A DNA stretch of 61,728 nt, the filler included, from Hausera hauseri (Eukaryota), in NCBI GenBank assembly GCA_046269625.1. It is 11 parts of 11 records of this genome, joined end to end, with 100 filler letters (N's around TTAATTAATTAA, not from the genome) between each part and the next. Parts side by side here need not be neighbours in the genome. Positions count along the whole stretch, not along the records: positions 28,931 to 38,761 come from JBJURY010279951.1; positions 38,862 to 45,333 come from JBJURY010096876.1; positions 45,434 to 49,420 come from JBJURY010837970.1; positions 49,521 to 54,595 come from JBJURY010343601.1; positions 54,696 to 61,728 come from JBJURY010042555.1; 6 more parts are not named here. One strand, given 5' to 3'. The position numbers were made by a program, and so were the translations under genes. Under the pieces are notes generated by a model, which saw only the letters and a program-made list of their open reading frames with translations, was not told the origin of the DNA and ran no database searches. Below, one piece after another: positions 1 to 61,728 of this stretch; position 1 is the stretch's first letter, and each line of letters begins with the position of its first letter.

Positions 1-136
1 TCGTCGTCCTGCTGACTCTGCACAACCTGTCTCTCCCAATCTTCCTTGCACAGAGTTCTTCCTCGATAAAACTAATTCAAGCCGCACTTCGCTATAATTT
101 CATTTACAATAGCTAAATCATATCACCAATTTTTTC

Positions 137-1050
137 TTGCGCTCCAACAGCTTGTTACTTCTTCTCCCAGCTAACATCAAACATCAAATCAATAATCTGA
201 GTGATATTCTTACTTCGCAAACACCATATGACATGCTTTATGAGTCTGTTTCTCATGTTACCGATCCATCGATTGATAATATAAAACAGAAATACTTTAA
301 CGAACATGCTATAGGCAACGAAAAACCTTATGATTTTCCGCAGGCCTCTATTTCACACCTAAGTGCTCTTGGCGTTACCCCAACCAACAATGCGGATTTA
401 ATTCATCGTTATTTCCTTTCTCCTTACCCACTTCCATCAGAGCTCTCTTTACTGTCGTAGACGACTCGACGGCGATTGAGAAACTTGCCCTATTGGCTGA
501 TAAAGGTTTCGAAATCTTGCAAACCAATAACTCACAACCCATAGCTGCAGCAACCACACATACCTCATCTCACGTAGACGCGACTGTTTTCGCACAGCAA
601 CTACAATTAATGCAGAAACAATACGATACTCTACAACATTCAATCACCACCATCACGGCTCAACTAAGTAATCTATCCACGTCTCGGCAACACGAGATTC
701 GCACACCGCGCCAGCGTAGCCTCACCAGGCACTCATTTCGTTCCAAATCTCCTAGCGGACGAATGATTTGTTTTTATCACGAGAGATTTCGTAGAAATGC
801 AGAAAAATGTCTTTTGGGTTGTAGATATTATGACAAGCGATTAGCGGTAGACAGCCATATCTGTATTTATCACACAAAATTCCATTCTTTAGCCAGATCG
901 TGCGTTCCAGGATGTAAACATTACAAAAACAACTCCAGTTTTTCTTCATTTTCTTCTCCTCCTGCTTCTGCCTACCAGTCATCCTCTTTCCCTCCACAAC
1001 CTTCAAAAAACTACAAAGGTCGCCAAATGTTACGGCACATTCTGGCATAG
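137..1050 (+). pseudogene. gag: Gag, frameshifted near 420-490, with two tandem C-x2-H-x9-C-x3-C fingers
   Basis: ORFs 137..460 and 493..1050; ICFYHERFRRNAEKCLLGC and ICIYHTKFHSLARSCVPGC; homologous to gag at 16045..16542. Confidence 0.85.
1005..1046 (+). promoter_or_regulatory. Putative -1 ribosomal frameshift signal (A AAA AAC plus downstream stem-loop)
   Basis: Heptamer 1005-1011 is in gag frame; -1 frame is open into the protease (FLIDSGAAFSI); stem gccaaatgt/acattctggc starts ~1022. Confidence 0.7.
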
Positions 1051-1400
1051 GCAACACTGCTCAACTTTCTGGCCGTTTTGACACCGCTTCCGCAGTTTTT
1101 CTGTTAAAAGATACACTTTCCCCTAACAACGCTTCACATATCGATTTTCTCATCGACTCAGGAGCTGCCTTTTCAATCCTTTCTTTGTCCTTCGTCCATA
1201 CATCAACGGCAATTTTTTCCCTTCCGCTTTCCACCTCCAACGGTCAACCTTTGCGAATCACATGAACCACAGAACTATTTTTTACATTCCCAAATTTACC
1301 AAACAATTTTGTCTGTAAATTCCACGTGGCCAACATTAAATCGTCAATAATCGGCTCAGATTTTTGGCCGCACACGACCTACTAGTTGACTGCAAGTATG
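1011..1400 (+). pseudogene. Retroviral-type aspartic protease
   Basis: DFLIDSGAAFSI at ~1143-1178. Confidence 0.85.
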
Positions 1401-1779
1401 GTCGTTTGTTACAGACTCCGTCGTGAACGTCAGCAACAGTCTAACAGACAACGCAACAGGCCAAACGTCTGCGAACTCACACGCGAATTTGGCAAATTGC
1501 TTATCGGTCGATAATTATACATCTAGTAGTTTATCTATCTTCTCAATTACAGCTAATACACCGAAGTCGACTTTGAAACAATCTGTTAAACCGAACGTTG
1601 ATGGCGACAATGTCATTCACTCTTCACCAATCACAGTCACCGCCTCCTCTGATAATACGCCTCAATCATTTTTATCACTAGATTCCAATCTCAAATCTTA
1701 CATCAGGTCTTCTTGTTCTCGTATACTCAAAAAAGACTCTAACTTCAAGCCCCTGTCAATAACTTATCACCACATCGTC

Positions 1780-2420
1780 ACCCAACACCAAAGACCTATC
1801 AGACAAAAGGTGAAACCATTATAGCCTCGTAGACGAAAAGCCGTGGAATTACAGTTTAACGAACTCGAAAAATCTGGTATTATTCGGAGATTGAAATCAC
1901 CATGGGCTTCACCATTACATGTAGTGGCAAAAAAGGACGGTACTTTTCGACAATTTGGCGATTACCGTTTAGTAAACAATCTAACCATCATGGATGCTTA
2001 CTCATTACCGCTCATAAAAGACATCCTGCACAGTCTTAACAACACCAATACCTATTCCACAAGGGATCTGCACAAAGCCTACCATCAAATTCCCGTTGCA
2101 CCCGGTGACATTCCAAAGACTGCTGTCGTCACTCCATTTGGCCTTTACGAATACATGTTTATGCCATTTGGTTTAAGTAACGCAGCCCAAACTTTCCAAC
2201 GTCTCATCGACACCGTTCTCTCAGGACTTGATTTTGGTCATCCCTACATCGATGACATATTAGTTGCCTCCAAATTTATGAAACAACACCATTAACACCT
2301 CCGAATTATTTTTTACGGACAACATCATAGCAACTTACAAGTTAATTTCTCCAAATGCAACTTCTTTCAGAAACATGTCAAGTTCTTAGGCCACATTATC
2401 ACTCCTCACGGCCACTCTCC
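1780..2420 (+). pseudogene. Reverse transcriptase
   Basis: SPWASPLHVVAKKDGTFR, DLHKAYHQIP, MPFGLSNAAQTFQR, YIDD; stop at 2293-2295. Confidence 0.95.
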
Positions 2421-2478
2421 ACAATCTGATTGACTAGAGCAATTTAAAAACGTAACACTACCAACGACCACTACAGAT

Positions 2479-3000
2479 ATGAGAAGTTTTCTTGGCACAT
2501 TACATTTTGTGCATAAATACATACCGCATTGCTCTGAGCTTACAGCACCTTTCGCACACCTCGCATCTGGAAAGAAAAGACAGCTAATCCAATGGGCTCC
2601 CGATTTAGTTACCAAATTTGATCACTTACGTAAAGGCCTAAAAACCGTCGAAATACTGGCCTATCCAAAACCCGGCGCGAAGCTAATACTTACCATTGCT
2701 GCCTCTTCCACAGCTACTGGTGGAATACTACACCAAATTTTCAACGGCGTCGACAAACCTTTGGAATTTTATATTCGAAAACTCACACAATCAGAAAACC
2801 GATATTCTACATTCGATCGTGAGCTACTAGTCATAATTCTGGCAGTAAAACATTTCAAGCATCCCCTCCTCTTTCGCCCATTTATCATCCAAACGGATCA
2901 CAAGCCTCTGCTGTACATCATGTCACTAAAACAGCCATCACCGAGGCAGGAACGACATATATCGTACCTATCTACATTTAGTTTTGTCATAAAGTATATT
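2479..3000 (+). pseudogene. RT connection and RNase H
   Basis: RSFLG, YSTFDRELL, TDHKPL motifs in ORF 2479..3267. Confidence 0.9.
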
Positions 3001-3129
3001 TCTACCGAAATTCCAAAGCTCAGTCAACCGTCTGCCGATATTCTTAGTTCTTTCAAATCCTTCGAAATCATTGATGGCATTGCATACGACACATCTAACC
3101 CCGATAACAAAAAAATCTTTCTCGCTTCT

Positions 3130-3995
3130 TCTTTGCAGAAACCAGCTTTCCTTCAAACACATTTATTTCATCATTCAGGCTCGAAAGCCACATTTCGTTT
3201 GCTCCAACGTCATGTAGTTTGGCCATCAATGCGCACAGATATACAGGGTTGGGTTAAGGAAAGTTAAGTCAACAAACAATTCAAACCGCCTCTTTACTAT
3301 TTCCCATGTACATCACGTTTTCATACCGTCAATCTTGATCTCGTTGGACCCTTACCCTCCGATAACGGGTATCAAGATATTCTCACTATGACGGATCGTG
3401 CTTCTCGCTGGCGTGAAGCCATTCCTCTCCGTTCAACAAACACTAATTCAGTAGCAGATGCCTTCATCAAAATCTGGATCAGTCGTTTTGGATCCCCACG
3501 GCATATCATAACGGACCAAAGTCCGCAGTTCGAATGGGAACTTTTTAAATCGCTTGTTAAACGCTTGGGGATATCACATTTCCATACAACACCGTACCAC
3601 CCACAAGCAAATGGCCTGCTTGAAAGATTCCATCGAACTATGAAAATTTCTTTAAAAATCCTAGCAGAAAATTATCACAATTTAACGTCTATCCTGCCAT
3701 TTGTTCTACTCGATTGGCGCAATACTTCTTCCACCACCACGGGTTGTGCTCCTGCCGAGGCACTTTTTGGGACTCCAATACGGGCTCTGTTCGAAATTTC
3801 CGACCTCGACAACAATCGTACAGACGAAAGCATTCGCTCGGCACAGTCGCACATTGTTGAGGTTAACTAAGACTCATTCTGCCGCTTATTTAAAAATAAC
3901 AAATCGTACATTCCGAAGGATTTATACTCAGCCAAGTTTGTATGGCTGAAAGATCAATAATCTTCGGGCTTTCGACTTCAGTATGTTGGCCCATA
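3130..3995 (+). pseudogene. Integrase (HHCC remnant, catalytic core, GPY tail)
   Basis: HLFHHSG..WPSMRTDI; DLVGPLP; WISRFGSPRHIITDQ; TTPYHPQANGLLERFHR; YVGPYK at ~3982. Confidence 0.92.
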
Positions 3996-4050
3996 CAAAC
4001 TGGTTCACTTCTCATTTCATACAGCTGCAATTTTACGCCACGAAAAACCC

Positions 4051-4150
4051 NNNNNNNNNNNNNNNNNNNNNNNNNNNNNNNNNNNNNNNNNNNNTTAATT
4101 AATTAANNNNNNNNNNNNNNNNNNNNNNNNNNNNNNNNNNNNNNNNNNNN
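4051..4150. other. Artificial contig-joining spacer 1
   Basis: N44-TTAATTAATTAA-N44, stops in all six frames. Confidence 0.98.
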
Positions 4151-4302
4151 CGGGAATTTTATATCATGTGTGAAACTGTTCCAGACTGTTAGGTTGTAGC
4201 AATTGCATTTATGCATATTAAGTAGTATCTGTGCTATACACACCAGTGGTTCCATACCAATTGCTTTGAGTTATTTTTTTGTGCTCTTGTTAAATCTAAC
4301 AG

Positions 4303-4541
4303 GACAGTGATGAAGTCGGGCTCGGAGCAGGTCAGAGTGGGGCTGAGGACGTTCTTTGAGAACGCTGCGGAAGACTTAGAGAAGACCTTTGAGAACCTGA
4401 AGTTGGGGAAGTTCACTCACTCTCGCTCCCAGATGAAAGGCGTGTCGCAGAATATCAACTACACAACTGTGGCTTTGCTTCCCATCCTAACTGCTCTGTT
4501 TGAGCACATCACTCAACACCACTTTGGAGTAGATCTGCTTT
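4303..4541 (+). CDS. ryr3: Internal exon of ryanodine receptor 3, vertebrate (teleost-like)
   Basis: TVMKSGSEQVRVGLRTFFENAAEDLEKTFENLKLGKFTHSRSQMKGVSQNINYTTVALLPILT closely matches my recall of vertebrate RYR3; AG at 4301-4302 and GTAAGT at 4542. Confidence 0.92.
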
Positions 4542-4804
4542 GTAAGTCCTGACAAAGAGGGAATGATCAAAGGTTTATAACTTCTCAAAGATTCTAATCT
4601 TGTCCAATTCCTTTTTGGGACCAGAAAATGTTCTGAGTTTGTTGGGATCCAGGGTGGTTGGTTCTCTTTTTGTCCAGCAGGGGGCGACTGGAGGCTGCCG
4701 CTTCCTGAGGGCGTATTGGAATCACCTACGAGTGATCTGTTCATCAGAGGAGGAGGATAAGAGGACGGGGCGGCCAACACTTCCCTGCCAGAGTGTTAAC
4801 GTAG

Positions 4805-6008
4805 TGTAGCAGGATGAAGCCTGCACCACGATTGAGGACACCTGGCCCCTAATTACTGCCGAATGGGTGTGGTGTATAAAGGGAGACGCGCTCACCTGTT
4901 TTCTTCATGCCTGCATTTGGTCCTGCTTCAGGGGAAGGTTGTTTGGTTGGCTGGCAGTGGCCATTGCTTCATTAGTAAGTATTGTTTCTCCTCTTGTATA
5001 AAATCTGCAATTTTAGTGGTTGATTCCAACTGGTTGATTTTAGAAACTGCCTGGAATATCCTGCTCACTGTGGTGTGGCTGTAATCTACCCTCCCAGTGC
5101 AGTTTAGCAACATAAAACGGGTATGTATTCCATCGCACCCATGCAGTTCCCATAGCACAGAAATGACAACAATTTATGTGATAGGAAGTACTGGCAAGTG
5201 GATCTTCCTGCTGTTGGGCCGGAAGGGGCTCTCTGGTCGGGGTGGGGTCATCCAGCTCTGATATAAAGCTGCTGCAGCTCACTGGAGACCCTGCTGCTTT
5301 GTTTTATGCTGTGTTTTATGCTTTGTTTCTGGTTTATATTTTGTTTTGTTTCCTAAATTTTCCGTTTGGTTTTTCAGTTTTGTGCTTTTGCTTAGTTTGA
5401 ATCATTTTCTTCTGTGTGACCTCGCTGCAGGTAGCAGCTTTGGGTTCTTTTAAATTACTCAATTAAAGTATTGATTCTTACTGATTGGTTATGTTGGGGG
5501 TAACCTCATTTTAGACCCTGTCTGTTAGATCGCAGTGTTTTTGTATTTGCTTTGCTTAATTCCACCCTTTTGTCTCCAGGCTGAGGGCAGAAGGCAGTGG
5601 GAGGGGGGCTTCCAGGGAAACTGGACCCGTGTGATGTGCGAATGACTGGTGTTGGGATTTCTTCACGATAGTGTGTTCACAAGTGTTTGGGGTGATTTAT
5701 TTGTTTTGATTTATTTGTTTTTTTTAACCAGTTTTCCATACTTGGACTGCCCTCCCCCTGCTGGTAAGCCTCAGTACTGTTCACCTCCCTTCCTATTGTG
5801 GTTCTTTGAATTTTAATTGTCTTTTAAAATGATTGAATAATAAAGTGCATTTTTGTGGAATAAAGTCTTGTTCTCATTGGTGACGAACCGTAGTGCCTTA
5901 CTGGCGATCAATTTCCTTGGGCGCAATTCCCAAGGTGGCGTTGTTTACATCTCCTGGTTGCCCATCCTTGAGGGGCAAAGGATCAAAATTTATACCCGTG
6001 TTGCCACA
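4805..6008 (+). mobile_element. Possible solo LTR in ryr3 intron
   Basis: Starts TGTAGCA, ends TGCCACA (imperfect inverted ends), TATAAA ~4875, AATAAA ~5840-5865; no matching TSD. Confidence 0.4.
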
Positions 6009-6200
6009 TTATCATTAGCCATACTTAACATTATTGCTAATGCTAATTAGCACTAGCAATGGAAAACCTCAAGTGTACTTTGGCACATACGTGTCAGACC
6101 TCACTGTTTTTATGTACAGGATAAGTAATTTACAGAGTAGCTGTGTGACAGAAGGATGGTTAATTATGGTTTTTATGTGCACACATACGCATAGAATTAA

Positions 6201-6231
6201 ATATATATATATATATATTTATATAATATAT
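6201..6231. repeat. (AT)n microsatellite
   Basis: atatatatatatatatat... Confidence 0.85.
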
Positions 6232-8847
6232 AAAAGTCCCTTCTCACCCTCCGTGGGGGGTCTCTCTCTTTCTTGCTCTGAGCTCAGGTCCTCTACCAGA
6301 GGCCTGGGAGCTTGAGATCTTGTATCTTGGTTGTGCCTAGAACACTCTAAAAGGCAATACCTATTCTTACTGAAATTAGGTTTCTATGCTTTACTCAAGT
6401 CTCACTAAGTTGCTTATTCAACTCAAGTAATGTGAGTAATGTACATGTTTGACCTGAGAAAAGTACAAGACTACGTTATTTTGAGTAAAGTGGATTTGAA
6501 TATTTTTGTTACTGGAGTGAATGCTGCAGCTCAGCAGTGCACACGCGCAGGAAAGTGCAGGAAGCTTCCAGAACGTTTGTGGACTTGTACAATGGAAGAA
6601 ACAGAGCTTCTTTAAGGGCGAGTTACTCGTCTTCAGTATGTTTACATGTCATGTATGCCTTTACTACTCGCATATATGGTTACAGGTTGATTTTTCTTTA
6701 AAAAGTTACGCATAAAAGTCTTTGCAGTCTAATATCCTAATGTTAGCAAGGACTCATGGGTCCAACATTAGCTAAAACTGCCACTCCTTTTACTTGAGAG
6801 CCTTTAATGTTTTTGTCCATTGTTGTGGAAAAGAACTATTACCAAGCACTGTTCAGGTAAAATCACTCAATCAGGTTTATTTATGAATTGTGCACAACAC
6901 AGAGAGCTGGTAGGACAATCAATCATGAAGCAATTCTGGATGGAAACTCTGCCAGGCAGAGACAACACATGAGTTTTATACCAAGGGAAAATAATTCAAA
7001 ACATGGGCAGACAGTCTGGTTCTGATGCAGCTGCAGAAAACAACTTCCAACCTTGTACATGTAACCCAAATAGTTCTTTTGGTGAGAGTTCACAAGCATT
7101 TCATATAACATGATCAGCAGATGTTAACTTAATAGTAAATATGCAATATTTACTATTAATCACTCGTCAAATTTTATTCCATCCCCACTGATTATACAAA
7201 AGGAAATTTCTACAATTTTTATGGTGAGAAGTGAAAAATGATCCCATACATTTTAAGACATTACATATTCATTCAGTCATTGAAACATTATTCTGTATGA
7301 TGAAACAAAAACATATGCAGGATAGGAAAAACCTACTGGCATTCATCCATTCATCCATTCATTGTTTCACTTCTGGTAGGTAGGAAAAGTTACCCTGCAA
7401 CCTCTCGTTGCCAGGGAGACGGTCCTCTATATGTCTGTCATCTTTCACAAAACTTTAAAAGGAGAGTCAAACAACTAAGAATGATCATAATTAAGCTACT
7501 CAATTTCATGTGTTTTCTAGGAAACCCCATAAAAAAAAATTACATCAGTGCAGCGAAGGTATAAATAAGTGTCTGTTCAAAAATCCAACAAGAACGCATA
7601 GATTTTCCATCTGGAAAGCAGGTAAAGCGTAGAAGCAGGAACACTGATCGTCTGTCTGCTCAGGAGGATTTGTTACCTCCTGTCAGAAAAGTGTAAATCT
7701 TCACTTGGCTTCGGTCACTCGCCAGTGGACCAGCAATAGTTCTATTAGTGGAGAGCCTTTCAGAAACATCTAAACTAGCTGTTCCTCTGGACATTGTCCT
7801 CTGGTGTCAAAAGTTGAAGTACTTGATACTTGGTAGAGTGAAGTTTTGCTGCTCACTTTGTTGCGGTTTCAGATTTAAAGTTGTGATCTAGATGGACATT
7901 ACAGACAGGTAGTCCTTCACTGAGGTTGATGTGGATTCAGGTTGTTCCTTCCTGGACTTTAGCAGGTGTGTTGGTCACAAGTTGCACCTTTATTGGCCTC
8001 TGGAACTCCCTCCGCCAGCGTTTGGATTTCCAGAATTTCCTCTGAAAATCCTTCATCGCGTCCCAGTCAACTGGTCTGACGGCTGCAGCACTTTGGCAGG
8101 ACATGGCAGGAAGGTTCTCACTGTCTGTGAGGGTCCACAAAGCATAGTGGGCAGGTTTTAGCAATAAGACAACATAAGAAGAATCTTTTATTCCTTTTTT
8201 CATTTTCAAGTTTTTAAATTTTTTTTTTCAAATTTTTAACTTTAGTTGGTCAGAATTGAGCAAAATCTAATATTTAATGGTCAAAAGGTGTATTAGGTGG
8301 AGAATGATTTAAAGGATTGTACCATCTCAACGTCAGCAAGTGTGAAAGAAGGGGCAGGTTACTGCCGAAGGTGCATCAGCTCTTTCATTGCCATTGGCAA
8401 CTAAATCGTCATAAGAATTAAAAGCAAGTCATCTGCTAAGTAATGTGCTTAAATTCAATGGGTTGTTTTATGTGAGCTGGGAAGAGTAGGCCTCACTTTC
8501 ACACAGTGGCTGACAGAACATTCTCCAGAAAACAAAATCTCTAAACCCTGAGAGGAGTAAGGAATGGTCTCACCCCCAATCCTGAGGGAAATTTCTGTGC
8601 TTTAACAGAAATTCAAAATCACAAATAACTTGGAATCAGCGAAAATATAAAGCGCACACAAGCAACTAGTTTTCCTGCTTCAGTTAGTGCTACTAGCGCA
8701 GATGTTTCAGCAGAAAAGTGTTTGAGCACAGAGCCAGAGATAAATGTCTTATGCAAAAGCAAACAGGGTTAGATCCAATAGCCTGGTCACATGATGCAGA
8801 GCCATCAACAAATTGCATCAAGTTTGGTTAGCTCATGGGGCCTTAAA

Positions 8848-8947
8848 NNNNNNNNNNNNNNNNNNNNNNNNNNNNNNNNNNNNNNNNNNNNTTAATTAAT
8901 TAANNNNNNNNNNNNNNNNNNNNNNNNNNNNNNNNNNNNNNNNNNNN
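8848..8947. other. Artificial spacer 2
   Basis: N44-TTAATTAATTAA-N44. Confidence 0.98.
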
Positions 8948-9014
8948 TTTTCTACACGTATATATTTTATATTGATAAGCAAAATTAATTTCATTTTGGA
9001 GGTAAAAAAGTGAA

Positions 9015-9125
9015 CAGTTCCATCAGTGTCATGCCAAAGCATCCTGAGCCCATCCATGTTGGGAGTTGCTTCTCAGCCAAGAAAGTGGACTGAGCCTGAG
9101 AACATAGCTAGGAAAAAAGAATGGT
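9015..9125 (+). mobile_element. Short Tc1-like transposase remnant resembling fish Tc1 families
   Basis: Frameshifted match to KHPETIHVWGCFS.KGVG..PKN.AMNKEW motif. Confidence 0.5.
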
Positions 9126-9943
9126 GCCCATGGTTAGTATTTGAGTTTTAACAGAAGAGTGTCAGGGTATATTAGTCTGTATGAGGGACTATTTTAGCTC
9201 AGGGGTCTGTGCTGAAGTCTTGTAATGATGAGGCTGCAGGCTTGAGCTAGCTGATTGCTAGCATGGAAAGTAGTTTGTCAAGTGGATATGGGTCAGATCA
9301 ATAATGGCACTTTTATTAAGATGACAAGCGACAACTGGCCCAATTGTGGTTTGGTTTATGTGATGCTGACCCATGCATGGTCCGCATCTCGGCCACCAAA
9401 GTGCCATCATTCTTTGCGGTATCTGGGCTGAGTTTTAGTGTTTTAGTGCCTTGTGTGGATCAGAGCAGGGCCAGACAAACTTTGCTGTGTGGGATGTGTC
9501 ACCACCTCTTAGGAAAAATTGACGGTGATATTGTGTGCGTGTGAGATGTTTATGCCAAAGCTGAATGAAAGTAATAACTCCTGTATAATGGTGTGCATGT
9601 GAATTTATTAACATACAGACATTTAAATCTTTAAGCTTGAAGTACACATGAAGAGTATGATTCTTCTTCTTCCTGTTTCCTGTGATAACTATTGTGTATT
9701 AACTAATGTTAACTGTTTATTTATAATTCAAAATTTCATGAGAAAAACAGTATCAACGTCATTTTGGATGTACTGTGATCTGCTACTGCTGATGATTAAT
9801 CATAAATGGTCAAAAGAACAGGACTCAAACGATATTTGATATGTTATTAAAATTTGTAAATGAAAGAAAGTTTAAGTACTTTAAGAATTATTATCCAGAA
9901 TTCAGAAATTTCTGGAAAAAAAAACAAATATTACCTTCATATT

Positions 9944-11076
9944 TATTAGGTCTATAACTTACAACCCGCCTATTTTTGTAAAAATTAAGCCTTTATTTAA
10001 GGAACAAATGAAAAAATAATACATCAATCAAAGTATTGTTCATCGTTAGATATGACTTTTCCCACCTTTGTAGCAATAAGCGGATCCCACGGTGAAAGAA
10101 CGACTCATCTTTAGAGGATATCCATTCAGAGACCCATTTCTCGACGATTTAATAAGACTTGAAGTGTTCCTCAGCAAGTACGTGTACCATCAACCGAAAC
10201 AAGTGGTAGTCGGAAGGGGCACAGTCTAGTGAATAAGCCGCATGGGGTAGCACTTCCAAGCAAAGTGCTTCCAATGTTTCCTTGACCACATTGGTGACGT
10301 GATGTTGAGCGTTATCATGAATCAAGAGCACTTTATGCTGTCTTGTCTCATATTCTTGTCGTTTTTCTTACAATGCTTGGCTTCAAACGAATCATTTGTT
10401 GTTGGTAGAGATCCACTGTGACTGTTTGACCAAGTTTAAGTATCTCATAATATATCACACCCTTCTGGTCCCACCAAATACAGAGCATGGCCTTCTTCCC
10501 ATGAATATTTCGTTTTGGCGTCGATGTCGATGGTTGACATGGGTTGCAAATGGTTTTTCGGTGTTTGGGGTTATCGAAATATATCCACTTTTCATCGCTT
10601 GTCACAATTCGATGCAAAAACGCCTTTCTTTTTGCCTGACAAGCCGCATTTCGGAGATGATTTTTCGCCCTTCGATGTCTCTCTTCTTTCAGATCAAATT
10701 TTTTAAGCTGGTCTAAACATTCGTTATCAATCGTGTCAAAATCACCATTGCTTTGAAGTTGTTTCCAACAGAGCAAGTTCCTTATAGGCTTTAACAAGCA
10801 TTCTATGAGATTCAGCCGTCGTTTTCGTCAAACTGAAAAACAGAAAAGCAAAGCTTTGAGCAAATGCTGCTTGTTTGGTTGAAATTGAGACATTTTCTTT
10901 GCATTAAAAGACGATGTTGTTGCCACAAACACAAAATTTTATATACCGAATATCATTGAGAAAAGTCAAAAGTACGAATGATGCCTTATTCAAACATAAC
11001 ATTTGACTTAACAAAAGGAAATGCATTATTGATTATTGTTCGATTTTTATTCAAATAATATTACAAAAAATAGGCG
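9944..11076 (-). mobile_element. mariner DD34D transposon, Mos1/mauritiana-subfamily-like, degenerate
   Basis: Transposase 10893->10024: MSQFQPNKQH..AESHRML, RIVTSDEKW, MLCIWWDQKGVIYYE, HDNA, LPHAAYSLDCAPSDYHLF; partial TIRs cgcctatttttgtaa (9967) / ttacaaaaaataggcg (11061). Confidence 0.92.
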
Positions 11077-11559
11077 TATTATATTTCTTAATTAATTAAT
11101 TATATCACAGATCCGAATTTATTTTAATCATGATAAGAAGATGTTCATTTACTCTATGCAAACATTTAGTCTTTTCCTTCTTATCTTCCTTCATTCCCAA
11201 TGATCCTGTCCGTTGTGATTGCCTTGTTAAATGATCTTGATCGTTCATATTTGATAGACATGATCAGATGTAACGAAATTCTTATTCAAATAATACATCA
11301 ATAATGTCTTGGGGATATCCGTAAATGATGGATGGTATCATTCGAATACTTTTCAACTTAGGAATGCTGGACAAATACGAATGCAACGACTAATACTACA
11401 ATGGAAATCGTTACCTTCAGAATAACGAATTTCAAGTCCTGGCTGTAATTAGAATTTCGTAGGGATTTTATCTGTCGTAGTAATAATCGTACTGATAATC
11501 GTCAAATATTGTGGGGCAAAATAAATTCAGTCTCGAAAATTGTGTCGGAATTATGATAT

Positions 11560-12643
11560 TCATTGAGGGTGAGAGTTTGATTGAGTTTCACAGCAGTTTA
11601 TATACTGCTTGCAATAATGATTTTTGGAATTTATTTCCGCAATAACCAAAAGTATCCTTCGAGCCTTGCACGTGAAACCGGGTTCCTCACATGTATCCAA
11701 GATAAAATTAACATTGCTTAACGAGCCTTCTTCATGAACCTGAAGTTTCCATAATCTAACCGAAAATAGTTTTGTCAGTGTAATGTTGTGTTGTCTTATC
11801 CAGTGAAGATTTGATATCGGTATTCTGCTTAATGACATCTGCGTCCAATCCGGGAAAATCGGCATTCAAATCAGACTGAGAGTTATTAAACGTTATCGGT
11901 CCGATTGAATTATTCTGATGGCTCGTACCTTGATGTGGTATATTCGAAATAATCTGAGACTTAAGCGAATCGACAGAATACGAAGTAGATAACCAAGATT
12001 ACGAAAGATTAGTTTGATTTAAATTAACTACAAATGTACTGTGAGTGCTTTTGTTGGGCAGGACTGAATTGAGATCGGTGATTTCCACAATCGGTGGAGT
12101 TGAGAGTTCATCACGAACATTGTTGGAAATTGATCTTAGATAAGGTTGAGGATCTTCTCCGATTAATTCGGGTACGAATGACATGTAACTTGTTGGAAGA
12201 TTCAGAATACCAAAAAACGTCTTTTCTTGAGGTGTCAAGGACACATTATTTGTCGCTTGATTATTAGCTTGAGAATAATTTATGTTACCATAAGGCTCAT
12301 ACCGACTGAACCTTCCCGTTTTGCAATAGTCAATTCGTTTAAAAAAAGTTAGTGCGTCATCATCATCATCAAATTCCAACAAAAATGAGTGCAGATCGAA
12401 ATGAGAAATTTTCCACGTTTCACTTTCAATTGAAACTCTATGTGTGCCAAGACGATACCAATTAATCCGATTTAAATCAAATTTCACGTCCAGTGTTCCG
12501 CCGCTTTCAATTGTTATGTACAGAATAAATTCATGAAGTAAAATATCAATTTTGAGATCAAGATTATCAATAACTAAATCGAAAAATTTGGAACCCTCAT
12601 TGTATCTTAACAAAGCAACGTCTTCAAAACACGAAGCGATCAA
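11560..12643 (-). pseudogene. Unknown gene with possible N-terminal PH-like fold, interrupted by stops
   Basis: 214-aa ORF with beta-rich region closing in LEFDDDDDALTFFKRI; same frame continues ~80 codons past the stop at 11999. Confidence 0.35.
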
Positions 12644-12789
12644 TTAAAATAGTAAATCCGATATCAATAAAAAAATCGAAATCCGCATTCTGTATTTAAT
12701 ATTAAAACAACCATGATATTTTTACATTAGTAATTCCACATATAGTTCAGCAATTGGGTGAATGTGGACACCACAGATATTTTGTTGTT

Positions 12790-13713
12790 AAATGTGTAAT
12801 AATCAAGAAATTCATTCGCGTAAAGTTTCTCAAATGGTGGCATTGCGCACTGAAGGTCTTACTCAGTGTGAAATTGCGCAGCGAATTGGTACCTCACAAA
12901 CTGTAGTTCAGAAGTGTTTGGTAAGTTATAACTCTACAGGAATGTTTTAAAGCGGAAACGATCAGCAAAAAACTAACATCAGAAGGAACAGATTCTTTGA
13001 TAACACGCATTACTATCATCCAGCCAAAATTTCCTCTTCCAATATTTGCTCAAACCTTCTTCAAGACATTCGTGTTAGTACAAGAACTGTACGTAGTTAC
13101 TTTGAAGTAAAACTTGGTTTGCCTTCCTATAAACCTACTCCTAAACCCAATTTGTCCGTTAAAAATGTTGTAGATCACGTAGCATTCGCCAAACTTTGTT
13201 CGTCGTCCAGCATGTCAGAGGTACAATTCAAGATTCTCTGTACTTTTTGTAAAACAGTCACACAGCGTTATGATTTGGGACTTAATATCTGCGGCAGGAA
13301 GGGATGGATTTTTGACTCCAAACACCACTATCACTGCAGCTATTTACAAGGGGATTTTACAACACAAGCTTAAGCAACACATAAACTTCCACAACACCGA
13401 AGTTTTCCAACATGACGGAGCTCCAGTGCATTCTGCAAAGCTGGTGAAGGAGTGGCTGAGAAGCAATAATGTCAAAATGTTGGAGCCATGGCCTGTCAGT
13501 TCTCCATATTTGAATCCAATAACGAACTGCTGGGTCATTCGCAAGAGGAAGGTTGCCCATCTGAAGCCTACATCAAGGGAGGATCTGGTGAAGAAAATTA
13601 AAACAGTTTGGACACAGCAAATTTTAGTTGAATATTGTCAAATCCTTATTAAATCAGTGCCTGAAAGGATCAAGAAGATAATTAATGCGAAAGGACAAAT
13701 AACTAAATATTGA
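12790..13713 (+). mobile_element. Tc1-like transposase relic
   Basis: N-terminal HTH (GLTQCEIAQRIG); VFQHDGAPVHSAK, WPVSSPYLNPITNCW, ending GQITKY. Confidence 0.9.
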
Positions 13714-13737
13714 TGTTCTTGTCAATTACTATTAATG

Positions 13738-13837
13738 NNNNNNNNNNNNNNNNNNNNNNNNNNNNNNNNNNNNNNNNNNNNTTAATTAATTAANNNNNNN
13801 NNNNNNNNNNNNNNNNNNNNNNNNNNNNNNNNNNNNN
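13738..13837. other. Artificial spacer 3
   Basis: N44-TTAATTAATTAA-N44. Confidence 0.98.
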
Positions 13838-13980
13838 CACTCAACAACGACCTATGTCTCAGGAAGAATGTAGTATACAGATTGACATGCAACAAGTGCA
13901 ACAAAAACTACATAAGCAGCACAATAAGAGGGTTGCACACCAGAGTAGCTGAACACGTAAAGGACGAAAAAAGCTCAATG
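13838..13980 (+). mobile_element. Penelope-like element GIY-YIG endonuclease fragment
   Basis: KNVVYRLTCNKCNKNYISSTIRGLHTRVAEH matches VY..C..C...YIG.T.R.L..R..EH. Confidence 0.8.
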
Positions 13981-14237
13981 TTATTCAATGAACTACATCA
14001 ATTTATTAGTGAAGAACAAATAGTCGAATTCCAATATCATGTTCTGACTGCATCTGCACATACCTTCCATGTCATCAGACCAAAATGTGCCCAATTATTC
14101 GTAGAACTCATTTCTCATCGATTGTTCATTTCTAATATGCTCCATAGTACATCAATGGAATACACACATGAAATATGCATGCAATTATCCCGTGATCTAT
14201 TCTCATTTCTACATCCATATCTCGAAAATCCCCATAC

Positions 14238-14813
14238 AAACAAGTGCCGATGACGCCAAAAATAAATTTTGTATTGTTGTTTATATGTTTGACTGTACAA
14301 GAATTATGGGTCGATCAGAAATCATAAGAGCTGTTAAAAGCTATCTTTTAACAGATGCCATAATCTGCTTTAGAAACTTTGATCGTTTATCGGAAGAATT
14401 AAACATTATTTTTCATCAATTATTTTCAATGAAAAAAATGTTGATAACGATAAAAACATGTTTTTCATTCTTCCAGACGAAAACATTGATACGGAAAACT
14501 TACAGGTTTCGAAAGGATTATTATTGCTGACTTTGAACAGATTTTTGCCCGATTGCTAAGAAAAGGCAGATTTTACTCGAAATCTAGTCGTATATTCCTC
14601 GTTGACAGAAATACGCAAAGACATCATGGACAAATTCAGACTTACTGGCATTTGATAGATTTCGTCGGATATCAGAATTTCCATTTTGCTATCGAAATTT
14701 TGACTTACATTTTCGAACGACCTTGATAAACAATTATCAAATTTTCTGTGTATTGCAATACAAACAAGTGCCGATGACGCCAAAAGTAAATTTTGTATCG
14801 TTGTTTATATGTT
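14238..14813 (+). repeat. ~52-bp direct repeat (14238-14290 and 14762-14813)
   Basis: aaacaagtgccgatgacgccaaaa(a/g)taaattttgtat(t/c)gttgtttatatgtt. Confidence 0.85.
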
Positions 14814-15999
14814 GTACATATTGAGACATTTTGTAATTAATGCAAATAAATTTATCTCTACAGACGTCTTTTAACTTTTGGAATTTATTGCTACAGTTCT
14901 ATTTTGAATATTATTTTCCAATTTGTAGAATTTGGAATTGTTTTTATTTAATTTCAGTCAAGATTAATATTTTCACGTTGTTATCGAAGTTGATATTGGT
15001 TTCAATTCTATTTTAAAATCTTGCTCTCGGTTATACGACGGTTATATTTGGCAATACAATATATATTTAAAAAAACTGAAAATTTTAAATATCGCGCAGA
15101 AGAACAGAAACTATAGCAACATGCTATAGAAACTGTTTGAAATGTTTCTCAAGTAGAAACAGTTCCGTAGTTGAGAAACTGTTTCTCAAGTTCCATAGTT
15201 AAAAAACTTTTTCAAGGAAAAATACTACCATCAACTTTGCACCGTCTCTACACACATGAATAATCACTGTACACATATGTGTTATATATCATTCGAAAGC
15301 TGCGAAACTGGAGATTCCAAATATCGTGTTTATATTTTGATCGGATAATTGGAACTGTCAAAAATTGAATTAAATGTTTTTTGAATTATTTTCTTAAATA
15401 CTTTTATACGGTAATTTAATAATATTTGTACAACATTTTCAAATTGTGCATTCACTCCAGATGTATTTATTGCCTGATTTTATTATTATGCGACCTGTTT
15501 CACAAAATTTACAATGTGAATTATTTGAACTCCTTTTTTATTGAATATTTTATATAATGTGATTAGTTGTAAAAGGTCTGGTATAGGTCGGTTTTCTCAG
15601 TTTTTTAAAAAAAATTTTCATGAGTGAGCGGTGGCAAACGAATGAAAATTTTCTTTTTGAATTCGAGAGGTCGGTCCATACCAGCTTTTTTACAACTACT
15701 TATACCCCTACATGGCCCACCTTTTTCCCTATTTTTCTTTTAAAAATAAACATTCACACACCACACACACTAAGGCAATAATTGCAGAATTGTTTGTATA
15801 ATTGACTCATCGAATTAACTTAGAAAACTTTCTATTAAACATAAACGGTTACCTTCTTCATGATTCTGATTTAATATCATCCTTCTTATCCCCACATTCT
15901 CCACTAATAATTACTTTATGTCCACGCCTATTCGGTTGTTCCGACACCAAATTTTTATTAAACGATTCTTAGGAACTCACCGATATTCCCGCCATACAC

Positions 16000-16700
16000 C
16001 TTCCTCTTAAGCAGTCCCCTTTAGTTCTACCTGCAACATCCTCTTTGGTCAATTTCCCTTGTGTTGACTATTTTACCGATAAACAACATTCCAGTCATAC
16101 ATGGCTGGAAATCCATGCACAATGGCTAAAATCAAATATGATCACTGACCCTTTCTTCAAGGCGAATAGCCTATTAATACGTTTACCAGCTAGTCTTAAA
16201 TCAGTGCTCCCAAATCATTCCGAAATTTTTCAAACACTATTCAACGCCGTTCTTAAACTCACCGAGCCTTCTCTGGATAACATTATCAAGAAATATTTCA
16301 ATGATAACACCATAGGCACTTTAAAATCATCAGAATTTATTCATACCGCACTAACTCAATTGAGTACTCTTGGCGTTAATCAAGCAAACAACGCCGATTT
16401 ATTACGCAGATATTTTCTGCAGTCGTTATCTAGAGACATACGTGCACTGTTGACTATAGTAGAAGATACATCTTCACTAGAAAAACTAGCACTACTGGCT
16501 GATAAAGGCCTTGAGAAATTACATGCATATACAGCCCCATAAGTAGCCGCTATGGTACAAACACCAACAACTCAATAGTTTAACGACATATCTAATCTGA
16601 ACTCCCAGATAAATTCTTTACGTGCCGAAAACGCTAACATACACCAAGCAAATTCTGTACTCACGTCAAAAATCGAAGCCTTGACCATGCCTAGACGGAA
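16000..16700 (+). pseudogene. gag: Gag fragment of the same CsRN1-type family as 137..1050
   Basis: DNIIKKYFNDNTIG..LSTLGVNQANNADLLRRYFL..LEKLALLADKG aligns with the contig-1 gag. Confidence 0.85.
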
Positions 16701-16875
16701 TCGTTTTTATGCGAACCATAGCCACACTTTGTCTCAAAATTCAAGACATGCGAGGTCACCTATGTGGTACCCACAGCGGCCGGTGCCCTTTGGCCCATTT
16801 GGTTAAACACGGCCGGGCCTTTGTTGCCACGACGTCGGACTCAGTCGGGTCCGTTTTTCGCCCTCGGAGATTATT

Positions 16876-16980
16876 CTACAATACACCTCTTCATTATGCT
16901 ATCACAATAGAAAATTTGGTTGTTCTTGACATTCTAAGTCGAGAACCTAATTGCAAATCAATTTTAAAAATAAAAATGGC
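16876..16980 (+). pseudogene. Single ankyrin-repeat fragment
   Basis: NTPLHYAITIENLVVLDIL. Confidence 0.5.
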
Positions 16981-18145
16981 AAAACACCTTTCGAAAACTC
17001 CAAAGATCTATCTGTCCAAATCATCATCATCAGAATCGCTAGCCAAAAACAATGGAACAGCGGCATAAAAGCCCAGTTATCCTCCAAATAAATACCCTCA
17101 AATGATGAGGCCAATAGTTATCTATCCTTGCATGAAAAAGGCACAAACCAAAACATTCAACCATTAATTTAACCGTCCGTCAAGAAGACTCGAGAAAACT
17201 CGATTTAACAGCCGATGGTCATTATCGGCCAAATATTAGATACAATGTATTGTATGAATCTAAAAACTACAACCCATTAAGTGTAAAACTTAAGAAAACA
17301 TCAATTTTAATTTCCATATATTTTGGTCAGTGTACACTATCGCAACAATGCCCACCACTAATGTCGTGATCGTAGTTGAATTTCTTTTACCTAAGACCTG
17401 TTCAGAAAATCCCCAAACTTTATTCTTCTTCAATTTTCCTACCTTCGAAGCACCCTCTGTGTTTAACGCGTTGTTTCAATGTCGTTTCTAGATCGCCGAT
17501 TTAAGCACATAAACGCTATGGGTAAGAATAATCACGGTCATCACCTTATCAATCATAGTGTTTTTGCCAGATACTCTTAATGCTTGTCCTTTAAATCTTG
17601 CCATTCACTGAATTCTCAGCTCATTTAATTCCTTGTTTCAGATGTTTTCAAACTGCGGTTCGTGATATATCATGTAGGAAATTATGAATTGACAATGTCG
17701 GTAATTTCATGAGTATGTGTACAGAATTACAGAAACAATCTGCATGTAAAAGCCAAACTGCAAATTCACCTTATCCGTGTCTCACCACTCACAACATTCC
17801 CATTGAACCAACAATTCTACTGTTTTATTGCAATTATCTTTGATTTCATGACCGTTACCAATTTCTTTCATTTCAGAGAACGGTGTTAATTGCCTGGCAA
17901 TAATTAATTATTGTGTCGATTGCACGTGGTCCGCTTCTTTATGGTTTTATTGTAACCTGCACTTTGACAAATTCTGTGTGCTTACACGGCAGTTATGTGT
18001 GTTTTCTAAATAGGATCTGTTTGTATATTACTTGAAAATGTGTATTTTTCTTTTTTTGTTTCTTTCAAGATTACACAAGGTCATTATTCAATCATGTTCG
18101 TAAATTCATATTAGGAATGTTTTCTGTTTGCAAACGTTTTTCATT

Positions 18146-18245
18146 NNNNNNNNNNNNNNNNNNNNNNNNNNNNNNNNNNNNNNNNNNNNTTAATTAATTA
18201 ANNNNNNNNNNNNNNNNNNNNNNNNNNNNNNNNNNNNNNNNNNNN
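18146..18245. other. Artificial spacer 4
   Basis: N44-TTAATTAATTAA-N44. Confidence 0.98.
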
Positions 18246-18246
18246 T

Positions 18247-18432
18247 AACTACCTACAGGCGTATGAAACCGGTTGCAGCACCATGGTGAACCAGGAGCGA
18301 ATTGGCAGTAAAAACCACCAGCGGATGGCAGTCAGCTCAAGAAAGAAAGTATTGGATCCGTTCGACGACAAACGCCAGTGGATTGATTAAAACCCTAGTG
18401 TTGCATACGGACATTATTGTATAAATATGTGA
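18247..18432 (+). pseudogene. C-terminus of Polinton/adintovirus protein-primed PolB
   Basis: NYLQAYE..VNQERIGSKNHQ..LDPFDDKR..SVAYGHYCI; homologous to 25781-26031. Confidence 0.85.
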
Positions 18433-18539
18433 ACATTTTCTTTGGACCTATTTTTTGTATATATCAATAAAAGTTTTAAATCTCTCTTATACTTTATTAC
18501 TTTGGCTTTGTTCTGAAGGTGGGAATCGTGAAACCCTGT

Positions 18540-18967
18540 CTGCGCCAGAATGTTTTGTTCTATGGGTGGGAATAGTGAAACCACATTTTTGTGCTGTAGC
18601 GCAACAAGGCAAAGCCATATGAAGTTGATTCATATACCATTCAACGCAGACTTACATTCTGAACAAGATAGCACTTTCGAAAAAAATTTCGCTACTAAGG
18701 AAAACATTTTTTCGCGTGGAACTAAAAAAATATGGAAATTTTTCACATTTTTGTGCTATAGCACAACAGGATAAAGTCGCATAAAGTTGACTCATACATT
18801 GTTCGACGCAGAATTAAATTCTGAACAAGACAGACATATGAAAAAAATTTTAATTGCTAAGGAAAAAATTTCTCGATAAGAAAAATTTTCCCACGGTTCA
18901 GAAAATTTTCCCGCGCTCAACGCTTTGTTCCCTGGGGGTTCGCTCGGTGCGCTCAGTTCTAACTACT
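18540..18967 (+). mobile_element. Polinton terminal region with two ~130-bp subterminal direct repeats, ending ...CTAACTACT
   Basis: Repeats at ~18590 and ~18752; reverse complement of the end reads AGTAGTTAGA...ACCCCCAGGGAA, like the terminus at 24871. Confidence 0.7.
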
Positions 18968-20072
18968 TCTTAGATCTAGACATTCTTAACTGCATCAATT
19001 AAATGCTTACGGCTGCTTGAATGGTGCTGCATGCTTTCTTTTTCATAATTAGCCATATATTTTCAATGGGATTGATGTCTGGATAATTTCCTGGCCAGGA
19101 TAAAACGTCAATCCCATTTGAACGTAGCCATGCTTTTGTGACTTTTGAGTCATGCGCAAGAGTCAGGTCATGCAAGAAATATTTAGATTGGTGAATTCTA
19201 AACGCGGACAACATTTTTTCCTGAAGAATGTTGATGTATGTAGCAGAATTAACTGCGGAACCCTTTTCAACAAAATACAAGCAACTTCTTCCCATCCAAC
19301 TGAAACATCCCCGTACCATTACCAACTCTGATTTCTCGACTGTGGAAACGACATCATTAGCATTAAAATGCTTATTAACATGACGTCTAACGTAACAAGT
19401 ATAATTTTGAAACTGACAAAATGCTGACTCATCAGAGTATAGTACCATTTTCCATTGATAAACTGTCCAATGGACGTACGTTTTACAAAATTCCCAACGA
19501 AGTTGGCGTTGCTGCAAAGTCAATAATGGCTTTCTTGCAGGACATCTGGAACAAAGTTTCAATTTATTGATGCACCAGGTTCTTATGGTAGATGGAGCAA
19601 TGGTTTTATTTACAATACCTGACACTTCTGTAGCAACAGCAATCGAACTACAACAAGGATTAATAGAATAAATCCGCTTTATGGTGTTAAGCATTCTGTC
19701 ATTTGCTGCACTTGGTCTCTTCGAGCCATATTTGTTATCCGTACTCCCAGCTTCCTTGAATCTTTTTACAAATGACCCAACACATGATCTCGAAATACAT
19801 GTTTTTGATGTAATCTGACAAATTGAATAATCCTCCTGTAAGTAGGCTTTAATCATTCCATTCTAAGTTTCAGTAATTTCACGCTTTCGTCCCATTAGCT
19901 TTCATACAATAACATAATATGAACAATTTATCCACAATAATGTTTAATTAGCACAACAAAACAAATTAATTAAATTTTGTAATCGACAGTTGATGCAGCA
20001 AAGTATAATATGCATTTTAATCATGGCTGTCTACATATAATGATGCTGTCCGTAAATTTTCTGACAATACTG
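18968..20072 (-). mobile_element. Tc1-like transposon, 3' end cut off by the Polinton terminus
   Basis: ORF 18999..19856 with YSDES, HDLTLAH, WPGNYPDINPIENIW; likely ATG at 19895; CAGTATTGTCAG-type TIR at 20072. Confidence 0.92.
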
Positions 20073-20471
20073 CACGTATGGATTAAGAAGAATGAAAACA
20101 ATAAACTTGGGTACTTGTACGTTATCTGAACCCCGAAGTTTCAGTTATAAAATTAAACTATATAACTAAATTAGGCTACACATAATTTATTAATTCAGAT
20201 TAAATTTTTGTTATTTAACTATCACCAGCATCGACAAAACAATTTGATTGCCTCTAACATAGACTCAAAAATGTTTCCGCGATCCTTGACAAACTGGCGG
20301 CATTTACTCTGCTAAATAAGATTCCATATGATGACGAGCAGTTCCAATATGGCGCTGGTTACGTTACTTGGCTGATCCACACGTACGTTCCACACTTTGT
20401 GTGTGTGCCAGTCAACGGATCCACAAAATTAAATTTGTGATTGAGTTTTAAATGATTAAATGTAGCCTCTT

Positions 20472-21908
20472 TCAATTCACTGGTTTTATATCTGCGCCAG
20501 CTGGAGGATTTAAAATGGATATTTCATCGCAAATAAATGCCCCATATATTATAAGTGCTCCATTTTTAATTAGAGGTTTGCTGGGCCCATTACTAGCAAA
20601 CTCTATTCCCCTATTAATACCATTTAATATTAATTTTGTTCTTCTTTTCGAGTCCCATAATCCCCATACCGGCTTCTTTTGTGTGAAACAAATGATCACT
20701 TGGAGAGAAAATCCCTCTCCACATTTACCCTCTTCTGTATCCAACTTTATCTCGCTAGACCCATCTATTTTGAATATCCCCATAATTTCCCCATATCCCT
20801 TATCAAAAATATATGGATATGAAAAAACATCAACTTTAAATTTACAGTCATACCTGACCATTGTTAACTCAGTGTCCCTCTGCGGGGGTATGAAACCACC
20901 TTTAAATTTATTTGCTGACTCAAGCATTCTGAGTTTAACAATCATACAAACCCTGGCAGGGCTCATAACACAAGGAAAATAACGGTAACACAGAACAATG
21001 TTATTAATACGACACACAAATACCTTAGCATTCTCGGTTCCGATTAAAAGTCCTTCGACGAATGTAAAGGCATCAGAGGAAATCCATTCCTGTCCTTCAG
21101 TGACCGTAGAGTTCAAAGTTACTTCTCGAATTTCAAGATATTTTTTCGATTGACAAACAGTTGGTCTTTTGGCAGTCGCTTCTCGGGAAGCTCTCTCTAT
21201 GATCGACATTAATCTTTCCATTTCCTTCTTTGACTTTTCAACTTTCCTTAGCAAATCGTCCCTATCTTCCCACAATCTTGCAATTTCCGGATCACAACAA
21301 TTTATTCTTTTCTTTATTTGCCAATCATTACTTCTAGCACTGTTATATATGTGACCTTTTTCTTCATCATGATAATCATATATGTACAGTGAATTAGGGT
21401 CGTCGAGAAGACAAAAAGGAAATGGATAGTTACATATTTGGTTGAGACAAAGAAACCTTTGAGTTGGTTTCCAGTATGAATTAAACTGCAAACGTCGTTT
21501 AGTCGATTCAGAGTAATCATTTCGCAGGTGTAGGGAACTGTGAAGATGAAAATTTAAACAGTTCACATGGAAATAATGACTGTCTACGATAAACTTCTTA
21601 TAAATATTCTTTTTCGCAGTTTCAACGAATACCTCTTCAATTTTTTCAAGCACGTTATTATTCGCAGTCACTAGTTTCATTTCCATATCTTTCATGAATG
21701 AAATATCGTTTAACCCCAGATTTCTTTTTCTTCGGAATACACCATATCTCACTTCTGTAGATATCCATACACTCAAAATAGGAAGACGAGTTCGTTTCTC
21801 ATGAAACGAATAAATAATATCATCAAAATGTCCTAAGTTTTGTGGATTCTTGAATTTTGACATTGTTTTGACATTGCTTATCTGCATAAAAATTATCATT
21901 ACTGCCAT
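20472..21908 (-). CDS. Hypothetical 478-aa protein, uninterrupted ORF
   Basis: Long ATG-initiated ORF in AT-rich DNA; central coiled coil; no motif recognised. Confidence 0.6.
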   Translation of the reverse strand: MAVMIIFMQISNVKTMSKFKNPQNLGHFDDIIYSFHEKRTRLPILSVWISTEVRYGVFRRKRNLGLNDISFMKDMEMKLVTANNNVLEKIEEVFVETAKKNIYKKFIVDSHYFHVNCLNFHLHSSLHLRNDYSESTKRRLQFNSYWKPTQRFLCLNQICNYPFPFCLLDDPNSLYIYDYHDEEKGHIYNSARSNDWQIKKRINCCDPEIARLWEDRDDLLRKVEKSKKEMERLMSIIERASREATAKRPTVCQSKKYLEIREVTLNSTVTEGQEWISSDAFTFVEGLLIGTENAKVFVCRINNIVLCYRYFPCVMSPARVCMIVKLRMLESANKFKGGFIPPQRDTELTMVRYDCKFKVDVFSYPYIFDKGYGEIMGIFKIDGSSEIKLDTEEGKCGEGFSLQVIICFTQKKPVWGLWDSKRRTKLILNGINRGIEFASNGPSKPLIKNGALIIYGAFICDEISILNPPAGADIKPVN

Positions 21909-22156
21909 AATTGGGTATTTTAAATTTCTAATTTAAATTTCAATGATTATTGTCTATAGCTATAGCTATTGCTATAGAATAGATAGGCGGATTCAATATA
22001 TTTTCATTAATTACTTTTTCTTGAATCAGCCTTATAATGGCTAAGTTCAATTCAATTTAATGTTCAGCTTTTTTATCATCGTGGCTTTCCCATTCTATTT
22101 ATTAGTTCATATTTTTACGAGATTTTATTACGTTTCGTGACGTCTTTCATGACTGC

Positions 22157-22314
22157 TGCAGGAGCTACAACATTTAAAATCTCAAATTGCGTTATTTGAA
22201 ATACAATAGAGGCCCCGTTTAGAGTCGACCAATTTCTTTAAATCAACTGCAGTTCATTTCACTTATTTTTCTCTGCAGGGGCTACAACATTTAAAATCTC
22301 AAATTGCGTTATTT
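22157..22314 (+). repeat. ~42-bp direct repeat
   Basis: ctgcagg(a/g)gctacaacatttaaaatctcaaattgcgttattt at ~22157 and ~22273. Confidence 0.8.
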
Positions 22315-22648
22315 TGTGCTTCAAATGTATAAGCTACTTCTTGCTCTTATCCAAAAGTTTTTGATTTGTAAATCGAGTCTTGAAACCGGAAGATGGTTAG
22401 ATTGTGAATAATTTTCAGAAACGTTTTTTTTCGAGTTGCTAGATTCTGAGAGATCCGGCACTGATTTCGTTATTGGTCTACGTGATTTGTCTCGCGATGA
22501 CGTTATTGACTTTGGCTTCTGATAAAGATATTTTGTGATTTAATATTTTTGTTTCTTTGATTCGTTTCTCTTCTTAGCTATTTCAATTGCAATTTCATAC
22601 CTATTTTTCGTCTTTTTAAATACAATTGAGATTTGCCGTTTTCCTTGA

Positions 22649-22748
22649 NNNNNNNNNNNNNNNNNNNNNNNNNNNNNNNNNNNNNNNNNNNNTTAATTAA
22701 TTAANNNNNNNNNNNNNNNNNNNNNNNNNNNNNNNNNNNNNNNNNNNN
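22649..22748. other. Artificial spacer 5
   Basis: N44-TTAATTAATTAA-N44. Confidence 0.98.
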
Positions 22749-23038
22749 GAGCATCGATTTTCAGAATGTCCTCTTCAACAAGTCCGAACCCAGGTTCTGT
22801 TTCAGTTTAAGTGGGTCATTAATAAATTTTTAATTATTTATTAAAAGTACAACAAGAGAAAAGTTTGATGAGTCATCACATATGTTACATACATCATGTG
22901 TCAAAACAACCGTGCCAATTTGTCAAAATAACATCCATCAAGATGTAAAAAAAAAGACAGTCCAATTTACTTTCATTTAAAAAAGTCTTCTTTTTGTTGT
23001 ACACTGAGTACACTGAGTACAACTAAACAACAATCAGA

Positions 23039-23567
23039 TCAAAGTTCCAGTAATGGTCGACTGCGTTTAGAATAAAGTACATTTTTGACAACGTCAATAT
23101 GTGGGTAGAATTCAATAATAAAATCCACTTCCAGAACTCTCTTTACGTGGCGTCCTATGCGAATAATTTGTTGTTTGTCTTCGTAATTGGAGACCCATAA
23201 ACATAAACGATCTGTCATCTTTCTTACGTTGACAACTCCTCCACACACTATTTCCGAATCTGTACCACATTCTTCTCCAATCAAAAGCATTGTCAGATTT
23301 TCCCAGAATCGATTGATTAGTAATGACCTTGTATTATTTTTAAATGTGACCTGCCAGCTTCCACCACATCGATTGTCTGGATGTTCCCACATTGGCTTAA
23401 TGTTGCGTCTGAAGAGATAATAATCACATCCGGTGGGTAGAACAAAAGGAGGAGTAATGTGGTCTATTAATCGCCAGAAATCCTCAACCGTGTTAAAGGT
23501 TTCAATTAAATACAGACTGTCACTCCATTCCCGATTTGGATCTCGTTTGCAGAACCAAAGGCTCCAT
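23039..23567 (-). CDS. eIF4E: Eukaryotic translation initiation factor 4E (class I), main/last exon
   Basis: WSLWF..REWSD..FNTVEDFW..DYYLFR..IKPMWEHPDNRCGGSW..FWENL..GGVVNVR..RLCLWV; all eight conserved Trp present; AG acceptor at 23569-23568. Confidence 0.95.
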
Positions 23568-24870
23568 CTAAAATATGTTTCACGTTCGTGAATTCATGAA
23601 ATTTAGAAACTTTACTAAAATAATATGCGGGAAAAAAGTTGTTCACAAGGATATATAATTATAATTATAGTAAATGTACAGCTCATTCCCGGATTACTTG
23701 TTACACAAAATATTTGTTCATGTGAAATACTGATGTAATATCAGTGAAATTAACAGCATTCAAAATAAAATCCACAATAGTTTTATATTTTGTGGGTTTC
23801 ATTCAACCACTTTTTAGCTTGATATAATCGTCTGTCTACCGTTGCAATATAAGTAATAATTGAAAAGACCTAAATTCAACGCATCTTCTGGAACAATATT
23901 CTAAATAAAAATTTCAAGTAATAATATCTTTTGTATTTTTGACTTTTACCTTTAGTTGCTGAAATAATTTCTTTAAACCAATATTCCGGATGTCACATTT
24001 ATTTCCTTTTTAAAATACAACAAATACGCTTATATGTTAATGGTTGATTAGTCAGAATCGTAAATCGCCCAATTAGAAATTAGACATTCAATATAATTAA
24101 GATATTTGTCACATATTGTTTGAGCTCTATTTAATCTAAGAATGTAAAACCAATTAGTTTGATGGATTTTAACAATTTCTAATTGATTCCGTGGTACGCA
24201 ATCACAAACATCATACCAGAACGATGTCATGTTTTGCACTTTTTACTTATCCAAATAGATAATTTGTTTCGTTTAATATATCTGTAGTAACCAAAATGAT
24301 CCAAATTGGACAAACTGTTAAATAAATATGTAGTATATCTATAATTTGTTTCTTAAAACACCCGCGTCGTATGCCTGATATATGTATTCCTTGTGGTATG
24401 ATTGATGTACGAGTGAATGTGGAGAGAAATAAGCATGGGGAAGTGTGGTATTAAAATCGAGTAATTGAGTAAGTTAAACTAAATAATTATTCACATTTTA
24501 ATTAGACTTAAAAATTGAAAACCAAATGCAATGTTTACACATTCAACCTAATCTGTAATTAATATGATCGGAATAATTTGTTACTACTCAAGATTAATTG
24601 CCAAAAAGCCCAGGAATCTGAAGAGCTGTAATTGATTTATCTACCAGAAAGAATCAAATGTATCTGCTACGGTTACAAGCATGGTAATCTTTAAATGCAG
24701 TCAAATAGAGAATGAGATGACTAATAAGTACAATGAAAAGAATATCCCGTGATCATAATTTGCGCAATTCAGAAATTAAAATGTGTAGATATGTGATGCT
24801 TTAATTTTCTGCTGGTCGCTCTGTCAAATTGTCAAAATAATAATTTTGAAAGATTGAGCAACACATCTGT

Positions 24871-25260
24871 AGTAGATAGATGTGCGGACATGAGATCAGA
24901 CCCCCCAGGGAAAGAAAGTAACCAATCACAGTTGAACACGTCATTGTGGTAGGGAAACAGGCCCATCAGAGGAGGACACATCATCGCGGGGAGGGTAAGG
25001 GGAACTGACCAATCAGAGAGCAGTATTCGGTAGACCCCCCGAGAACAAAGATATTTGTGATACCACTTGGGTTTCACTATTCCCACTCACGAACAAAGAC
25101 CCTACAACAAAGACCCCAAATCGATCCCCTCTGGATAAAAAATGACCTCCTCGGGATAAAAAATGACCCTCCTCGGGAGAAAAATCGACTTTTCGGGAGA
25201 AAAAATGACCTCCTCAAGGGTACCCTTATTTCCGGATTTCTGGTATGAATACCCATGTTA
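24871..25260 (+). mobile_element. Polinton/adintovirus terminus (TIR region) with CCAAT boxes and ~20-bp tandem repeats
   Basis: Begins AGTAGATAGA...ACCCCCCAGGGAA; sharp GC rise from flank; aaaaatgacctcctcggga-type repeats ~25118-25215. Confidence 0.7.
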
Positions 25261-25278
25261 AAATGCCTATTATGAAAA

Positions 25279-25608
25279 ATGGATGTACAAGACCAGTTAA
25301 TACAATTGAAACATTTTGATGAATTATCATCTGCTCAGTTGGCAATGTGGTGGAAAGCAATTAAGAACGACTTTGTTAAAGAAACAACAGATTTTGGATT
25401 TCCAAAAGATTGGACAATAGTAGCTCTGATGACAAACGAGTGTACACTAGTACAAAATCTTATTAATCTAATAAATCAAATGTATCTTCATCGACCTCAT
25501 GATACAAATTACTTTAATAATATTGAAAAGTTACGTGATGAATTAAAGACTAAAAAAGAAAATAAAGGACAAAGTAATAAAGTATCAATTAATATGTTTA
25601 GTATGTAA
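25279..25608 (+). CDS. Hypothetical 109-aa protein inside the Polinton, convergent with pPolB
   Basis: Intact ATG ORF between terminus and pPolB, AATAAA directly after stop. Confidence 0.5.
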   Translation: MDVQDQLIQLKHFDELSSAQLAMWWKAIKNDFVKETTDFGFPKDWTIVALMTNECTLVQNLINLINQMYLHRPHDTNYFNNIEKLRDELKTKKENKGQSNKVSINMFSM

Positions 25609-25780
25609 AGAAAATAAAGTAGATACAGTATTCCTAATGTGTGGTAATCTGGTAGTATGTTTTAAATGTTCAAACGTAAAGCTATGTCCACAATATAAAA
25701 CTACAGTTACTGAAACTGTACAAATTTATTACGAATAAAAAACAAATAAGATTAAAATATTTATTGAAATATGTACAAAA

Positions 25781-28700
25781 TTATATACAGTAATGTCCAT
25801 AAGCAACACTCTAATTTTTCTGAAGCCGCTTTCTCTTATCGTCTAACGGGTCCAATGCTTTCTTTTGCTGTTTATTGTTATAAACTGATGATTTTTTGTT
25901 CCGATACGCTCCTGGTCGACTGTTGTTCCATGAACGTTTTCATAGGCTTGGAGCAAGTTTTCAAACTGTAAATCTGTTTGCTCCAGACTTACGCCTTTGC
26001 ATTTCAATACGGACTTGCTTTGCGTTTTCAACGCGTAAAATTTCGGTCTTAGAAAAATTTCATCTTTGTACTCAATACTTCCTTTGCTCTCATCTTTAAA
26101 CTTACCTAAACTATGATATTAGGGTCGCTAGTATTATAATTCAACGTGTCCAACTCTTCATTAGAAATCATTGATGTCAAGAGTTGTGATCTTAAATCAA
26201 CTCCATGACACTCAAGGAAAAGCTATCCGTGTCACCAGTGATGATATTTAACTCACAATTAAACTGGTGTCTATACTTATCCAGTTCGATGAAATTAACC
26301 TCATACGTCCGTAACTTGGAAAGATCAAGTACGGCCTGACCGATGTATGAGGAACTATCTAGTGTATCTGTGTCCTTATCGAGGAGAACAGCAACCAGAT
26401 CATCAGCAATAATGATACTTTCTTTGAACTGAGCTCTTCTGGCATGTTACAGGCTTTTTTGCATTGTTACGAAGCCTCAAGTTAGACCGTTTCATCAGAT
26501 TTTCCACTGTTTTTCAATATAAACTGTTATTTTTGAGCTTAAAAGAGTCCTTTTCGAAAGCATTTTTAGCAGAAGTCCTCTTTGCTGTATTAAGGTTGAT
26601 GTAGTCCTTAAAGATAGCCTTGATCAAATTCAACTGCTTGATGTACTTTGTCAACTACAGCGCCTAACTTGATGTATAGCTGCAAAAGGCTATAGTGTAT
26701 AACGTAGTTGGACTTTCATTCATCGGGTTGCAGCAATTTCTTTACTTGTGAACCAGGAGGGCATTGGTTGATTGGAGCTAAAGGCAGTTGGTCTAACTTA
26801 TCGTATTTATCAGCCGTAATGCTCAAATCAACTTCGAAGACTAGACCACGTTTCTGTGTGACAATGTCGACAAAAGGCAATTGTGAAATCAGGCTGTTTA
26901 ATCTATCCTCATTGTAAATCCAAACCAAATTCGCAAATGGCAAAGGTTGAGATAAAGCCCAGCTGTACAAATTATTCACATCTATATGCAAGATAGTTGT
27001 GTTTTCATCAGCGGTAACCCTATGCTTATTTACAAAAGTCATGTCACGGCGAATACCAAATTGGAAAAAAACTATACATCTCAGGATCCTGTATAAGCTC
27101 AATCTTACAAGGACTCGTTTTCAATGCAGTTGCCCAAGATAAACTGGGAATAGATACGAAATTAACCGCTTCTAAGCCATCCTCAAAAATATCGCCTAAC
27201 AAGTATACATCTAGTTTCATGTATACTAACATGTAATCTAAAGCGACCTACATCTATATCTTTACCAGGAAAGTTGTGTCTCCTGATAGTCGCTGTCACT
27301 AGCACCATCCCATTTTGGTGATAATTCGGAAATTAAATGCAAGTCAGTTAACGATTTGGCTGCTGTGTATGGAAAAATGCCTTTACCTTTAATGATATCA
27401 GATGGAAAAGCTGTTTCGGTGAATGGGTAACAGTCTAAATTAAGGGTCAGGGTCTTCAGTGAAGCAGGTAAAAACTGAAGCGTGTCCAAAAGCAAATTGA
27501 AACAGACTTTTTACCTGAAAATCGTATCTTTGCCTGCATAGTCAGGAATTTTTCCGTTGTTTGCGAAATGATACTTAATTCCCAACTTCCGAATTTACTT
27601 AATGCGTGCTTTAAAATATGATGAAGATCATATCCACGCAAATTATGGAACACAACAGGTAAATTGTATCTAATCTGTCCAGCCAAGTTACATTTACTAC
27701 ATTCTGGGCCTAGGAATTTACCCGTAACATAGCAGTGATCTCGAACAAATTGAGAACCGTTTTCATGGCAGAGGTAACAGTATGTGGCGTTTATAAACTG
27801 AAACCATTCAGCTGATGTTAGTGGGTTCATTGGCTTTTTTGCATTTTCGTACCAGGGAAAAGCAAGCTTTTCACAATTTCCTCTAAACAAGTCAGAAACT
27901 CAACGATAAAATTTTCACCAACAAACTGCCTATATTTAATACACGTTAATGAATCTAACAAAAGACCGACTGCAGCAGGCAAATGAATATGCTTGACTTT
28001 ATCGTCAGGACACAGAACAGATTCAAAGTCAGAATATTTGACGAAAGGAGGACTTATAGATTTGGCCCAGTCCTTAAATTCACAAAACTTGTTTTCAGGC
28101 ATTCTGTACATAGTTGCGGATTTGGAAAAAGACATGCACATTGGTAAATGCGTAGCATAAGCAGTGTCAAGCCTAAATCCATGCAAACATTTCTCACACC
28201 AATGTTTTCGTTGAATTCTCATTCCGTTAGACCCTATTTTCAACAACCGATTAAGATTAGAAATTGCAACATAATGAAACTTGTCATCATTTTCTAAAAT
28301 TATCAAGTTCACTACAGTGCCATTCAGATTTTTGCTTCTATGCAGAATATCGACGAACGAATTTTTCAGTATATCTTCATCAAAATCCACATAATCCTCA
28401 TCGTGAAACAAGAAAACATTAATTGACAACTGTGAATTATGTCTTTCAAATTTACTTATGTTGCACATTTTCATAGGCATTTCATCCAAAGAATATCTCA
28501 ATTCACCTAAGTGTGAAACACAGTTATTTACTCTACATATATTACAGTCAATATGAGAACATTTGGTCACGGCAAGAATTGAGTACAGGAAATATAAATT
28601 GTCATTATTCTGTATATTAACAACAGCCATTGCATTTTTCAATGCGTCAGGTGTTGGTAGATAGGATTTTTCAGACAGATAGGGTAGTGGACGTGTTCTA

Positions 28701-28830
28701 ACTATATGAAAACAGTATATCAGAATTTTCACTACCTTTCAACCACTACCCATTTCGGAAAAATTCTCAACTTGCTCACGCAAAGTATCAGCTACCGACT
28801 GCGGATAAGTCTTTTCATAAGGGACAGCTC
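25781..28830 (-). pseudogene. Protein-primed DNA polymerase B of Polinton/adintovirus with zinc finger and endonuclease VII-like insert
   Basis: VVNIQNNDN; YSDFES (ExoI); CYLC..VRDHC..TGKF.G..C..CN; FHNLRGYD (ExoII); KGIFPY; DVYLL (ExoIII); DVNNLY (A); KLKNNSLY (B); GDTDS (C); many frameshifts. Confidence 0.95.
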
Positions 28831-28930
28831 NNNNNNNNNNNNNNNNNNNNNNNNNNNNNNNNNNNNNNNNNNNNTTAATTAATTAANNNNNNNNNNNNNN
28901 NNNNNNNNNNNNNNNNNNNNNNNNNNNNNN
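28831..28930. other. Artificial spacer 6
   Basis: N44-TTAATTAATTAA-N44. Confidence 0.98.
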
Positions 28931-29029
28931 TTTTTGCTGGGCACTTTTGGATCGGTAGTGCACAGTGCGCATTATCGATCGGCACAGGTGCAAAATCGAT
29001 TTATCGATTACCCCCTCCATTATTTTCAC

Positions 29030-29660
29030 ACTACTCTCCATGCAATCTGATATTTTGTTCAATAATGATTTTTCTGGTTTTGATCCTCCTTCTCCAACTA
29101 TATGGCCAAGGTAGGATACTGCATTTTGAGGCCATTTACATTTCTTCGGGTTTAATTTCAATCTTCTTCTGTTTTTGACGATACCATTACATCATCTAAA
29201 TATGCAAAGACATGGCCTTGTCCCATTAACATTTTGTTCATTATTCTTGTAAAAATAGCTGATCCGGTAGTAATACCGAAAGGCAGACGCTGAATTCATA
29301 AACGCCATTGTGTGTTTTGAATGCTGTTTTATATCGATCTTCGTCTTCAATTTCTACTTGCCAATACCCGGATAGTAAATCCAGAGTAGTGAACCATTAC
29401 GCTCCTGAGGGTCTATCTAGAGCCTCCTTTACTGATGGCAATGGGAAAGAATCTTCCATCATAAGATTATTTAATGCTCTTTAGCCAGTGCAGAATCGAT
29501 GTTTTGTAGTACCTTTTTTAACCTTGAGAATTGGTGAATACCAATATCTATAGCTGGGCCTAATAATATCGGCCTTAAGCATCCGTTCTACCCCTTTTGT
29601 TATCTTTGGTCCCAATGAATGAGGTGGAGGATACCATTTCCGCATCTTCTGATCCTCAAA
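29030..29660 (-). pseudogene. Reverse transcriptase, Ty3/Gypsy type
   Basis: FTTLDLLSGYWQV..DRYKTAF, LPFG, FAYLDD (29191-29202), LKLNPKKC..YLGHIV. Confidence 0.93.
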
Positions 29661-30129
29661 GTCTACTTCTTCATTCGAACCTGATTTTTTCTTAAGCGAA
29701 ATAATCACTTTTAATGTTTTTGCTTTACCGATATCTTTGTCGCCTTTAGCAATGATTGATTTATGGTGACACAGCTATTCATAAAATCGGTAGTAAGATT
29801 CAAGTAAACACTTAGTTTCAACATGAGGAGCATTATTTGCTATTCTGATCGGTACGCGACCGGATTGTACTCTTGTCAGTATATTACTGAGTATTATATT
29901 AGGATTTAATGCCTCCTTGGGTTCAAAATATAAAGGTTGATCGTCATTTTGTTGAATTTGCGCATAAATTATTATCGCTGTCCTCGGCAGAATATTTTCA
30001 TCTACTGGTATCCACACTTCTCCAAGTTTCCTATCCTTAGCCTTTTTTATGCCTTTATATTGTCTGATTTCTATTAATTTTCCTGCTTGCAAGTCAACTG
30101 CCATATTATGTAGTCTTTTCAGTAGATCA

Positions 30130-30410
30130 CACAATAGAACTACGTCGTCAGTTTATTGTTCCATAAATACAAATTATTGACAGAAAAGCTGTCCAACTAT
30201 TTGAATTTCTAGGTTCCATTTAAACATTGGTTTTGACATTTGGCCAAAAGATCCTGTACTTCCTGGGTCCATCGTAGATGGCGAATATAATTGTTCTCTT
30301 AGAGTTTGGGGTACTGAACCATTTTTAATGTAAGACATCTCAGAACCCGCATCGATTAATGCGTAAACTTCCCAGTCTTCAATAATGATTTTGGCGAAGG
30401 GTCTTCATAC
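30130..30410 (-). pseudogene. Aspartic protease
   Basis: RPFAKIIIEDWEVYALIDAGSEMSYI, catalytic Asp at 30351-30353. Confidence 0.85.
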
Positions 30411-30829
30411 TATTACTGTTCCAAAACAGTTCAATGCCGCTTTTGATCGTGTAGTTGCCGATATTTTATATCCATTGATTCAAATTTCCGGGGAGGATAC
30501 TATGTTTTCCGACAATTGTTTCCGTTTTCCGTTTGGATATAACTCATTGTTTCCGATGTCCAACTCTTCCGTTTCATGTGTACTAATTAATGGTTCTCGA
30601 TTGTTAGTTTGTGGTTCTATATTCCGGAAGGTTTGTAATCTTTGATTTCCCCAGACAGGCGGTCTAGCCTATATATTCCGAAGTTTTTTCGGAGACTACA
30701 ATATTCTGGGGTCATCCACGGGCTGTCAGTAACACATTTTCCGTAGGACTCCATAACGTTTTGTTCCTTCGTAAGGGTCTTCTAAACTAATTGTCATTTT
30801 ATAGATTTCTGTCTGATATGAACTCATTG

Positions 30830-31772
30830 ATCATTCGTCATCGTTTTGTGATACAATTCGGTTATTCCGACTTGCCCTTTATAACTGACGTAATCGTCTC
30901 GGTTTTTCAGGTAATCCTCAATCCGAAAATCCAGCGTTTCTAGCTTTTAAATATTCGCATTCATTTCCTTTTCGGCGACGATAAATACTTCATAATTAGT
31001 GGCGAACATCACCATTTCGCTGCGGGAGTTCATTTCTTAATAAATTTTAGTCCATACTGGTCGGCGGTCAATATAATAGGTGTATGGTGTTCTGCTATGT
31101 CCTCGCGTATCCTTGGTTAGTATCGGATTTATCTATAAATCGTTTTTCGATGGTTTCGATAAATTTCAATTCATTAATTTTGATAAAATTACAGCTTCTT
31201 CAAAAGGGAGGTTTCCATATTATTACAAAACTTCTGAAGGCACAGGTTCCATCTTGTAAATGGCATTTTTGATTCTCAATGTAATTTGGTGACACTATGG
31301 AACATTACTTTCTGTACCCGCATCTCCGATTTATAGAAACCTACGAACACTACATTCGATTCTAATCCTTTTCTGCTGTCGTATTCTGCTCAATTACAGT
31401 GTCCATTATGCATGTCTAGCCTTCCAACCACTACATTAAATGCTCTAATTATCTTTCCTGGTTGCATCTCTCATTCCATGCTATCCCATTTTACTCTTCC
31501 GGTTTCCCTGGCTTGCTTACAATGCTGGCGTTCCAAATTCACCGGGATTAAAGGCATCGTTGGCTTGATTATTGCATTAATCTACAGTGGAAAATGCTAC
31601 GGGACCGTCTCAACGTACATTCCATTCCATCCAAGGATATCAATTCTTGCTGTTTTCTTGTTTCCAGTTTGTGTGGTTTGGTGTCCTCGCATACTTTTAA
31701 ATCCATTAGAGAATATTTTGTCCTACTTATATGCTTCATTAATATCATCAAAGTGAGTAAGATAATTAACCA
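30830..31772 (-). pseudogene. env: N-terminal half of chuvirus-like glycoprotein
   Basis: Hydrophobic WLIILLTLMILMKHI, then SLMDLKVC..MECTLRRSRSIFHC..GQVGITELY; collinear with 55334-56352. Confidence 0.75.
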
Positions 31773-34700
31773 ATTAGATTCGCTTTTCCGGTTACTATTA
31801 TCCGTCGTTGTCAAATTGCGTAGCATATCTTCGAATCTATTTCTATTTCTAGAACGTTTGTCTTTTTCCTTATGGAATAGTCTCGACCAATTTACTTCGC
31901 AGAGTGGCTTTCTTGCAGCTCTTTGTGCTAAGATGGTAGCTATATTAATTTTATGCTCTCGACGGGGGTTTATTTTGAAATCTAAGTACAATAATACTTT
32001 TCTTAATTCTTCAGTGGTGTGTTCTACCGTGATCTTTTCGATCACCGATTCATAGGTTAACTTACTTTTTGATAGTTTAAAATGTGAACTTCTGATCATC
32101 TTAGCGGCACTGAATATCGCTCTATTTTTATTGTCTAATGGGTCGCCTCGAAGGCTTGAATAATTTACAATTCGTATTAAATTCTTCATTAATTCACTCA
32201 ATTCGTCATTGTCCGTGCCGAAGGTAGAAATCGACATCTGTCTTAATTCTCTAATCAACGCACCATTATAATCGGCTTCTTCTCTTGTTTTCTTAGGTCT
32301 ACCGACTGGGTGTTTCTGTCTTTGACATTGGTTATCGTTTCACTCAGGGGTACTAATTTCTTGTCGTATTGATTCTTGTCTTTATCCGTTTAAATATTCA
32401 AAACACATTGCAGCATCCCGGACTCCCATGATGTATCCTACACATTGTTCTGTCTTGGCCTTACGGGTGGCTTCTTCTTTAGTCTGTTCATTGGCTACTA
32501 TTACCACGATAGGATTTGATGCGTCGAGTATGATCTGAACGTCTATTGACTGTTCTAGATCGTCCAGTATTCTACCTCAAAAGTAGAATCTATAGTTTAG
32601 TTTATTCGTTCCACCATTGCTTATCAACCATTCTCTTACATCTCTCATGTAGGACTACGTAATTAATTCACATTCCTTTTCATCCATCCACTCGCATGAT
32701 ATTTTTACTTTCATCGTTACCTCGGGTATAGCCTTCACGATCTTAGCGTATTTCCATATTAAAAGTTTCGGCACCGCGCTAGAAATTGTGTTTTCACTAG
32801 ATAATTTAGTCAAAGTCGGAATGAGTTGTCTTAATTTGCTTTCGACAATGCTTACATTAATTAGTTCAATTAAATCCCTTTCAGTTAGCGCTGAATCCAG
32901 GAGCATCTCCACATTGAATCTTCTGTTATGTGGACACGTTTCTAATTCGTTTAGCTGTACCGGAGTCACAGAATTCTCGGCCGTTATTGCATCTAAATAC
33001 GCGTCCCATTCCGGTAAATTTCCAACGTCTGGAAGCCCATAGTCCGTCAACGTTGTGTTGAATCTGCACACATTTTCTCGGATTTCTTTCAATTTTTGCT
33101 GTATTTCTTTTATCTGCATAGTTAGGAAACCTATTCCGTTTCCACAGGCATAATGAATCATTTTCAGTAGTTTGGCTAGTTCTTTAGAATGGATGAGTCC
33201 CTTCTGGTGATAATGAGTTAGTTCCATGATTACATCTCTGCCATCTTGGCACCAATTCACGCTTATTTTTAATTTTGGACTCGGTAGAAGCATACTTTTT
33301 CCTATAAGTTTTAAGCTTTTTGGTTAATTCGTCTAACATTGTCGCTCTTTGTTTGGTTTTAATGCACGTTTCTTGGGCCTGTCGTATTTGAGGCATCCAT
33401 TGTCTCATCTTTTCATCAGTAATTTCTGTTATGTCTACTAAAAGAAAAGCTAGCTCATACATTTCATTAACGATTTTTGAGTCGGGATCTATCGCATCGA
33501 GCAATTTCTTTACGAACTTAGCTTCTGCAAAACTAAGATGAGGGTAGTTTCTTATTTTTTTCAACTTGGTATGACAGTTCTGATCTGTTCCAACCATACA
33601 TTCTTGTGGTTTATGTATGAATCTCATGGCTTCTTCCATAACCGTTTTATGTTCTGGACAGATATCTAAAGTTTCAATATCCTGGACAAAAATTTCGTCG
33701 GTAGACTTAGCTTTTAAATGTTGGATTCCTTCTAAACGGACATTCCTTATTCTTGGATAAAAATTGCAAGTCATATTCTGCTTTTTTGTGAAGTTTGTTT
33801 CTTCGATCATTTTATATATCTCTTCCAATATCGATACTTCTTGTTTCTTCTTCATAAAATTTAATCATCGTAATGCTTTGAATTGAGTCCGAATATCTAT
33901 TTCCGCTTGGATTGAATCTAAGTTACTGCACTTTCTTCTAATTGTTTCTTTACAGAAGGCTCCCTTTCTAGAAAATCTTACTAATTTACTTAGTCTCGCT
34001 GCTAATTTGGACTATTTATGCAGTTGATTCGCCATCACAGGTTTTACCAATATCGCCTTGTCTAGCAATTTATAAGCATCCTTTAATTCATCATCTGCAC
34101 ATTTTATGAAATTCATAATCCGGCTGACATAATCGAACTCATCCTTATATTCGTCAAATTCTATGATACAAGCCTTTATTACATACTTGGTTTCCGCGTT
34201 ATTCATAAACATAATTCGATTCCTCAAGCTACCAATTTATGTTCTCTTTTCATTCTCTATTTTAACACTATCCTCTAAATTCGCGCATTGCCTAGGCACA
34301 GCGAAGGAAATTTTTATCATTTCCATTAAAGGAGGAATGTCTACCGATTCTATAGCCAATATTTCTAAATCAATATCACTGCGATCGCAAACCGGTTTTA
34401 CTCTAAGTCGATTAATCATTGTACATCGAATTTCATCCATCAAGTGTTCTAAATTACGAACTACTCTCTATTTTTAGATTAGCTTCTAGTGTAGATAATA
34501 ACGTTTGAGCCTTGGCTACTTTCACATCAACACTATCTTTTCTTTTACTCCATCCTTCCGAGAATTTGACTCCACTTTTAATCCATCATTCTAATTCACG
34601 TTTCCATTTTATTAACGGTTGGTACCTCTTCAGGTTGTCCTAAATCGATTGCTTCATCGAGCTTTCCTTCACTGCATAATTTTAAACTTTTATGTAACCT

Positions 34701-35530
34701 CTCCGCAAATTGTTGCTCTTTTCCGCATATATCTACTTGTTTGTTAATCTGTTTAAGTCTTTCTAATTTTCATTTTCTTTAATACTTTGGCGTTTTTCCA
34801 CAAACGTCGAATTTTTTATTTTTTGGATCGAAATCATCAATATTTCGCGTTTCTTCCTCACTAGTGGGAAGTGGGCAAATCTCGTTAATATCGTTAACCG
34901 ACTCTACATATTCTTTTACTTCGATAGGTGTAAATTGACCAATTTGTGACGCATTTAAGGTAGGCTCTACGACACTCCCTACAGCGATGTTCGTATCTAT
35001 CGTTTCTTCTATCTGCTCTTTAGTTATTTGCGAACGTGAACGACTTCTACGTTTCGTTTTTAATAAAGGGCTGCGGCTTCTATTTTTCGTAATTTTAAGT
35101 ATTAATGGCTCCATAAATTCTTTTTCTTCTACCTCATCTTCGGTAACCTTGTCTACTTTTCCAACCTTGAACTCGGGCTCTGCATTTAAGTCGACTTCTG
35201 TCGAAGTTCCTGGTTTATCTGCTGTTCTATTACTTGTTAGCACACTCTTTTTCCGTGTCATATCAATTCGCTTTGGTGCTATCGCATATTCACATTCACT
35301 TTTTGTTTCTGCTAAACCATGATACACTTCTAATAGCCTTAATTTAACTGCGTATGTTTTAGCCATCAAAATTTGTGGGTTAATAGTCTCAGGCTGAGTA
35401 TCTAGAAAGTTTTGCAAATTTTGTATGTCGATAATAGTGCTCGTGTCTCCACGATCACCATACTTTACTTCCAAGTTTTTCTTCACTTTAAGCATACTAA
35501 TCTTATTAGGCTCAGTAAATGAAACGCTAC
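31773..35530 (-). pseudogene. Large unknown helical region X between gag and glycoprotein
   Basis: Chain of same-strand ORFs 34779..35675, 34237..34443, 34012..34227, 33184..33855, 32655..33293, 31569..32258 separated by stops and frameshifts. Confidence 0.65.
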
Positions 35531-36566
35531 GTGGATTGGGGTATGACCGTGCAATGCGTCCTTCTCCACCGCAGGTAAAATAAACTAAATTTCCATTTCT
35601 GCCGACTCTCTTCCGGCAGCCTCCATTCACAGGTGACTTGGACCTATTTGTGCTCCTATTGTCCTGGTTTGACAACCCTTGCGTAATATTACATTTCGCA
35701 GATTACTATTATTTTGACTATCCTCGTAACGATTTCGATAGTTAAAACCTTTATCCGTATTTGGATTCGACTTATTTGTATTTCGATTGTTAGCGTAATT
35801 ATTATTTCGGCTATTCCTGTAGTCGTTATTATTCCTATTTTCACAATTTCTACTTCCATTAAATCGCCTATCATCTCTTCCGCGATTATCGTTCAATTCT
35901 CATCGCCATGATCGTTCCGATTATTATTTCTATCATTTCTATCATTGTGTATGGTATACCTATCGAGTGTCATTTCTAAGTCTTGGACCAATTGCAGAGT
36001 TTTCTCGAAATTCTCAGGTCTGGCCAAAATCAACTTTTTAACTAAATCTCGGGACCAAATACCATTAATTAATTGAGTTGTCATTATGACGTCTAAATCT
36101 GGCGGAGTTGCCTTTTCCGAAGCATCGCGTTCTGCGTCAGTTTTAGCTTTTGCTACATTAGCTATCCTCAAGGTACTTACATAACTATTATCGAGTTTTT
36201 TAATGCAAATGCAAACTGGGTTACCTATTCACCCTTCTGTTGCACTCTACTTTGAAATGCCATAAGCTTCTGTTATGGAGTTACTGTCGGCAATAATTTA
36301 CGGTATAATGTTCCTACCAAGGAGGACCAAGATTTTTTTTCATCGTTGGTGAGTTCACTGTAAGCATCGGCGGCTAGATTCTTTAAATGTAATGATAAGC
36401 GTTTTATTGTTACTTCAGGAGTAAGACTAGCACCTTCTGCGTGCAATTTATAAGTTTTCAAGAATTCGTTAAGCCCGTCCGGGTCTCCGTCAGATGCCTG
36501 CAGGTTTAGAGAATCGAACGTGAAAATGTCCAACTTCTGCGCTACTGGTGGGTTATTTGCTGCCAT
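35530..36566 (-). pseudogene. gag: Gag: capsid, N/R-rich linker, degenerate CCHC knuckle
   Basis: LSLHLKNLAADAYSEL..SWSSLVGTL; RVQQKGE; QLINGI; knuckle YFTCGGEGRIARSYP at ~35540-35585. Confidence 0.85.
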
Positions 36567-36948
36567 ATTATTTACGTTATTTAGCTCTAAATTTGCTTTA
36601 TTTACTTTAGTTTACTCGAGTGGAATTTTAAACTGTTTATTTTGCGCGACAACGTCTAGTTTAATTCTATTCTCGGAATTTGAACGTTTATCTACCTTTT
36701 GTGTTTCTCTATATATATTTCGACGTGTCTCACGTATAGGTGAATTGTCTTTTAATATATGATTTATTTCTGACCTATCAATGTTTGTTCTCTCTTAAGT
36801 TCTGCTTACTTATCCCCGTAAAAATAGCCTATATACCCACATTTTAAATTCCGATTCTGAATAAATCAAGTTACTCGATGTGATGGCGCTGTTCGCAGGT
36901 ATGTAATTATTTAACTTTGATAAGTAAAGTCTAGCAAGGTACAGACTG

Positions 36949-36965
36949 TCCTGCTAGGGTCGTCA
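36949..36965 (-). promoter_or_regulatory. Primer-binding site, tRNA-Arg-like, degenerate
   Basis: TGACGACCCTAGCAGGA 2 nt inside the LTR end, resembling the complement of an invertebrate tRNA-Arg 3' end. Confidence 0.6.
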
Positions 36966-36967
36966 AA

Positions 36968-37728
36968 TGTTATATATTGGGGTAGCCCTACCCGTCTTCC
37001 ACTATATAACAGTAAGTTTCACTTAAAGTTAAGATTTTCTGTGCAGGTCGGTCTACCGTACTTGAATAGACAGACTGTACTCTAACGATTTAAAGATTAC
37101 TATTCTGGTATATGCGTGCGATCCTGTGCCAATAATTTTGAATAATTCTCACTCTTAACTATGTGATTTTACACTCTGATTTTAATCTTAATGTTGTCAA
37201 ATCACCCTTAAGGGGCGAAGGAAAACTATGGGTAATTTAGAAACAAGATAAACTTTACCGAATACTATAATTTCTGAAACGATAACACGAACTATAGAAT
37301 CACCAATTTGATAATAGTCAATAACTGAATTCTCGAACAAATGTTTCTCCAATAGTCAATAAATTTCAACTCACACGATCAATTAGACTCCAAAAATTTC
37401 TGATTCTGCCATGATTTTACAAGCCTTATATAGTTCTATCAGCTCGGGTAATTTCTTTTCGCCCACGTTTTCTGTTAATTTCTCAATAATTTGATTTATT
37501 TCAATGCCGATAATTCGCCAGAGCAATAACTAGTTTTCGATAATTTGACGTTTATAATTCATCAACGATAATTAAACTAACTAATATTTCTTTCTAATAA
37601 TATCTAATTTCTGTTCTTACTACAATTTTCTGTTTAATCAATCCGCTAATTCGCTATGTACAAATCTGCCATTTCGACTATTTACAATTTTGCCATTTCA
37701 CTATTGCATGATACCAGTTATTACAACA
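36968..37728 (-). repeat. 5' LTR of copy A (761 bp, TGTT...AACA)
   Basis: Shares start TGTTGT, internal CCCTTAAGG..GATTTGAC and end AGGGC.ACCCCAAT.TATAACA with the other LTRs. Confidence 0.88.
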
Positions 37729-37825
37729 TACCCACAAAATCAGTAAAATAAATTATGAAAGTGGTACTAAATCTTCTAGAGAAATAAATTGTGCAGAGGA
37801 TCAACATAAAAATTCGGCCGTCGAA

Positions 37826-38761
37826 GTGTCGATGACCAAATCGGAAGTCATCGACACTCAGGTGACCCATTTAATTGGGTTACCGCGTGGTTTATCTTTA
37901 TATTTTTATGTAAAAAATTCGTCAGCAGAGGAACGAGCCGTTGTTTTTTATAATCACCTCGAGCGTCACCTTTATAATAAGACCGCGAGGCTTTTCTTAC
38001 CCAATGCAGCATCCATTCCAAATAATCTTAAGGGATACAAAGTTCAACAAAGAACGTTCACGATCCTAAAAATGGAAGACCTTTGTTGCGTTCCCTAGAA
38101 ACCTTATTAGAATATACCTCAAAACTCGAGGGTATCACCATATCCGTTGTACGAGGAAATATCCAATTAGTAGTTAAGGATGAACAAAAAAGAGAAATCA
38201 CAAAACTATATCTATAGAGCCTAAAAATACCTTTCACCTTTACCAAATTCTAAGATATAAACGAAAACTGTTAATTCGATTAGAAACTGAACGAGTCCTA
38301 TTAGGCATAGAAGCCACCCAACAAGAAAATATATATACCAACTAACACCCCTAAACCAAGGTTTGAATTAATGATAGCAATCCCAAATATAAGAACGGGA
38401 ATTTCTTTTAGACGGAATTCAATAGTTGCAGAAAAAGGCCAATTAATAATAGCAACACTATTAGCCTTGCAATCCCAAAAGATAGCATCTTCCATAGAAA
38501 TTGCCATAATTGACCTACAAGGAGTAACAATCAAGAACCAGCTAATAACCCCGCGCGAGAAGATTGAAAATTATGATTCTCATATAACAGGCCTCCAAGA
38601 AACAGACGTTAGAGGTAAAACGGACTATTATGAAGCCCGTAAAATTATACTGAGCCTGATAAAAGGAAAAATACTCGTGGGATGCCAATTGGCCTATGTT
38701 ATAGAGCACCTGTTCCAAATAGATCTCCTATTTGTCCAGGGACTAAGAGACCTAATGTATT
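37826..38761 (+). pseudogene. Divergent paralogue of the accessory pseudo-exonuclease gene, outside the LTR on the opposite strand
   Basis: LFLPNAASI..ILKMED matches VFIPKSKSI..ILKVNE; IAIIDLQG..ITP..IENYDSHITGL..LIKGKILVG..LRD is REX4-like without D-x-E. Confidence 0.7.
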
Positions 38762-38861
38762 NNNNNNNNNNNNNNNNNNNNNNNNNNNNNNNNNNNNNNN
38801 NNNNNTTAATTAATTAANNNNNNNNNNNNNNNNNNNNNNNNNNNNNNNNNNNNNNNNNNNN
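38762..38861. other. Artificial spacer 7
   Basis: N44-TTAATTAATTAA-N44. Confidence 0.98.
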
Positions 38862-38966
38862 AACCTGACAACTACAGAACAGGTTATTCTGTCATTCAAC
38901 AAAGAATTGGTTTTGGTTTAAAACAATCCTTTGTTGTAGGATTAACCTTTATATTCTTTTTTTCAG
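38862..38966 (+). promoter_or_regulatory. Two hairpins, branch point, polypyrimidine tract and splice acceptor (copy B)
   Basis: aacctg..caggtt; aacaaagaatt..aatcctttgtt; ttaac; ttctttttttcAG; conserved at 58499-58607. Confidence 0.7.
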
Positions 38967-38967
38967 A

Positions 38968-41386
38968 TTGGTAAGTAACCAGACCGAAATGGATAGTCGA
39001 ATTACTATCGACGAGTTCATGAAGACCCAGACAACAGTATTCATTCCCAAGTCAAAGTCGATCTACCGATTCATAAACGACGCTTTACGGGCAAAAACGC
39101 AAATTGAGATATTAAAAGTGAACGAAATCCCCAACGATCTTAAAACTATAACGGAAGAAAACCGGTTCGTTTACCTTTACGCCTGGAGAGAAAACGAACA
39201 AGCAAAGGCTTATTCTATGAAAGAATTGATTCGGAAACAACCAGACAAAATCCAAGAAGTCTATCTGCATCTGGCTGAAGGAGAGCTATATTATCGGATC
39301 AACAACCAACCTTGGAATTCCCAAGAGGGACGACAGTTCAGATTTAGCACGTTTAGATTTAAAGGGTCGAAAAGTATAGATTGCAATTTGGAATTTAGAG
39401 TAGCAGCTCTTCCTACCAAAATCATGATAGAAGTAACTTATAGAGAAAACGATAAACCCAGTTTGCCTATTCTGAAGTTCGATCAAATCCCAACAGAAGC
39501 AGAAATAGACGAACACTCTCAATCATACAGGATGGTAACAGACGGACGTAACGTGAGAATTCTAGCAACAAATTGTGGTAGAGGAGACGACGGATATGGA
39601 ATTCCTATCGAAATATCTGTTAGAGAAAGAGACGGAGCCGAACTATACTCCACTATTATAAATCCACGAAAACGAGTACAAGAGTCATACGTGGAGGTAA
39701 CAGGGCTAAGAAAAGAGCAGCTTATGAATGGAAAGGACATTAACCAAGTTCGTTATGAATTAGAGCATTGCCTCTACGGATGCATGATAGCAGGATATCA
39801 TGTACGGCAGGAAATAAAGCTATTAGGGATATCCGATGCAAATATTGCCGGATTTAGGGAAATAGCTGCCCATCCAGTGGTCCAGAAAAGGATGGAGGAA
39901 ACCGCAAAAGGCAGGAATCAGTCAACGGCGCCTGAAGCTTTTTTTAAATTGATGATAGAATCAATGATTCCCAACCCAAATAGAATTCCAAGATTTTTAT
40001 CGGCAAGACAACGATCCCGACACTTACAAGAAATTTACAAAATGCTGAAATGGGAACACGAATGGATACCTCAAAATCCCGAGTATAACCTACGATGTTC
40101 GCTAACACCTGAAGCAATCGATACCAGATACCGTCGGAACATCAAACCCTATTCTCCGGTTAGAACCGTTCAGCCAATAGGAGAAAACAGTCTCTCAGTT
40201 ACGATTCAGAAATCAATTGAAACAGGAAATAAAGAAGCTCAGCCACCGACGACGGGAAACCAATCAACAAGGATTGCAAAGAAACGAGACGAGCCCAAAA
40301 CGGAAATTTTAATTAAGAAACCTAAGTTAGAAGAGCAACCCAAACCCAAAAGAACCTTGTCCATTTATGACTATTTATTTAAGAAAAGGAAGGTAAACCC
40401 CGAACAAGAAATAGGAAGACAACAAGACAGGCCAGGTACATCAAGGAATATAAGTTCGGACGGAAAGAAATTTAAAAGCCCCGTAATAACCGAAATTAAC
40501 TCCTTAATCAAAAGGAAAGACAAAGGAGAGGTACATTATAAAACAGTTCAAGACTTTCCCAAAATGCTAGTAACTACGGAATATTATAGTAAAAAATGAT
40601 CAAGGAAGCGGTGTTCTATGTGAAGATGACACCGGCAAGAGAAGTCTTTGAAAACACGTACATTTTGGAAAACCCCAAACTGGGAAAATACCTCACATCA
40701 GTATTTTGCTCCAAAAGAACGGGGAAAATAGTAGTTTCCGTAGACAAGCAGATTAGGATTCTGCTAAAGAAACAATATCAAAAATATAAGGTAGAAGGAC
40801 AGATTCCCGATTTAGATCAAGAATTTATGGCGGATTGAACGTTAATCCAAGTAGATTGCGATCCGCGGAAAAGTTCAGTGAATCCCAAACAGAAAATAAT
40901 CCACGGATATCTATATCAAGATGGCGAAGGAATCACCTTTGAGCCAATCGAGTTAACCATTCAAGTCGATTTAGATCGAGACGATTGGGGAAAGAAGAAA
41001 ATGAATGCCCTGTATGCGAAGCCAATCTACAACAGAAATACGTAATACTAGATAATAAGAACTGCCGTCACAAGTATTGCAGAGATTGCTTGGAGAAATG
41101 GACCCTAGACAATGGGAAAACCACGTGTCCGGTATGCCGTGCGGAGGCTGCCGAGTTAAAATATTATTCAAACGGGAGCTACATTCGAGTGGTCAGAATA
41201 CAACCCCATTACAGTTATAACATTGAACCAAGACCTTCAACAAGTCAAGCTATATCAGACTCTCTATTGGACTTGCAAGAAAGAATGAACCAGTTAAGAG
41301 GAACGAGACAATTGGGCGCCATCTCTCCTGACGCAATAGGCACATCCGAGGATGTCGTTCAGGGAGGAGATGTTGTGAAAGACTAA
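38968..41386 (+). pseudogene. Accessory gene: N domain - inactive DEDDh (REX4/ISG20-like) exonuclease - linker - unknown domain - RING-HC finger
   Basis: 543-aa ORF (ILATNCG..LYSTIINP..VTGL..CMIAGY), 40596..40838 and RING CPVC..CRHKYCRDCLEKW..CPVC in 40985..41386; copy C reads through the 40596 break. Confidence 0.8.
41361..41370 (+). promoter_or_regulatory. Polypurine tract
   Basis: AGGGAGGAGA directly before LTR; same tract at 60781. Confidence 0.85.
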
Positions 41387-42171
41387 TTCTAATTCAACTC
41401 GAATCGATTATGAGAGAAAAACTAAATTGCTGTTGGCTTAGTTGATTGTGTACATATAATTCAAAATTGATTCATTGTAAATAGAATACAATTAGAAAAA
41501 ATTACGCGATATTTACAGCCATATAATGCAGTGCATTTTAATCAAAAAAATAAACAATGTTTTGAAATCGCGGAAATTGCCAAATAAATACCGATAATGA
41601 AAAATAAATTGAAAAAGCACCTGCTTCGAACTATAAATACGAGATCGAATGAGAAAGAAGGAGAACAATTTTTGATCGACTGTAGCGTCGGTTAAACCTG
41701 CGATTTTGAAACTTATTTGCGAAAAGTTTTTCCTCGACTGTAGTGTCGAACAGCTAGTTATTCATTGACTATAGAGTTGATTGGTGTTGTGAAGATTTCA
41801 GTGATCCATTCAGTGATATTCAACAGTGCTAAAGACATTCATTGATTGCTGTGATCCTTTGTGTTGGCTATTACATTGGTATATTATTGATCCTTTTCTA
41901 AATTCCCACTATAGTTTTTCATCGGCCCTTAAGGCTGATTTGACGACCGTAAGAAGTAAAATTTACTTAAACTCTTATAGGCACGAGAACGCTATTTAAC
42001 CGTTGCACAAGACACGACACGCAGTACACGCAGTTTTTTTTTAAAAATCAATATACATTGGCACATTCGTTTAACAAGAACGTTAAACCGAATCTGCATA
42101 AGAGACTAACTTCCAGAGTAAACTACTGTTATATAGCGGAAGATCGATAAGGGCCACCCCAATCTATAACA
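41371..42171 (+). repeat. 3' LTR of copy B (801 bp)
   Basis: TGTTGTG...CTATAACA, TATAAA ~41632, preceded by PPT, homologous to the other two LTRs. Confidence 0.9.
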
Positions 42172-42263
42172 CTACCACTACTGCAAAAAGTAGCACATGT
42201 TTAGCCCCAACAAAATTTTTTAAAAGTAGTTTATGAACGACTAGTGCTTATTAATACTGAAAT

Positions 42264-43170
42264 TTATTGCTCTTTGCTATAATCCGTTCGATCAACCTGT
42301 CCATTGTTAACATCGTGTGGGATATCACTTAGACTTAAAACTACGACACATGTTTTAGGCATAATATCAACCAAGCACCGTAAGTCTACCGCTGTTATAA
42401 TATAAAACCACGAGTTGATGACAGCCGCAATCTGTTCATACTTGTTCGATGGCCGATTTGCCGCTATTGTTCGCTTGAGCCTTTCCCAGAAGTTTTCTAT
42501 CGGGTTGAGATCCGGACTGTTGCCTTGCCAATCAAGCAATTCAATCCTGCTTTGTTTAAACCAAGTTAAACATTTCTTGGCAGTGTGATACGGAGTACCA
42601 TCTTGCAGGCAAATGAACGAAACTCTTTTACCGCATATGTTTCGAGTTGAAGAACCTCCTTGATATACTTGTCAGTGATTCCGGTTCCTTCAAGAACGTG
42701 CAGTCATCCAACGGAATCCCTTGACATGCAGTCTCACATCATTATGCTCAATGGATATTTCATTGTGTCAGTTGTGCATTCTTCACCCGGTCGTTGACGA
42801 ACATAGAGCAGACAATCGCTGCAGAAAATCAAAATGCGCGTCCAATCGCTCCACAGAACTTTTTTACATGGCAAGTCTGTCCAGCTAATGTGCTCTATGA
42901 TCTACTGCAGACTTTTAAGACTTTGCTTCACATTGAGAAACACTTTTTGAGAAACCTGTGTCCGCAGGCCTGCCGTCACTAATCTCCGGCGAATTGTTCG
43001 GTTTGATATTGCCACCCGGTGACATTCAGCGACTAGTTGATGTCAACAGCAGTGGCCTTAAGATTCCATAATGCTTGATTCCATAGTCTGAAGTGTTACA
43101 ATTCGACGATCAGTCTGTGACTTGTTACTTTCTTCTCGTCTCTTCCCTTCTTGTTTTTTCATGGATCCCC
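42264..43170 (-). mobile_element. Tc1-like transposase relic
   Basis: QDGTPYHTAK and LDWQGNSPDLNPIENFW motifs. Confidence 0.88.
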
Positions 43171-43619
43171 TATAAACTAAATCATTTGAGGCAACACGGA
43201 GGCATCGAAATGGTTGACAGCGGTGTATGACAGTTTCATCAATAACTGAAAGGACTTGAAATTCAAACAATGACGAAATCAGAGATACTTCAGATATCAA
43301 GCATTATCTTGTGATAAAAATGAAAACAATCTTATCGTGTAAATGGAATAATGATAATATACGTTGTGAGGATATAACCGAGAACTGAAATTCTAAATTT
43401 AAATTACAGACATTTTTATATTTTAAAAATTCGACCATGGATTTAATTCAAAAACGTAATATTAAAAGTATCATTTAATTTTTGAATTTTTTGAAAATTT
43501 GTTTCCAAATGAGTATTTTGAGATACAATAAAATTTTCAACTGGTGTTACTTTTTAATGAGTAATTACAAACGACAAAATTATGCTTTGACGGACATACC
43601 AGTGAGCGGGGATTTTCCA

Positions 43620-44200
43620 ACTCTACCCAAGCTGGGCGACGATGTGGAAGGCGTGGATGCGCCCGCGGCCTACATGGCGACTTACGTCACAATGGGCATT
43701 TTTGCGAACCAATTATTGCCCACCAAATTCAGGAAAGGAGACGACTTGGAGAGGTTCATTAAAGGATGTGAAAAATTCTTTAAATATATGAACACCCCGG
43801 CGGCAAAGCGGGAAATCATGGTTGAATGCCTCTTGAAGGAAGAAGCACTAGAAAGGTACGAGGCAGTAGATGCGAAAATAACTGTATCTCAAAACAGCCT
43901 ACGGAAGGCTTTCGCCCGATCCTCAACGCTGGGCGAAGATCTGAAAGAGGCGCTCGAGTACAGAATGAATGGAGCGGAACCAGGGGATTACTTCGAGGCC
44001 CACAAGGAACTTCTTTATAAAGTTTTGAAGCACAATCTTTCACGCGAGACTCTAAAAGAACTATTGTTCCAATGTTGTAACAATAGAGAGATTAGCAGGG
44101 AAATATGTCTCATTGACAAACGAGACGCGGAAACCATAAAGGCGAAAATACGGAAGATGCACGAAGTAAAGATTAAGACAGAAGTCAACACTGTCAAAGA
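43620..44200 (+). pseudogene. gag: Gag capsid fragment of another LTR retrotransposon
   Basis: PTKFRKGDDLERFIKGCEKFF..LLKEEALERYE in ORF 43482..44306. Confidence 0.65.
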
Positions 44201-44405
44201 GTTCTGTAACAGTCTTGTTGTAAGTTATATTCATACTACCTTTCAATGTCACCGGTGCGTAGGGAAAGTTAAATTCCGTCAGTGCAACCTCCCATTTTCA
44301 AGATAGGTCCAAAGGATTGTTCCAATCTACAACGTATTTACTGGCTGAATTGTTCGGACGAGTCATCTGACAACTGTTGCTCGGCAACACCATGTAAATA
44401 CTCAT
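44200..44405 (-). pseudogene. Polinton minor capsid protein (penton) copy 2, N-terminus only
   Basis: MSIYMVLPSNSCQMTRPNNSASKYVVDWNNPLDLS*KWEVALTEFNFP. Confidence 0.8.
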
Positions 44406-44411
44406 TGTTTA

Positions 44412-45333
44412 TTATCGACGACGTCGAAGATGTAATGTCAAATGTGTCGTTGACCAAAACAGAAATTTAATTGATTCCCAAAATTTATCAAGCATATACA
44501 CGGAAATACTGTGCACAATATTGTGAGTCAATGATAAGTACATGGGCCTCAGCATATTAATGCCAACAGTTTCACCCGATGTTTTGTACGTGTCAGAATC
44601 CAGGTCAATAGAAGCCAGTAGTTGTTTACGTTTTCCACCAACGAGTACGGATTGGGTTAAGTCCGTTAAAATGTTGATTTTATGAAACGCGCCATAGAGT
44701 TGCGGTTTGTATTTGGCATCAACAGATTGTTCAATAATGTTTTGATAGAATTCGGGTTTCGAAAAACCCAGATTCCGAGCCAATAATTCATCAAAGGAAA
44801 AATATGTTACATTATCATGTAATGTAAGCGAAATATGGCCATCTGCGTTTATTTCACATGTTTTTACAGCTAATGTAGCCGTTTTCTTGACGTTTTCACA
44901 CAATTCCAGTTCTGTTTCCATTAATAAATCGTGTGGTATAATATGAGAGGAAGACTGATTTTGACTTAGTCCACTTTACTATAATATTGGATTCCGCATT
45001 GGATGAAAGGTCCAATTTTTCACCAGTTATAACATGCCCACCTAGCCGTAGACGTTTTGAGTGTACATTGACTGAATGAAAACCTCATGCATCATCATTA
45101 GCTATAGCATTAAACTGTATTTCAATCGGATTTCGATGCATTAGTTTCGTACGGTAGTTTGAAAGATAAGCATAAACTGAGAAATGTCGCGAATAATTGC
45201 GAAGAGTGTATCGGTTATTGTGTCGGATTGCCCGCAAACGACTTGAAATAGGGTATGTTTCTTGTCGGGTAAAGTAAATACCACTGTTCTGACGTATTGT
45301 CATTGGTGAAAATGTAAATGCGAATTCCGTCAA
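44412..45333 (-). pseudogene. Polinton minor capsid protein (penton) copy 1, 5'-truncated by contig end
   Basis: Starts LTEFAFTFSPMTI; LARNLGF; ILTDLTQSVLVGGKRKQLLASI..PMYLSL..SISVYMLD..LTLHLRR. Confidence 0.85.
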
Positions 45334-45433
45334 NNNNNNNNNNNNNNNNNNNNNNNNNNNNNNNNNNNNNNNNNNNNTTAATTAATTAANNNNNNNNNNN
45401 NNNNNNNNNNNNNNNNNNNNNNNNNNNNNNNNN
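45334..45433. other. Artificial spacer 8
   Basis: N44-TTAATTAATTAA-N44. Confidence 0.98.
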
Positions 45434-46986
45434 TAAATAAATACTGTTACAAATTGAATTTTTATATGAGTATATTTGTTCAGTGCTCTGAGATGACAGA
45501 CTTGGTGCTGTATAAATAAAATGAAATGAACTGAAGCTGCACTGATCATCTGTGGTTGTTGCGTCAATTTTACAATGTCTTGTTTGTGCACCTGACAGTG
45601 TAATGTTCTCACACCATGTCAAATGTCGGTGCTTATTTTTCCACCTAGTTTTTTTTAAATTTTTTTTTATTTTTGCATCAGTTTTAGACTGTGTTTTCAG
45701 TACCTTTCTTAACCTGTGCTGTTTTAGCACCTATTTTTACACCGAGCTGTTCATGCTGCTGGGACAATCTAATTTGCCCATTAAGGANNNNNNNNNNATA
45801 AACATCTAAATTCATGCTCAATAATCCTGGTATAAAATCCAACAATGTTCAGTCAGGTCATCTGGACAGTTTCTTTTTTAAGTTGAGACGTATTGTCCTT
45901 CATCCAAAGGACTTATTCGATCTGAAGAGCCAAAAAATAAATAAATAAATATAAACAGAAACTGATTCCCACCACAACAGTACAGTATACTCTATAGTGG
46001 AAAAAAACAGTTTGCTGGTGCTAAAATGGCCTCTGGGGTCTGCCCTCTCCCCCGTCAAATCAAGGATCAATAAAGTTAGACTATTTTATTCTATAACTTT
46101 ATCTGTGCCTTAACCATATTTATAATTTAATAAAATTCAATTCAGTTTATTTATATAGTGCCAAATAACAACAAAGTTGTCTCAGGGCACTTTACAGGAA
46201 CATTCACAAACATAGAAAAGCCAATTAGTAAAGTTCTCTATCTAAGGAAAAAACACTAAACAAAAATGTTTTTTGTTTTAATTATTATTTTTATTTAGGT
46301 TAACAAAAATACAAATAAGAAATGAAAGATCAAAATATGGGGCAAAAAAGAAAAGGAAAACAAGCAGCTGAGAGACTTGAACATACACAGCTGACAGCCC
46401 TGGGCATCAGGGCACCTTAGGAGATATCAGAGAATGTCATGGCCTTCTCCGATTGATAAAATTGCTCTTAATTTGTCCACAGTGAAGCACCCCATAATGG
46501 AGTTTTTTTGGGGGAAAACAAACACATGGGCAATATGTTATAGAACACTTCAATAATGTCATAAAACTGCAAACAACCATCACTATTCTTAATGTTTCAA
46601 ACATCTCATGTAATCAAATAAAACTAACTTTATTTCATGAATATGTTTTATTTGTGTATTCTTTATGAAGCTTAAAGTGTGCCACAGTTCCTGGATTTTT
46701 GCAGGTCTGTCCTCATCCACAGTTTCTGGTGCTGAGAACAGTTCCAGCTGTTAATGTCATGGTCAGGTTGAGGCAGGGGGACAGCAAAGGGCGGCTGAGC
46801 TGAGGGAACTATCATTAAAAAATAAAAATACATGGAATTAGGGTTCCATTAAAAAAAAGACTGTGTTCCAAATACTAGCCACATTGTTAACAAAATATTT
46901 GACAGACAGCCTGGAAATGCTGTTAATCAAGCAAACTACTCAGAGTAAAAAAACAAATATTTTTTGGGATGCAGTCAGTTCTTACC

Positions 46987-49116
46987 ATCTTCAGCACAGT
47001 CCTCAAAGGAAAGGGCTTTCTGTGTAGAGGTTGAAGCTGCACTTGTGCTGGAATCTGAAAAGGAGCGTTATCTTTCAGTTACCCTGATGCACGCTCAATA
47101 ATCAGACTGAGGACGTCTTTCGGACAAAAGACGAAACGTTCCTACTTTTTTGTTGTTGTTTCTTTGAATGTCCAGAGGACCAGACTTAGCTTTTTTAGAT
47201 ATCTTTCAGCTACTTATTTCTTTATGGCTTCAGTATAATTTTAAGACAACAGATGAAGTAGCTGTGAAAATTATCCAAATACTGCAATCTATGCAACAAA
47301 CTGATATTTAAGGGTAAGTTGAAACAAACCTTTAAAGAACTCTGTATTTTTTGCACTCGCTTTTTCCTTCACTAGAAATGACAGCAGTGATGGAAGGGTC
47401 ACGGATGTCTGTTGTGTAGCTGCCAGGACTGTAGACAGTCAGAAGAAAGTAAACAAATGATTTCATGTAGCCTAAAAACATCAAGCATCAGATTTCTTTT
47501 CAGTAATATAATTTAAATTTCTTTACCGTTAACTGTTGAGGATTCTGATTCACCTGATGCACCTGAACACCTGGACACCGTTGCAGTTGGACCTAAATAA
47601 AGATAATGCATCAGTCACTGTATGAATCACAATTGAACACAACAGGTGGTGTTAGTGGAAACTCAAAAAGTTGTGCTTTCATTCCTTCTGCTTATCAGAC
47701 CTCTAAAAATATTTTTAAAGTAATTTCCAGAAGTGGGAAATGCAACAAACTACAAAGTGAACAACTGACTACCTCTATACTAGCTCTAAGCAGGAGAAAC
47801 AACAGCACTGAAGTGAACAAACATGTCAGCTGTTAGTAACTAGTATTGATTAAAAAAAAAAGTTAAACATGCAGAATATATACTCACCAGCATTCGGGTT
47901 GGCACAATATCTCCATCAATTCATAGTCCTTTGACTATTTAATGGGTGGCAAACAGCAATATTGTAACAGGAACATGACCGGAACGTGGCCAGAACACAA
48001 GAACACAATAGGTCAAGGATCAGTTTTGGAGGGTTATTCATCGTAAAAGAGAATAACACTCCAGTCCTGAAATCTCGTATTTGAAGAAAAACCTGTCTTT
48101 GCTCTGTTTGACACTGGGGTTCCCTCCGTTTCCGCTGACCCTGCATACACAGAGACAAATATGGGAGAGTGACTAAACACAAGCATATTATATTTTAGAA
48201 TGTCAGCAAGTGTAACTATAGTGTGCTTACTGCTCTGACTCAGGAGCTTAGAGGGTGAGATGCTTAGCATTGCAGCCTCCAATCCTTCGTCCTCCTCCAT
48301 CACTATGAGAAACCAAAAAATTATGTTATACAAAAATCAAGGATCAGTTTGGGAGGAATATTCAATTTTTAAGGCAATTTTTGTCCTTTCATCTTAAAAT
48401 TGTTCATACAACATTCTTAGTTGCTCACCCAGAGGTTTATGTGGCACACTGGATGGTGTGGGTGTATGAATGGAGGATGACTGCTGTTTCTTGAGCAGGT
48501 ACTGCTGCAGCTTCTTCATCCTGGTCCCAGGAAGGCAGATCGTCTTTAGGATGAAGTCAGCATAACCATCTTCTCTACTGTCCCAAATTTCCTTCCAAGT
48601 GCTCTTGGCCCGAGAGCCAAAACCAACCAGCTGGTCATCTTCAGAAGGAGTTACTGCAATGCTGTCTCTGCTGGCTTCATAGTCCAGGGCATCTTGTATC
48701 TCCTTAAAACTGAGAGCATACTTCACAAAGGTCAGGAGGTTCACCTTGTTAAGGCTCTCTGTGATACAGATGCCAGCTTCCTCCTCCTTTTGCAGGTTTT
48801 TGATGAGGTACAAAGTGTAACCCACATCATTTTCTAAAAGCCACCGGAAAGACTTCCCTTTGTATTTGCCAAATTGGAGGTTGTAGTCTCCCAGCACTTC
48901 TGAATCATCTGTGACATCCCCTCCTCTTTGACGAACTACAGACAAAGCATTTTGCCGCACAATGTCCTCTCTCTTTGGCTCAGATTTGTCCCGCACACTA
49001 GGATCATTTTTTATCATTTTGGCCTCAGGAGAGGGGTCCTGGCGAAGAAATCCAAGGGGTCCCTTGCGGAAAACAACACTTTGTTTTCCTGGATAAAAGA
49101 TTGCGGTCTTCTGCAT
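46987..49116 (-). CDS. Multi-exon uncharacterised teleost-type gene, probably transposon-derived; exons 49116-48429, 48302-48231, 48140-48093 and further small exons
   Basis: QFGKYKGKSFRWLLENDVGY motif plus a degenerate second copy; GT/AG sites join the first three exons in phase. Confidence 0.65.
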
Positions 49117-49420
49117 TTTGGCCTAGTAAGGAGCAAAAAAGGGTGGATCATGTGTTAAAGAAAATATCTGAAACCCTTTGAAATATATTTTGCATAAGAG
49201 TTGATTATTCAACGTACCGATAGTTCAAAAAGTTTCTATTTAAGGAAACAAATGTCTTTTCCATTCTGTTCATTTAGCTCTAAAGATCAAAAAGGTGCTC
49301 AAAGTGCAGCTAAAGACAGGAAGGACATAAAATATAATGATTTATCTGTTTTTATTTACTTGTACTATAATCAGATATCAGTGTTTCAGTATACACTCTC
49401 TGATATTATTATTATTTTAT

Positions 49421-49520
49421 NNNNNNNNNNNNNNNNNNNNNNNNNNNNNNNNNNNNNNNNNNNNTTAATTAATTAANNNNNNNNNNNNNNNNNNNNNNNN
49501 NNNNNNNNNNNNNNNNNNNN
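49421..49520. other. Artificial spacer 9
   Basis: N44-TTAATTAATTAA-N44. Confidence 0.98.
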
Positions 49521-49544
49521 ATTTTCTCCCTCCCTTCCTCTCAG

Positions 49545-49610
49545 AAATGTAAAAAGGCAATACTGCCTATTTCTCAACCCTGGTTAAATAAAGATTTCAT
49601 TCATTCACTC
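49545..49610 (+). repeat. 3' tail of a SINE/LINE copy ending in (ATTC)n
   Basis: Inverted match to 49930-49985. Confidence 0.7.
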
Positions 49611-49929
49611 TCTCCACATCTCTGGTACTTGAAAGCCTACGATATTTACATTCGTCCGTCTCTAACAAAAAAACTGTTCAGCTCCTGTCATTGTTATATA
49701 TGTTAGACATTTACAGTGTTTACCCGTTTGGTTAAATCTTGACGACATATATGTTCTGTTTAGCCGTGCCCTTAAATCACTAGGTTTAAAAGGACGGATT
49801 ATAAATAGGCAATAATAAGAAAATTAGCGAGCTGAACTGGTTATCGTGACGTCACGTTATTCTAGCTAACCGCCATCAAGTTTTCTTTGATGGTCGACCC
49901 CCTTACGCTGGTATCAGATGTGATAAAAT

Positions 49930-50240
49930 AAGATATTTATTTAATCAGGGTTGAGAAATATGCAGTATTGCCTGTTTATATTTCTGCCCTGGGGGTAGAT
50001 TTGTCCTAGAATTCCCCGGACAGCGGCCGTTAGGCCTACTCTTTTTCGATTTTCAACCGCGAAGGTATTATTAACGTGTACGACAATGTACGCGGACGTT
50101 CGATCTCACTACCCAGAGGTCAGGTGAATTTATTAGTAGAAGATCCAGGAGAAAGAATCCCAAGTGCTTCAACCGGGATTCGAACCCCGTACCTCTAACA
50201 CTCGGGGCGGACGTCCCACCTCGAGACCACTAAATGAAGG
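49930..50240 (-). mobile_element. tRNA-derived SINE
   Basis: A-box-like GTGGTCTCGAGGTGG and B-box GGTTCGAATCCC in head 50240-50170; tail shared with 49545-49595. Confidence 0.75.
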
Positions 50241-50744
50241 AGAAACAGATAACTTGTTTCGACATATGTGAGCGAAGATGTCCACCTTTCGACTAAACTT
50301 AACTTTTCTGTATATTTCGTCTTGTTTCCAAGACAATTGTTTTTAATTTCATTCCCGTATTTCATTCCCGTACTTTAGACCAATCGAAAACTGAGTGTTG
50401 CTTCTTTCTTTTCATTATATTTTCTTGTAGCAAATATGGATGTTTGTCTGTTACTTTCTCGGGTTATATTTCTGATACCCATACAAACAACACGCAGAGG
50501 GAGGCAGATACGTGTTTGGTTTTCTATTTCAAGTAGCTGGTCGTAATGTTACAGTCGCCCTGGTAACCTACATGAAATATGCATTTCATTCCATTGTTAT
50601 TTGGTGTCTACATTCGCCAAAAGACGTTTTATTTTCTTTGTAGGATAGGAGTTAAGTAGCGTCAAACCTGGAGTTATGTATGACAAAAGTAAGGGTTAAT
50701 TAAGTATTGTAAAAGTTGGAGCTAATTATTGTACAATTAAACTT

Positions 50745-51060
50745 GGTCAGCGCCAGGAACAACATACTGTCCAAGACCTTTCAACAGTTCTTCGTAATGT
50801 GTCCTGGAGACAGAAGCAATTCTGGCCAACGTTGGGCGAATCGACATGGTCCCCAGTTGAGAGGTGAATCACTTCTAGGAGGTCAAGCATTGTACTAAAG
50901 CCTGGAGGACGTTTGTCCACCCCCCTAGACAACACTAGGACAGCAAGGATGCTCAACAAAACTACTCCTGAGTCCTTCTTAGGACTACTACCCTTATCAG
51001 GGCTCATCCAGATGAACTGACGCTCGGTGATGACGAGATAAAACAAAGAACAAACAAGGG
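50745..51060 (+). repeat. 3' end of non-LTR retrotransposon, copy 1
   Basis: Homologous to 51619-51930 and 54062-54271; degenerate T.QH.L..CP knuckle, twin hairpins, A/C-rich tail. Confidence 0.7.
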
Positions 51061-51618
51061 GGACATTACTCATTGTTAATAACAACAAAGCCGTCGTTCA
51101 AAACAGCGTTCTTTAACCTGGATGGCTGGGTACACTAGAGAACGTTGAAAGCTTTCAAATGGGAGGCAGAATGACGCTGAATTAAAAATATATACATACT
51201 AAGGAATATAAAGCACCATATTTTCTTCATTTATACATACTGTTTATTCAAGTCGCTACAACATAGTAACTTTTCTGATGCTGTATTGAATAACATCAGT
51301 CAACATTATTTTTCAAAATACATTGCTTATCCAAGTGATGGCGCTGCTCCGTAAAATTTTGTACTTTTGACCAGCAGCATCAGGACGCCGAGTCTAAAAC
51401 TGATTCGTGATCGTGATCAGAGCCAGGATTTACAAACTGGCCAATAGCTGTCAGCACTTCCCTGCAGAGCGTCCTGGAAACAGAAGAAATTATGCCCCTC
51501 GTTGAGAGGGTCGCTAAAGAATCTTGTAGTAATTGTAACGTGATGAAGACTGTGCAGCCGACATCACCGACGTAAGGCGAACTCTGGGAATCCCTGTGAT
51601 AATGGGACCCATGCTTTT

Positions 51619-51930
51619 ATGTTGTTGTTGTTGGATGTCCTCATCGCCGAGTGTCAGCGCTTATGGATGAGCCCTGATAAGGGCTGTAGTCCTAAGAAGG
51701 ACTCAGGAGTAGTTGTGTTGTGTATTCCTGCTGTCTCAGTGGAGTCTAGTAGGGTGGACCGGGGTCCTCCAGGCTTTAGTGCGATGCTTGACCTCCTAGA
51801 ATTGATCCACTTCTCAACTTGGGGACTGTGGACGATCCTTCCAACGTTGGCCAAAACTGCTTCTGTTTCCAGGACGCACTACGAGGAAGTGTTGGAAGGT
51901 CTTGGCCCGTATGTTGGTTCCTGGCTCTGA
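51619..51930 (-). repeat. 3' end of non-LTR retrotransposon, copy 2
   Basis: Reverse complement of 50745-51040 with (CAA)n tail. Confidence 0.7.
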
Positions 51931-52949
51931 CGAGATCAGGAAGCGATCTCAAGTCTCACCGTCCCACTCATATAGGGACCGTGATACATCACCTATCGCA
52001 ACCACATTTCACTACCGACAAGGTCATTGCATCATCTGCACAAGTCGAAAGACATGGCGTCGAACCTGCTGCCAAGAGGCGCCCTCTCGCAGTGACAGAA
52101 ACATAAACCAACCAATGAGTAGCATCCCCAGCTAGTATCATCGTTAGACTCGATAACATCATCAACTCAAAGGCTGTTTCATCAAATTAATCATTTTATG
52201 TAGTGTGTAACTTTGTTGATTAAATTATTACTTAAAAATGTTATCCTCGTGAAAGTGACCAAAATATTTTTTTTTTTTTTAAATTGACGAGCACTGGTGT
52301 AAAAGGTTAAACGCGCGACGTAATTTCTTGATTGATCGTTATTTCCCCGTGTGCTTCATAAAACTGGACTGGGCGTTTATTTTGACAATTAGAGAGATGA
52401 GCATGAAGCCAAAATTAACCCGAATTCTGGGGTTAATGGAATCGACATCACCATGGCTTGGCAAATTATTCTTCGATAATCAAGTCGGAATTAACAGGTA
52501 ATATACTGCAGGTGGTTTATTGCTTGCTGGAGCCATAAATTGAATTAGATACTGGCTAGTCCTGATGGATTCGTCTAGACCAGGTAGCGTCCACGATTTA
52601 TTGGAAATGTTGCGTTATAAAGCTTCAGCGACAAGGTGGGATTGATTTGGAAGAGATAACCAACACGGAGAGAAATGGCGGAAAGAAAAGAAACATGGCG
52701 GATGGGGGAAAAATAAAGACACATCAATGAGAGAACTCCGGAAGTTCATTAACTACCGTTTGTGCGGGATGACACAGCAGCTCGATGATTGGTTGAAGTA
52801 ATAACAGAGGTATGCGGTCAATGGCGGCACAGGTGGAAACAAAATGGACTGGAGCCGACATGTCGCTGCCAAAATGTTTGTTGTGGTCGTCGTCAAGGTT
52901 ATTATATTGCTATCATTATGGCTTCAGTTGTTATCTTTAGACAGCCTAA

Positions 52950-53600
52950 CTTTCTTTGTTATGCTCCTTGTGCTCATATTGTAGACAACAAGGTGACTTG
53001 CCTCCACGAATTCGGCCGTCATCAGTGGATCCCCACGGCTGCCCCACATAATTTCTTTCCATACTCTTATTCTCCGACCATGTCCGAGGCCATAGGTCTT
53101 CCATGTCTGCAGAATGGGATCTGGGATCTAAGGGTCGTGCAGACATGTGCGCTGTACGGTGTATGGAGCTTTCACCTTGTGGAGATGAGCTTCCCGTCTG
53201 CTGTGTCCTGTGTGAGAACCTGAAAATTGAGTATGTTGTGCTTAGGGTAGTGTGTTGGTATAGATGCGGTCTGTTCTGTGAAACCACAGCGTCTTCGATG
53301 AATGTCGTTGCTTCTTTAAATGATACTCTGTGATATAACTGTTCCTCCCGGTCACCAGTTTATATCACTCTGTCAGCTAGCTCATTTCCTTGTATGCCAT
53401 AGTGTGCATGGATCTATTGCAGTGATATTGTATGGATAGTTGGATCAGTTCCTCTACAACTGTTCTTGTTAGTAAATCTTCTGGTTCCCATTGAATGGTC
53501 TGGGGAACTGACAGTCACACAGGAAGACAATGTTTGCATTTGTAAGTTTCTGTACCGCTAGTATTTGCGTAGCTTCGCCTGTAGTTCAGCTCTGTCGTTT
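52950..53600 (-). mobile_element. Non-LTR retrotransposon relic (I-group-like) with RNase H
   Basis: ISLQ*IHAHYGIQGNELAD at ~53370-53430 matches LQWIP.H.GI.GNE.AD. Confidence 0.7.
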
Positions 53601-54061
53601 GTAGAAAGTTCTTGGAAGAGCATTTTGACTTGCACTATGTGGAAGAACACTTTAACACCATTTGGAAGAATACTCGAGCTTGCATGTTTTGAAAAACCAC
53701 TCAAAAACATGAACTGAAGCAGTGTAAAACTTGCGATAAAAGATGCACAACAAGAAACAAAAAATGGTTGGGTGTAGTCTTCCTCTGTGAGCACATTTGA
53801 TAAACAGCAAGACCCGAAATTTGCAGCCAGTAAAGGAAATTCTTGTATCATTTTCATAGAGTTCGGAGCCGTATAGTGTTATCCTTAGTCCACTCGCTTG
53901 GTGATCACATGGTCGTGAATTCAGTCTCAGCTGTGGTGATTTGAATTTTTTGATCGAAATGGCTTGAGTGGTCCACCCAGTCTCAGAATTGTGTACCAGA
54001 GAAGTTTTCCATCAAAGGTGGCCTGGTATGATGCTGACAGTGTAACCCGGTTATGTTCCAA

Positions 54062-54271
54062 TATGTCCCCAGTTGAGAGGTAGATCACTTCTAGGAGGCC
54101 AAGTATTGCACTAAAGCCTGGAGGACCCAGGTTCACCTTATTAGACTCCACTGGGACAGAAGGAATGCTCAACACAACTACTCCGGAGTCCTTCTTAGGA
54201 CTACAGCCCTTATCAGGGCTCATCCAGAGGAGCTGATGCTCAGCGATGAGGAGATCCAACAACAACAACAA
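54062..54271 (+). repeat. 3' end of non-LTR retrotransposon, copy 3
   Basis: Same twin-hairpin sequence and (CAA)n tail. Confidence 0.7.
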
Positions 54272-54595
54272 CTCCTTACAGATTTTCAGCGAACGAATAA
54301 ATCAATTTCGTACTAAAATTGTGTCGTCATAGAAAAAAACAAACCAGACAGTATGGATAATTATCGTAGATATAAGAAGAAACGATTTTTTGTTTAAACG
54401 AGCAATTTAGTAATTAGAGATTGATGACAATAGATTGAATGTAAGTGATAATGGAAGATAATACAGAAGATAACACTGGGATGTGATGTACATTTATTTT
54501 TATTTCAATAGGTGAATTGATGGGAAGGTTAACGGAAGTGCAAAAGAATTAATATGCAAGCCACTTGACAGCAACCCGGATTCAGTGCTTTGATG

Positions 54596-54695
54596 NNNNN
54601 NNNNNNNNNNNNNNNNNNNNNNNNNNNNNNNNNNNNNNNTTAATTAATTAANNNNNNNNNNNNNNNNNNNNNNNNNNNNNNNNNNNNNNNNNNNN
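54596..54695. other. Artificial spacer 10
   Basis: N44-TTAATTAATTAA-N44. Confidence 0.98.
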
Positions 54696-55333
54696 AGTCC
54701 GAGATGCTGCAATGTATTTCGAGTATTTACAAACGGATGAGGACAAGGAACAATACGACAAGAATTTAGTGCCACTGAGTGGAATAATAGCCAATTTTCC
54801 AAGGCCGAAACGCCCAGTCAACAGGCCTAAGAAGGCGCGAGAAGAAGTTGACTATAACGGAGAATTGATTAGAGAGTTTAGACAAATGTCGATTTTAATG
54901 AAGAATTAAACGAATTAATGAAGAATTTAATACGCATTGTAAATTATTCAAGACTTCGAGGTGACACATTAGATGATAAAGAAAAAGCAATATTCAATGT
55001 AGCTAGAATGATGAAAGTTCACGTTTCAAGTTATCAAAAATTAACTTAACCCATGAATTGGTAATCGAAAAGATCATGGTAGAAAACATCAATGAAGAAT
55101 TAAGAAAAGTATTACTATAGTTAGCTATCAAAATAAACCCTGATCGAGAGAATGAAATTAATAGAGCTACAAGCTTATCACGAAGAGCGGCAAGAAAGCT
55201 AACCTGCGAAGTAAATTGGTCGAGACTATTCGACAAGGAAGAAGACAAACGGTTCGGTAATAGTAATAGACTCGAGGATATGTTACGTAATTAGGTAACA
55301 ACCGGTAATAATAATCGGAAAAACGAATCAAGT
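54696..55333 (+). pseudogene. C-terminal part of unknown region X
   Basis: VRDAAMYFEYL..QYDKNLVPLS..DYNGELIREFRQMS..LMKNLIRIVNYS matches 31773-32425. Confidence 0.75.
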
Positions 55334-56932
55334 TGGCTAATCAGCTTACTCACCTTGAGTATACTAATAAAGCACATATGAGCTATTACCGTCTATGACT
55401 GCGATAAGTTTAAACTAGGGCAGAGATATTCCATAATGGATTTAAAAGTGTGCGAAGATTCCAAGCCGCACAAGTTATAAACGAAAGACAAAAATTATTT
55501 TCTGTACCAACAACAAGAATTGATATTACTAGATGGAATGGAATGTATGCCGAGACAATCTCGTAGCATTTTTCACTGTGAAATAATACACGGACATTCT
55601 TCAATAATCAAACCAACAACTCCTCAAATTCCTATGAACTTAAAACACCAGCACTGCAAGCAGGCTAAGGAGACCGGAAGAGTGCAATGGGACAGTATGG
55701 AATTAGAAATGTAACCAGGAAAGATAATTAGGGCGTACAAGGTTGTGGTCGGAAGGTTAGACATGCATAACGTATATTATAACAAAGCGGAATACGACAC
55801 GGGAAAAGGATTACAAGCAAAGGTAGTGGTCGTGGATTTCTATGAACGAGAGATGCGAGCACAGAAAGTAATGTTCCATAGTGTCACCAAACTATATACC
55901 GAGAATCAGAAATGTCATTTACATGACGTAACCTGTGCTTTTAGAAGTTCTGTTATAATGTGGGTACCTCCCTCTGGAAGAAGCTGTAATTTTATCAAAA
56001 TTAAGGAATTAAAGTTTAATGAAACTACCGGAAAGTGATATGTGGATAAATCTGATACAAACTCAAGGACACGCGAAGACGTATCAGAACATCCCACGCC
56101 CACTATATTAATCTCTGATCAGCATGGACTAAACTTTATTAAGAAAGAAATGATTTCTCGTTGTAAAGTGGTGATGATCGCTACTAACCATAAGGCGTTT
56201 TTCGTCGCCGAGACAGAAATAAATGCCAAGAATTACAAGTTAGAAACGCAAGATATCCGAATTGAGGATTATCTGAAAAACACAGACGATTACTTACATT
56301 ACAAAGGGCAAGTCGGAACAACCAAGTTATATCTTAAAATGATAACAAATGATTGTAAATTGGATTCCTATATGAGAAGGAATTTTGGTCGAGTTACCGA
56401 CGAAGTACTATTGACTTACGAATGTGAGAAAAGTGATATACCAATCAACTTTGAAGAAAAACGCTGCATGCAGAAACTTCCCGTTATTTACCAGAATATT
56501 ACAAGGTTAGCTATGCCACACACTATGGTGCTATTAAACAATGCAAATGAACCTACAATCCATAAGGATTGTAAAGCAAGCTTAGAAGAACCCATGTTTA
56601 GACGCAGTGAAACAGATTGTGTTAGTTTGCCAAATGGAGGTATTACTGCCGCTCCAAAAAATTAACAGAAACAAATCTTGCAAAAGGAATTACAAAAGAC
56701 AAATTTCAAGGCACCTCGTCAAAAGACATATATAGGCCTAAGGAAATCGAAGCCTTCAGACAATTCCTCGCTTTTCCGCGACAGGAGACACACAAATTAA
56801 ACCGAGCCATAGCCTCCGTAGTAGACGATACTCGATATCAGGCTAAATGGGAATCTTTGCTTGGCGTAAATCATTATCAGCGAGTAACCACATAAATACT
56901 CTACAAAATTTGGGGAAGATTTTTGATTTTTG
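55334..56932 (+). pseudogene. env: Chuvirus-like (class III, gB-type) envelope glycoprotein, truncated just before the TM anchor
   Basis: Signal peptide, VYDC, C..RQSRSIFHC...GHSS, WVPP..SC, ATNH, KLY..ITNDCKL, YEC..RC..KLPV.Y.N, IY....EAFRQFLAFP, KIWGRFLIF; one frame to 56665 with point stops. Confidence 0.78.
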
Positions 56933-57086
56933 ACCGTACGAAGTTACCAGAGCTACGCCAACCACAGTATACACCAACACTAATGGAAAGGAAGAGGTCA
57001 TGTCAGTACAAAGAGTTGTGAAGACGGAGATATGGCCCAATAAACGTTACAATTTACGCCAACGCGAGATAAAACTTCCTCAATAA
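56933..57086 (+). pseudogene. Integrase C-terminal GPY/SH3-like tail
   Basis: PYEVTRATPTTVYTNTNGKEEVMSVQRVVK..RYNLRQR. Confidence 0.65.
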
Positions 57087-57099
57087 TTGCTAGACCAAT

Positions 57100-58455
57100 A
57101 TCATATGTTCAGATAGTTTTAGCATTATCGTTAATTGCTTCTTATATCCTGAGAACAAAAGCTCAATGATGGGACGATGAAACTACGCTAGGAGATGTTT
57201 ACGGAATTCGAAAGAGCGGATCAAGGTCGAAAGTTATTAAAACGGAAAAGAAACGAACAGTCGAAGAAATGCAAAACAAGAAGACACAAAGTTCTTAAAA
57301 TCAATGACGATTCATTACTTTTAGCCAGACACTATGTGCGTCGGATTTAAAACTTGGAGACCTCATCGCAATTTCGGAAGATTTCAAATTTTCCCATATG
57401 ATGTAACAACAAAAGAAGTAAAAAACTGTGACCTTGAACTCGGAGATTATTTTCAGTGCTGCGACGTAGATTTTGAACATGTTTACATCCTTTCTTATCG
57501 AGTGTTCTTACCAGTCTCATCAGAAATCTATATGGAAGTAAACCCACAAAATGTGTTGATTATTCCATCTTGGCCCGGGCGATTCGGAAGGAAGCCCGAT
57601 GAAATTCTACAGTTCACCAACCCATATATAAGGCAATTAGATGAAAATATCAAAGGAATCGCGGTAAACCAGGAAAAACAATGCATTCAAATAGATGCTC
57701 GAACAGGATTAACTTTTAGTCAAGAAATTAGTATCATTTTCGAAGCAGTGAACGGAAAAACCCCGAGAATAAATTACTGTTCTGTTCATGCCGGTATGCA
57801 ACGCCCATGTTGTAAGTTACCAGTAAACCAAGAATTCGAAATAAAATTCGACTTATATGAAGTAAGACCGAATAAACCGAGCAAACATTTGCGGACTTAC
57901 TATACGAAAAATAGAGTATTGAGGATTCCAGTAGAAACGATTACCAAAAGGCCAATTACTCGAGTTAGTGCCATTACGAGACCGGCTACGTCGAGCAGTG
58001 TCCCTAAAAGAGAACTAGGAAGCATACCTATTAAATATTCGACGCATCGATCTAAAATTGTGTTCTTTGTAGAAGAAAAACAAATTTACGATATACACAT
58101 AAGTTGCCGAACAACCCATAATAATCACATTGTAACATTACTTAAAAGCACTTATCAGACAGAATGTTGTTTGTTGAAACCGCAATCTGATTACATAGTA
58201 CAAATAAATGCAGAAGATAAACAAAACCAAACAATTACATTACGTACCTTGGACAAATTTCGTGCAGAATCGCATACATATGAAAATATAGACGATGAAA
58301 TCACAACTCCACTCACCATACAAGCACCACTGAGATTAACCACTTTACCGATCGTATCTATTTTTGTAATGTTAACGTTTGTTCTCATTATACTAATTGC
58401 GATTTTTCTGTTAGTTTTCAAAAACTATTATTCCAAGCGTCCTAACATTACATAA
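57100..58455 (+). CDS. Type I membrane protein with FN3-like domain; signal peptide ~57100-57170 disconnected from the 373-aa ORF 57334..58455
   Basis: YVQIVLALSLIASYILRTKAQ; LKPQSDYIVQINA resembles FN3 L.P.T.Y.V.V.A; TM IVSIFVMLTFVLIILIAIFLLVF. Confidence 0.65.
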
Positions 58456-58498
58456 TTGGAACTAACGGAATTGGAAACCCCTATTGTTCCGTATGATA

Positions 58499-58607
58499 AA
58501 ATAACCTGACAACTACAGATCGGGTTATTCTATCATCTAACAAAGAATTAGTTTCATTTTAAAATCATCCTTTGTTTTAAGATTAACTTTTACTGTTTAT
58601 TTTTTAG
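58499..58607 (+). promoter_or_regulatory. Two hairpins, branch point, polypyrimidine tract and splice acceptor (copy C)
   Basis: aataacctga..tcgggttatt; aacaaagaat..atcctttgtt; ttaac; tttttttAG. Confidence 0.7.
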
Positions 58608-60790
58608 ACCGATAAGTAAAGAGAGAAATACGAAAACGGATACCGCACGACCTAGGATCGACGGACCACGATCTATCCAAGAACGAGAACGATGTAGTAT
58701 CGATAAATTACCAAAACGCCGACTTAGTATTGACAAGTTCTTGCAGAATTACGCTACCGTGTTTCTCCCAAATTCTAAATCAATATATAATTCTGTCAAC
58801 AACCGTCAGAAAAGGATTTGGACACATTCCTACAATCGTATAGACTAGTGAAAATGTCAGAAATACCAGAATCGTAGCAATCAATTGTGGAGGAGGAGAT
58901 GGCGCACGAAGGATTCCAATGGAAGTCTTAGTTCGAGAAACGAACGGAACAGAAATATATTGTACGATTATCAGCCCGAGAAAATGCGTTCGCGAGACAT
59001 ACTTTGATACGACAGGAATTCGTAAGGAAACACTCTTGAAAGGTAGAGATATCAAACTTGTTCAGGCAGAGTTAGAACATTGTTTATACGGATATATTAT
59101 AAGTGGATATCGCATCGATATCATTGTCGAACTCTTAGAAATACCCATGTCAAGCATCGTAGAAATGCGCGAGATAAGATTACATCCAGTAGTCGCCGAG
59201 CAGAACAAACGAATATTGCGAGAAAGGAATTACCCCGCACCAAAAGTAATGGATGCCTATTTCAAATTAATGGTCGACGCCATGAATAGCGAACATGTTA
59301 AGATTATCAAACTGTTAATCGCACGTCAACAAACTCAATACTTGAGAGACATTTACGTAGCTTTAAAATGGGGCCATGAGTGGACACCCAGTAATCCAGA
59401 ACAAAATTTAAGAAGTACATCCGAACCAGAAACTATGAACAAAAAGTATCGGAAGCAGTATTGTTCGTATTATTTGTGTAGAGTCGTGGAACACATGGGA
59501 CAGGATATAATCAAAATAACTATTCGGAAATTAGATCAATCGTGCACTGATGTGCCAAGCACCAGCTATGGTTCTCATATCAAACCAATTTAAGAAATAA
59601 AATCTACAATCAAGGAAATAGAAGCAATTCAGACATTCAAAGTACCCAAAATTCCACCAAAAAATAGAAAGTTGGAACACAAATTTTCTTAATCAAAAGA
59701 AAATTATCCATCTATAATTACTTGTTCAAAAAGAAAAATAAAGGAACAAGCTCAAACCAAGCTCAAGAAGACCGAACCGATAAAACGAACGAAGAACCCG
59801 AAATTTCAGAGATAGCAAGAGAAATTCTTACGACGTCCACAAATGACCAAATGGCAATCCCAGAAAAACCCAAGAGAAAAACATACAAGCACAAGAACCT
59901 AGTGAGCGGATATCAACAACTGTTCACTGAAGTAAATATCCTAAGAAAAAGGAATTCCCAAGAATATGTACATTTTGCAACAACTAAGGATTACCCAAAG
60001 ATGCTAATAACTACCGAGTATTATAGTCATCAGAAAATTAAAGAAGCGATGTTTTTCGTTAAGACCACACCAGCTCGAGAAGTATACGAAAATACCTACA
60101 TTTTGGAAAATCCTAAAATAGGAAGGTATATTGCACCAGTTTTCCAATCGAAAAGAAACGGCAAGTTAACAGTGCCAGTAAATAAACAAATGAAAACAGT
60201 ATCAGAAGTATCAAACGCATGGCGAAATTCCCGATTTAGATCGAGATACCATCGCCGATTGGATCTTAGTACCAGTAGGTTGTGACCCCAAAAAGAGTTC
60301 TGTAAACCCTAAACAAAAGAGAATCCATGGTTACCTATATCAAGATAAAGATGGTCTCATATTCGAACCTATAGAGCTCACAATAAGAGTAGATTTAGAC
60401 GATGAGAAATGGGATAAAGAGGAAAACGAATGCCAAGTATGTGAAGCACATATCAGTAAAGGATACGTTGTTTTGAATAACCGTGATTGCCGACACAAAT
60501 AGTGCGAGATTGCTTGGAAAAATGGACCCTAGATAATGGCAATACCACCTGTCCGGTGTGTAGAGCCGAAGCAACTAAACTGAAATACTTTTCGAACGGT
60601 AGTTACACCCGTGTAGTTCGAATAAAACCCCATTACAGTTATGAATTGGAAACGAATCCCCGAGAAACCCAGCCAAATACGGACTCAGAAGTGAGCTTAC
60701 GTAGACGAATAAATCTCCTAAGACAACCACGTTATGGCGTACCTCTCCTGATGCAATGGGCACATCCAAGGATGCCGCTCAGGGAGGAGA
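58608..60790 (+). pseudogene. Accessory pseudo-exonuclease-RING gene, copy C, internally deleted and frameshifted
   Basis: VFLPNSKSIY; IVAINCG..IYCTIISP..TTGI..ELEHCLYG; PKMLITTEYYS..TPAREVYENTYILENP; CQVC..CRHK..DCLEKW..CPVC. Confidence 0.8.
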
Positions 60791-60792
60791 AA
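60781..60792 (+). promoter_or_regulatory. Polypurine tract
   Basis: AGGGAGGAGAAA before LTR. Confidence 0.85.
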
Positions 60793-61728
60793 TGTTGTAA
60801 AGACGTTCAGAAAGATGTAAGACGTCCAAATTGTAAATACTATTATAAGCAGCATATTGTAAATATTTATTATTTTATAATATTTTCCATTATTGTACAA
60901 ACTTAAGAATTTGTACAAATATAAAGAAGGAATTTAGCAATAATTTGATATATTTTTAGAAAATTAGGAAAAAGCATTGAATTTATTAATTTTTAAATCA
61001 GAAAATACTGAAAAATTCAGCTAAACTATTTACAATTCCAAGAATATAAAATAAAATTAGTCACGTATGCAGTTGCATTAGTATATAAGCAAGTAGCAGA
61101 TATGAAATTTTTGAGTTGTTTGAAAGTTTATTCGAAGTTTTATTTGAGAATTATTTGAGATTACTCGAACTTCATTAGAGAAGTTTTCAATTGAGTTTAT
61201 TTGCGATGTTGAAAAGTCGTTGAAGATATTTGAAAGTTATTGCAAAGACGATATTCAGAAGCTTCCTTAACAGAGATAATTTCGAGAAATTAAATTGAAG
61301 AAGCATTGCAGAAGAGTTCCAGAAGTTTTCGAAAAAGCATCGAGAATTATTGTCGGGTTGCGAAATAGATTCCTGAAACAGTTCATTTCATCTTCAATTC
61401 CGATACCGGAGGTGTATCCAAGATGACGTAATTGTTGTTATTGTAAAAATATACTTGTTATTCTAAAATTCTTATATAGTTTCTCATTGCCCCTTAAGGG
61501 GGATTTGACTACACTAAGGTCTTCAATTCTACTGTAAAATTATATAGTTAAGAGGAGAATTTGTTAAACATTTTGCACAAGACCGCTAGCGAGTACCAGC
61601 ATTATTGATTAAACTAATTGTTATAAGGTACAATCTGTCTATTCGATAACGGTAGACCTTACCTGCATTAAGGTACTCAAATCTCAAGTGTAATTATTGT
61701 TATATAGTGGGAGTTGTATAAGGGCCAC
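60793..61728 (+). repeat. 3' LTR of copy C, last ~14 nt cut off by window end
   Basis: TGTTGTAAAGAC start; CCCTTAAGGGGGATTTGAC ~61490; ends TGTTATATAG..AGGGCCAC like the other LTRs. Confidence 0.88.

Follow-up and report, generated by a model that had tools for sequence, protein, structure and literature searches.

Decayed copies of a high-copy Ty3/Gypsy family from Hausera hauseri with a gB-type fusogen gene upstream of pol and a probable 3' module of two further genes

Errantiviruses with a gag-env-pol order and an HSV/gB-type Env are known from Platyhelminthes, Bryozoa and Nematoda (Chary and Hayashi, eLife 2026, PMC13524379), and the listed elements with mapped LTRs are ~10–13 kb long (PMC13524379 supp1). 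The words 'accessory', 'RING' and 'exonuclease' are absent from the main text of that paper, in which other ORF arrangements were not looked for. In Burro/GYPSM1, a giant planarian Gypsy element of >30 kb, env is in frame and the cargo includes RING domains (Arkhipova and Yushenova, 2019, PMC6431247); that review does not contain 'fibronectin' and uses 'exonuclease' for Terminons only. Juno and Vesta, Gypsy-like elements of bdelloid rotifers, have an ORF3 3' of pol, in place of env, that encodes a DEDDy exonuclease with intact catalytic residues (Rodriguez et al., 2017, PMC5408684).

We analysed a window of 61,728 nt from the Hausera hauseri assembly GCA_046269625.1, consisting of 11 contigs with N spacers between them. 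The three homologous element copies that a sequence-only reading had claimed are real, and all three are broken (A, 28931–38761; B, 38862–45333; C, 54696–61728; Table 1). Copy A has the order LTR-PBS-gag-X-glycoprotein (cut)-PR-RT and copy C the order X-glycoprotein-(gap)-membrane gene-accessory gene-PPT-LTR, while copy B contains the accessory gene and a 3' LTR. The proposed overlaps were recovered: A and C align in X and the glycoprotein (30830–32424 with 54696–56353, 75.6% over 1675 columns), and B and C align in a conserved block and the accessory gene at 79% (38862–38990), 65% (39556–39799) and 69% (40510–41383). Both ends occur together in none of the three copies, and the left flank of A and the right flank of B differed in a check for a target-site duplication.

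Table 1. Features of the three element copies, numbered along the whole window.
Copy	Feature	Position	Strand	Basis or detail
A	PR (DAGS motif), linker and front of RT with YLDD, to contig end	28931..30413	-	Pfam: RVP E 0.04; RVT_1 E 4e-7 and 7e-7
A	Stretch leading in frame into PR, no family named	30414..30829	-	Unassigned
A	Front half of glycoprotein gene, cut at ~30830	30830..31790	-	76% to C up to the cut
A	Region X, ~1250 codons of decayed coding sequence	31790..35560	-	Low-stop frames
A	gag, with stops, frameshifts and a degenerate zinc knuckle (by eye)	35560..36566	-	Position; Retrotrans_gag E 0.15
A	PBS-like site	36948..36965	-	2 nt past LTR; start not a perfect TGG
A	5' LTR	36968..37728	-	761 nt, TGTTGT...TATAACA, TG...CA ends; homology to B and C LTRs over the 3' ~270 nt
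B	Conserved non-coding block, pyrimidine tract and AG at end	38862..38966	+	79% to C 58503-58629; pyrimidines 16/18
B	Accessory gene	38989..41386	+	N-terminal domain, DEDDh-like pseudonuclease (likely), low-complexity linker, C3HC4 RING; 4 frame pieces
B	PPT	41356..41370	+	Purine tract adjoining LTR
B	3' LTR	41371..42171	+	801 nt, ends identical to those of LTR A
C	End of region X	54696..55321	+	Homology to copy A
C	Class III (gB/chuvirus-like) glycoprotein gene	55322..56932	+	Hydrophobic signal-like stretch and ectodomain (hydropathy)
C	Putative integrase C-terminal tail, past internal deletion	56934..57089	+	By eye only
C	Type I membrane protein gene, broken	57086..58500	+	Signal peptide, three predicted FN3-like domains, TM helix, short tail
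C	Conserved non-coding block, acceptor-like AG at 58607	58503..58629	+	Homology to B
C	Accessory gene	58720..60790	+	~410 nt of B absent
C	PPT	60776-60790	+	Purine tract before LTR
C	3' LTR	60793..61728	+	936 nt, cut by contig end

The copies had been read as members of a diverged family rather than one insertion, which was borne out: they belong to a diverged, high-copy Ty3/Gypsy family. Precedent in gene order makes a flatworm the probable host; an eIF4E on another contig gave no pointer to a phylum, the schistosome structure ranking low. In run X1, 13,108 contigs fell on copy C, mostly at 85–95% likeness, and covered 30/30 bins; in summed contig depth the FN3 and accessory genes lay below the conserved blocks, but contig depth is unfit to rank genes. 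Mismatches between copies at the three codon positions numbered 48/43/108 in the glycoprotein, 28/22/53, 15/9/39 and 12/13/43 in pieces of the accessory gene, and 25/24/55 in its RING piece. These differences lie mainly at third positions, indicating that the genes were under selection. Scans for homologues among viral contigs returned a single locus (L001), which is phage-like and matched by chance; among metagenome contigs a protein scan matched 0/276 and a PPT-LTR motif scan gave 18 loci, and none of these 19 loci, L001 included, was homologous outside the motif.

Of the features expected of a Ty3/Gypsy element, LTRs with TG...CA ends, a PBS and a PPT are present, spread across the three copies, and copy A has an aspartic protease followed by an RT of Gypsy type (RVP, RVT_1 and 35 Pol relatives). 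Homology of the three LTRs held when tested by shuffling, with scores of 102–151 over the last 300 nt against shuffle maxima of 30–33 (100 shuffles each), whereas the front parts were at chance level (22–30 against shuffle means of 23–25) and the front two thirds are unalignable. With just 76% likeness between A and C, and with LTR fronts that cannot be aligned, their subfamilies may differ in cargo. The PPT said to be shared before LTRs B and C is the purine tract AGGGAGGAGA, which occurs at these two sites only in the window. The PBS reported beside LTR A is present as a PBS-like stretch, which we take to be a candidate tRNA-Arg-like site. For rows with a similar PBS, PMC13524379 supp1 gives Arg or Asn as the tRNA.

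Pfam backs the identities previously given to the glycoprotein, PR, RT and RING. The copy C glycoprotein matched Monjiviricetes_fusion (653 positions) at 6–345 (E 2.1e-15) and 471–547 (E 0.017), and scored 56.2 bits against PF24664 (cut-off 27); its gene carries stops and one frameshift and ends before the transmembrane helix. The family thus has a gB/chuvirus-like class III Env, as do the gB-type errantiviruses, and by the order of copy A its gene lies between gag and pol, where the gag match is sub-threshold. Past the cut, copy A gave no further match to copy C. A protein search with a piece of the glycoprotein found nothing among 320 candidates, and a PDB sequence search with Env was blank or at chance level.

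The gag claimed for copy A stands on position, and its Pfam match (Retrotrans_gag, E 0.15) does not reach threshold. Region X gave no convincing Pfam match, so we name no family for it; weak matches to Transposase_31, Vip3A_N and Rap1a were judged to be chance. No late-domain motif was found in five pieces of copy A. The PR–RT linker of copy A, presumably in a dUTPase-like position, had no Pfam match. A query with PR–RT returned 35 Pol relatives with the domain content of Gypsy-type RT_RNaseH, none with a listed Env domain. The RNase H and integrase assigned to the tiled family could not be upheld, as their core domains are not in the window; the sole ones there belong to an unrelated Gypsy element on contig 1, which is 34% identical to the RT of A and was ruled out as the missing pol. 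The putative integrase tail of copy C, 51 aa that look like a GPY/F end by eye (56934–57086), had no Pfam match and was missed by an 8-sequence profile among 1953 frame pieces.

The analysis supports the second membrane protein that had been proposed for the family. Among 1.84 billion representative proteins it has two intact relatives, P0001 (33%, encoded on a 4.9-kb contig) and P0002 (46%, on a 16.2-kb contig), which keep the TM helix and the tail motif, a terminal Y-x-x-I-T in copy C; P0001 also keeps the signal peptide. Domains 1 and 2 form an internal repeat (z 10.2 in P0001), and domain 3 could not be detected as a further repeat unit (z at most 2.5). The top Foldseek matches of the model (pLDDT 58, pTM 0.31) were FN3 arrays with TM-scores of at most 0.17 by query length, the structural look-alikes being cytokine-receptor and adhesion ectodomains; matches to viral folds were generic, and the Pfam fn3 match had an E-value of 0.12 only. 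The FN3 model is weak, and the domains are described here as predicted FN3-like.

Complex retroviruses carry extra 3' genes behind a splice acceptor, and the present family is alike in having such genes behind a splice-acceptor-like site, a consensus-like acceptor at the sequence level that precedes the accessory gene. The conserved block that holds this site had no match in Rfam and folded no better than shuffled versions (z −1.76 and −0.49). The resemblance is an analogy, not membership: the RT has Gypsy-type relatives and the class III Env lies 5' of pol, rather than a Retroviridae RT with a class I Env 3' of pol. Breaks in the accessory gene sit at different sites in B and C, as expected of one ancestral ORF. 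Its RING was detected by Pfam in copy B (E 1.8e-9), and its nuclease-like domain was RNase_T-like by Atlas (0.90) and matched a flanking exonuclease ORF by BLASTP (E 1e-5). Acidic residues are gone from the aligned ExoI/ExoII-like stretches, and the domain is likely a pseudonuclease. Pfam found no exonuclease in the accessory gene of B or C, the predicted fold had a pLDDT of 31, a protein search with the ORF found nothing among 4542 candidates, and a PDB sequence search was at chance level, one match there, to the exonuclease domain of a PolC, having an E-value of 0.92.

The family had been called undescribed, which is wrong for its core layout: flatworm Gypsy elements with an env placed between gag and pol, of giant size and with regulatory cargo, have been published (PMC13524379, PMC6431247). 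With the gB-type errantiviruses it shares a Ty3/gypsy pol, a class III gB/chuvirus-like Env, the position of env between gag and pol and a multi-copy state. It differs from them by the long region X, by a second membrane gene and by an accessory gene at the 3' end, and in that all three copies are broken. By published description Burro is similar in its giant size and in having long cargo between Gag and Env, a domain that separates PR from RT, accessory ORFs, cargo related to RING and ubiquitin, and thousands of copies; its env lies in frame between gag and pol, as it may here. Burro alone has BIR, BCL2, MATH, ankyrin and ubiquitin-like domains; Pfam found none in the present family, though X is decayed, and LTR start to Env spans 5.9 kb instead of a >30-kb element with BIR, BCL2, MATH and ankyrin cargo in ORF1. 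Juno and Vesta share with it a Gypsy-like affinity and an extra exonuclease-family ORF 3' of pol, but the present gene differs in being RNase_T/ISG20-like, with catalytic residues apparently lost, fused to a RING and present besides env. The 3' module of predicted FN3 membrane protein and likely pseudonuclease-RING was not found in print.

The tiled layout agrees with all overlaps, and the reading of a fusogen upstream of PR-RT and of a 3' accessory gene was right; the RNase H and integrase core of the family are absent from the window. No single locus joining RT to the 3' genes was found in the window; RT and cargo are connected transitively, by way of the X/glycoprotein block and the LTR that the copies share, rather than physically, and the length of 16–17 kb is an estimate that adds ~2 kb assumed for unseen pol to ~14.5 kb of parts seen. 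We think it probable, with a fair margin of doubt, that A, B and C are decayed copies, with internal deletions, of a high-copy Ty3/Gypsy family in which a gB-type fusogen gene sits between gag and pol and in which the predicted FN3 membrane protein and the likely pseudonuclease-RING likely also followed integrase, working as proposed below.

The tiling could instead merge two kinds of element, with the 3' module belonging to a non-autonomous or sister subfamily (the C and B type) that lost pol and an autonomous A subfamily having another 3' end or none. We consider this unlikely. Copy C does lack pol between glycoprotein and membrane gene, copy A ends in RT, the LTR fronts are unalignable and 27 contigs of X1 have a different sequence before 58492; yet the junction in C cuts the glycoprotein right before its TM helix, other copies depart from C at 56921/56932 (2 and 6 contigs of X2), which fits a deletion absent elsewhere, and the integrase-like tail, recognised by eye only, lies upstream of the membrane gene. 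That the mosaics arose by chimeric assembly within a highly repetitive family, making the gene orders of A and C artefacts, seems highly improbable: the contigs are short, the sample is mixed and none of the pieces listed for X1 or X2 runs across copy C, but X followed by the glycoprotein is seen independently in A and C, as is block-accessory-PPT-LTR in B and C, and the gene order agrees with published elements.

A different possibility, to which we give some room although it is somewhat unlikely, keeps the tiled layout but places the FN3 protein outside the virion, as a captured host receptor fragment serving as a cell-surface decoy or superinfection block, with the RING gene modulating host ubiquitin or apoptosis pathways. 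The cytokine-receptor and adhesion look-alikes favour it, as do the cataloguing of gB-type errantiviruses with gag, env and pol alone (PMC13524379) and the similar reading of Burro cargo (PMC6431247). Against it, no close cellular donor was found, the search of 1.84 billion representatives having returned two relatives only, and the gene occupies the canonical env slot and has a conserved sorting-like tail.

If A, B and C do descend from one family with both fusogen and 3' module, genomic RNA from the 5' LTR would be translated, as in Burro, into one Gag-X-Env-PR-RT-RH-IN polyprotein, whose frame is coding-like throughout, yet interrupted by stops, frameshifts and the deletion. An internal signal sequence would bring the ectodomain of Env into the lumen of the secretory pathway, and the transmembrane helix would return the chain to the cytosol, with Pol hanging on the Env tail until freed by PR. 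The FN3 protein, starting at the end of pol, would use its own signal peptide to reach the same membrane as Env, as its conserved tyrosine tail motif suggests, and might work alongside the fusogen in attachment or adhesion. For the pseudonuclease-RING, the template might be a subgenomic RNA produced by splicing or trans-splicing, and the protein might bind nucleic acid but leave it uncut while ubiquitinating proteins of the host's RNA defence. A bolder version, which we regard as rather unlikely, is a two-glycoprotein metavirus, with a class III fusogen in the Gag-Pol polyprotein and, where env used to lie, an FN3 protein serving separately for attachment, that also has, as counter-defence, a spliced RNA-binding ubiquitin ligase derived from a dead ISG20/REX4-like nuclease, and so a genome of complex-retrovirus grade evolved independently in an invertebrate retrotransposon.

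With the core layout already known and the copies dead, these observations are of limited value. Surveys limited to gag, env and pol would overlook both the second membrane protein and the pseudonuclease-RING. The observations bear on how gB-type errantiviruses choose their target cells: herpesvirus gB requires partner proteins, while those elements are catalogued with Env alone. The conserved second membrane protein that occupies the env slot offers a concrete candidate for the partner of gB-type Env, as the pseudonuclease-RING does for an antagonist of the host's RNA defence.

Of the 11 contigs that N spacers join into the window, three carry the family: A (28931-38761), B (38862-45333), and C (54696-61728). 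In copy A, on the minus strand, a PBS is followed by a gag-like region (Retrotrans_gag, E 0.15, below the Pfam cut-off), a decayed coding stretch of about 3.8 kb (X) to which Pfam searches assigned no family, the front half of a glycoprotein, protease (RVP, Pfam E 0.04) and reverse transcriptase (RVT_1, Pfam E 4e-7; YLDD piece, E 7e-7), and the 35 Pol relatives found had Gypsy-type domain content. Homology to copy C ends at 30830 and the next 430 nt of A match nothing in C, indicating that A lost the back half of its glycoprotein. TGTTGT opens all three LTR-like stretches and TATAACA closes those of A and B; in C, the contig runs out before the LTR does. For the last 300 nt, alignment scores were 104, 151, and 102, where shuffled sequences reached at most 33, 31, and 30, and the front parts aligned no better than shuffles; the homology of three LTRs proposed in the sequence-only reading is seen in the terminal 300 nt but not in the fronts. 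The PPT and PBS named there were both recovered, the former as an identical purine tract ahead of the LTRs of B and C that occurs nowhere else in the window, and the latter as a PBS-like stretch 3' of LTR A, which we take to resemble a tRNA-Arg end. Four rows of supp1 of PMC13524379 with a similar PBS are labelled Arg (2) or Asn (2).

The claimed overlap of copies A and C in X and the glycoprotein was found at 75.6% identity over 1675 columns. Translated with the letter X at stops for the Pfam search, the copy C glycoprotein matched Monjiviricetes_fusion twice (see table); judged by sequence, it is a class III, gB/chuvirus-like ectodomain preceded by a hydrophobic stretch, and it stops short of any TM helix. 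Contigs of X2, one of two mapped sequencing runs, diverge from C at 56921 (n = 2) and 56932 (n = 6), which fits a deletion in copy C there. The following 51 codons resemble a GPY/F integrase tail by eye, which neither Pfam nor a profile of eight such tails detected, and the RNase H and integrase core of the family is absent from the window.

Among 1.84 billion representatives, the second membrane protein gene of copy C had two intact relatives, P0001 (479 aa, 33% to the copy C gene) and P0002 (189 aa, 46%), each encoded on one ENA contig. P0001 also matches the signal-peptide piece, and all three proteins have a C-terminal TM helix and end in Y-x-x-I-T. The source contig of P0002 is 16,242 nt long, near the estimated element size. 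Foldseek places tandem FN3 arrays at the top of the matches to the P0001 model (best E 5e-8), Atlas leads for the membrane protein also point to FN3 (scores <=0.86), and P0001 shows an internal repeat formed by domains 1 and 2 (z 10.2). Because the model is weak (pLDDT 58, pTM 0.31), TM is low (<=0.17 by query length), and domain 3 is not detectable as an internal repeat, the FN3-like assignment stands as a prediction.

A 127-nt non-coding block, beginning at the membrane gene stop, is 79% alike between B and C and contains a pyrimidine tract terminating in AG; it had no Rfam match and its folding was not unusual. Spliced-leader trans-splicing, known from flatworms, would fit this acceptor-like signal. 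The accessory gene (about 800 codons) lies 3' of the block in both copies, with breaks at different positions, and the expected B/C overlap is present. It ends in a C3HC4 RING (Pfam E 1.8e-9), and its central part is similar to exonucleases of the RNase_T/ISG20 kind (Atlas 0.90; BLASTP E 1e-5 and 21% identity to the RNase_T-like ORF at 38311), although Pfam did not detect the exonuclease domain directly. Judged by what we take to be the ExoI/ExoII catalytic motif, acidic residues are missing from its aligned ExoI- and ExoII-like stretches. The ORF at 38311 likewise lacks obvious catalytic acids and is perhaps cargo of a neighbouring element.

Features located in the window
Feature	Position	Strand	Remarks
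Second membrane protein gene, broken	57086-58500	+	copy C
Glycoprotein, Monjiviricetes_fusion 6-345	55322-56662		copy C; Pfam E 2.1e-15
Glycoprotein, Monjiviricetes_fusion 471-547 of 653	56626-56931		copy C; Pfam E 0.017
Donor-like GTAAGT	38967-38976	+	copy B; 4 nt past acceptor-like AG; not kept in C
Second exonuclease-like ORF	38311-38761	+	RNase_T E 1.4e-4; just outside A 5' LTR, opposite strand
Another decayed Gypsy	113-4050	+	RT, RNase H, integrase; front related to 16135-16551
HDV-like ribozyme match, drz-agam-1	51837-51911	-	30.6 bits, E 0.014, below gathering score 37; in 200-300 nt repeat, three copies on same contig
Tc1-type DDE_3 piece	42264-42671	-	Pfam; beyond LTR of B
Gag-like ORF	43479-44306	+	by eye, no Pfam match; beyond LTR of B
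Polinton penton-like ORF	44412-44975	-	by eye, no Pfam match; beyond LTR of B
eIF4E piece	23039-23593	-	184 codons, uninterrupted
486-codon ORF	20472-21932	-	no Pfam match
Endonuclease_7-like ORF and adjoining 303-codon ORF	27456-28738	-	no Pfam match for the 303-codon ORF
CpG-depleted, vertebrate-like contigs	4151-8847; 45434-49420		among non-depleted contigs
ExoX-like_C match, weak	48394-49122		on CpG-depleted contig

CpG o/e was 0.24-0.43 in two window contigs and about 0.7-1.4 in the rest, a difference that makes the sample look mixed. The left flank of A and the right flank of B form no TSD, so these copies are different insertions. Copy C was covered by 13,108 contigs of run X1 (30/30 bins) and 721 of X2 (28/30 bins), the majority <95% alike, and none of the pieces listed spanned it end to end. 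Run X1 may come from the source sample itself. The view that the copies represent a family rather than one insertion is upheld.

Searches of proteins, viral contigs, and metagenome contigs found no locus joining RT to the 3' module; the two are connected via the shared X/glycoprotein block and the LTR end. The observed parts add up to about 14.5 kb, one LTR included, and we estimate a full element of 16-17 kb, assuming about 2 kb of pol outside them. The order within copies and the overlaps are consistent with the tiled gene order, in which the RNase H/integrase core and a locus joining RT to the 3' module were not found; overall, the earlier observation was partly confirmed and its interpretation partly supported. 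The suggestion that such an element had not been described did not stand for the core layout. Large size, the placing of env, and regulatory cargo all have precedents in print: GAG-ENV-POL elements of Nematoda, Bryozoa, and Platyhelminthes whose Env is of the gB type (Chary and Hayashi; PMC13524379), Burro, >30 kb, in which an in-frame env separates gag from pol and RING plus apoptosis cargo is carried (2019 review; PMC6431247), and rotifer elements whose ORF3 products are active DEDDy exonucleases (PMC5408684). Env between gag and pol is common to our family and both Burro and the gB-type elements, and RING cargo is common to it and Burro. In mostly openly accessible literature, seen in part and outside Repbase, neither an FN3 membrane gene nor a pseudonuclease-RING turned up in any Gypsy element. 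The 3' module may be a trait common to flatworm elements that has gone unannotated.

Inter-copy mismatches were concentrated at third codon positions in 5/5 segments tested, indicating that subfamilies diverged while these genes worked. Gag-X-Env-Pol may be made as one membrane-threaded polyprotein, the FN3 protein in the 3' env slot could be a partner protein, and the accessory product would be a nucleic-acid-binding E3 ligase expressed from subgenomic RNA. A bolder reading, in which the family is a metavirus with two glycoproteins and a spliced ligase serving counter-defence, is offered tentatively and considered rather unlikely.

Follow-up and report, generated by a model that had tools for sequence, protein, structure and literature searches.

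Three records of the Hausera hauseri genome, referred to here as copies A, B and C, carry the remains of a single LTR element family. We conclude, with a probability of roughly 0.7, that this is a decayed and internally deleted Ty3/gypsy family comprising gag, an additional region X, a chuvirus/gB-type glycoprotein, protease, RT and a probable integrase tail, and that its ancestor likely encoded one polyprotein. The window, that is the whole 61,728 nt stretch of DNA that was analysed, consists of 11 H. hauseri records joined by N spacers. Table 1 shows the features of the three copies.

Table 1. Features of copies A, B and C, with positions counted from the first letter of the window.
Feature	Position	Strand	Remarks
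Copy A	28931-38761	-	One record of the window
Copy A 5' LTR	36968-37728	-	TG...CA; then primer-binding-site-like stretch
Copy A gag	35560-36566 (outer limits approximate)	-	Capsid-like region and degenerate zinc knuckle; stops and frame changes
Copy A region X	31780-35500	-	About 1200 codons
Stop-free frame, X end through signal to glycoprotein start	31569-32339	-	256-codon ORF
Internal signal-peptide-like hydrophobic core	31740-31775 (copy C 55334-55369)	-	From hydropathy
Copy A glycoprotein remnant	30818-31724	-	N-terminal part only, no anchor; profile columns 61-388 of 715, in four pieces
Linker	30405-30817	-	Likely native cytoplasmic tail between lost anchor and protease
Copy A protease, spacer, RT	28931-30404	-	Asp codon 30353; cut by record end
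Copy B	38862-45333		One record of the window
Copy B purine tract and 3' LTR	41371-42171		
Copy C	54696-61728	+	One record of the window
Copy C signal and glycoprotein ectodomain	55289-56931	+	Small internal gap, frame change; stops just before anchor
Copy C probable integrase C-terminal tail	56904-57068	+	Ranked first among 2466 tiles (E 0.09)
Copy C second membrane protein	57113-58455	+	Signal-like stretch 57113; ORF 57325-58455; anchor ~58345-58420; from hydropathy
DEDD (DnaQ/ISG20-like) exonuclease-like domain	C 58844-59371 (B 39493-40050)	+	First acidic motif lost
RING finger	C 60430-60580, approximate (B ~41000-41140)	+	Broken in C
Copy C purine tract and 3' LTR	60793-61728	+	LTR cut by record end

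The LTRs of the three copies are about 0.8 kb long and 71-73% alike overall; the 5' LTR of copy A aligns with the 3' LTR of copy B at 73% over 695 nt and with that of copy C at 72% over 726 nt. They show the features expected of Ty3/gypsy LTRs, having TG...CA ends, a primer-site-like stretch in copy A, which its position and motif suggest to be the primer-binding site, and a purine tract in copies B and C, where the 14 nt preceding the LTR start are 79% and 86% purine, respectively. No record contains both LTRs, the 5' one being in copy A and the 3' one in copies B and C. Aligned over 1675 columns, copies A and C share 75.6% identity. In a public run (X1), 36% of the sampled words of copy A were present, and 22,934 contigs aligned to copy A, covering 30 of 30 bins. 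Since 18,376 of these contigs are less than 95% alike, run X1 contains many diverged copies of the family; it may itself be the source sample and so adds no independent support.

The glycoprotein of copy C matches PF24664 (Monjiviricetes_fusion) with an E of 4.9e-15 over positions 6-345 of 653. Word-indexed protein searches with the glycoprotein recovered none of 3319 and none of 4103 candidates, and a later full HMMER scan gave 47 matches (best E 2e-43) that are 20-39% identical to it. These are referred to as relatives, and the 15 longest were scanned for domains. No solved structure was matched when searched by sequence with the glycoprotein. A phage locus that came up twice in locus searches (L001, L002; 38% over 73 aa) was judged from its ORFs to be a chance match. 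One relative is filed under a bacterial MAG, which is probably contamination.

Against a 715-column profile built from 11 natural relatives, copy C aligns at columns 16-393, 417-520 and 502-594, and its match to the relative P0042 ends at residue 698, the anchor of P0042 occupying residues 695-728. Changes between copies A and C within the glycoprotein are in excess at third codon positions (27:19:47 and 21:22:51), indicating that the two copies diverged under coding constraint. It can be seen that neither retains an intact ORF with an ectodomain flanked by signal and anchor: the signal is kept, the anchor is gone and there are many stops. The anchor was lost by deletion in both copies, and its absence and the stops reflect decay, the relatives having both signal and anchor. 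The junctions downstream of the glycoprotein are thus deletion junctions, and the glycoprotein-protease junction of copy A is non-native.

The order of genes that these deletions have obscured is preserved among the relatives. PF24664 was found in all 15 of the longest, with a protease downstream in the same ORF in 10 and RT reached in five; a Gag or CCHC Pfam match lies upstream of the glycoprotein in three. Single ORFs in relatives run through signal, glycoprotein, anchor, protease, RT, RNase H and integrase, the signal being internal, up to 1340 aa into the ORF, and the anchor following later. P0048 (2627 aa) passes from a CCHC-like start through glycoprotein, protease, RT, RNase H and integrase to a terminal membrane protein, and P0090 (4844 aa, a cluster member) has the same gene order. 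The arrangement that the original prediction had named as speaking against it, a contiguous gag-PR-RT-IN with the glycoprotein after IN, was not encountered, RT or integrase lying upstream of the glycoprotein in none of the 15 longest relatives. Because single ORFs of relatives place the glycoprotein ahead of protease-RT-RNase H-integrase, copy A is not a nested insertion, and the layouts of A and C can be explained by two different deletions from one gene order.

A chance mosaic, in which a chuvirus glycoprotein fragment or another element became nested in an ordinary gag-pol element, would account for the abrupt end of the homology between A and C (at 30830 and 56353, respectively) and for a linker without any match. 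However, copy A has lost the C-terminal part of the glycoprotein, which explains the abrupt end, the X-signal-glycoprotein segment is common to two copies that diverged under coding constraint, and the same order recurs in the single ORFs of relatives. The mosaic is thus largely refuted and we regard it as very improbable.

Reading from the 5' LTR to the record end, copy A contains LTR, primer-site-like stretch, gag, X, signal, glycoprotein, linker, protease and RT. The order gag-X-glycoprotein-linker-protease-RT, which had been proposed for this copy, is borne out by domain matches and by the relatives. Within gag, 36491-36198 matches residues 27-126 of P0046 (36%, E 2e-13), and gag also matches P0050 (E 5e-5); both of these relatives have the glycoprotein further along the same ORF as their Gag. 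The zinc knuckle was recognised by eye. Two in-frame stops lie near 34780, on the gag/X side, with many breaks elsewhere in the copy, and the distance from the gag start to the signal is approximately 1600 codons. No X ORF scanned against Pfam gave a match above the curated cut-off, and region X had no match at E 0.5 among 50 relatives. Between C and A, changes in X at 54696-54895 are distributed 6:10:22 over the three codon positions, a bias that indicates coding constraint. In the part of X closest to the signal (X-near, 55030-55285) they are distributed 14:13:13, with the third-position bias absent.

From the end of X, an uninterrupted frame in copy A leads through the signal into the glycoprotein. 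The original prediction had described an ORF at 31569-32258 here; the stop-free passage holds, the frame running from 32339 to 31569 with 32258 an internal TTG, but the ORF is damaged, copy A having deletions around 31728-31718 and again around 31659-31655 when compared with copy C, and its frame being broken near 31576. Within copy A 28931-36700, no 12-mer other than the signal core reaches a mean hydropathy of 2.4, and all 11 relatives compared have a hydrophobic stretch ahead of the glycoprotein start. The matching frame of copy C has one stop in X-near and one in the signal region, neither of which is common to A. Over 407 aligned A/C codons the X-signal-glycoprotein frame has five stops in C and four in A, none of them shared, while the other two frames have 32 and 24 shared stops.

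A Met approximately 17 codons before the hydrophobic core is kept in both A and C and, with the missing third-position bias in X-near, would suit a glycoprotein made mainly from a spliced or subgenomic RNA, with the core acting as an ordinary N-terminal signal peptide. Against this, X-near in the glycoprotein frame is stop-free in A and has only the unshared stop in C, compared with seven shared stops in each of the two other frames, and the signal is internal in relatives. We consider translation from such an RNA distinctly improbable, and favour a frame that is continuous from X into the glycoprotein.

The further proposal of a Gag-X-G-Pol polyprotein draws its support mainly from the intact relatives, the glycoprotein-protease junction of copy A being non-native. 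The linker at this junction gave nothing significant by blastx against the relatives. In copy A, 155 codons separate the glycoprotein remnant from the protease Asp; the distance from anchor to Asp is 107-189 aa in 10 of 12 relatives and 343 and 359 aa in the remaining two. A hydrophobic-Tyr-Pro motif lies 63 aa before the Asp in copy A and 33-92 aa before it in 8 of the 12. Because both its length and this motif agree with the relatives, the linker is likely to be a native cytoplasmic tail. Downstream of it, copy A matches RVP (E 0.011) and RVT_1 (E 1e-4 and 7e-8), and its protease-RT segment is collinear with residues 1110-1629 of P0042 and 1097-1576 of P0048.

The glycoprotein remnant of copy A ends in a frame other than that of the protease, and the protease frame contains five stops between the remnant and the catalytic Asp. 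This could indicate that the gag-env-pol order is native but that Pol was reached through frameshifting or read-through beyond the glycoprotein tail, or that Gag and X-Env occupied separate frames, and it is in keeping with the three ORFs arranged GAG-ENV-POL described in the available text of PMC13524379 and with the lack of a Pfam protease in 5 of the 15 long relatives. However, copy A is so full of random breaks that frame differences weigh little, and in 10 of the 15 relatives the ORF continues from the glycoprotein into the protease. As for the other five, the ORFs of four stop inside the glycoprotein match or soon after it, and that of P0050 terminates in a protease-like motif. Separate expression of Pol therefore appears unlikely, and a single polyprotein remains the preferred reading.

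The RT identifies the type of element. All 40 of the proteins matched by the copy A RT carry RVT_1 and RT_RNaseH_2 (PF17919), and those that are named are K02A2.6-like or Tf2-type. PF24664 is listed in none of these 40 gypsy polyproteins, and a glycoprotein match was found in none. On the basis of these domain matches we assign the element to Ty3/gypsy (Metaviridae). Of the order protease-RT-RNase H-integrase, copy A shows protease-RT; RNase H and the integrase core do not occur in the three records, and the relatives have the full order. Among the long proteins compared, P0048 is the top BLAST match of the copy A RT (47%); a quick RT tree (47 rows, 126 columns) places copy A on a long branch whose position is poorly resolved.

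How the ancestral product may have been processed can be outlined from what is generally known of ER translocation and of retroviral proteases. Gag and X would be made in the cytosol, after which the internal signal would insert the chain into the ER membrane and signal peptidase would free the N-terminus of the glycoprotein in the lumen. The anchor would halt transfer and send the chain back to the cytosolic side. There the protease, held at the membrane by a 110-190 aa tail, would release itself together with RT, RNase H and integrase. Past integrase, another signal would direct a terminal FN3-like single-pass protein to the lumen, and particles carrying the class III fusogen would bud. Continuity into Pol is seen in relatives and not in A, B or C, no copy in the window spanning the stretch from anchor to protease; we infer that the family had one frame through Pol, and the processing and particle formation outlined here are likewise inferred.

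Copy C provides the 3' part of the family. Using an integrase-tail profile made from four relatives and searched on 2466 six-frame tiles, we obtained the probable tail listed in Table 1, in agreement with the claim that the glycoprotein of copy C lies upstream of the integrase tail, although at E 0.09 the tail itself is probable only. Ahead of this tail, copy C lacks the anchor, protease, RT, RNase H and integrase core. A generic profile of integrase tails, drawn from 20 of the 40 gypsy polyproteins, missed copy C, but it was too weak, since even the integrase tail that an ordinary element has within record 1 was barely found. The region 56656-56931 was rejected as an integrase tail as it belongs to the glycoprotein.

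Beyond the tail, copy C encodes a second candidate membrane protein. Four relatives also continue past integrase. Three of them, P0042, P0048 and P0090, end with a protein of the same position and topology as that of copy C, and a Cys-x-x-Leu-x-Pro-x-x-x-Tyr motif is common to all four proteins, the pairwise scores between them being weak; P0053 has a post-integrase signal without a sequence match to the terminal proteins. The copy C ectodomain is beta-rich, with Atlas leads of 0.81-0.86 to the FN3 clan. Two structure models were made, both poor (pLDDT 43.5 and 48.5), and that of the ectodomain, of low confidence at pLDDT 43.5, matched tandem FN3 chains with an E of 3e-4 and a TM of 0.22-0.25. 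With an FN3-module profile from three relatives, copy C ranked first of 2466 tiles at E 0.09, a chance match following at E 0.14. The ectodomain may accordingly be described as FN3-like, from two weak sources, Atlas scores below 0.9 and a fold search with a low-pLDDT model. In the literature searched, the available text of PMC6431247 and PMC13524379 included, we found no description of a second post-integrase membrane protein.

Two further domains follow. A profile of the exonuclease-like domain from copy B, copy C and a third copy in the window matches ISG20L2 (E 2.8e-6); copy B alone gives E 0.05, with four of four matches DnaQ-type, and copy C alone E 0.48. The first acidic motif is lost, and the DEDD exonuclease is probably inactive. 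The RING finger matches zf-RING_2 at E 1.8e-9 in B and E 0.014 in C.

Herpesvirus gB obtains its receptor-binding partner function from gD and gH/gL. By analogy, Gag-Env-Pol gypsy elements might encode a two-part entry apparatus within one four-pass polyprotein, a gB-type fusogen before Pol and an FN3-like single-pass receptor-binding partner after integrase, to which the A/B/C family would add a catalytically dead DEDD domain and a RING finger as likely counters to host RNA silencing. We offer this as a tentative suggestion that is more doubtful than probable.

The same glycoprotein class is found in Anakin BEL/Pao elements and arthropod chuvirus glycoprotein EVEs, as described in the available text of PMC7642597 and PMC10084718. 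In contrast to Anakin, the A/B/C family has a Ty3/gypsy-like RT and its glycoprotein precedes pol, which rules out this identity. An endogenous chuvirus genome was also rejected, with no L or N gene among 21 ORFs scanned and with gag and protease as the neighbours of the glycoprotein. Some nematode elements reportedly contain one continuous gag-env-pro-pol ORF. In non-canonical nematode endogenous retroviruses the env/pol order was flipped after a metavirus captured an RNA-virus glycoprotein (Sacco et al. 2022, as cited in the available text of PMC13524379); the A/B/C family resembles them in this flipped order. The rotifer LTR elements Vesta and Juno have a DEDDy exonuclease ORF3 3' of pol (PMC5408684, available text), but there the exonuclease keeps its catalytic residues and replaces env, whereas B and C lack the first acidic motif and their family has env as well. 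Troyka (PMC12440569) was dropped as a comparison, being without env in the available text.

The gag-env-pol layout is real, but it has been in print since 2019. Its proposed status as a new retroelement genome plan cannot be upheld, since an in-frame env between gag and pol has already been published, and in view of the same gag-env-pol elements the assumption of an invariable position downstream of pol for captured envelope genes is not supported (PMC6431247, PMC13524379). In the available text of PMC6431247, the giant gypsy-like planarian elements Burro/GYPSM1 encode a single polyprotein in which env lies between gag and pol in the same frame, and the Burro env matches fusion glycoproteins of arthropod and fish mononegaviruses. 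Like the A/B/C family, Burro has a long extra region between Gag and Env and a spacer between protease and RT. It is longer than 30 kb and contains modules of the MATH, Ubl, Bcl-2, BIR and ankyrin types, of which Pfam found none in the X ORFs scanned, where decay lowers sensitivity; its description in that text names neither an exonuclease nor a second membrane protein. With no MATH/Ubl/Bcl-2 match in X and with LTRs of only about 0.8 kb, the sequences indicate that the family is not Burro itself.

Another close description is that of the GAG-ENV-POL 'ancient errantiviruses' with an HSV/gB-type ENV from Nematoda, Bryozoa and Platyhelminthes (PMC13524379, available text). The A/B/C family shares their Ty3/gypsy pol, gB/chuvirus-like env and gag-env-pol order, env lying between gag and pol in copy A and before the probable integrase tail in copy C. 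Those elements are intact and mostly multi-copy, whereas copies A, B and C are dead and have suffered deletions; the same text does not describe 3' accessory genes or state the frame relation of the ORFs. The three copies thus contribute a divergent family, and no new plan, to a known but little-studied genome organisation, and their remaining interest is in the genes after integrase. How gB-carrying elements enter cells without the helper glycoproteins of herpesviruses is a gap stated in PMC13524379, and the second membrane protein at the 3' end provides a testable lead on this question.

In copies B and C, two decayed members of the glycoprotein-bearing Ty3/gypsy family, the 3' accessory ORF encodes a DEDD exonuclease-like domain, from which the first acidic motif has been lost in both copies alike, and a RING finger is found downstream of this domain in the accessory region. 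The first may be a pseudo-enzyme that binds RNA and the second a ubiquitin ligase. A third DEDD fragment is situated beyond the 5' LTR of copy A, on the strand opposite to that element, which argues that copy A is probably located within or next to another element bearing such a gene.

Features identified in the window, with coordinates and strand
Feature	Window	Strand	Remarks
FN3-like single-pass membrane protein, second in element	57113-58455	+	Copy C; 3' of probable integrase tail
3' accessory ORF, DEDD exonuclease-like domain	38869-40599	+	Copy B
3' accessory ORF, DEDD exonuclease-like domain	58720-60285	+	Copy C
Third DEDD exonuclease fragment	38311-38760	+	Pfam RNase_T, E 1e-4
Ordinary Ty3/gypsy gag-pol element, decayed	1-4050	+	
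Family B DNA polymerase-like frames, decayed	25800-28738	-	
Intronless eIF4E-like ORF	23039-23593	-	Same record as polymerase-like frames
Intact ORF, 486 codons	20472-21932	-	

Elsewhere in the window, the ordinary gag-pol element is without an envelope and its gag is similar to positions 16050-16551. The polymerase-like frames are, by their motifs, probably of Polinton type. A Pfam scan of the 486-codon ORF returned zero families at cut-off. What we take to be a likeness to a vertebrate ryanodine-receptor exon (4226-4552, + strand) suggests that the records combine more than one organism.

The FN3-like protein of copy C has counterparts by position in the related glycoprotein-bearing polyproteins P0042, P0048 and P0090. 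Several relatives, including P0042, P0045 and P0090, have at least two protease-like domains between glycoprotein and RT; P0042 and P0090 have an additional protease-like stretch 3' of integrase, and ankyrin repeats are present in P0090. In the gypsy polyproteins P0036 and P0037 (2983 and 3668 aa), a 3'-5' exonuclease (PF01612) is placed between RNase H and integrase.

Follow-up and report, generated by a model that had tools for sequence, protein, structure and literature searches.

A Ty3/gypsy accessory gene of Hausera hauseri with a predicted pseudo-exonuclease domain of ISG20-like fold and a RING finger

Exonuclease ORFs of LTR retrotransposons are already known from bdelloid rotifers, where the Juno and Vesta LTR elements, and also the Terminons, carry an ORF3 exonuclease of the DEDDy type, for which roles in RNA handling or in silencing are discussed (PMC5408684, main text). 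The accessory gene analyzed here resembles ORF3 in that an extra ORF of an LTR retrotransposon encodes a 3'-5' exonuclease fold. However, ORF3 is described in the same text as RNase D-like, DEDDy and intact at its site, whereas our gene is of the DEDDh (H-x4-D) type, predicted to be dead, and combines this domain, an AlkB-like barrel and a RING finger in one product; the word RING is absent from the main text of that paper (PMC5408684).

The layout of the element recalls the giant gypsy elements Burro/GYPSM1, where env is placed between gag and pol and where ubiquitin-related MATH, Ubi/SUMO-like and BIR domains and a motif annotated AIR1 were reported (PMC6431247), as well as the GAG-ENV-POL elements found in nematodes, bryozoans and flatworms (PMC13524379). 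In the portions of these articles that describe them, Burro and the other GAG-ENV-POL errantiviruses have env before pol and a mononegavirus-like glycoprotein, the same as our element (PMC6431247, PMC13524379). The ubiquitin-related domains listed for Burro are in or upstream of the polyprotein, whereas the RING is here in a 3' gene; section 7 of PMC6431247 mentions neither a 3' exonuclease nor a nuclease-RING gene for Burro, and the main text of PMC13524379 holds no match to “exonuclease”, “RING” or “DEDD”. Besides, no Pfam match to Burro-type MATH, BIR, BCL2 or ankyrin domains was obtained among the 31 ORFs of our DNA stretch or in two partial polyproteins. Burro proper is planarian and exceeds 30 kb, and our element, read from partial copies, has LTRs of about 0.8 kb.

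Host genes offer an analogy, not a membership: human PML-1 contains in one protein a RING and a catalytically inactive, RNA-binding DEDDh fold (PXL), and Drosophila Exuperantia (Exu) is an RNA-binding pseudo-nuclease (PMC13659232, in part). PML-1 and Exu are nevertheless host proteins, TREX/Plex9-like and with a SAM-like subdomain, the RING of PML-1 being in an N-terminal RBCC (PMC13659232), whereas our gene is ISG20-like, has a C-terminal RING and stands on the parasite side. Exu compares with the model of P0001, the best relative of our gene, at Z 9.6 only, against 16.7 for ISG20. With ISG20, ISG20L2, REX4 and SDN1 the gene has fold and profile in common, but it has lost their catalytic residues and is on a branch separate from the host-type rows. 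On the viral side, herpes ICP0, baculovirus IE2 and poxvirus p28 are RING E3 accessory proteins, the RING of p28 being joined to a nucleic-acid-binding domain. They resemble our gene by a RING that is the element's own, here of predicted activity, but are not known to contain a pseudo-nuclease; IE2 was a weak match in our search. No gene joining barrel, dead DEDDh domain and RING was found by full-text literature searches, a scope outside which Repbase and supplementary files may list the ORF, and this combination appears to be new.

The window, i.e. the whole stretch of DNA analyzed (61,728 nucleotides), consists of 11 contigs with artificial 100-nt linkers between them, and the accessory gene under study belongs to the contig at 38862-45333. 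Three contigs carry parts of one Ty3/gypsy LTR-element family (copies A, B and C), the whole element being present in no single contig of the window. Copy A (28931..37728, minus strand) has its 5' LTR at 37728-36968, then a gag-like region, an env-like region, protease and RT, in gag-env-pol order; a PBS-like sequence is seen at 36950-36967 (minus strand), directly after this LTR. Of copy B (38862-42171, plus strand) the accessory gene is left with the 3' LTR behind it, whereas copy C (54696-61728, plus strand) starts with env and continues with an ORF of membrane type, then the accessory gene and an LTR. The upstream part of copy C (54696..58455, plus strand) contains the env-like fusion glycoprotein region (PF24664, E 3.7e-7; tblastn against the env of the relative L001, E 4e-49) and an ORF with a hydrophobic, transmembrane-like end. 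Its accessory gene (58620..60800, plus strand), from which most of the barrel is deleted, has the exonuclease at 58859-59452, a purine tract at 60781-60792 and the LTR from 60793. In copy B the polypurine tract (41361..41370, plus strand) is overlapped by the end of the gene, whose stop is at 41384-41386; the 3' LTR (41371..42171, plus strand), of TG...CA form and about 800 bp, aligns with the LTRs of copies A and C. The GAG-ENV-POL features present are the LTRs, the polypurine tract and, in copy A, the env-like region ahead of PR and RT; the full env-PR-RT-RH-IN order in one frame is read in the loci of two relatives, L001 and L004. No other gene follows the accessory gene in this Ty3/gypsy LTR element of gag-env-pol type, and its coding sequence finishes on the polypurine tract. 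The contigs of two public sequencing runs (X1 and X2) indicate a family with many copies, and many of them part from copy B right past the purine tract, into other LTR types.

The gene of copy B opens at ATG 38989, 22 nt past a pyrimidine tract ending with AG which, with a branch-like TTAAC, forms a putative splice acceptor upstream of it (38942..38966, plus strand). The segment 38862-38983 is 80% alike in copy C, and a T-rich tract plus AG also stands just ahead of the accessory-gene ATG in L001 and L004. A donor-like GTAAGT (38967-38976) occurs only 4 nt past the predicted acceptor, and the residues read there recur upstream in the relative P0003; it could mark a micro-exon. The first frame piece (38989..40599, plus strand) encodes 536 aa; the frame is broken near 40590 and near 40990, with one stop at 40836-40838, and the three pieces total about 797 codons. 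A profile of the three exonuclease pieces of the window, searched against 1.84 billion proteins, gave 416 matches, of which the best, P0001 (870 aa, E 1e-63), is a single record on one contig. P0001 is a natural unbroken frame that covers the three pieces of copy B in order, by its residues 43-614, 617-742 and 744-870 (E 6e-159); it has a C3HC4 RING, and its final residues are the same as those of copy C over the purine tract. Exonuclease and RING are one gene because the unbroken P0001 matches all three pieces, and their fusion is settled without rebuilding the decayed copy. The initial annotation had already proposed one ancestral ORF of about 800 aa, with frameshifts mostly at different places in copies B and C and a RING near the gene end just before the polypurine tract, and was right in this.

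Copies B and C are both broken, as would be expected from a chance juxtaposition or a decaying passenger, in which a nuclease captured from the host and an independent RING gene would only seem to be joined. However, the single open frame of P0001 largely refutes this, the breaks differ between the two copies, and the purifying selection discussed below also goes against it. The stop of copy B is absent from 22 X1 contigs (2748/2760 of the depth there) and from 6 X2 contigs; at the first frame break the length differs from copy B in 5 X1 contigs (380/893 of the depth) and 1 X2 contig, X1 being possibly the source of this same DNA and depth not being equal to copy number. Moreover no separate protein made of the pre-RING domain and the RING appeared among 2699 candidates of 27-401 aa, which is a weak negative. 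We consider such a fortuitous assembly as hardly credible. A word-based protein search with the ORF of copy B gave no match, and with the alignment of pre-RING domain and RING it gave only P0001 among the longer proteins; viral-contig scans and one metagenome scan returned no relative of the RING lineage. Three short stretches (38862-38973, 39758-39869 and 41326-41437) have far more contig depth than their neighbors; the second, inside the exonuclease, might be a signal at the DNA or RNA level.

The structure of P0001 was predicted from a 56-row alignment, with pLDDT mostly 74-96 over residues 51-430; the RING is confident too, the linker and the middle domain are not (mostly 30-50 for the latter), and the single-sequence fold of the copy B ORF was unusable (pLDDT 36). 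All domains of copy B are on the plus strand. The first (39001..39531) is 43% identical to P0001 over 175 aa. In the model, residues about 50-205 match Ofd2 (Z 9.8, rmsd 4.6, 140 aa), ALKBH1 (Z 9.0, 3.3, 135 aa), AlkB (Z 8.4) and cupins (Z 8.2-8.4), all middling scores, so that we read this domain from the model as a double-stranded beta-helix of 2OG-oxygenase/cupin type whose subfamily cannot be told. An HxD/E...H metal triad shared between relatives was not found: any HxD/E occurs in 10 of 42 rows, at most two of them in the same column. The nuclease domain (39544..40074) has ISG20 as the top structural match of the model (Z 16.7, rmsd 2.4 A, 158 aa; Foldseek E 1.1e-7). A three-row exonuclease profile against the PDB gave five top matches all of DnaQ type, sequence-profile matches to ISG20, ISG20L2, REX4 and SDN1 ranged from E 2.6e-6 to 1.4e-5, and Atlas assigned copy B to RNase_T (0.94, 189 shared features). 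The modeled domain is thus DnaQ-like alpha/beta, of the ISG20-like DEDDh fold.

A poorly conserved linker follows (40075..40530), predicted to be disordered (pLDDT below 50 in the P0001 model) and carrying basic clusters. Then comes a conserved unclassified domain of about 135 aa (40531..40990), in which or at the end of which fall the three breaks of copy B; it has 67-70% amino acid identity between copies B and C and 51-54% to P0001, and gave no usable family, Atlas or PDB match. The proposal that its end is the C-terminal hairpin of the family was dropped, since 123 of 500 shuffles scored as high. The RING (41006..41140) shows the eight zinc ligands in C3HC4 spacing, is above the cut-off for PF00097 and PF13639 (PF00097 E 2.6e-8; PF00097 is above it in P0001 as well) and matches RING E3s of the PDB. 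Active RING E3s are marked by an E2-binding tryptophan in the helix and by an arginine after the last cysteine. Both are found here (within 41090-41101 and at 41138-41140) and are the same in copy C and P0001.

Motif I reads ATNCG in copy B (39565-39579) and AINCG in copy C. The D-x-E of ExoI of the intact-site relatives aligns without gap to A-x-N in copies B (39565-39573) and C, P0001 and P0003, with Asn at the position of the Glu in 4/4 rows. The ExoII acid is kept as E in copy B (39811-39813), and only there as compared with copy C and P0001; the H and D of H-x4-D in ExoIII are replaced in all three (L and R in copy B). Four of the five catalytic residues are then missing in copy B and all five in copy C and P0001, so that the nuclease domain of the RING lineage has lost its catalytic residues, as judged from these alignments. 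Over 39535-39625, the 44 contigs that align at 80% likeness or more, a threshold at which more distant copies are not seen, display 8 variant places, 6 of them at third codon positions, and no acidic residue in motif I.

These residues also bear on the idea that some unusual chemistry still lets the domain cut nucleic acid, or that the barrel works as an oxygenase through a metal site of non-standard type, the RING serving only self-turnover. The constant Asn of ExoI speaks in its favor, as do a His and a Glu/Asp conserved in the barrel (32/42 and 39/42 rows respectively). However, no acidic cluster is left for two-metal catalysis and the barrel has no shared HxD motif; we regard a residual enzyme as very improbable. 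The initial annotation had recognized the two motif I variants, the REX4/ISG20-like DEDDh fold and the loss of the catalytic residues, and all three are confirmed, but its register was two residues off (N-x-G in place of A-x-N). Its gene content was also incomplete: exonuclease and RING are well in one frame, but the AlkB-like barrel and the conserved domain before the RING had been missed. In the RING-bearing lineage we found no intact D-x-E, no fold other than DEDDh and no separation into two genes, whereas RING-less relatives often keep D-x-E.

Silent sites have reached saturation between copies B and C (pS 0.74-0.77), but the protein is conserved: pN is 0.33 for the exonuclease (195 codons, pN/pS 0.36-0.54), 0.18 for the middle domain (144 codons, 0.17-0.33) and 0.15 for the RING region (76 codons, 0.11-0.29). 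The ratios understate the constraint because pS is saturated. These two copies, although far diverged, have the same dead site; therefore the pseudo-enzyme is maintained and not decaying, and its catalytic loss is older than the decay of the copies, as had been suggested initially. This comparison of codons argues that the dead nuclease domain is kept under purifying selection.

Catalytic states were tallied among the best 150 of the 416 profile matches, 43 of which share the barrel and nuclease core, some being partial. Among these 43, D-x-E is kept in 31 and lost in 12, and all five catalytic positions are kept in 27. The RING is found in only one of them, P0001, which is also the only one of the 154 proteins examined, plus copies B and C; eleven other dead relatives, several partial, are RING-less. 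The RING is thus a lineage-specific addition. L001 and L004 are intact-site, RING-less relatives downstream of an env-PR-RT-RH-IN polyprotein of 3,000+ aa, and loci L002 and L003 are too short to show the gene context. Copy B groups with P0001 and P0003 in one clade (100/100), and catalysis must have been lost at least twice in the family. In each of our two trees the RING lineage has a dead group without RING as its sister, but a different one each time, at a place where long branches meet: P0007/P0096 (95) in one tree, P0036/P0070 (66/90) in the other, which omits three long rows. Since the two trees disagree on this sister group, nuclease loss and RING gain may have come in either order, and a nuclease that died ahead of the RING's arrival is only one possibility.

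One may ask whether the dead nuclease is rather a protein-binding decoy of the host REX4/ISG20-like enzymes, which would bind no RNA and would place the RING next to the partners of these enzymes. The structural ranking headed by ISG20 and ISG20L2, and the loss of catalysis at least twice, would suit a decoy. By contrast, identity to ISG20 and ISG20L2 is only 13-19% in the structural alignments, and the barrel family stands well apart from the host-type REX4/ISG20 rows (96, quick tree), a poor fit with close mimicry; we find the decoy rather improbable.

A third barrel and pseudo-exonuclease gene, more distant and from another element, occupies 37729..38761 (plus strand; PF00929 E 1.4e-4, barrel and exonuclease profile matches). 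Its nearest relative is the RING-less P0007, its 3' end is lost at the contig end, and it stands back to back with the 5' LTR of copy A, so that copy A seems to have landed in another element or next to it. Four other proteins, P0002, P0004, P0005 and P0008 (730-800 aa), have REX4-like exonuclease domains repeated three or four times in tandem, several without catalytic residues, and hydrophobic N-termini.

The reading we favor, with a confidence that stays a little under an even chance, is that of a pseudo-enzyme which binds RNA or an RNP and directs ubiquitin ligation towards host factors of silencing or decay. A spliced subgenomic RNA would give the accessory protein; its two dead RNA-enzyme folds, barrel and nuclease, might bind the RNA of the element or a host RNP; the RING would then recruit a host E2 and ubiquitinate the proteins bound there for their removal, and the transcripts of the element would be protected by the removal of these host proteins. 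A more precise form is possible and appreciably less probable: an old accessory exoribonuclease would have been switched off and kept as an RNA reader beside the dead AlkB-like barrel, then as a RING fusion would destroy the host proteins of small-RNA silencing.

Retroviral budding is known to use ubiquitin, the element carries env, and its accessory gene is under strong selection, so the ligase could also serve the element's own particle, the dead nuclease being carried by Gag or by the genomic RNA, while the RING would ubiquitinate Gag or Env for budding, sorting or uncoating. However, particle release cannot generally need the RING because most relatives in the same gene position, e.g. L001 and L004, have none, and the basic clusters hint at a nuclear site; we take a role in the particle as unlikely.

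Coming back to the steering of host factors, only a small number of transposon-encoded proteins are known to antagonize silencing in animals. If a silencing factor is indeed the target, the retrotransposon would have in this gene a counterpart of the antagonists of Vif/Vpx type, and PML-1 would be mirrored on the parasite side; a host substrate, if found, would point to a defense step that such elements must beat. The unbroken natural protein P0001 makes RNA binding, ligase activity and substrate directly assayable. The family, besides, is a natural series of intact-site nucleases, dead ones without RING and a dead one with RING, in the same gene slot where the context is visible.

Some minor features of these elements and of the window can be added. 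The region 57325-58455 of copy C, before the accessory gene, is beta-rich with a hydrophobic, transmembrane-like end, and a region of the same kind follows the integrase in L001 and L004; a second membrane protein is possible in both cases, the sequence similarity between the copy C ORF and the C-terminal part of the polyprotein of L004 being not significant (E 0.079). Between env and RT, two protease-like motifs are readable in L001 and three in L004, where Pfam counts two stretches. Small extra ORFs of coiled-coil-like composition, with no Pfam match, flank the accessory gene (L001 9207-9875, L004 11571-12008). Elsewhere in the window, other mobile-element remains (1-4050, 13183-13713, 18999-19862, 27456-27899 and 48394-49122) comprise a separate gypsy pol, two Tc1-like transposases, an endonuclease VII-like ORF and an ExoX-like C-terminal match. 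Finally, an eIF4E open frame of 184 aa (23039-23593, minus strand), nearest to animal proteins and thereby, like the Tc1-like transposases, a pointer to an animal genome, is free of introns where it matches; it could be either a retrocopy or a single large exon.

Follow-up and report, generated by a model that had tools for sequence, protein, structure and literature searches.

How did a glycoprotein gene of negative-strand RNA virus type come to lie in a retrotransposon of Hausera hauseri, and was it taken from a virus by this lineage or inherited with an older element? The window analysed, a stretch of 61,728 nucleotides from assembly GCA_046269625.1, consists of 11 contigs with N-spacers between them, and there is no physical linkage from contig to contig. 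It includes three related copies of an LTR element, designated A, B and C (Table 1). A nucleotide alignment of copies A and C (32424-30830 vs 54696-56353) gives 75.6% identity across 1,675 bases, and all three are diverged subfamilies rather than recent duplicates. The best explanation of the locus, held with moderate confidence, is that the gene is the broken env of a multicopy Ty3/gypsy element, likely a Burro-like flatworm errantivirus of gag-env-pol type, with an Env predicted to have been of the gB type.

Table 1. Features of copies A, B and C, in positions of the window.
Feature	Position	Strand	Basis or remark
Copy A	28931-38761	-	contig with a relative of copy C
5' LTR, copy A (TG...CA)	36968..37728	-	motif positions, alignment to B/C LTR ends; 5' edge is a best guess
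gag, copy A (capsid; single degenerate zinc knuckle, near 35580)	35250..36566	-	weak PDB matches
Broken polyprotein, gag-to-env, copy A (about 1,150 codons)	31775..35249	-	translations
env front part, copy A	30830..31774	-	75.6% identity to C, stopping abruptly at 30830
pol piece, copy A (410 bases, protease, spacer, RT)	29040..30829	-	RVT_1 E 4.8e-7, RVP E 0.0035
Copy B	38862..42171	+	3' part of a related element; 65-79% nucleotide identity to C in four blocks
Copy B content: exonuclease-like domain in a 576-codon ORF; RING; polypurine tract; entire 3' LTR			3' LTR at 41371-42171
Copy C	54696-61728	+	last contig, holds the glycoprotein gene
Polyprotein remnant running into env, copy C	54697..55330	+	homologous to copy A 32424-31775; no family assigned
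env pseudogene, copy C	55331..57298	+	PF24664 matches, hydropathy, stops
Signal-like hydrophobic segment, env C	55331-55396	+	hydropathy
Motif YDC	55394		55334 frame
Motif C..R.IFHC...HSS	55544-55603		55334 frame
Motif W.PP..SC	55961		55334 frame
Motif LY...NDC.L	56327		55334 frame
Motif C..LPV.Y.N	56465		55334 frame
Motif IY...FLAFP	56728		other frame
Motif KIWGRFLIF	56905		other frame
Membrane anchor helix, env C	57080-57154	+	hydropathy; short tail after, end stop 57296-57298
376-codon stop-free ORF, predicted single-pass membrane protein, copy C	57325..58455	+	ORF list, hydropathy 3.45
Exonuclease-like domain (DEDD-type), copy C	58628..59593	+	43% identical to copy B
RING finger region, broken, copy C	60373..60732	+	49% identical to copy B 40943-41383
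Polypurine tract, copy C	60782-60790	+	same tract in copy B at 41362
3' LTR, copy C, cut by the contig end	60793-61728	+	TG start as in copy B 41371

Read with X at its stops, the segment 55334-56692 matches a sole Pfam family, Monjiviricetes_fusion (PF24664), with 55.8 bits against a curated cut-off of 27 (E 2.8e-15). The match resumes weakly in the next frame (56677-57096, E 0.021); the first frame covers profile positions 7-344 and the second 473-548, of 653, and a stop-free piece, 56039-56662, clears the cut-off alone (28.9 bits vs 27). This significant match of a stop-corrected translation confirms the glycoprotein of negative-strand RNA virus type that the preliminary description had recognised from seven motifs; the sequence has all seven, with five read in the 55334 frame and the other two in a different one. 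A gene does lie within the bounds given at first, 55334..56932, but it continues to 57298 and its membrane helix lies beyond them. The span of about 655 codons, with hydrophobic segments at both ends, is as expected for PF24664 proteins (about 650 residues), and the ectodomain is cysteine-rich, with 14 cysteines in 55382-56692. Judged by this profile, the product is a Monjiviricetes (chuvirus-like) fusion glycoprotein, and for Env a gB-type (class III) mode of fusion is predicted. A sequence search of the PDB gave no match for env, homologues were found in none of 1,723 candidates, and no credible related locus was found, viral contigs included. The ESM Atlas returned only matches under 0.8, and a single-sequence fold model of env reached a pLDDT of 31. 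A jumbo-phage gene among the viral contigs (L001, E 1e-4) was rejected as a chance match.

Copy C env is interrupted by seven stops (55379, 55478, 55712, 56036, 56663, 56893 and 57167) and two frame changes (near 56670-56720 and 56940-57070), and therefore gives no protein. The earlier suggestion of a possibly infectious element does not hold for these copies, since A and C are both broken. Over 287 codon pairs, env of A and C differs with a dN of 0.14 and a dS of 0.99 (dN/dS 0.14, bootstrap 0.09-0.21), and the differences at codon positions 1, 2 and 3 number 49, 41 and 98. Off-frame readings of the same block, taken as a control, give 0.95 and 1.08; a control on the LTR ends is noisy (0.40-2.14 on about 60 codons), so the off-frame readings serve better. 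Env was therefore under purifying selection, and both lines retained it as a protein until decay; we infer its past function from this selection only.

The frame of env reaches further upstream. In copy A the region ahead of env, the hydrophobic segment and the beginning of env share a single stop-free frame (32339-31572). The breaks of the block shared by A and C fall at different places, a break in one copy mostly facing open sequence in the other, which is the pattern that a once-continuous frame would give. The translations thus point to an env that was formerly part of a polyprotein, and in copy A the frame appears to have run unbroken from env back to gag, now interrupted by decay. A separate env start, at a methionine about 20 codons ahead of the hydrophobic segment, is possible. 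Between A and C the stretch ahead of env has a dN/dS of 0.40 (0.20-0.88). The gag-env polyprotein of copy A includes ubiquitin-like (32490-32720) and Bcl-2-like (31800-32339) stretches, recognised by eye only. Neither was supported by Pfam, the PDB, the Atlas or a second single-sequence fold model (pLDDT 35); the Bcl-2-like stretch has no matches in the ESM Atlas, and its PDB match to an HP0242 chimera (E 0.0004) was rejected as a helical-repeat artefact.

The retrotransposon class follows from copy A, whose order is LTR-gag-long polyprotein-env-(junction)-PR-spacer-RT, with PR ahead of RT and the contig ending after RT. Its RT has Ty3 RT as best PDB match (E 1.1e-18). Relatives number 39 among 1,991 candidates, and all 39 are gypsy-type Pols with gypsy-type domain sets. 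The BEL/Pao marker domains Peptidase_A17 and DUF1759 occur in none of the 39 and in none of the scanned window pieces. No env was found in these 39 relatives by a search that reached 2,000 residues, below the size of the Burro polyprotein. Copy A gag matches no Pfam gag family, and three of its four PDB matches are dArc2/dArc1 capsids, all weak (E 0.092-1.5). The element is a Ty3/gypsy and not a BEL/Pao retrotransposon, as proposed at the outset, and the tie between RT and env crosses a junction specific to one copy. The RT that the preliminary description regarded as linked is indeed of Ty3/gypsy type, but it does not stand beside this env: LDLLSGYWQV (29384) and YLDD (29202) are on the minus strand of the other contig, 28931-38761, in copy A.

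Further observations concern the surroundings of these genes. Directly behind the gag knuckle (35250-35531, minus strand), a protease-like motif with an altered catalytic triad was seen by eye only; it has no Pfam or PDB match, and if real it would give the family two protease-like domains. At 28931-29258 the depth is at least 13-fold that of the adjacent bins in both runs, which marks either a very common repeat or a conserved RT end, located where the contig stops. Upstream of the copy A LTR and on the opposite strand (38311-38760, plus) lies an ISG20/REX4-like exonuclease ORF (PDB 1wlj E 2.3e-5, RNase_T E 1.4e-4), which lacks the first catalytic motif and is 21% identical to the exonuclease-like domain of copy B (E 3e-6). 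A-richness flips at this ORF, and it is therefore probably a distant relative placed head-to-head with copy A.

Two DNA runs, from two studies, carry the family, and one of them may be the source sample; the runs listed are DNA only, with no RNA run among them. Every one of the 30 bins of copy A is covered in each run, through thousands of diverged contigs (19,312 and 995), and the depths of the runs over copy A are not taken as copy numbers. The element is a multicopy retrotransposon of an animal, probably a flatworm, judged by its likeness to flatworm elements. The other contigs of the window are of mixed content. A different, C-rich gypsy pol (RT, RNase H, integrase) lies at 1-4050 (plus), its RT 33% identical to that of copy A. 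An intron-free eIF4E ORF (Pfam E 4.5e-48) shares a contig with Endonuclease VII-like pieces and, by eye, pieces of a polinton-type polymerase (23039-23593 and 26716-28738, both minus). An unbroken 486-codon ORF without a convincing family (20472-21932, minus) adjoins a Tc1-type transposase (18999-19862), and a repeat of 200-300 bases is present in three copies (50746-51046, 51620-51931, 54065-54270), in both orientations, at 83-89% identity. A 242-codon ORF (48394-49122, minus) has a weak C-terminal ExoX-like match (E 1.5e-4) and resembles fish transposon proteins, so its contig may derive from another organism. No tRNA gene for a primer-site comparison was found in the window.

The joint at 30830 bears on whether copy A carries the element's own pol. 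Among the 16 pieces listed of 715, none has 31 letters on both sides of it, and pieces depart from copy A from both sides at 30825-30846. This env-pol joint is peculiar to copy A, so the pol piece could be another element's. Env and gypsy family would then be the same, with a pol brought in by nested insertion and later deletion, or by a template switch, and the element's own pol upstream or missing. Such a reading is unlikely, though it agrees with several observations: neither B nor C has a match to the 410 bases ahead of the copy A protease (best E 1.3-2.0), and B and C have no pol ahead of the 3' LTR. A second seam is possible after gag at 35345-35357, where two of the pieces listed depart from copy A with 65 and 79 unaligned letters and one contig has just 1-2 extra letters; one X2 joint, from 34344 to 30589, can be read as pol preceding the polyprotein. 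Against a foreign pol, other copies are gapless over 34823-35345 and 35357-35609, among the pieces listed, and so also have no pol right after most of this stretch; one X1 contig connects gag (36043) with the pol piece (30080); and the pol piece and env are alike in A-richness (A 0.37-0.39). All contig joints over copy A rest on an alignment at 85% likeness and are weak, and a joint from 29018 to 32852 was rejected, with 22 letters on one side and within a very high-depth bin. Gag-env-pol is moreover the published flatworm order, and it is the fairly probable order here.

Copy C presents a different problem, since no pol was found between its env and 3' LTR (54696-61728). The ORF that follows begins less than 30 bases past the env stop; it has a C-terminal helix at about 58324-58437, matches no Pfam family, is single copy within the window and could encode a second surface protein. 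It is unbroken, while env of the same copy has nine breaks. The exonuclease assignment is indirect: the domain of copy B weakly matches the PolC, SDN1 and ISG20L2 exonucleases in the PDB (E 0.25-1.4) and matches the ISG20-like ORF at 38311-38760, and homologues of the region were found in none of 661 candidates. Between B and C the domain has a dN/dS of 0.15 with dS saturated; neither copy keeps the first catalytic motif unchanged, and the nuclease is likely inactive. The RING assignment comes from copy B 40943-41383 (zf-RING_2, E 1.8e-9). At the end of the element, 61461-61728 of copy C is 68-72% identical to the LTR ends of A and B. Alignment among the copies is confined to the final 250-270 bases of each LTR and fails for the remainder. 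A 45-base stretch at the LTR ends (36968-37011, minus; 42127-42171, plus; 61698-61728, plus), which begins TGTTATATAG and ends TATAACA, resembles a miniature LTR. No published description was found of a tail set of membrane protein, likely dead exonuclease and RING placed after env without pol. The unusual features are these tail genes, likely accessory, and the absence of pol behind env in this copy.

Copy C could accordingly be read as a stable subfamily without pol, copied in trans by pol-bearing relatives and with its env under selection. The contig has no pol ahead of its 3' LTR, the distance from the env stop to the following ORF is small for a chance deletion, the 376-codon ORF is unbroken, and the tail genes of B and C are under purifying selection (dN/dS 0.15 and lower). 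However, the env-tail join is known in one copy only, copy B starts after the critical joint (at the equivalent of copy C 58503), and the selection seen between A and C could wholly predate the loss of pol. Such a subfamily is improbable; if maintained, it would give an invertebrate a retrovirus-like system that depends on a helper. Slightly less probable again is a Burro-like family split into a pol-less form under selection, with gag, gB-type env and a host-control cassette of membrane protein and dead exonuclease-RING ligase, and pol-bearing suppliers of enzymes; this would amount to an endogenous retrovirus in two parts, in a host that is not a vertebrate.

The origin of env is best judged against published elements. 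As far as the available text of PMC13524379 goes, 114 gypsy elements were found there with a mosquito BEL/Pao chuvirus-like glycoprotein as bait, gag-env-pol elements with a gB-type env occur in nematodes, bryozoans and flatworms, and an ancient acquisition and inheritance of env is argued; the nine flatworm elements of its supplement are all of gB type. The planarian Burro likewise has a mononegavirus-like env in frame between gag and pol (PMC6431247, available text), and gypsy fragments beside Jingchuvirales-type glycoproteins have been noted in insects (PMC7642597, PMC10084718, in the parts available). The pairing of gypsy and chuvirus-like glycoprotein, which the preliminary description treated as unusual, is already in print, so the env of copy C is one more example. 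About 65 of the 229 sequence rows in the supplement of PMC13524379 were compared by eye, which is not a computed result. Among these rows the Schmidtea C1a Envs are closest, followed by the three insect C1 Envs, whereas those of nematodes, bryozoans, branchiopods and cnidarians are far from copy C. Also by eye, domain I-II of copy C has seven of the eight cysteines found in the six C1a Envs of Schmidtea, with their order kept and their spacing similar, and shares with them the motifs Y-Q, T-P-T, F-I-K-K and T-N-[YH]; FIKK occurs in one of the 229 rows, a Schmidtea one.

An independent capture of a chuvirus glycoprotein by this gypsy lineage, as first proposed and here taken as fairly recent, is very improbable: the sole family match does rest on negative-strand RNA virus fusion proteins, and six separate endogenisations of Jingchuvirales glycoproteins are counted in the available text of PMC10084718, but the pairing is published, the likeness to Schmidtea errantivirus Envs is motif for motif (by eye), dS is near 1 between two copies in one genome, no close viral relative is found among the 1,723 candidates or the viral contigs, and there is the published case for ancient inheritance. 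Most likely env was inherited from an old stock of gB-type errantiviruses and not newly acquired from a chuvirus.

If the element is such an errantivirus, Env would have been made within one long Gag-linked polyprotein, in which the internal hydrophobic segment would route Env into the ER, where signal peptidase would free it. The helix at its end would anchor Env, as trimers, on budding particles, which could then fuse with neighbouring host cells, by analogy to the Env of gypsy in Drosophila. On this reading both A and C would be internally deleted descendants, A having lost the back of env and C having lost pol, and this mechanism cannot operate from either of them. As accessory cargo, the tail genes may act on RNA or on ubiquitin pathways of the host; a dead nuclease beside a RING is predicted to suit RNA binding coupled to ubiquitin tagging.

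The closest described systems are Schmidtea errantivirus 1-6 (group C1a), which are likewise Ty3/gypsy elements with a gB-type env in gag-env-pol order in flatworms (PMC13524379, available text). These are intact, with three annotated ORFs, whereas copies A and C are broken. The main text of PMC13524379 has no mention of Burro; we infer that its Schmidtea errantiviruses are Burro, a link not drawn in that main text, which would connect the literatures on Burro and on gB-type errantiviruses.

Burro itself, by the available account in PMC6431247, is ordered Gag, ubiquitin-like, Bcl-2-like, env, PR, dUTPase-like spacer and RT. Burro/GYPSM1 shares with the present element a Gag heading a long polyprotein, a mononegavirus-type env in frame and before protease-RT, accessory ORFs with ubiquitin-related domains, and very many copies, some of them decayed. 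An env in frame with the upstream polyprotein is seen in copy A (32339-31572), where env also precedes PR-RT, across the copy-specific junction, while copy C has no pol behind env. A dUTPase-like resemblance between PR and RT of copy A (29790-30059) was noted by eye, and like the ubiquitin-like and Bcl-2-like stretches it lies where Burro has such a domain, without support from any of the searches. The differences are that gag-to-env here takes about 1,150 codons and the LTR about 0.8-0.9 kb, that one knuckle is seen instead of two or three, that BIR, ankyrin and MATH are not seen, and that a tail comprising a membrane protein, an exonuclease-like domain and a RING, in a copy without pol behind env, is not described for Burro in that account. 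Burro exceeds 30 kb in length (PMC6431247), and the contigs here are 6-10 kb. From its sequence, the env-bearing element probably is Burro-like, working like a gB-type errantivirus and laid out like Burro; a Burro-like layout with different cargo suggests that these giant elements are a wider and more varied group than the planarian ones described.

Two other systems share single features. Anakin of mosquitoes is also an LTR retrotransposon that spreads a chuvirus-like glycoprotein, but it is BEL/Pao (PMC7642597, available text), whereas the present element has a gypsy-type RT and gag, with its env joined to a polyprotein upstream. Three zinc knuckles are a BEL/Pao (Anakin) trait, against the one seen here. 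Juno and Vesta of bdelloid rotifers are gypsy-type elements that also have a DEDD-family exonuclease as extra cargo; their DEDDy ORF3 is RNase D-like, keeps its catalytic residues and stands in place of env (PMC5408684, available text). By contrast, the nuclease in the present element is ISG20/REX4-like, lacks the first motif and is located behind env, with a RING downstream.
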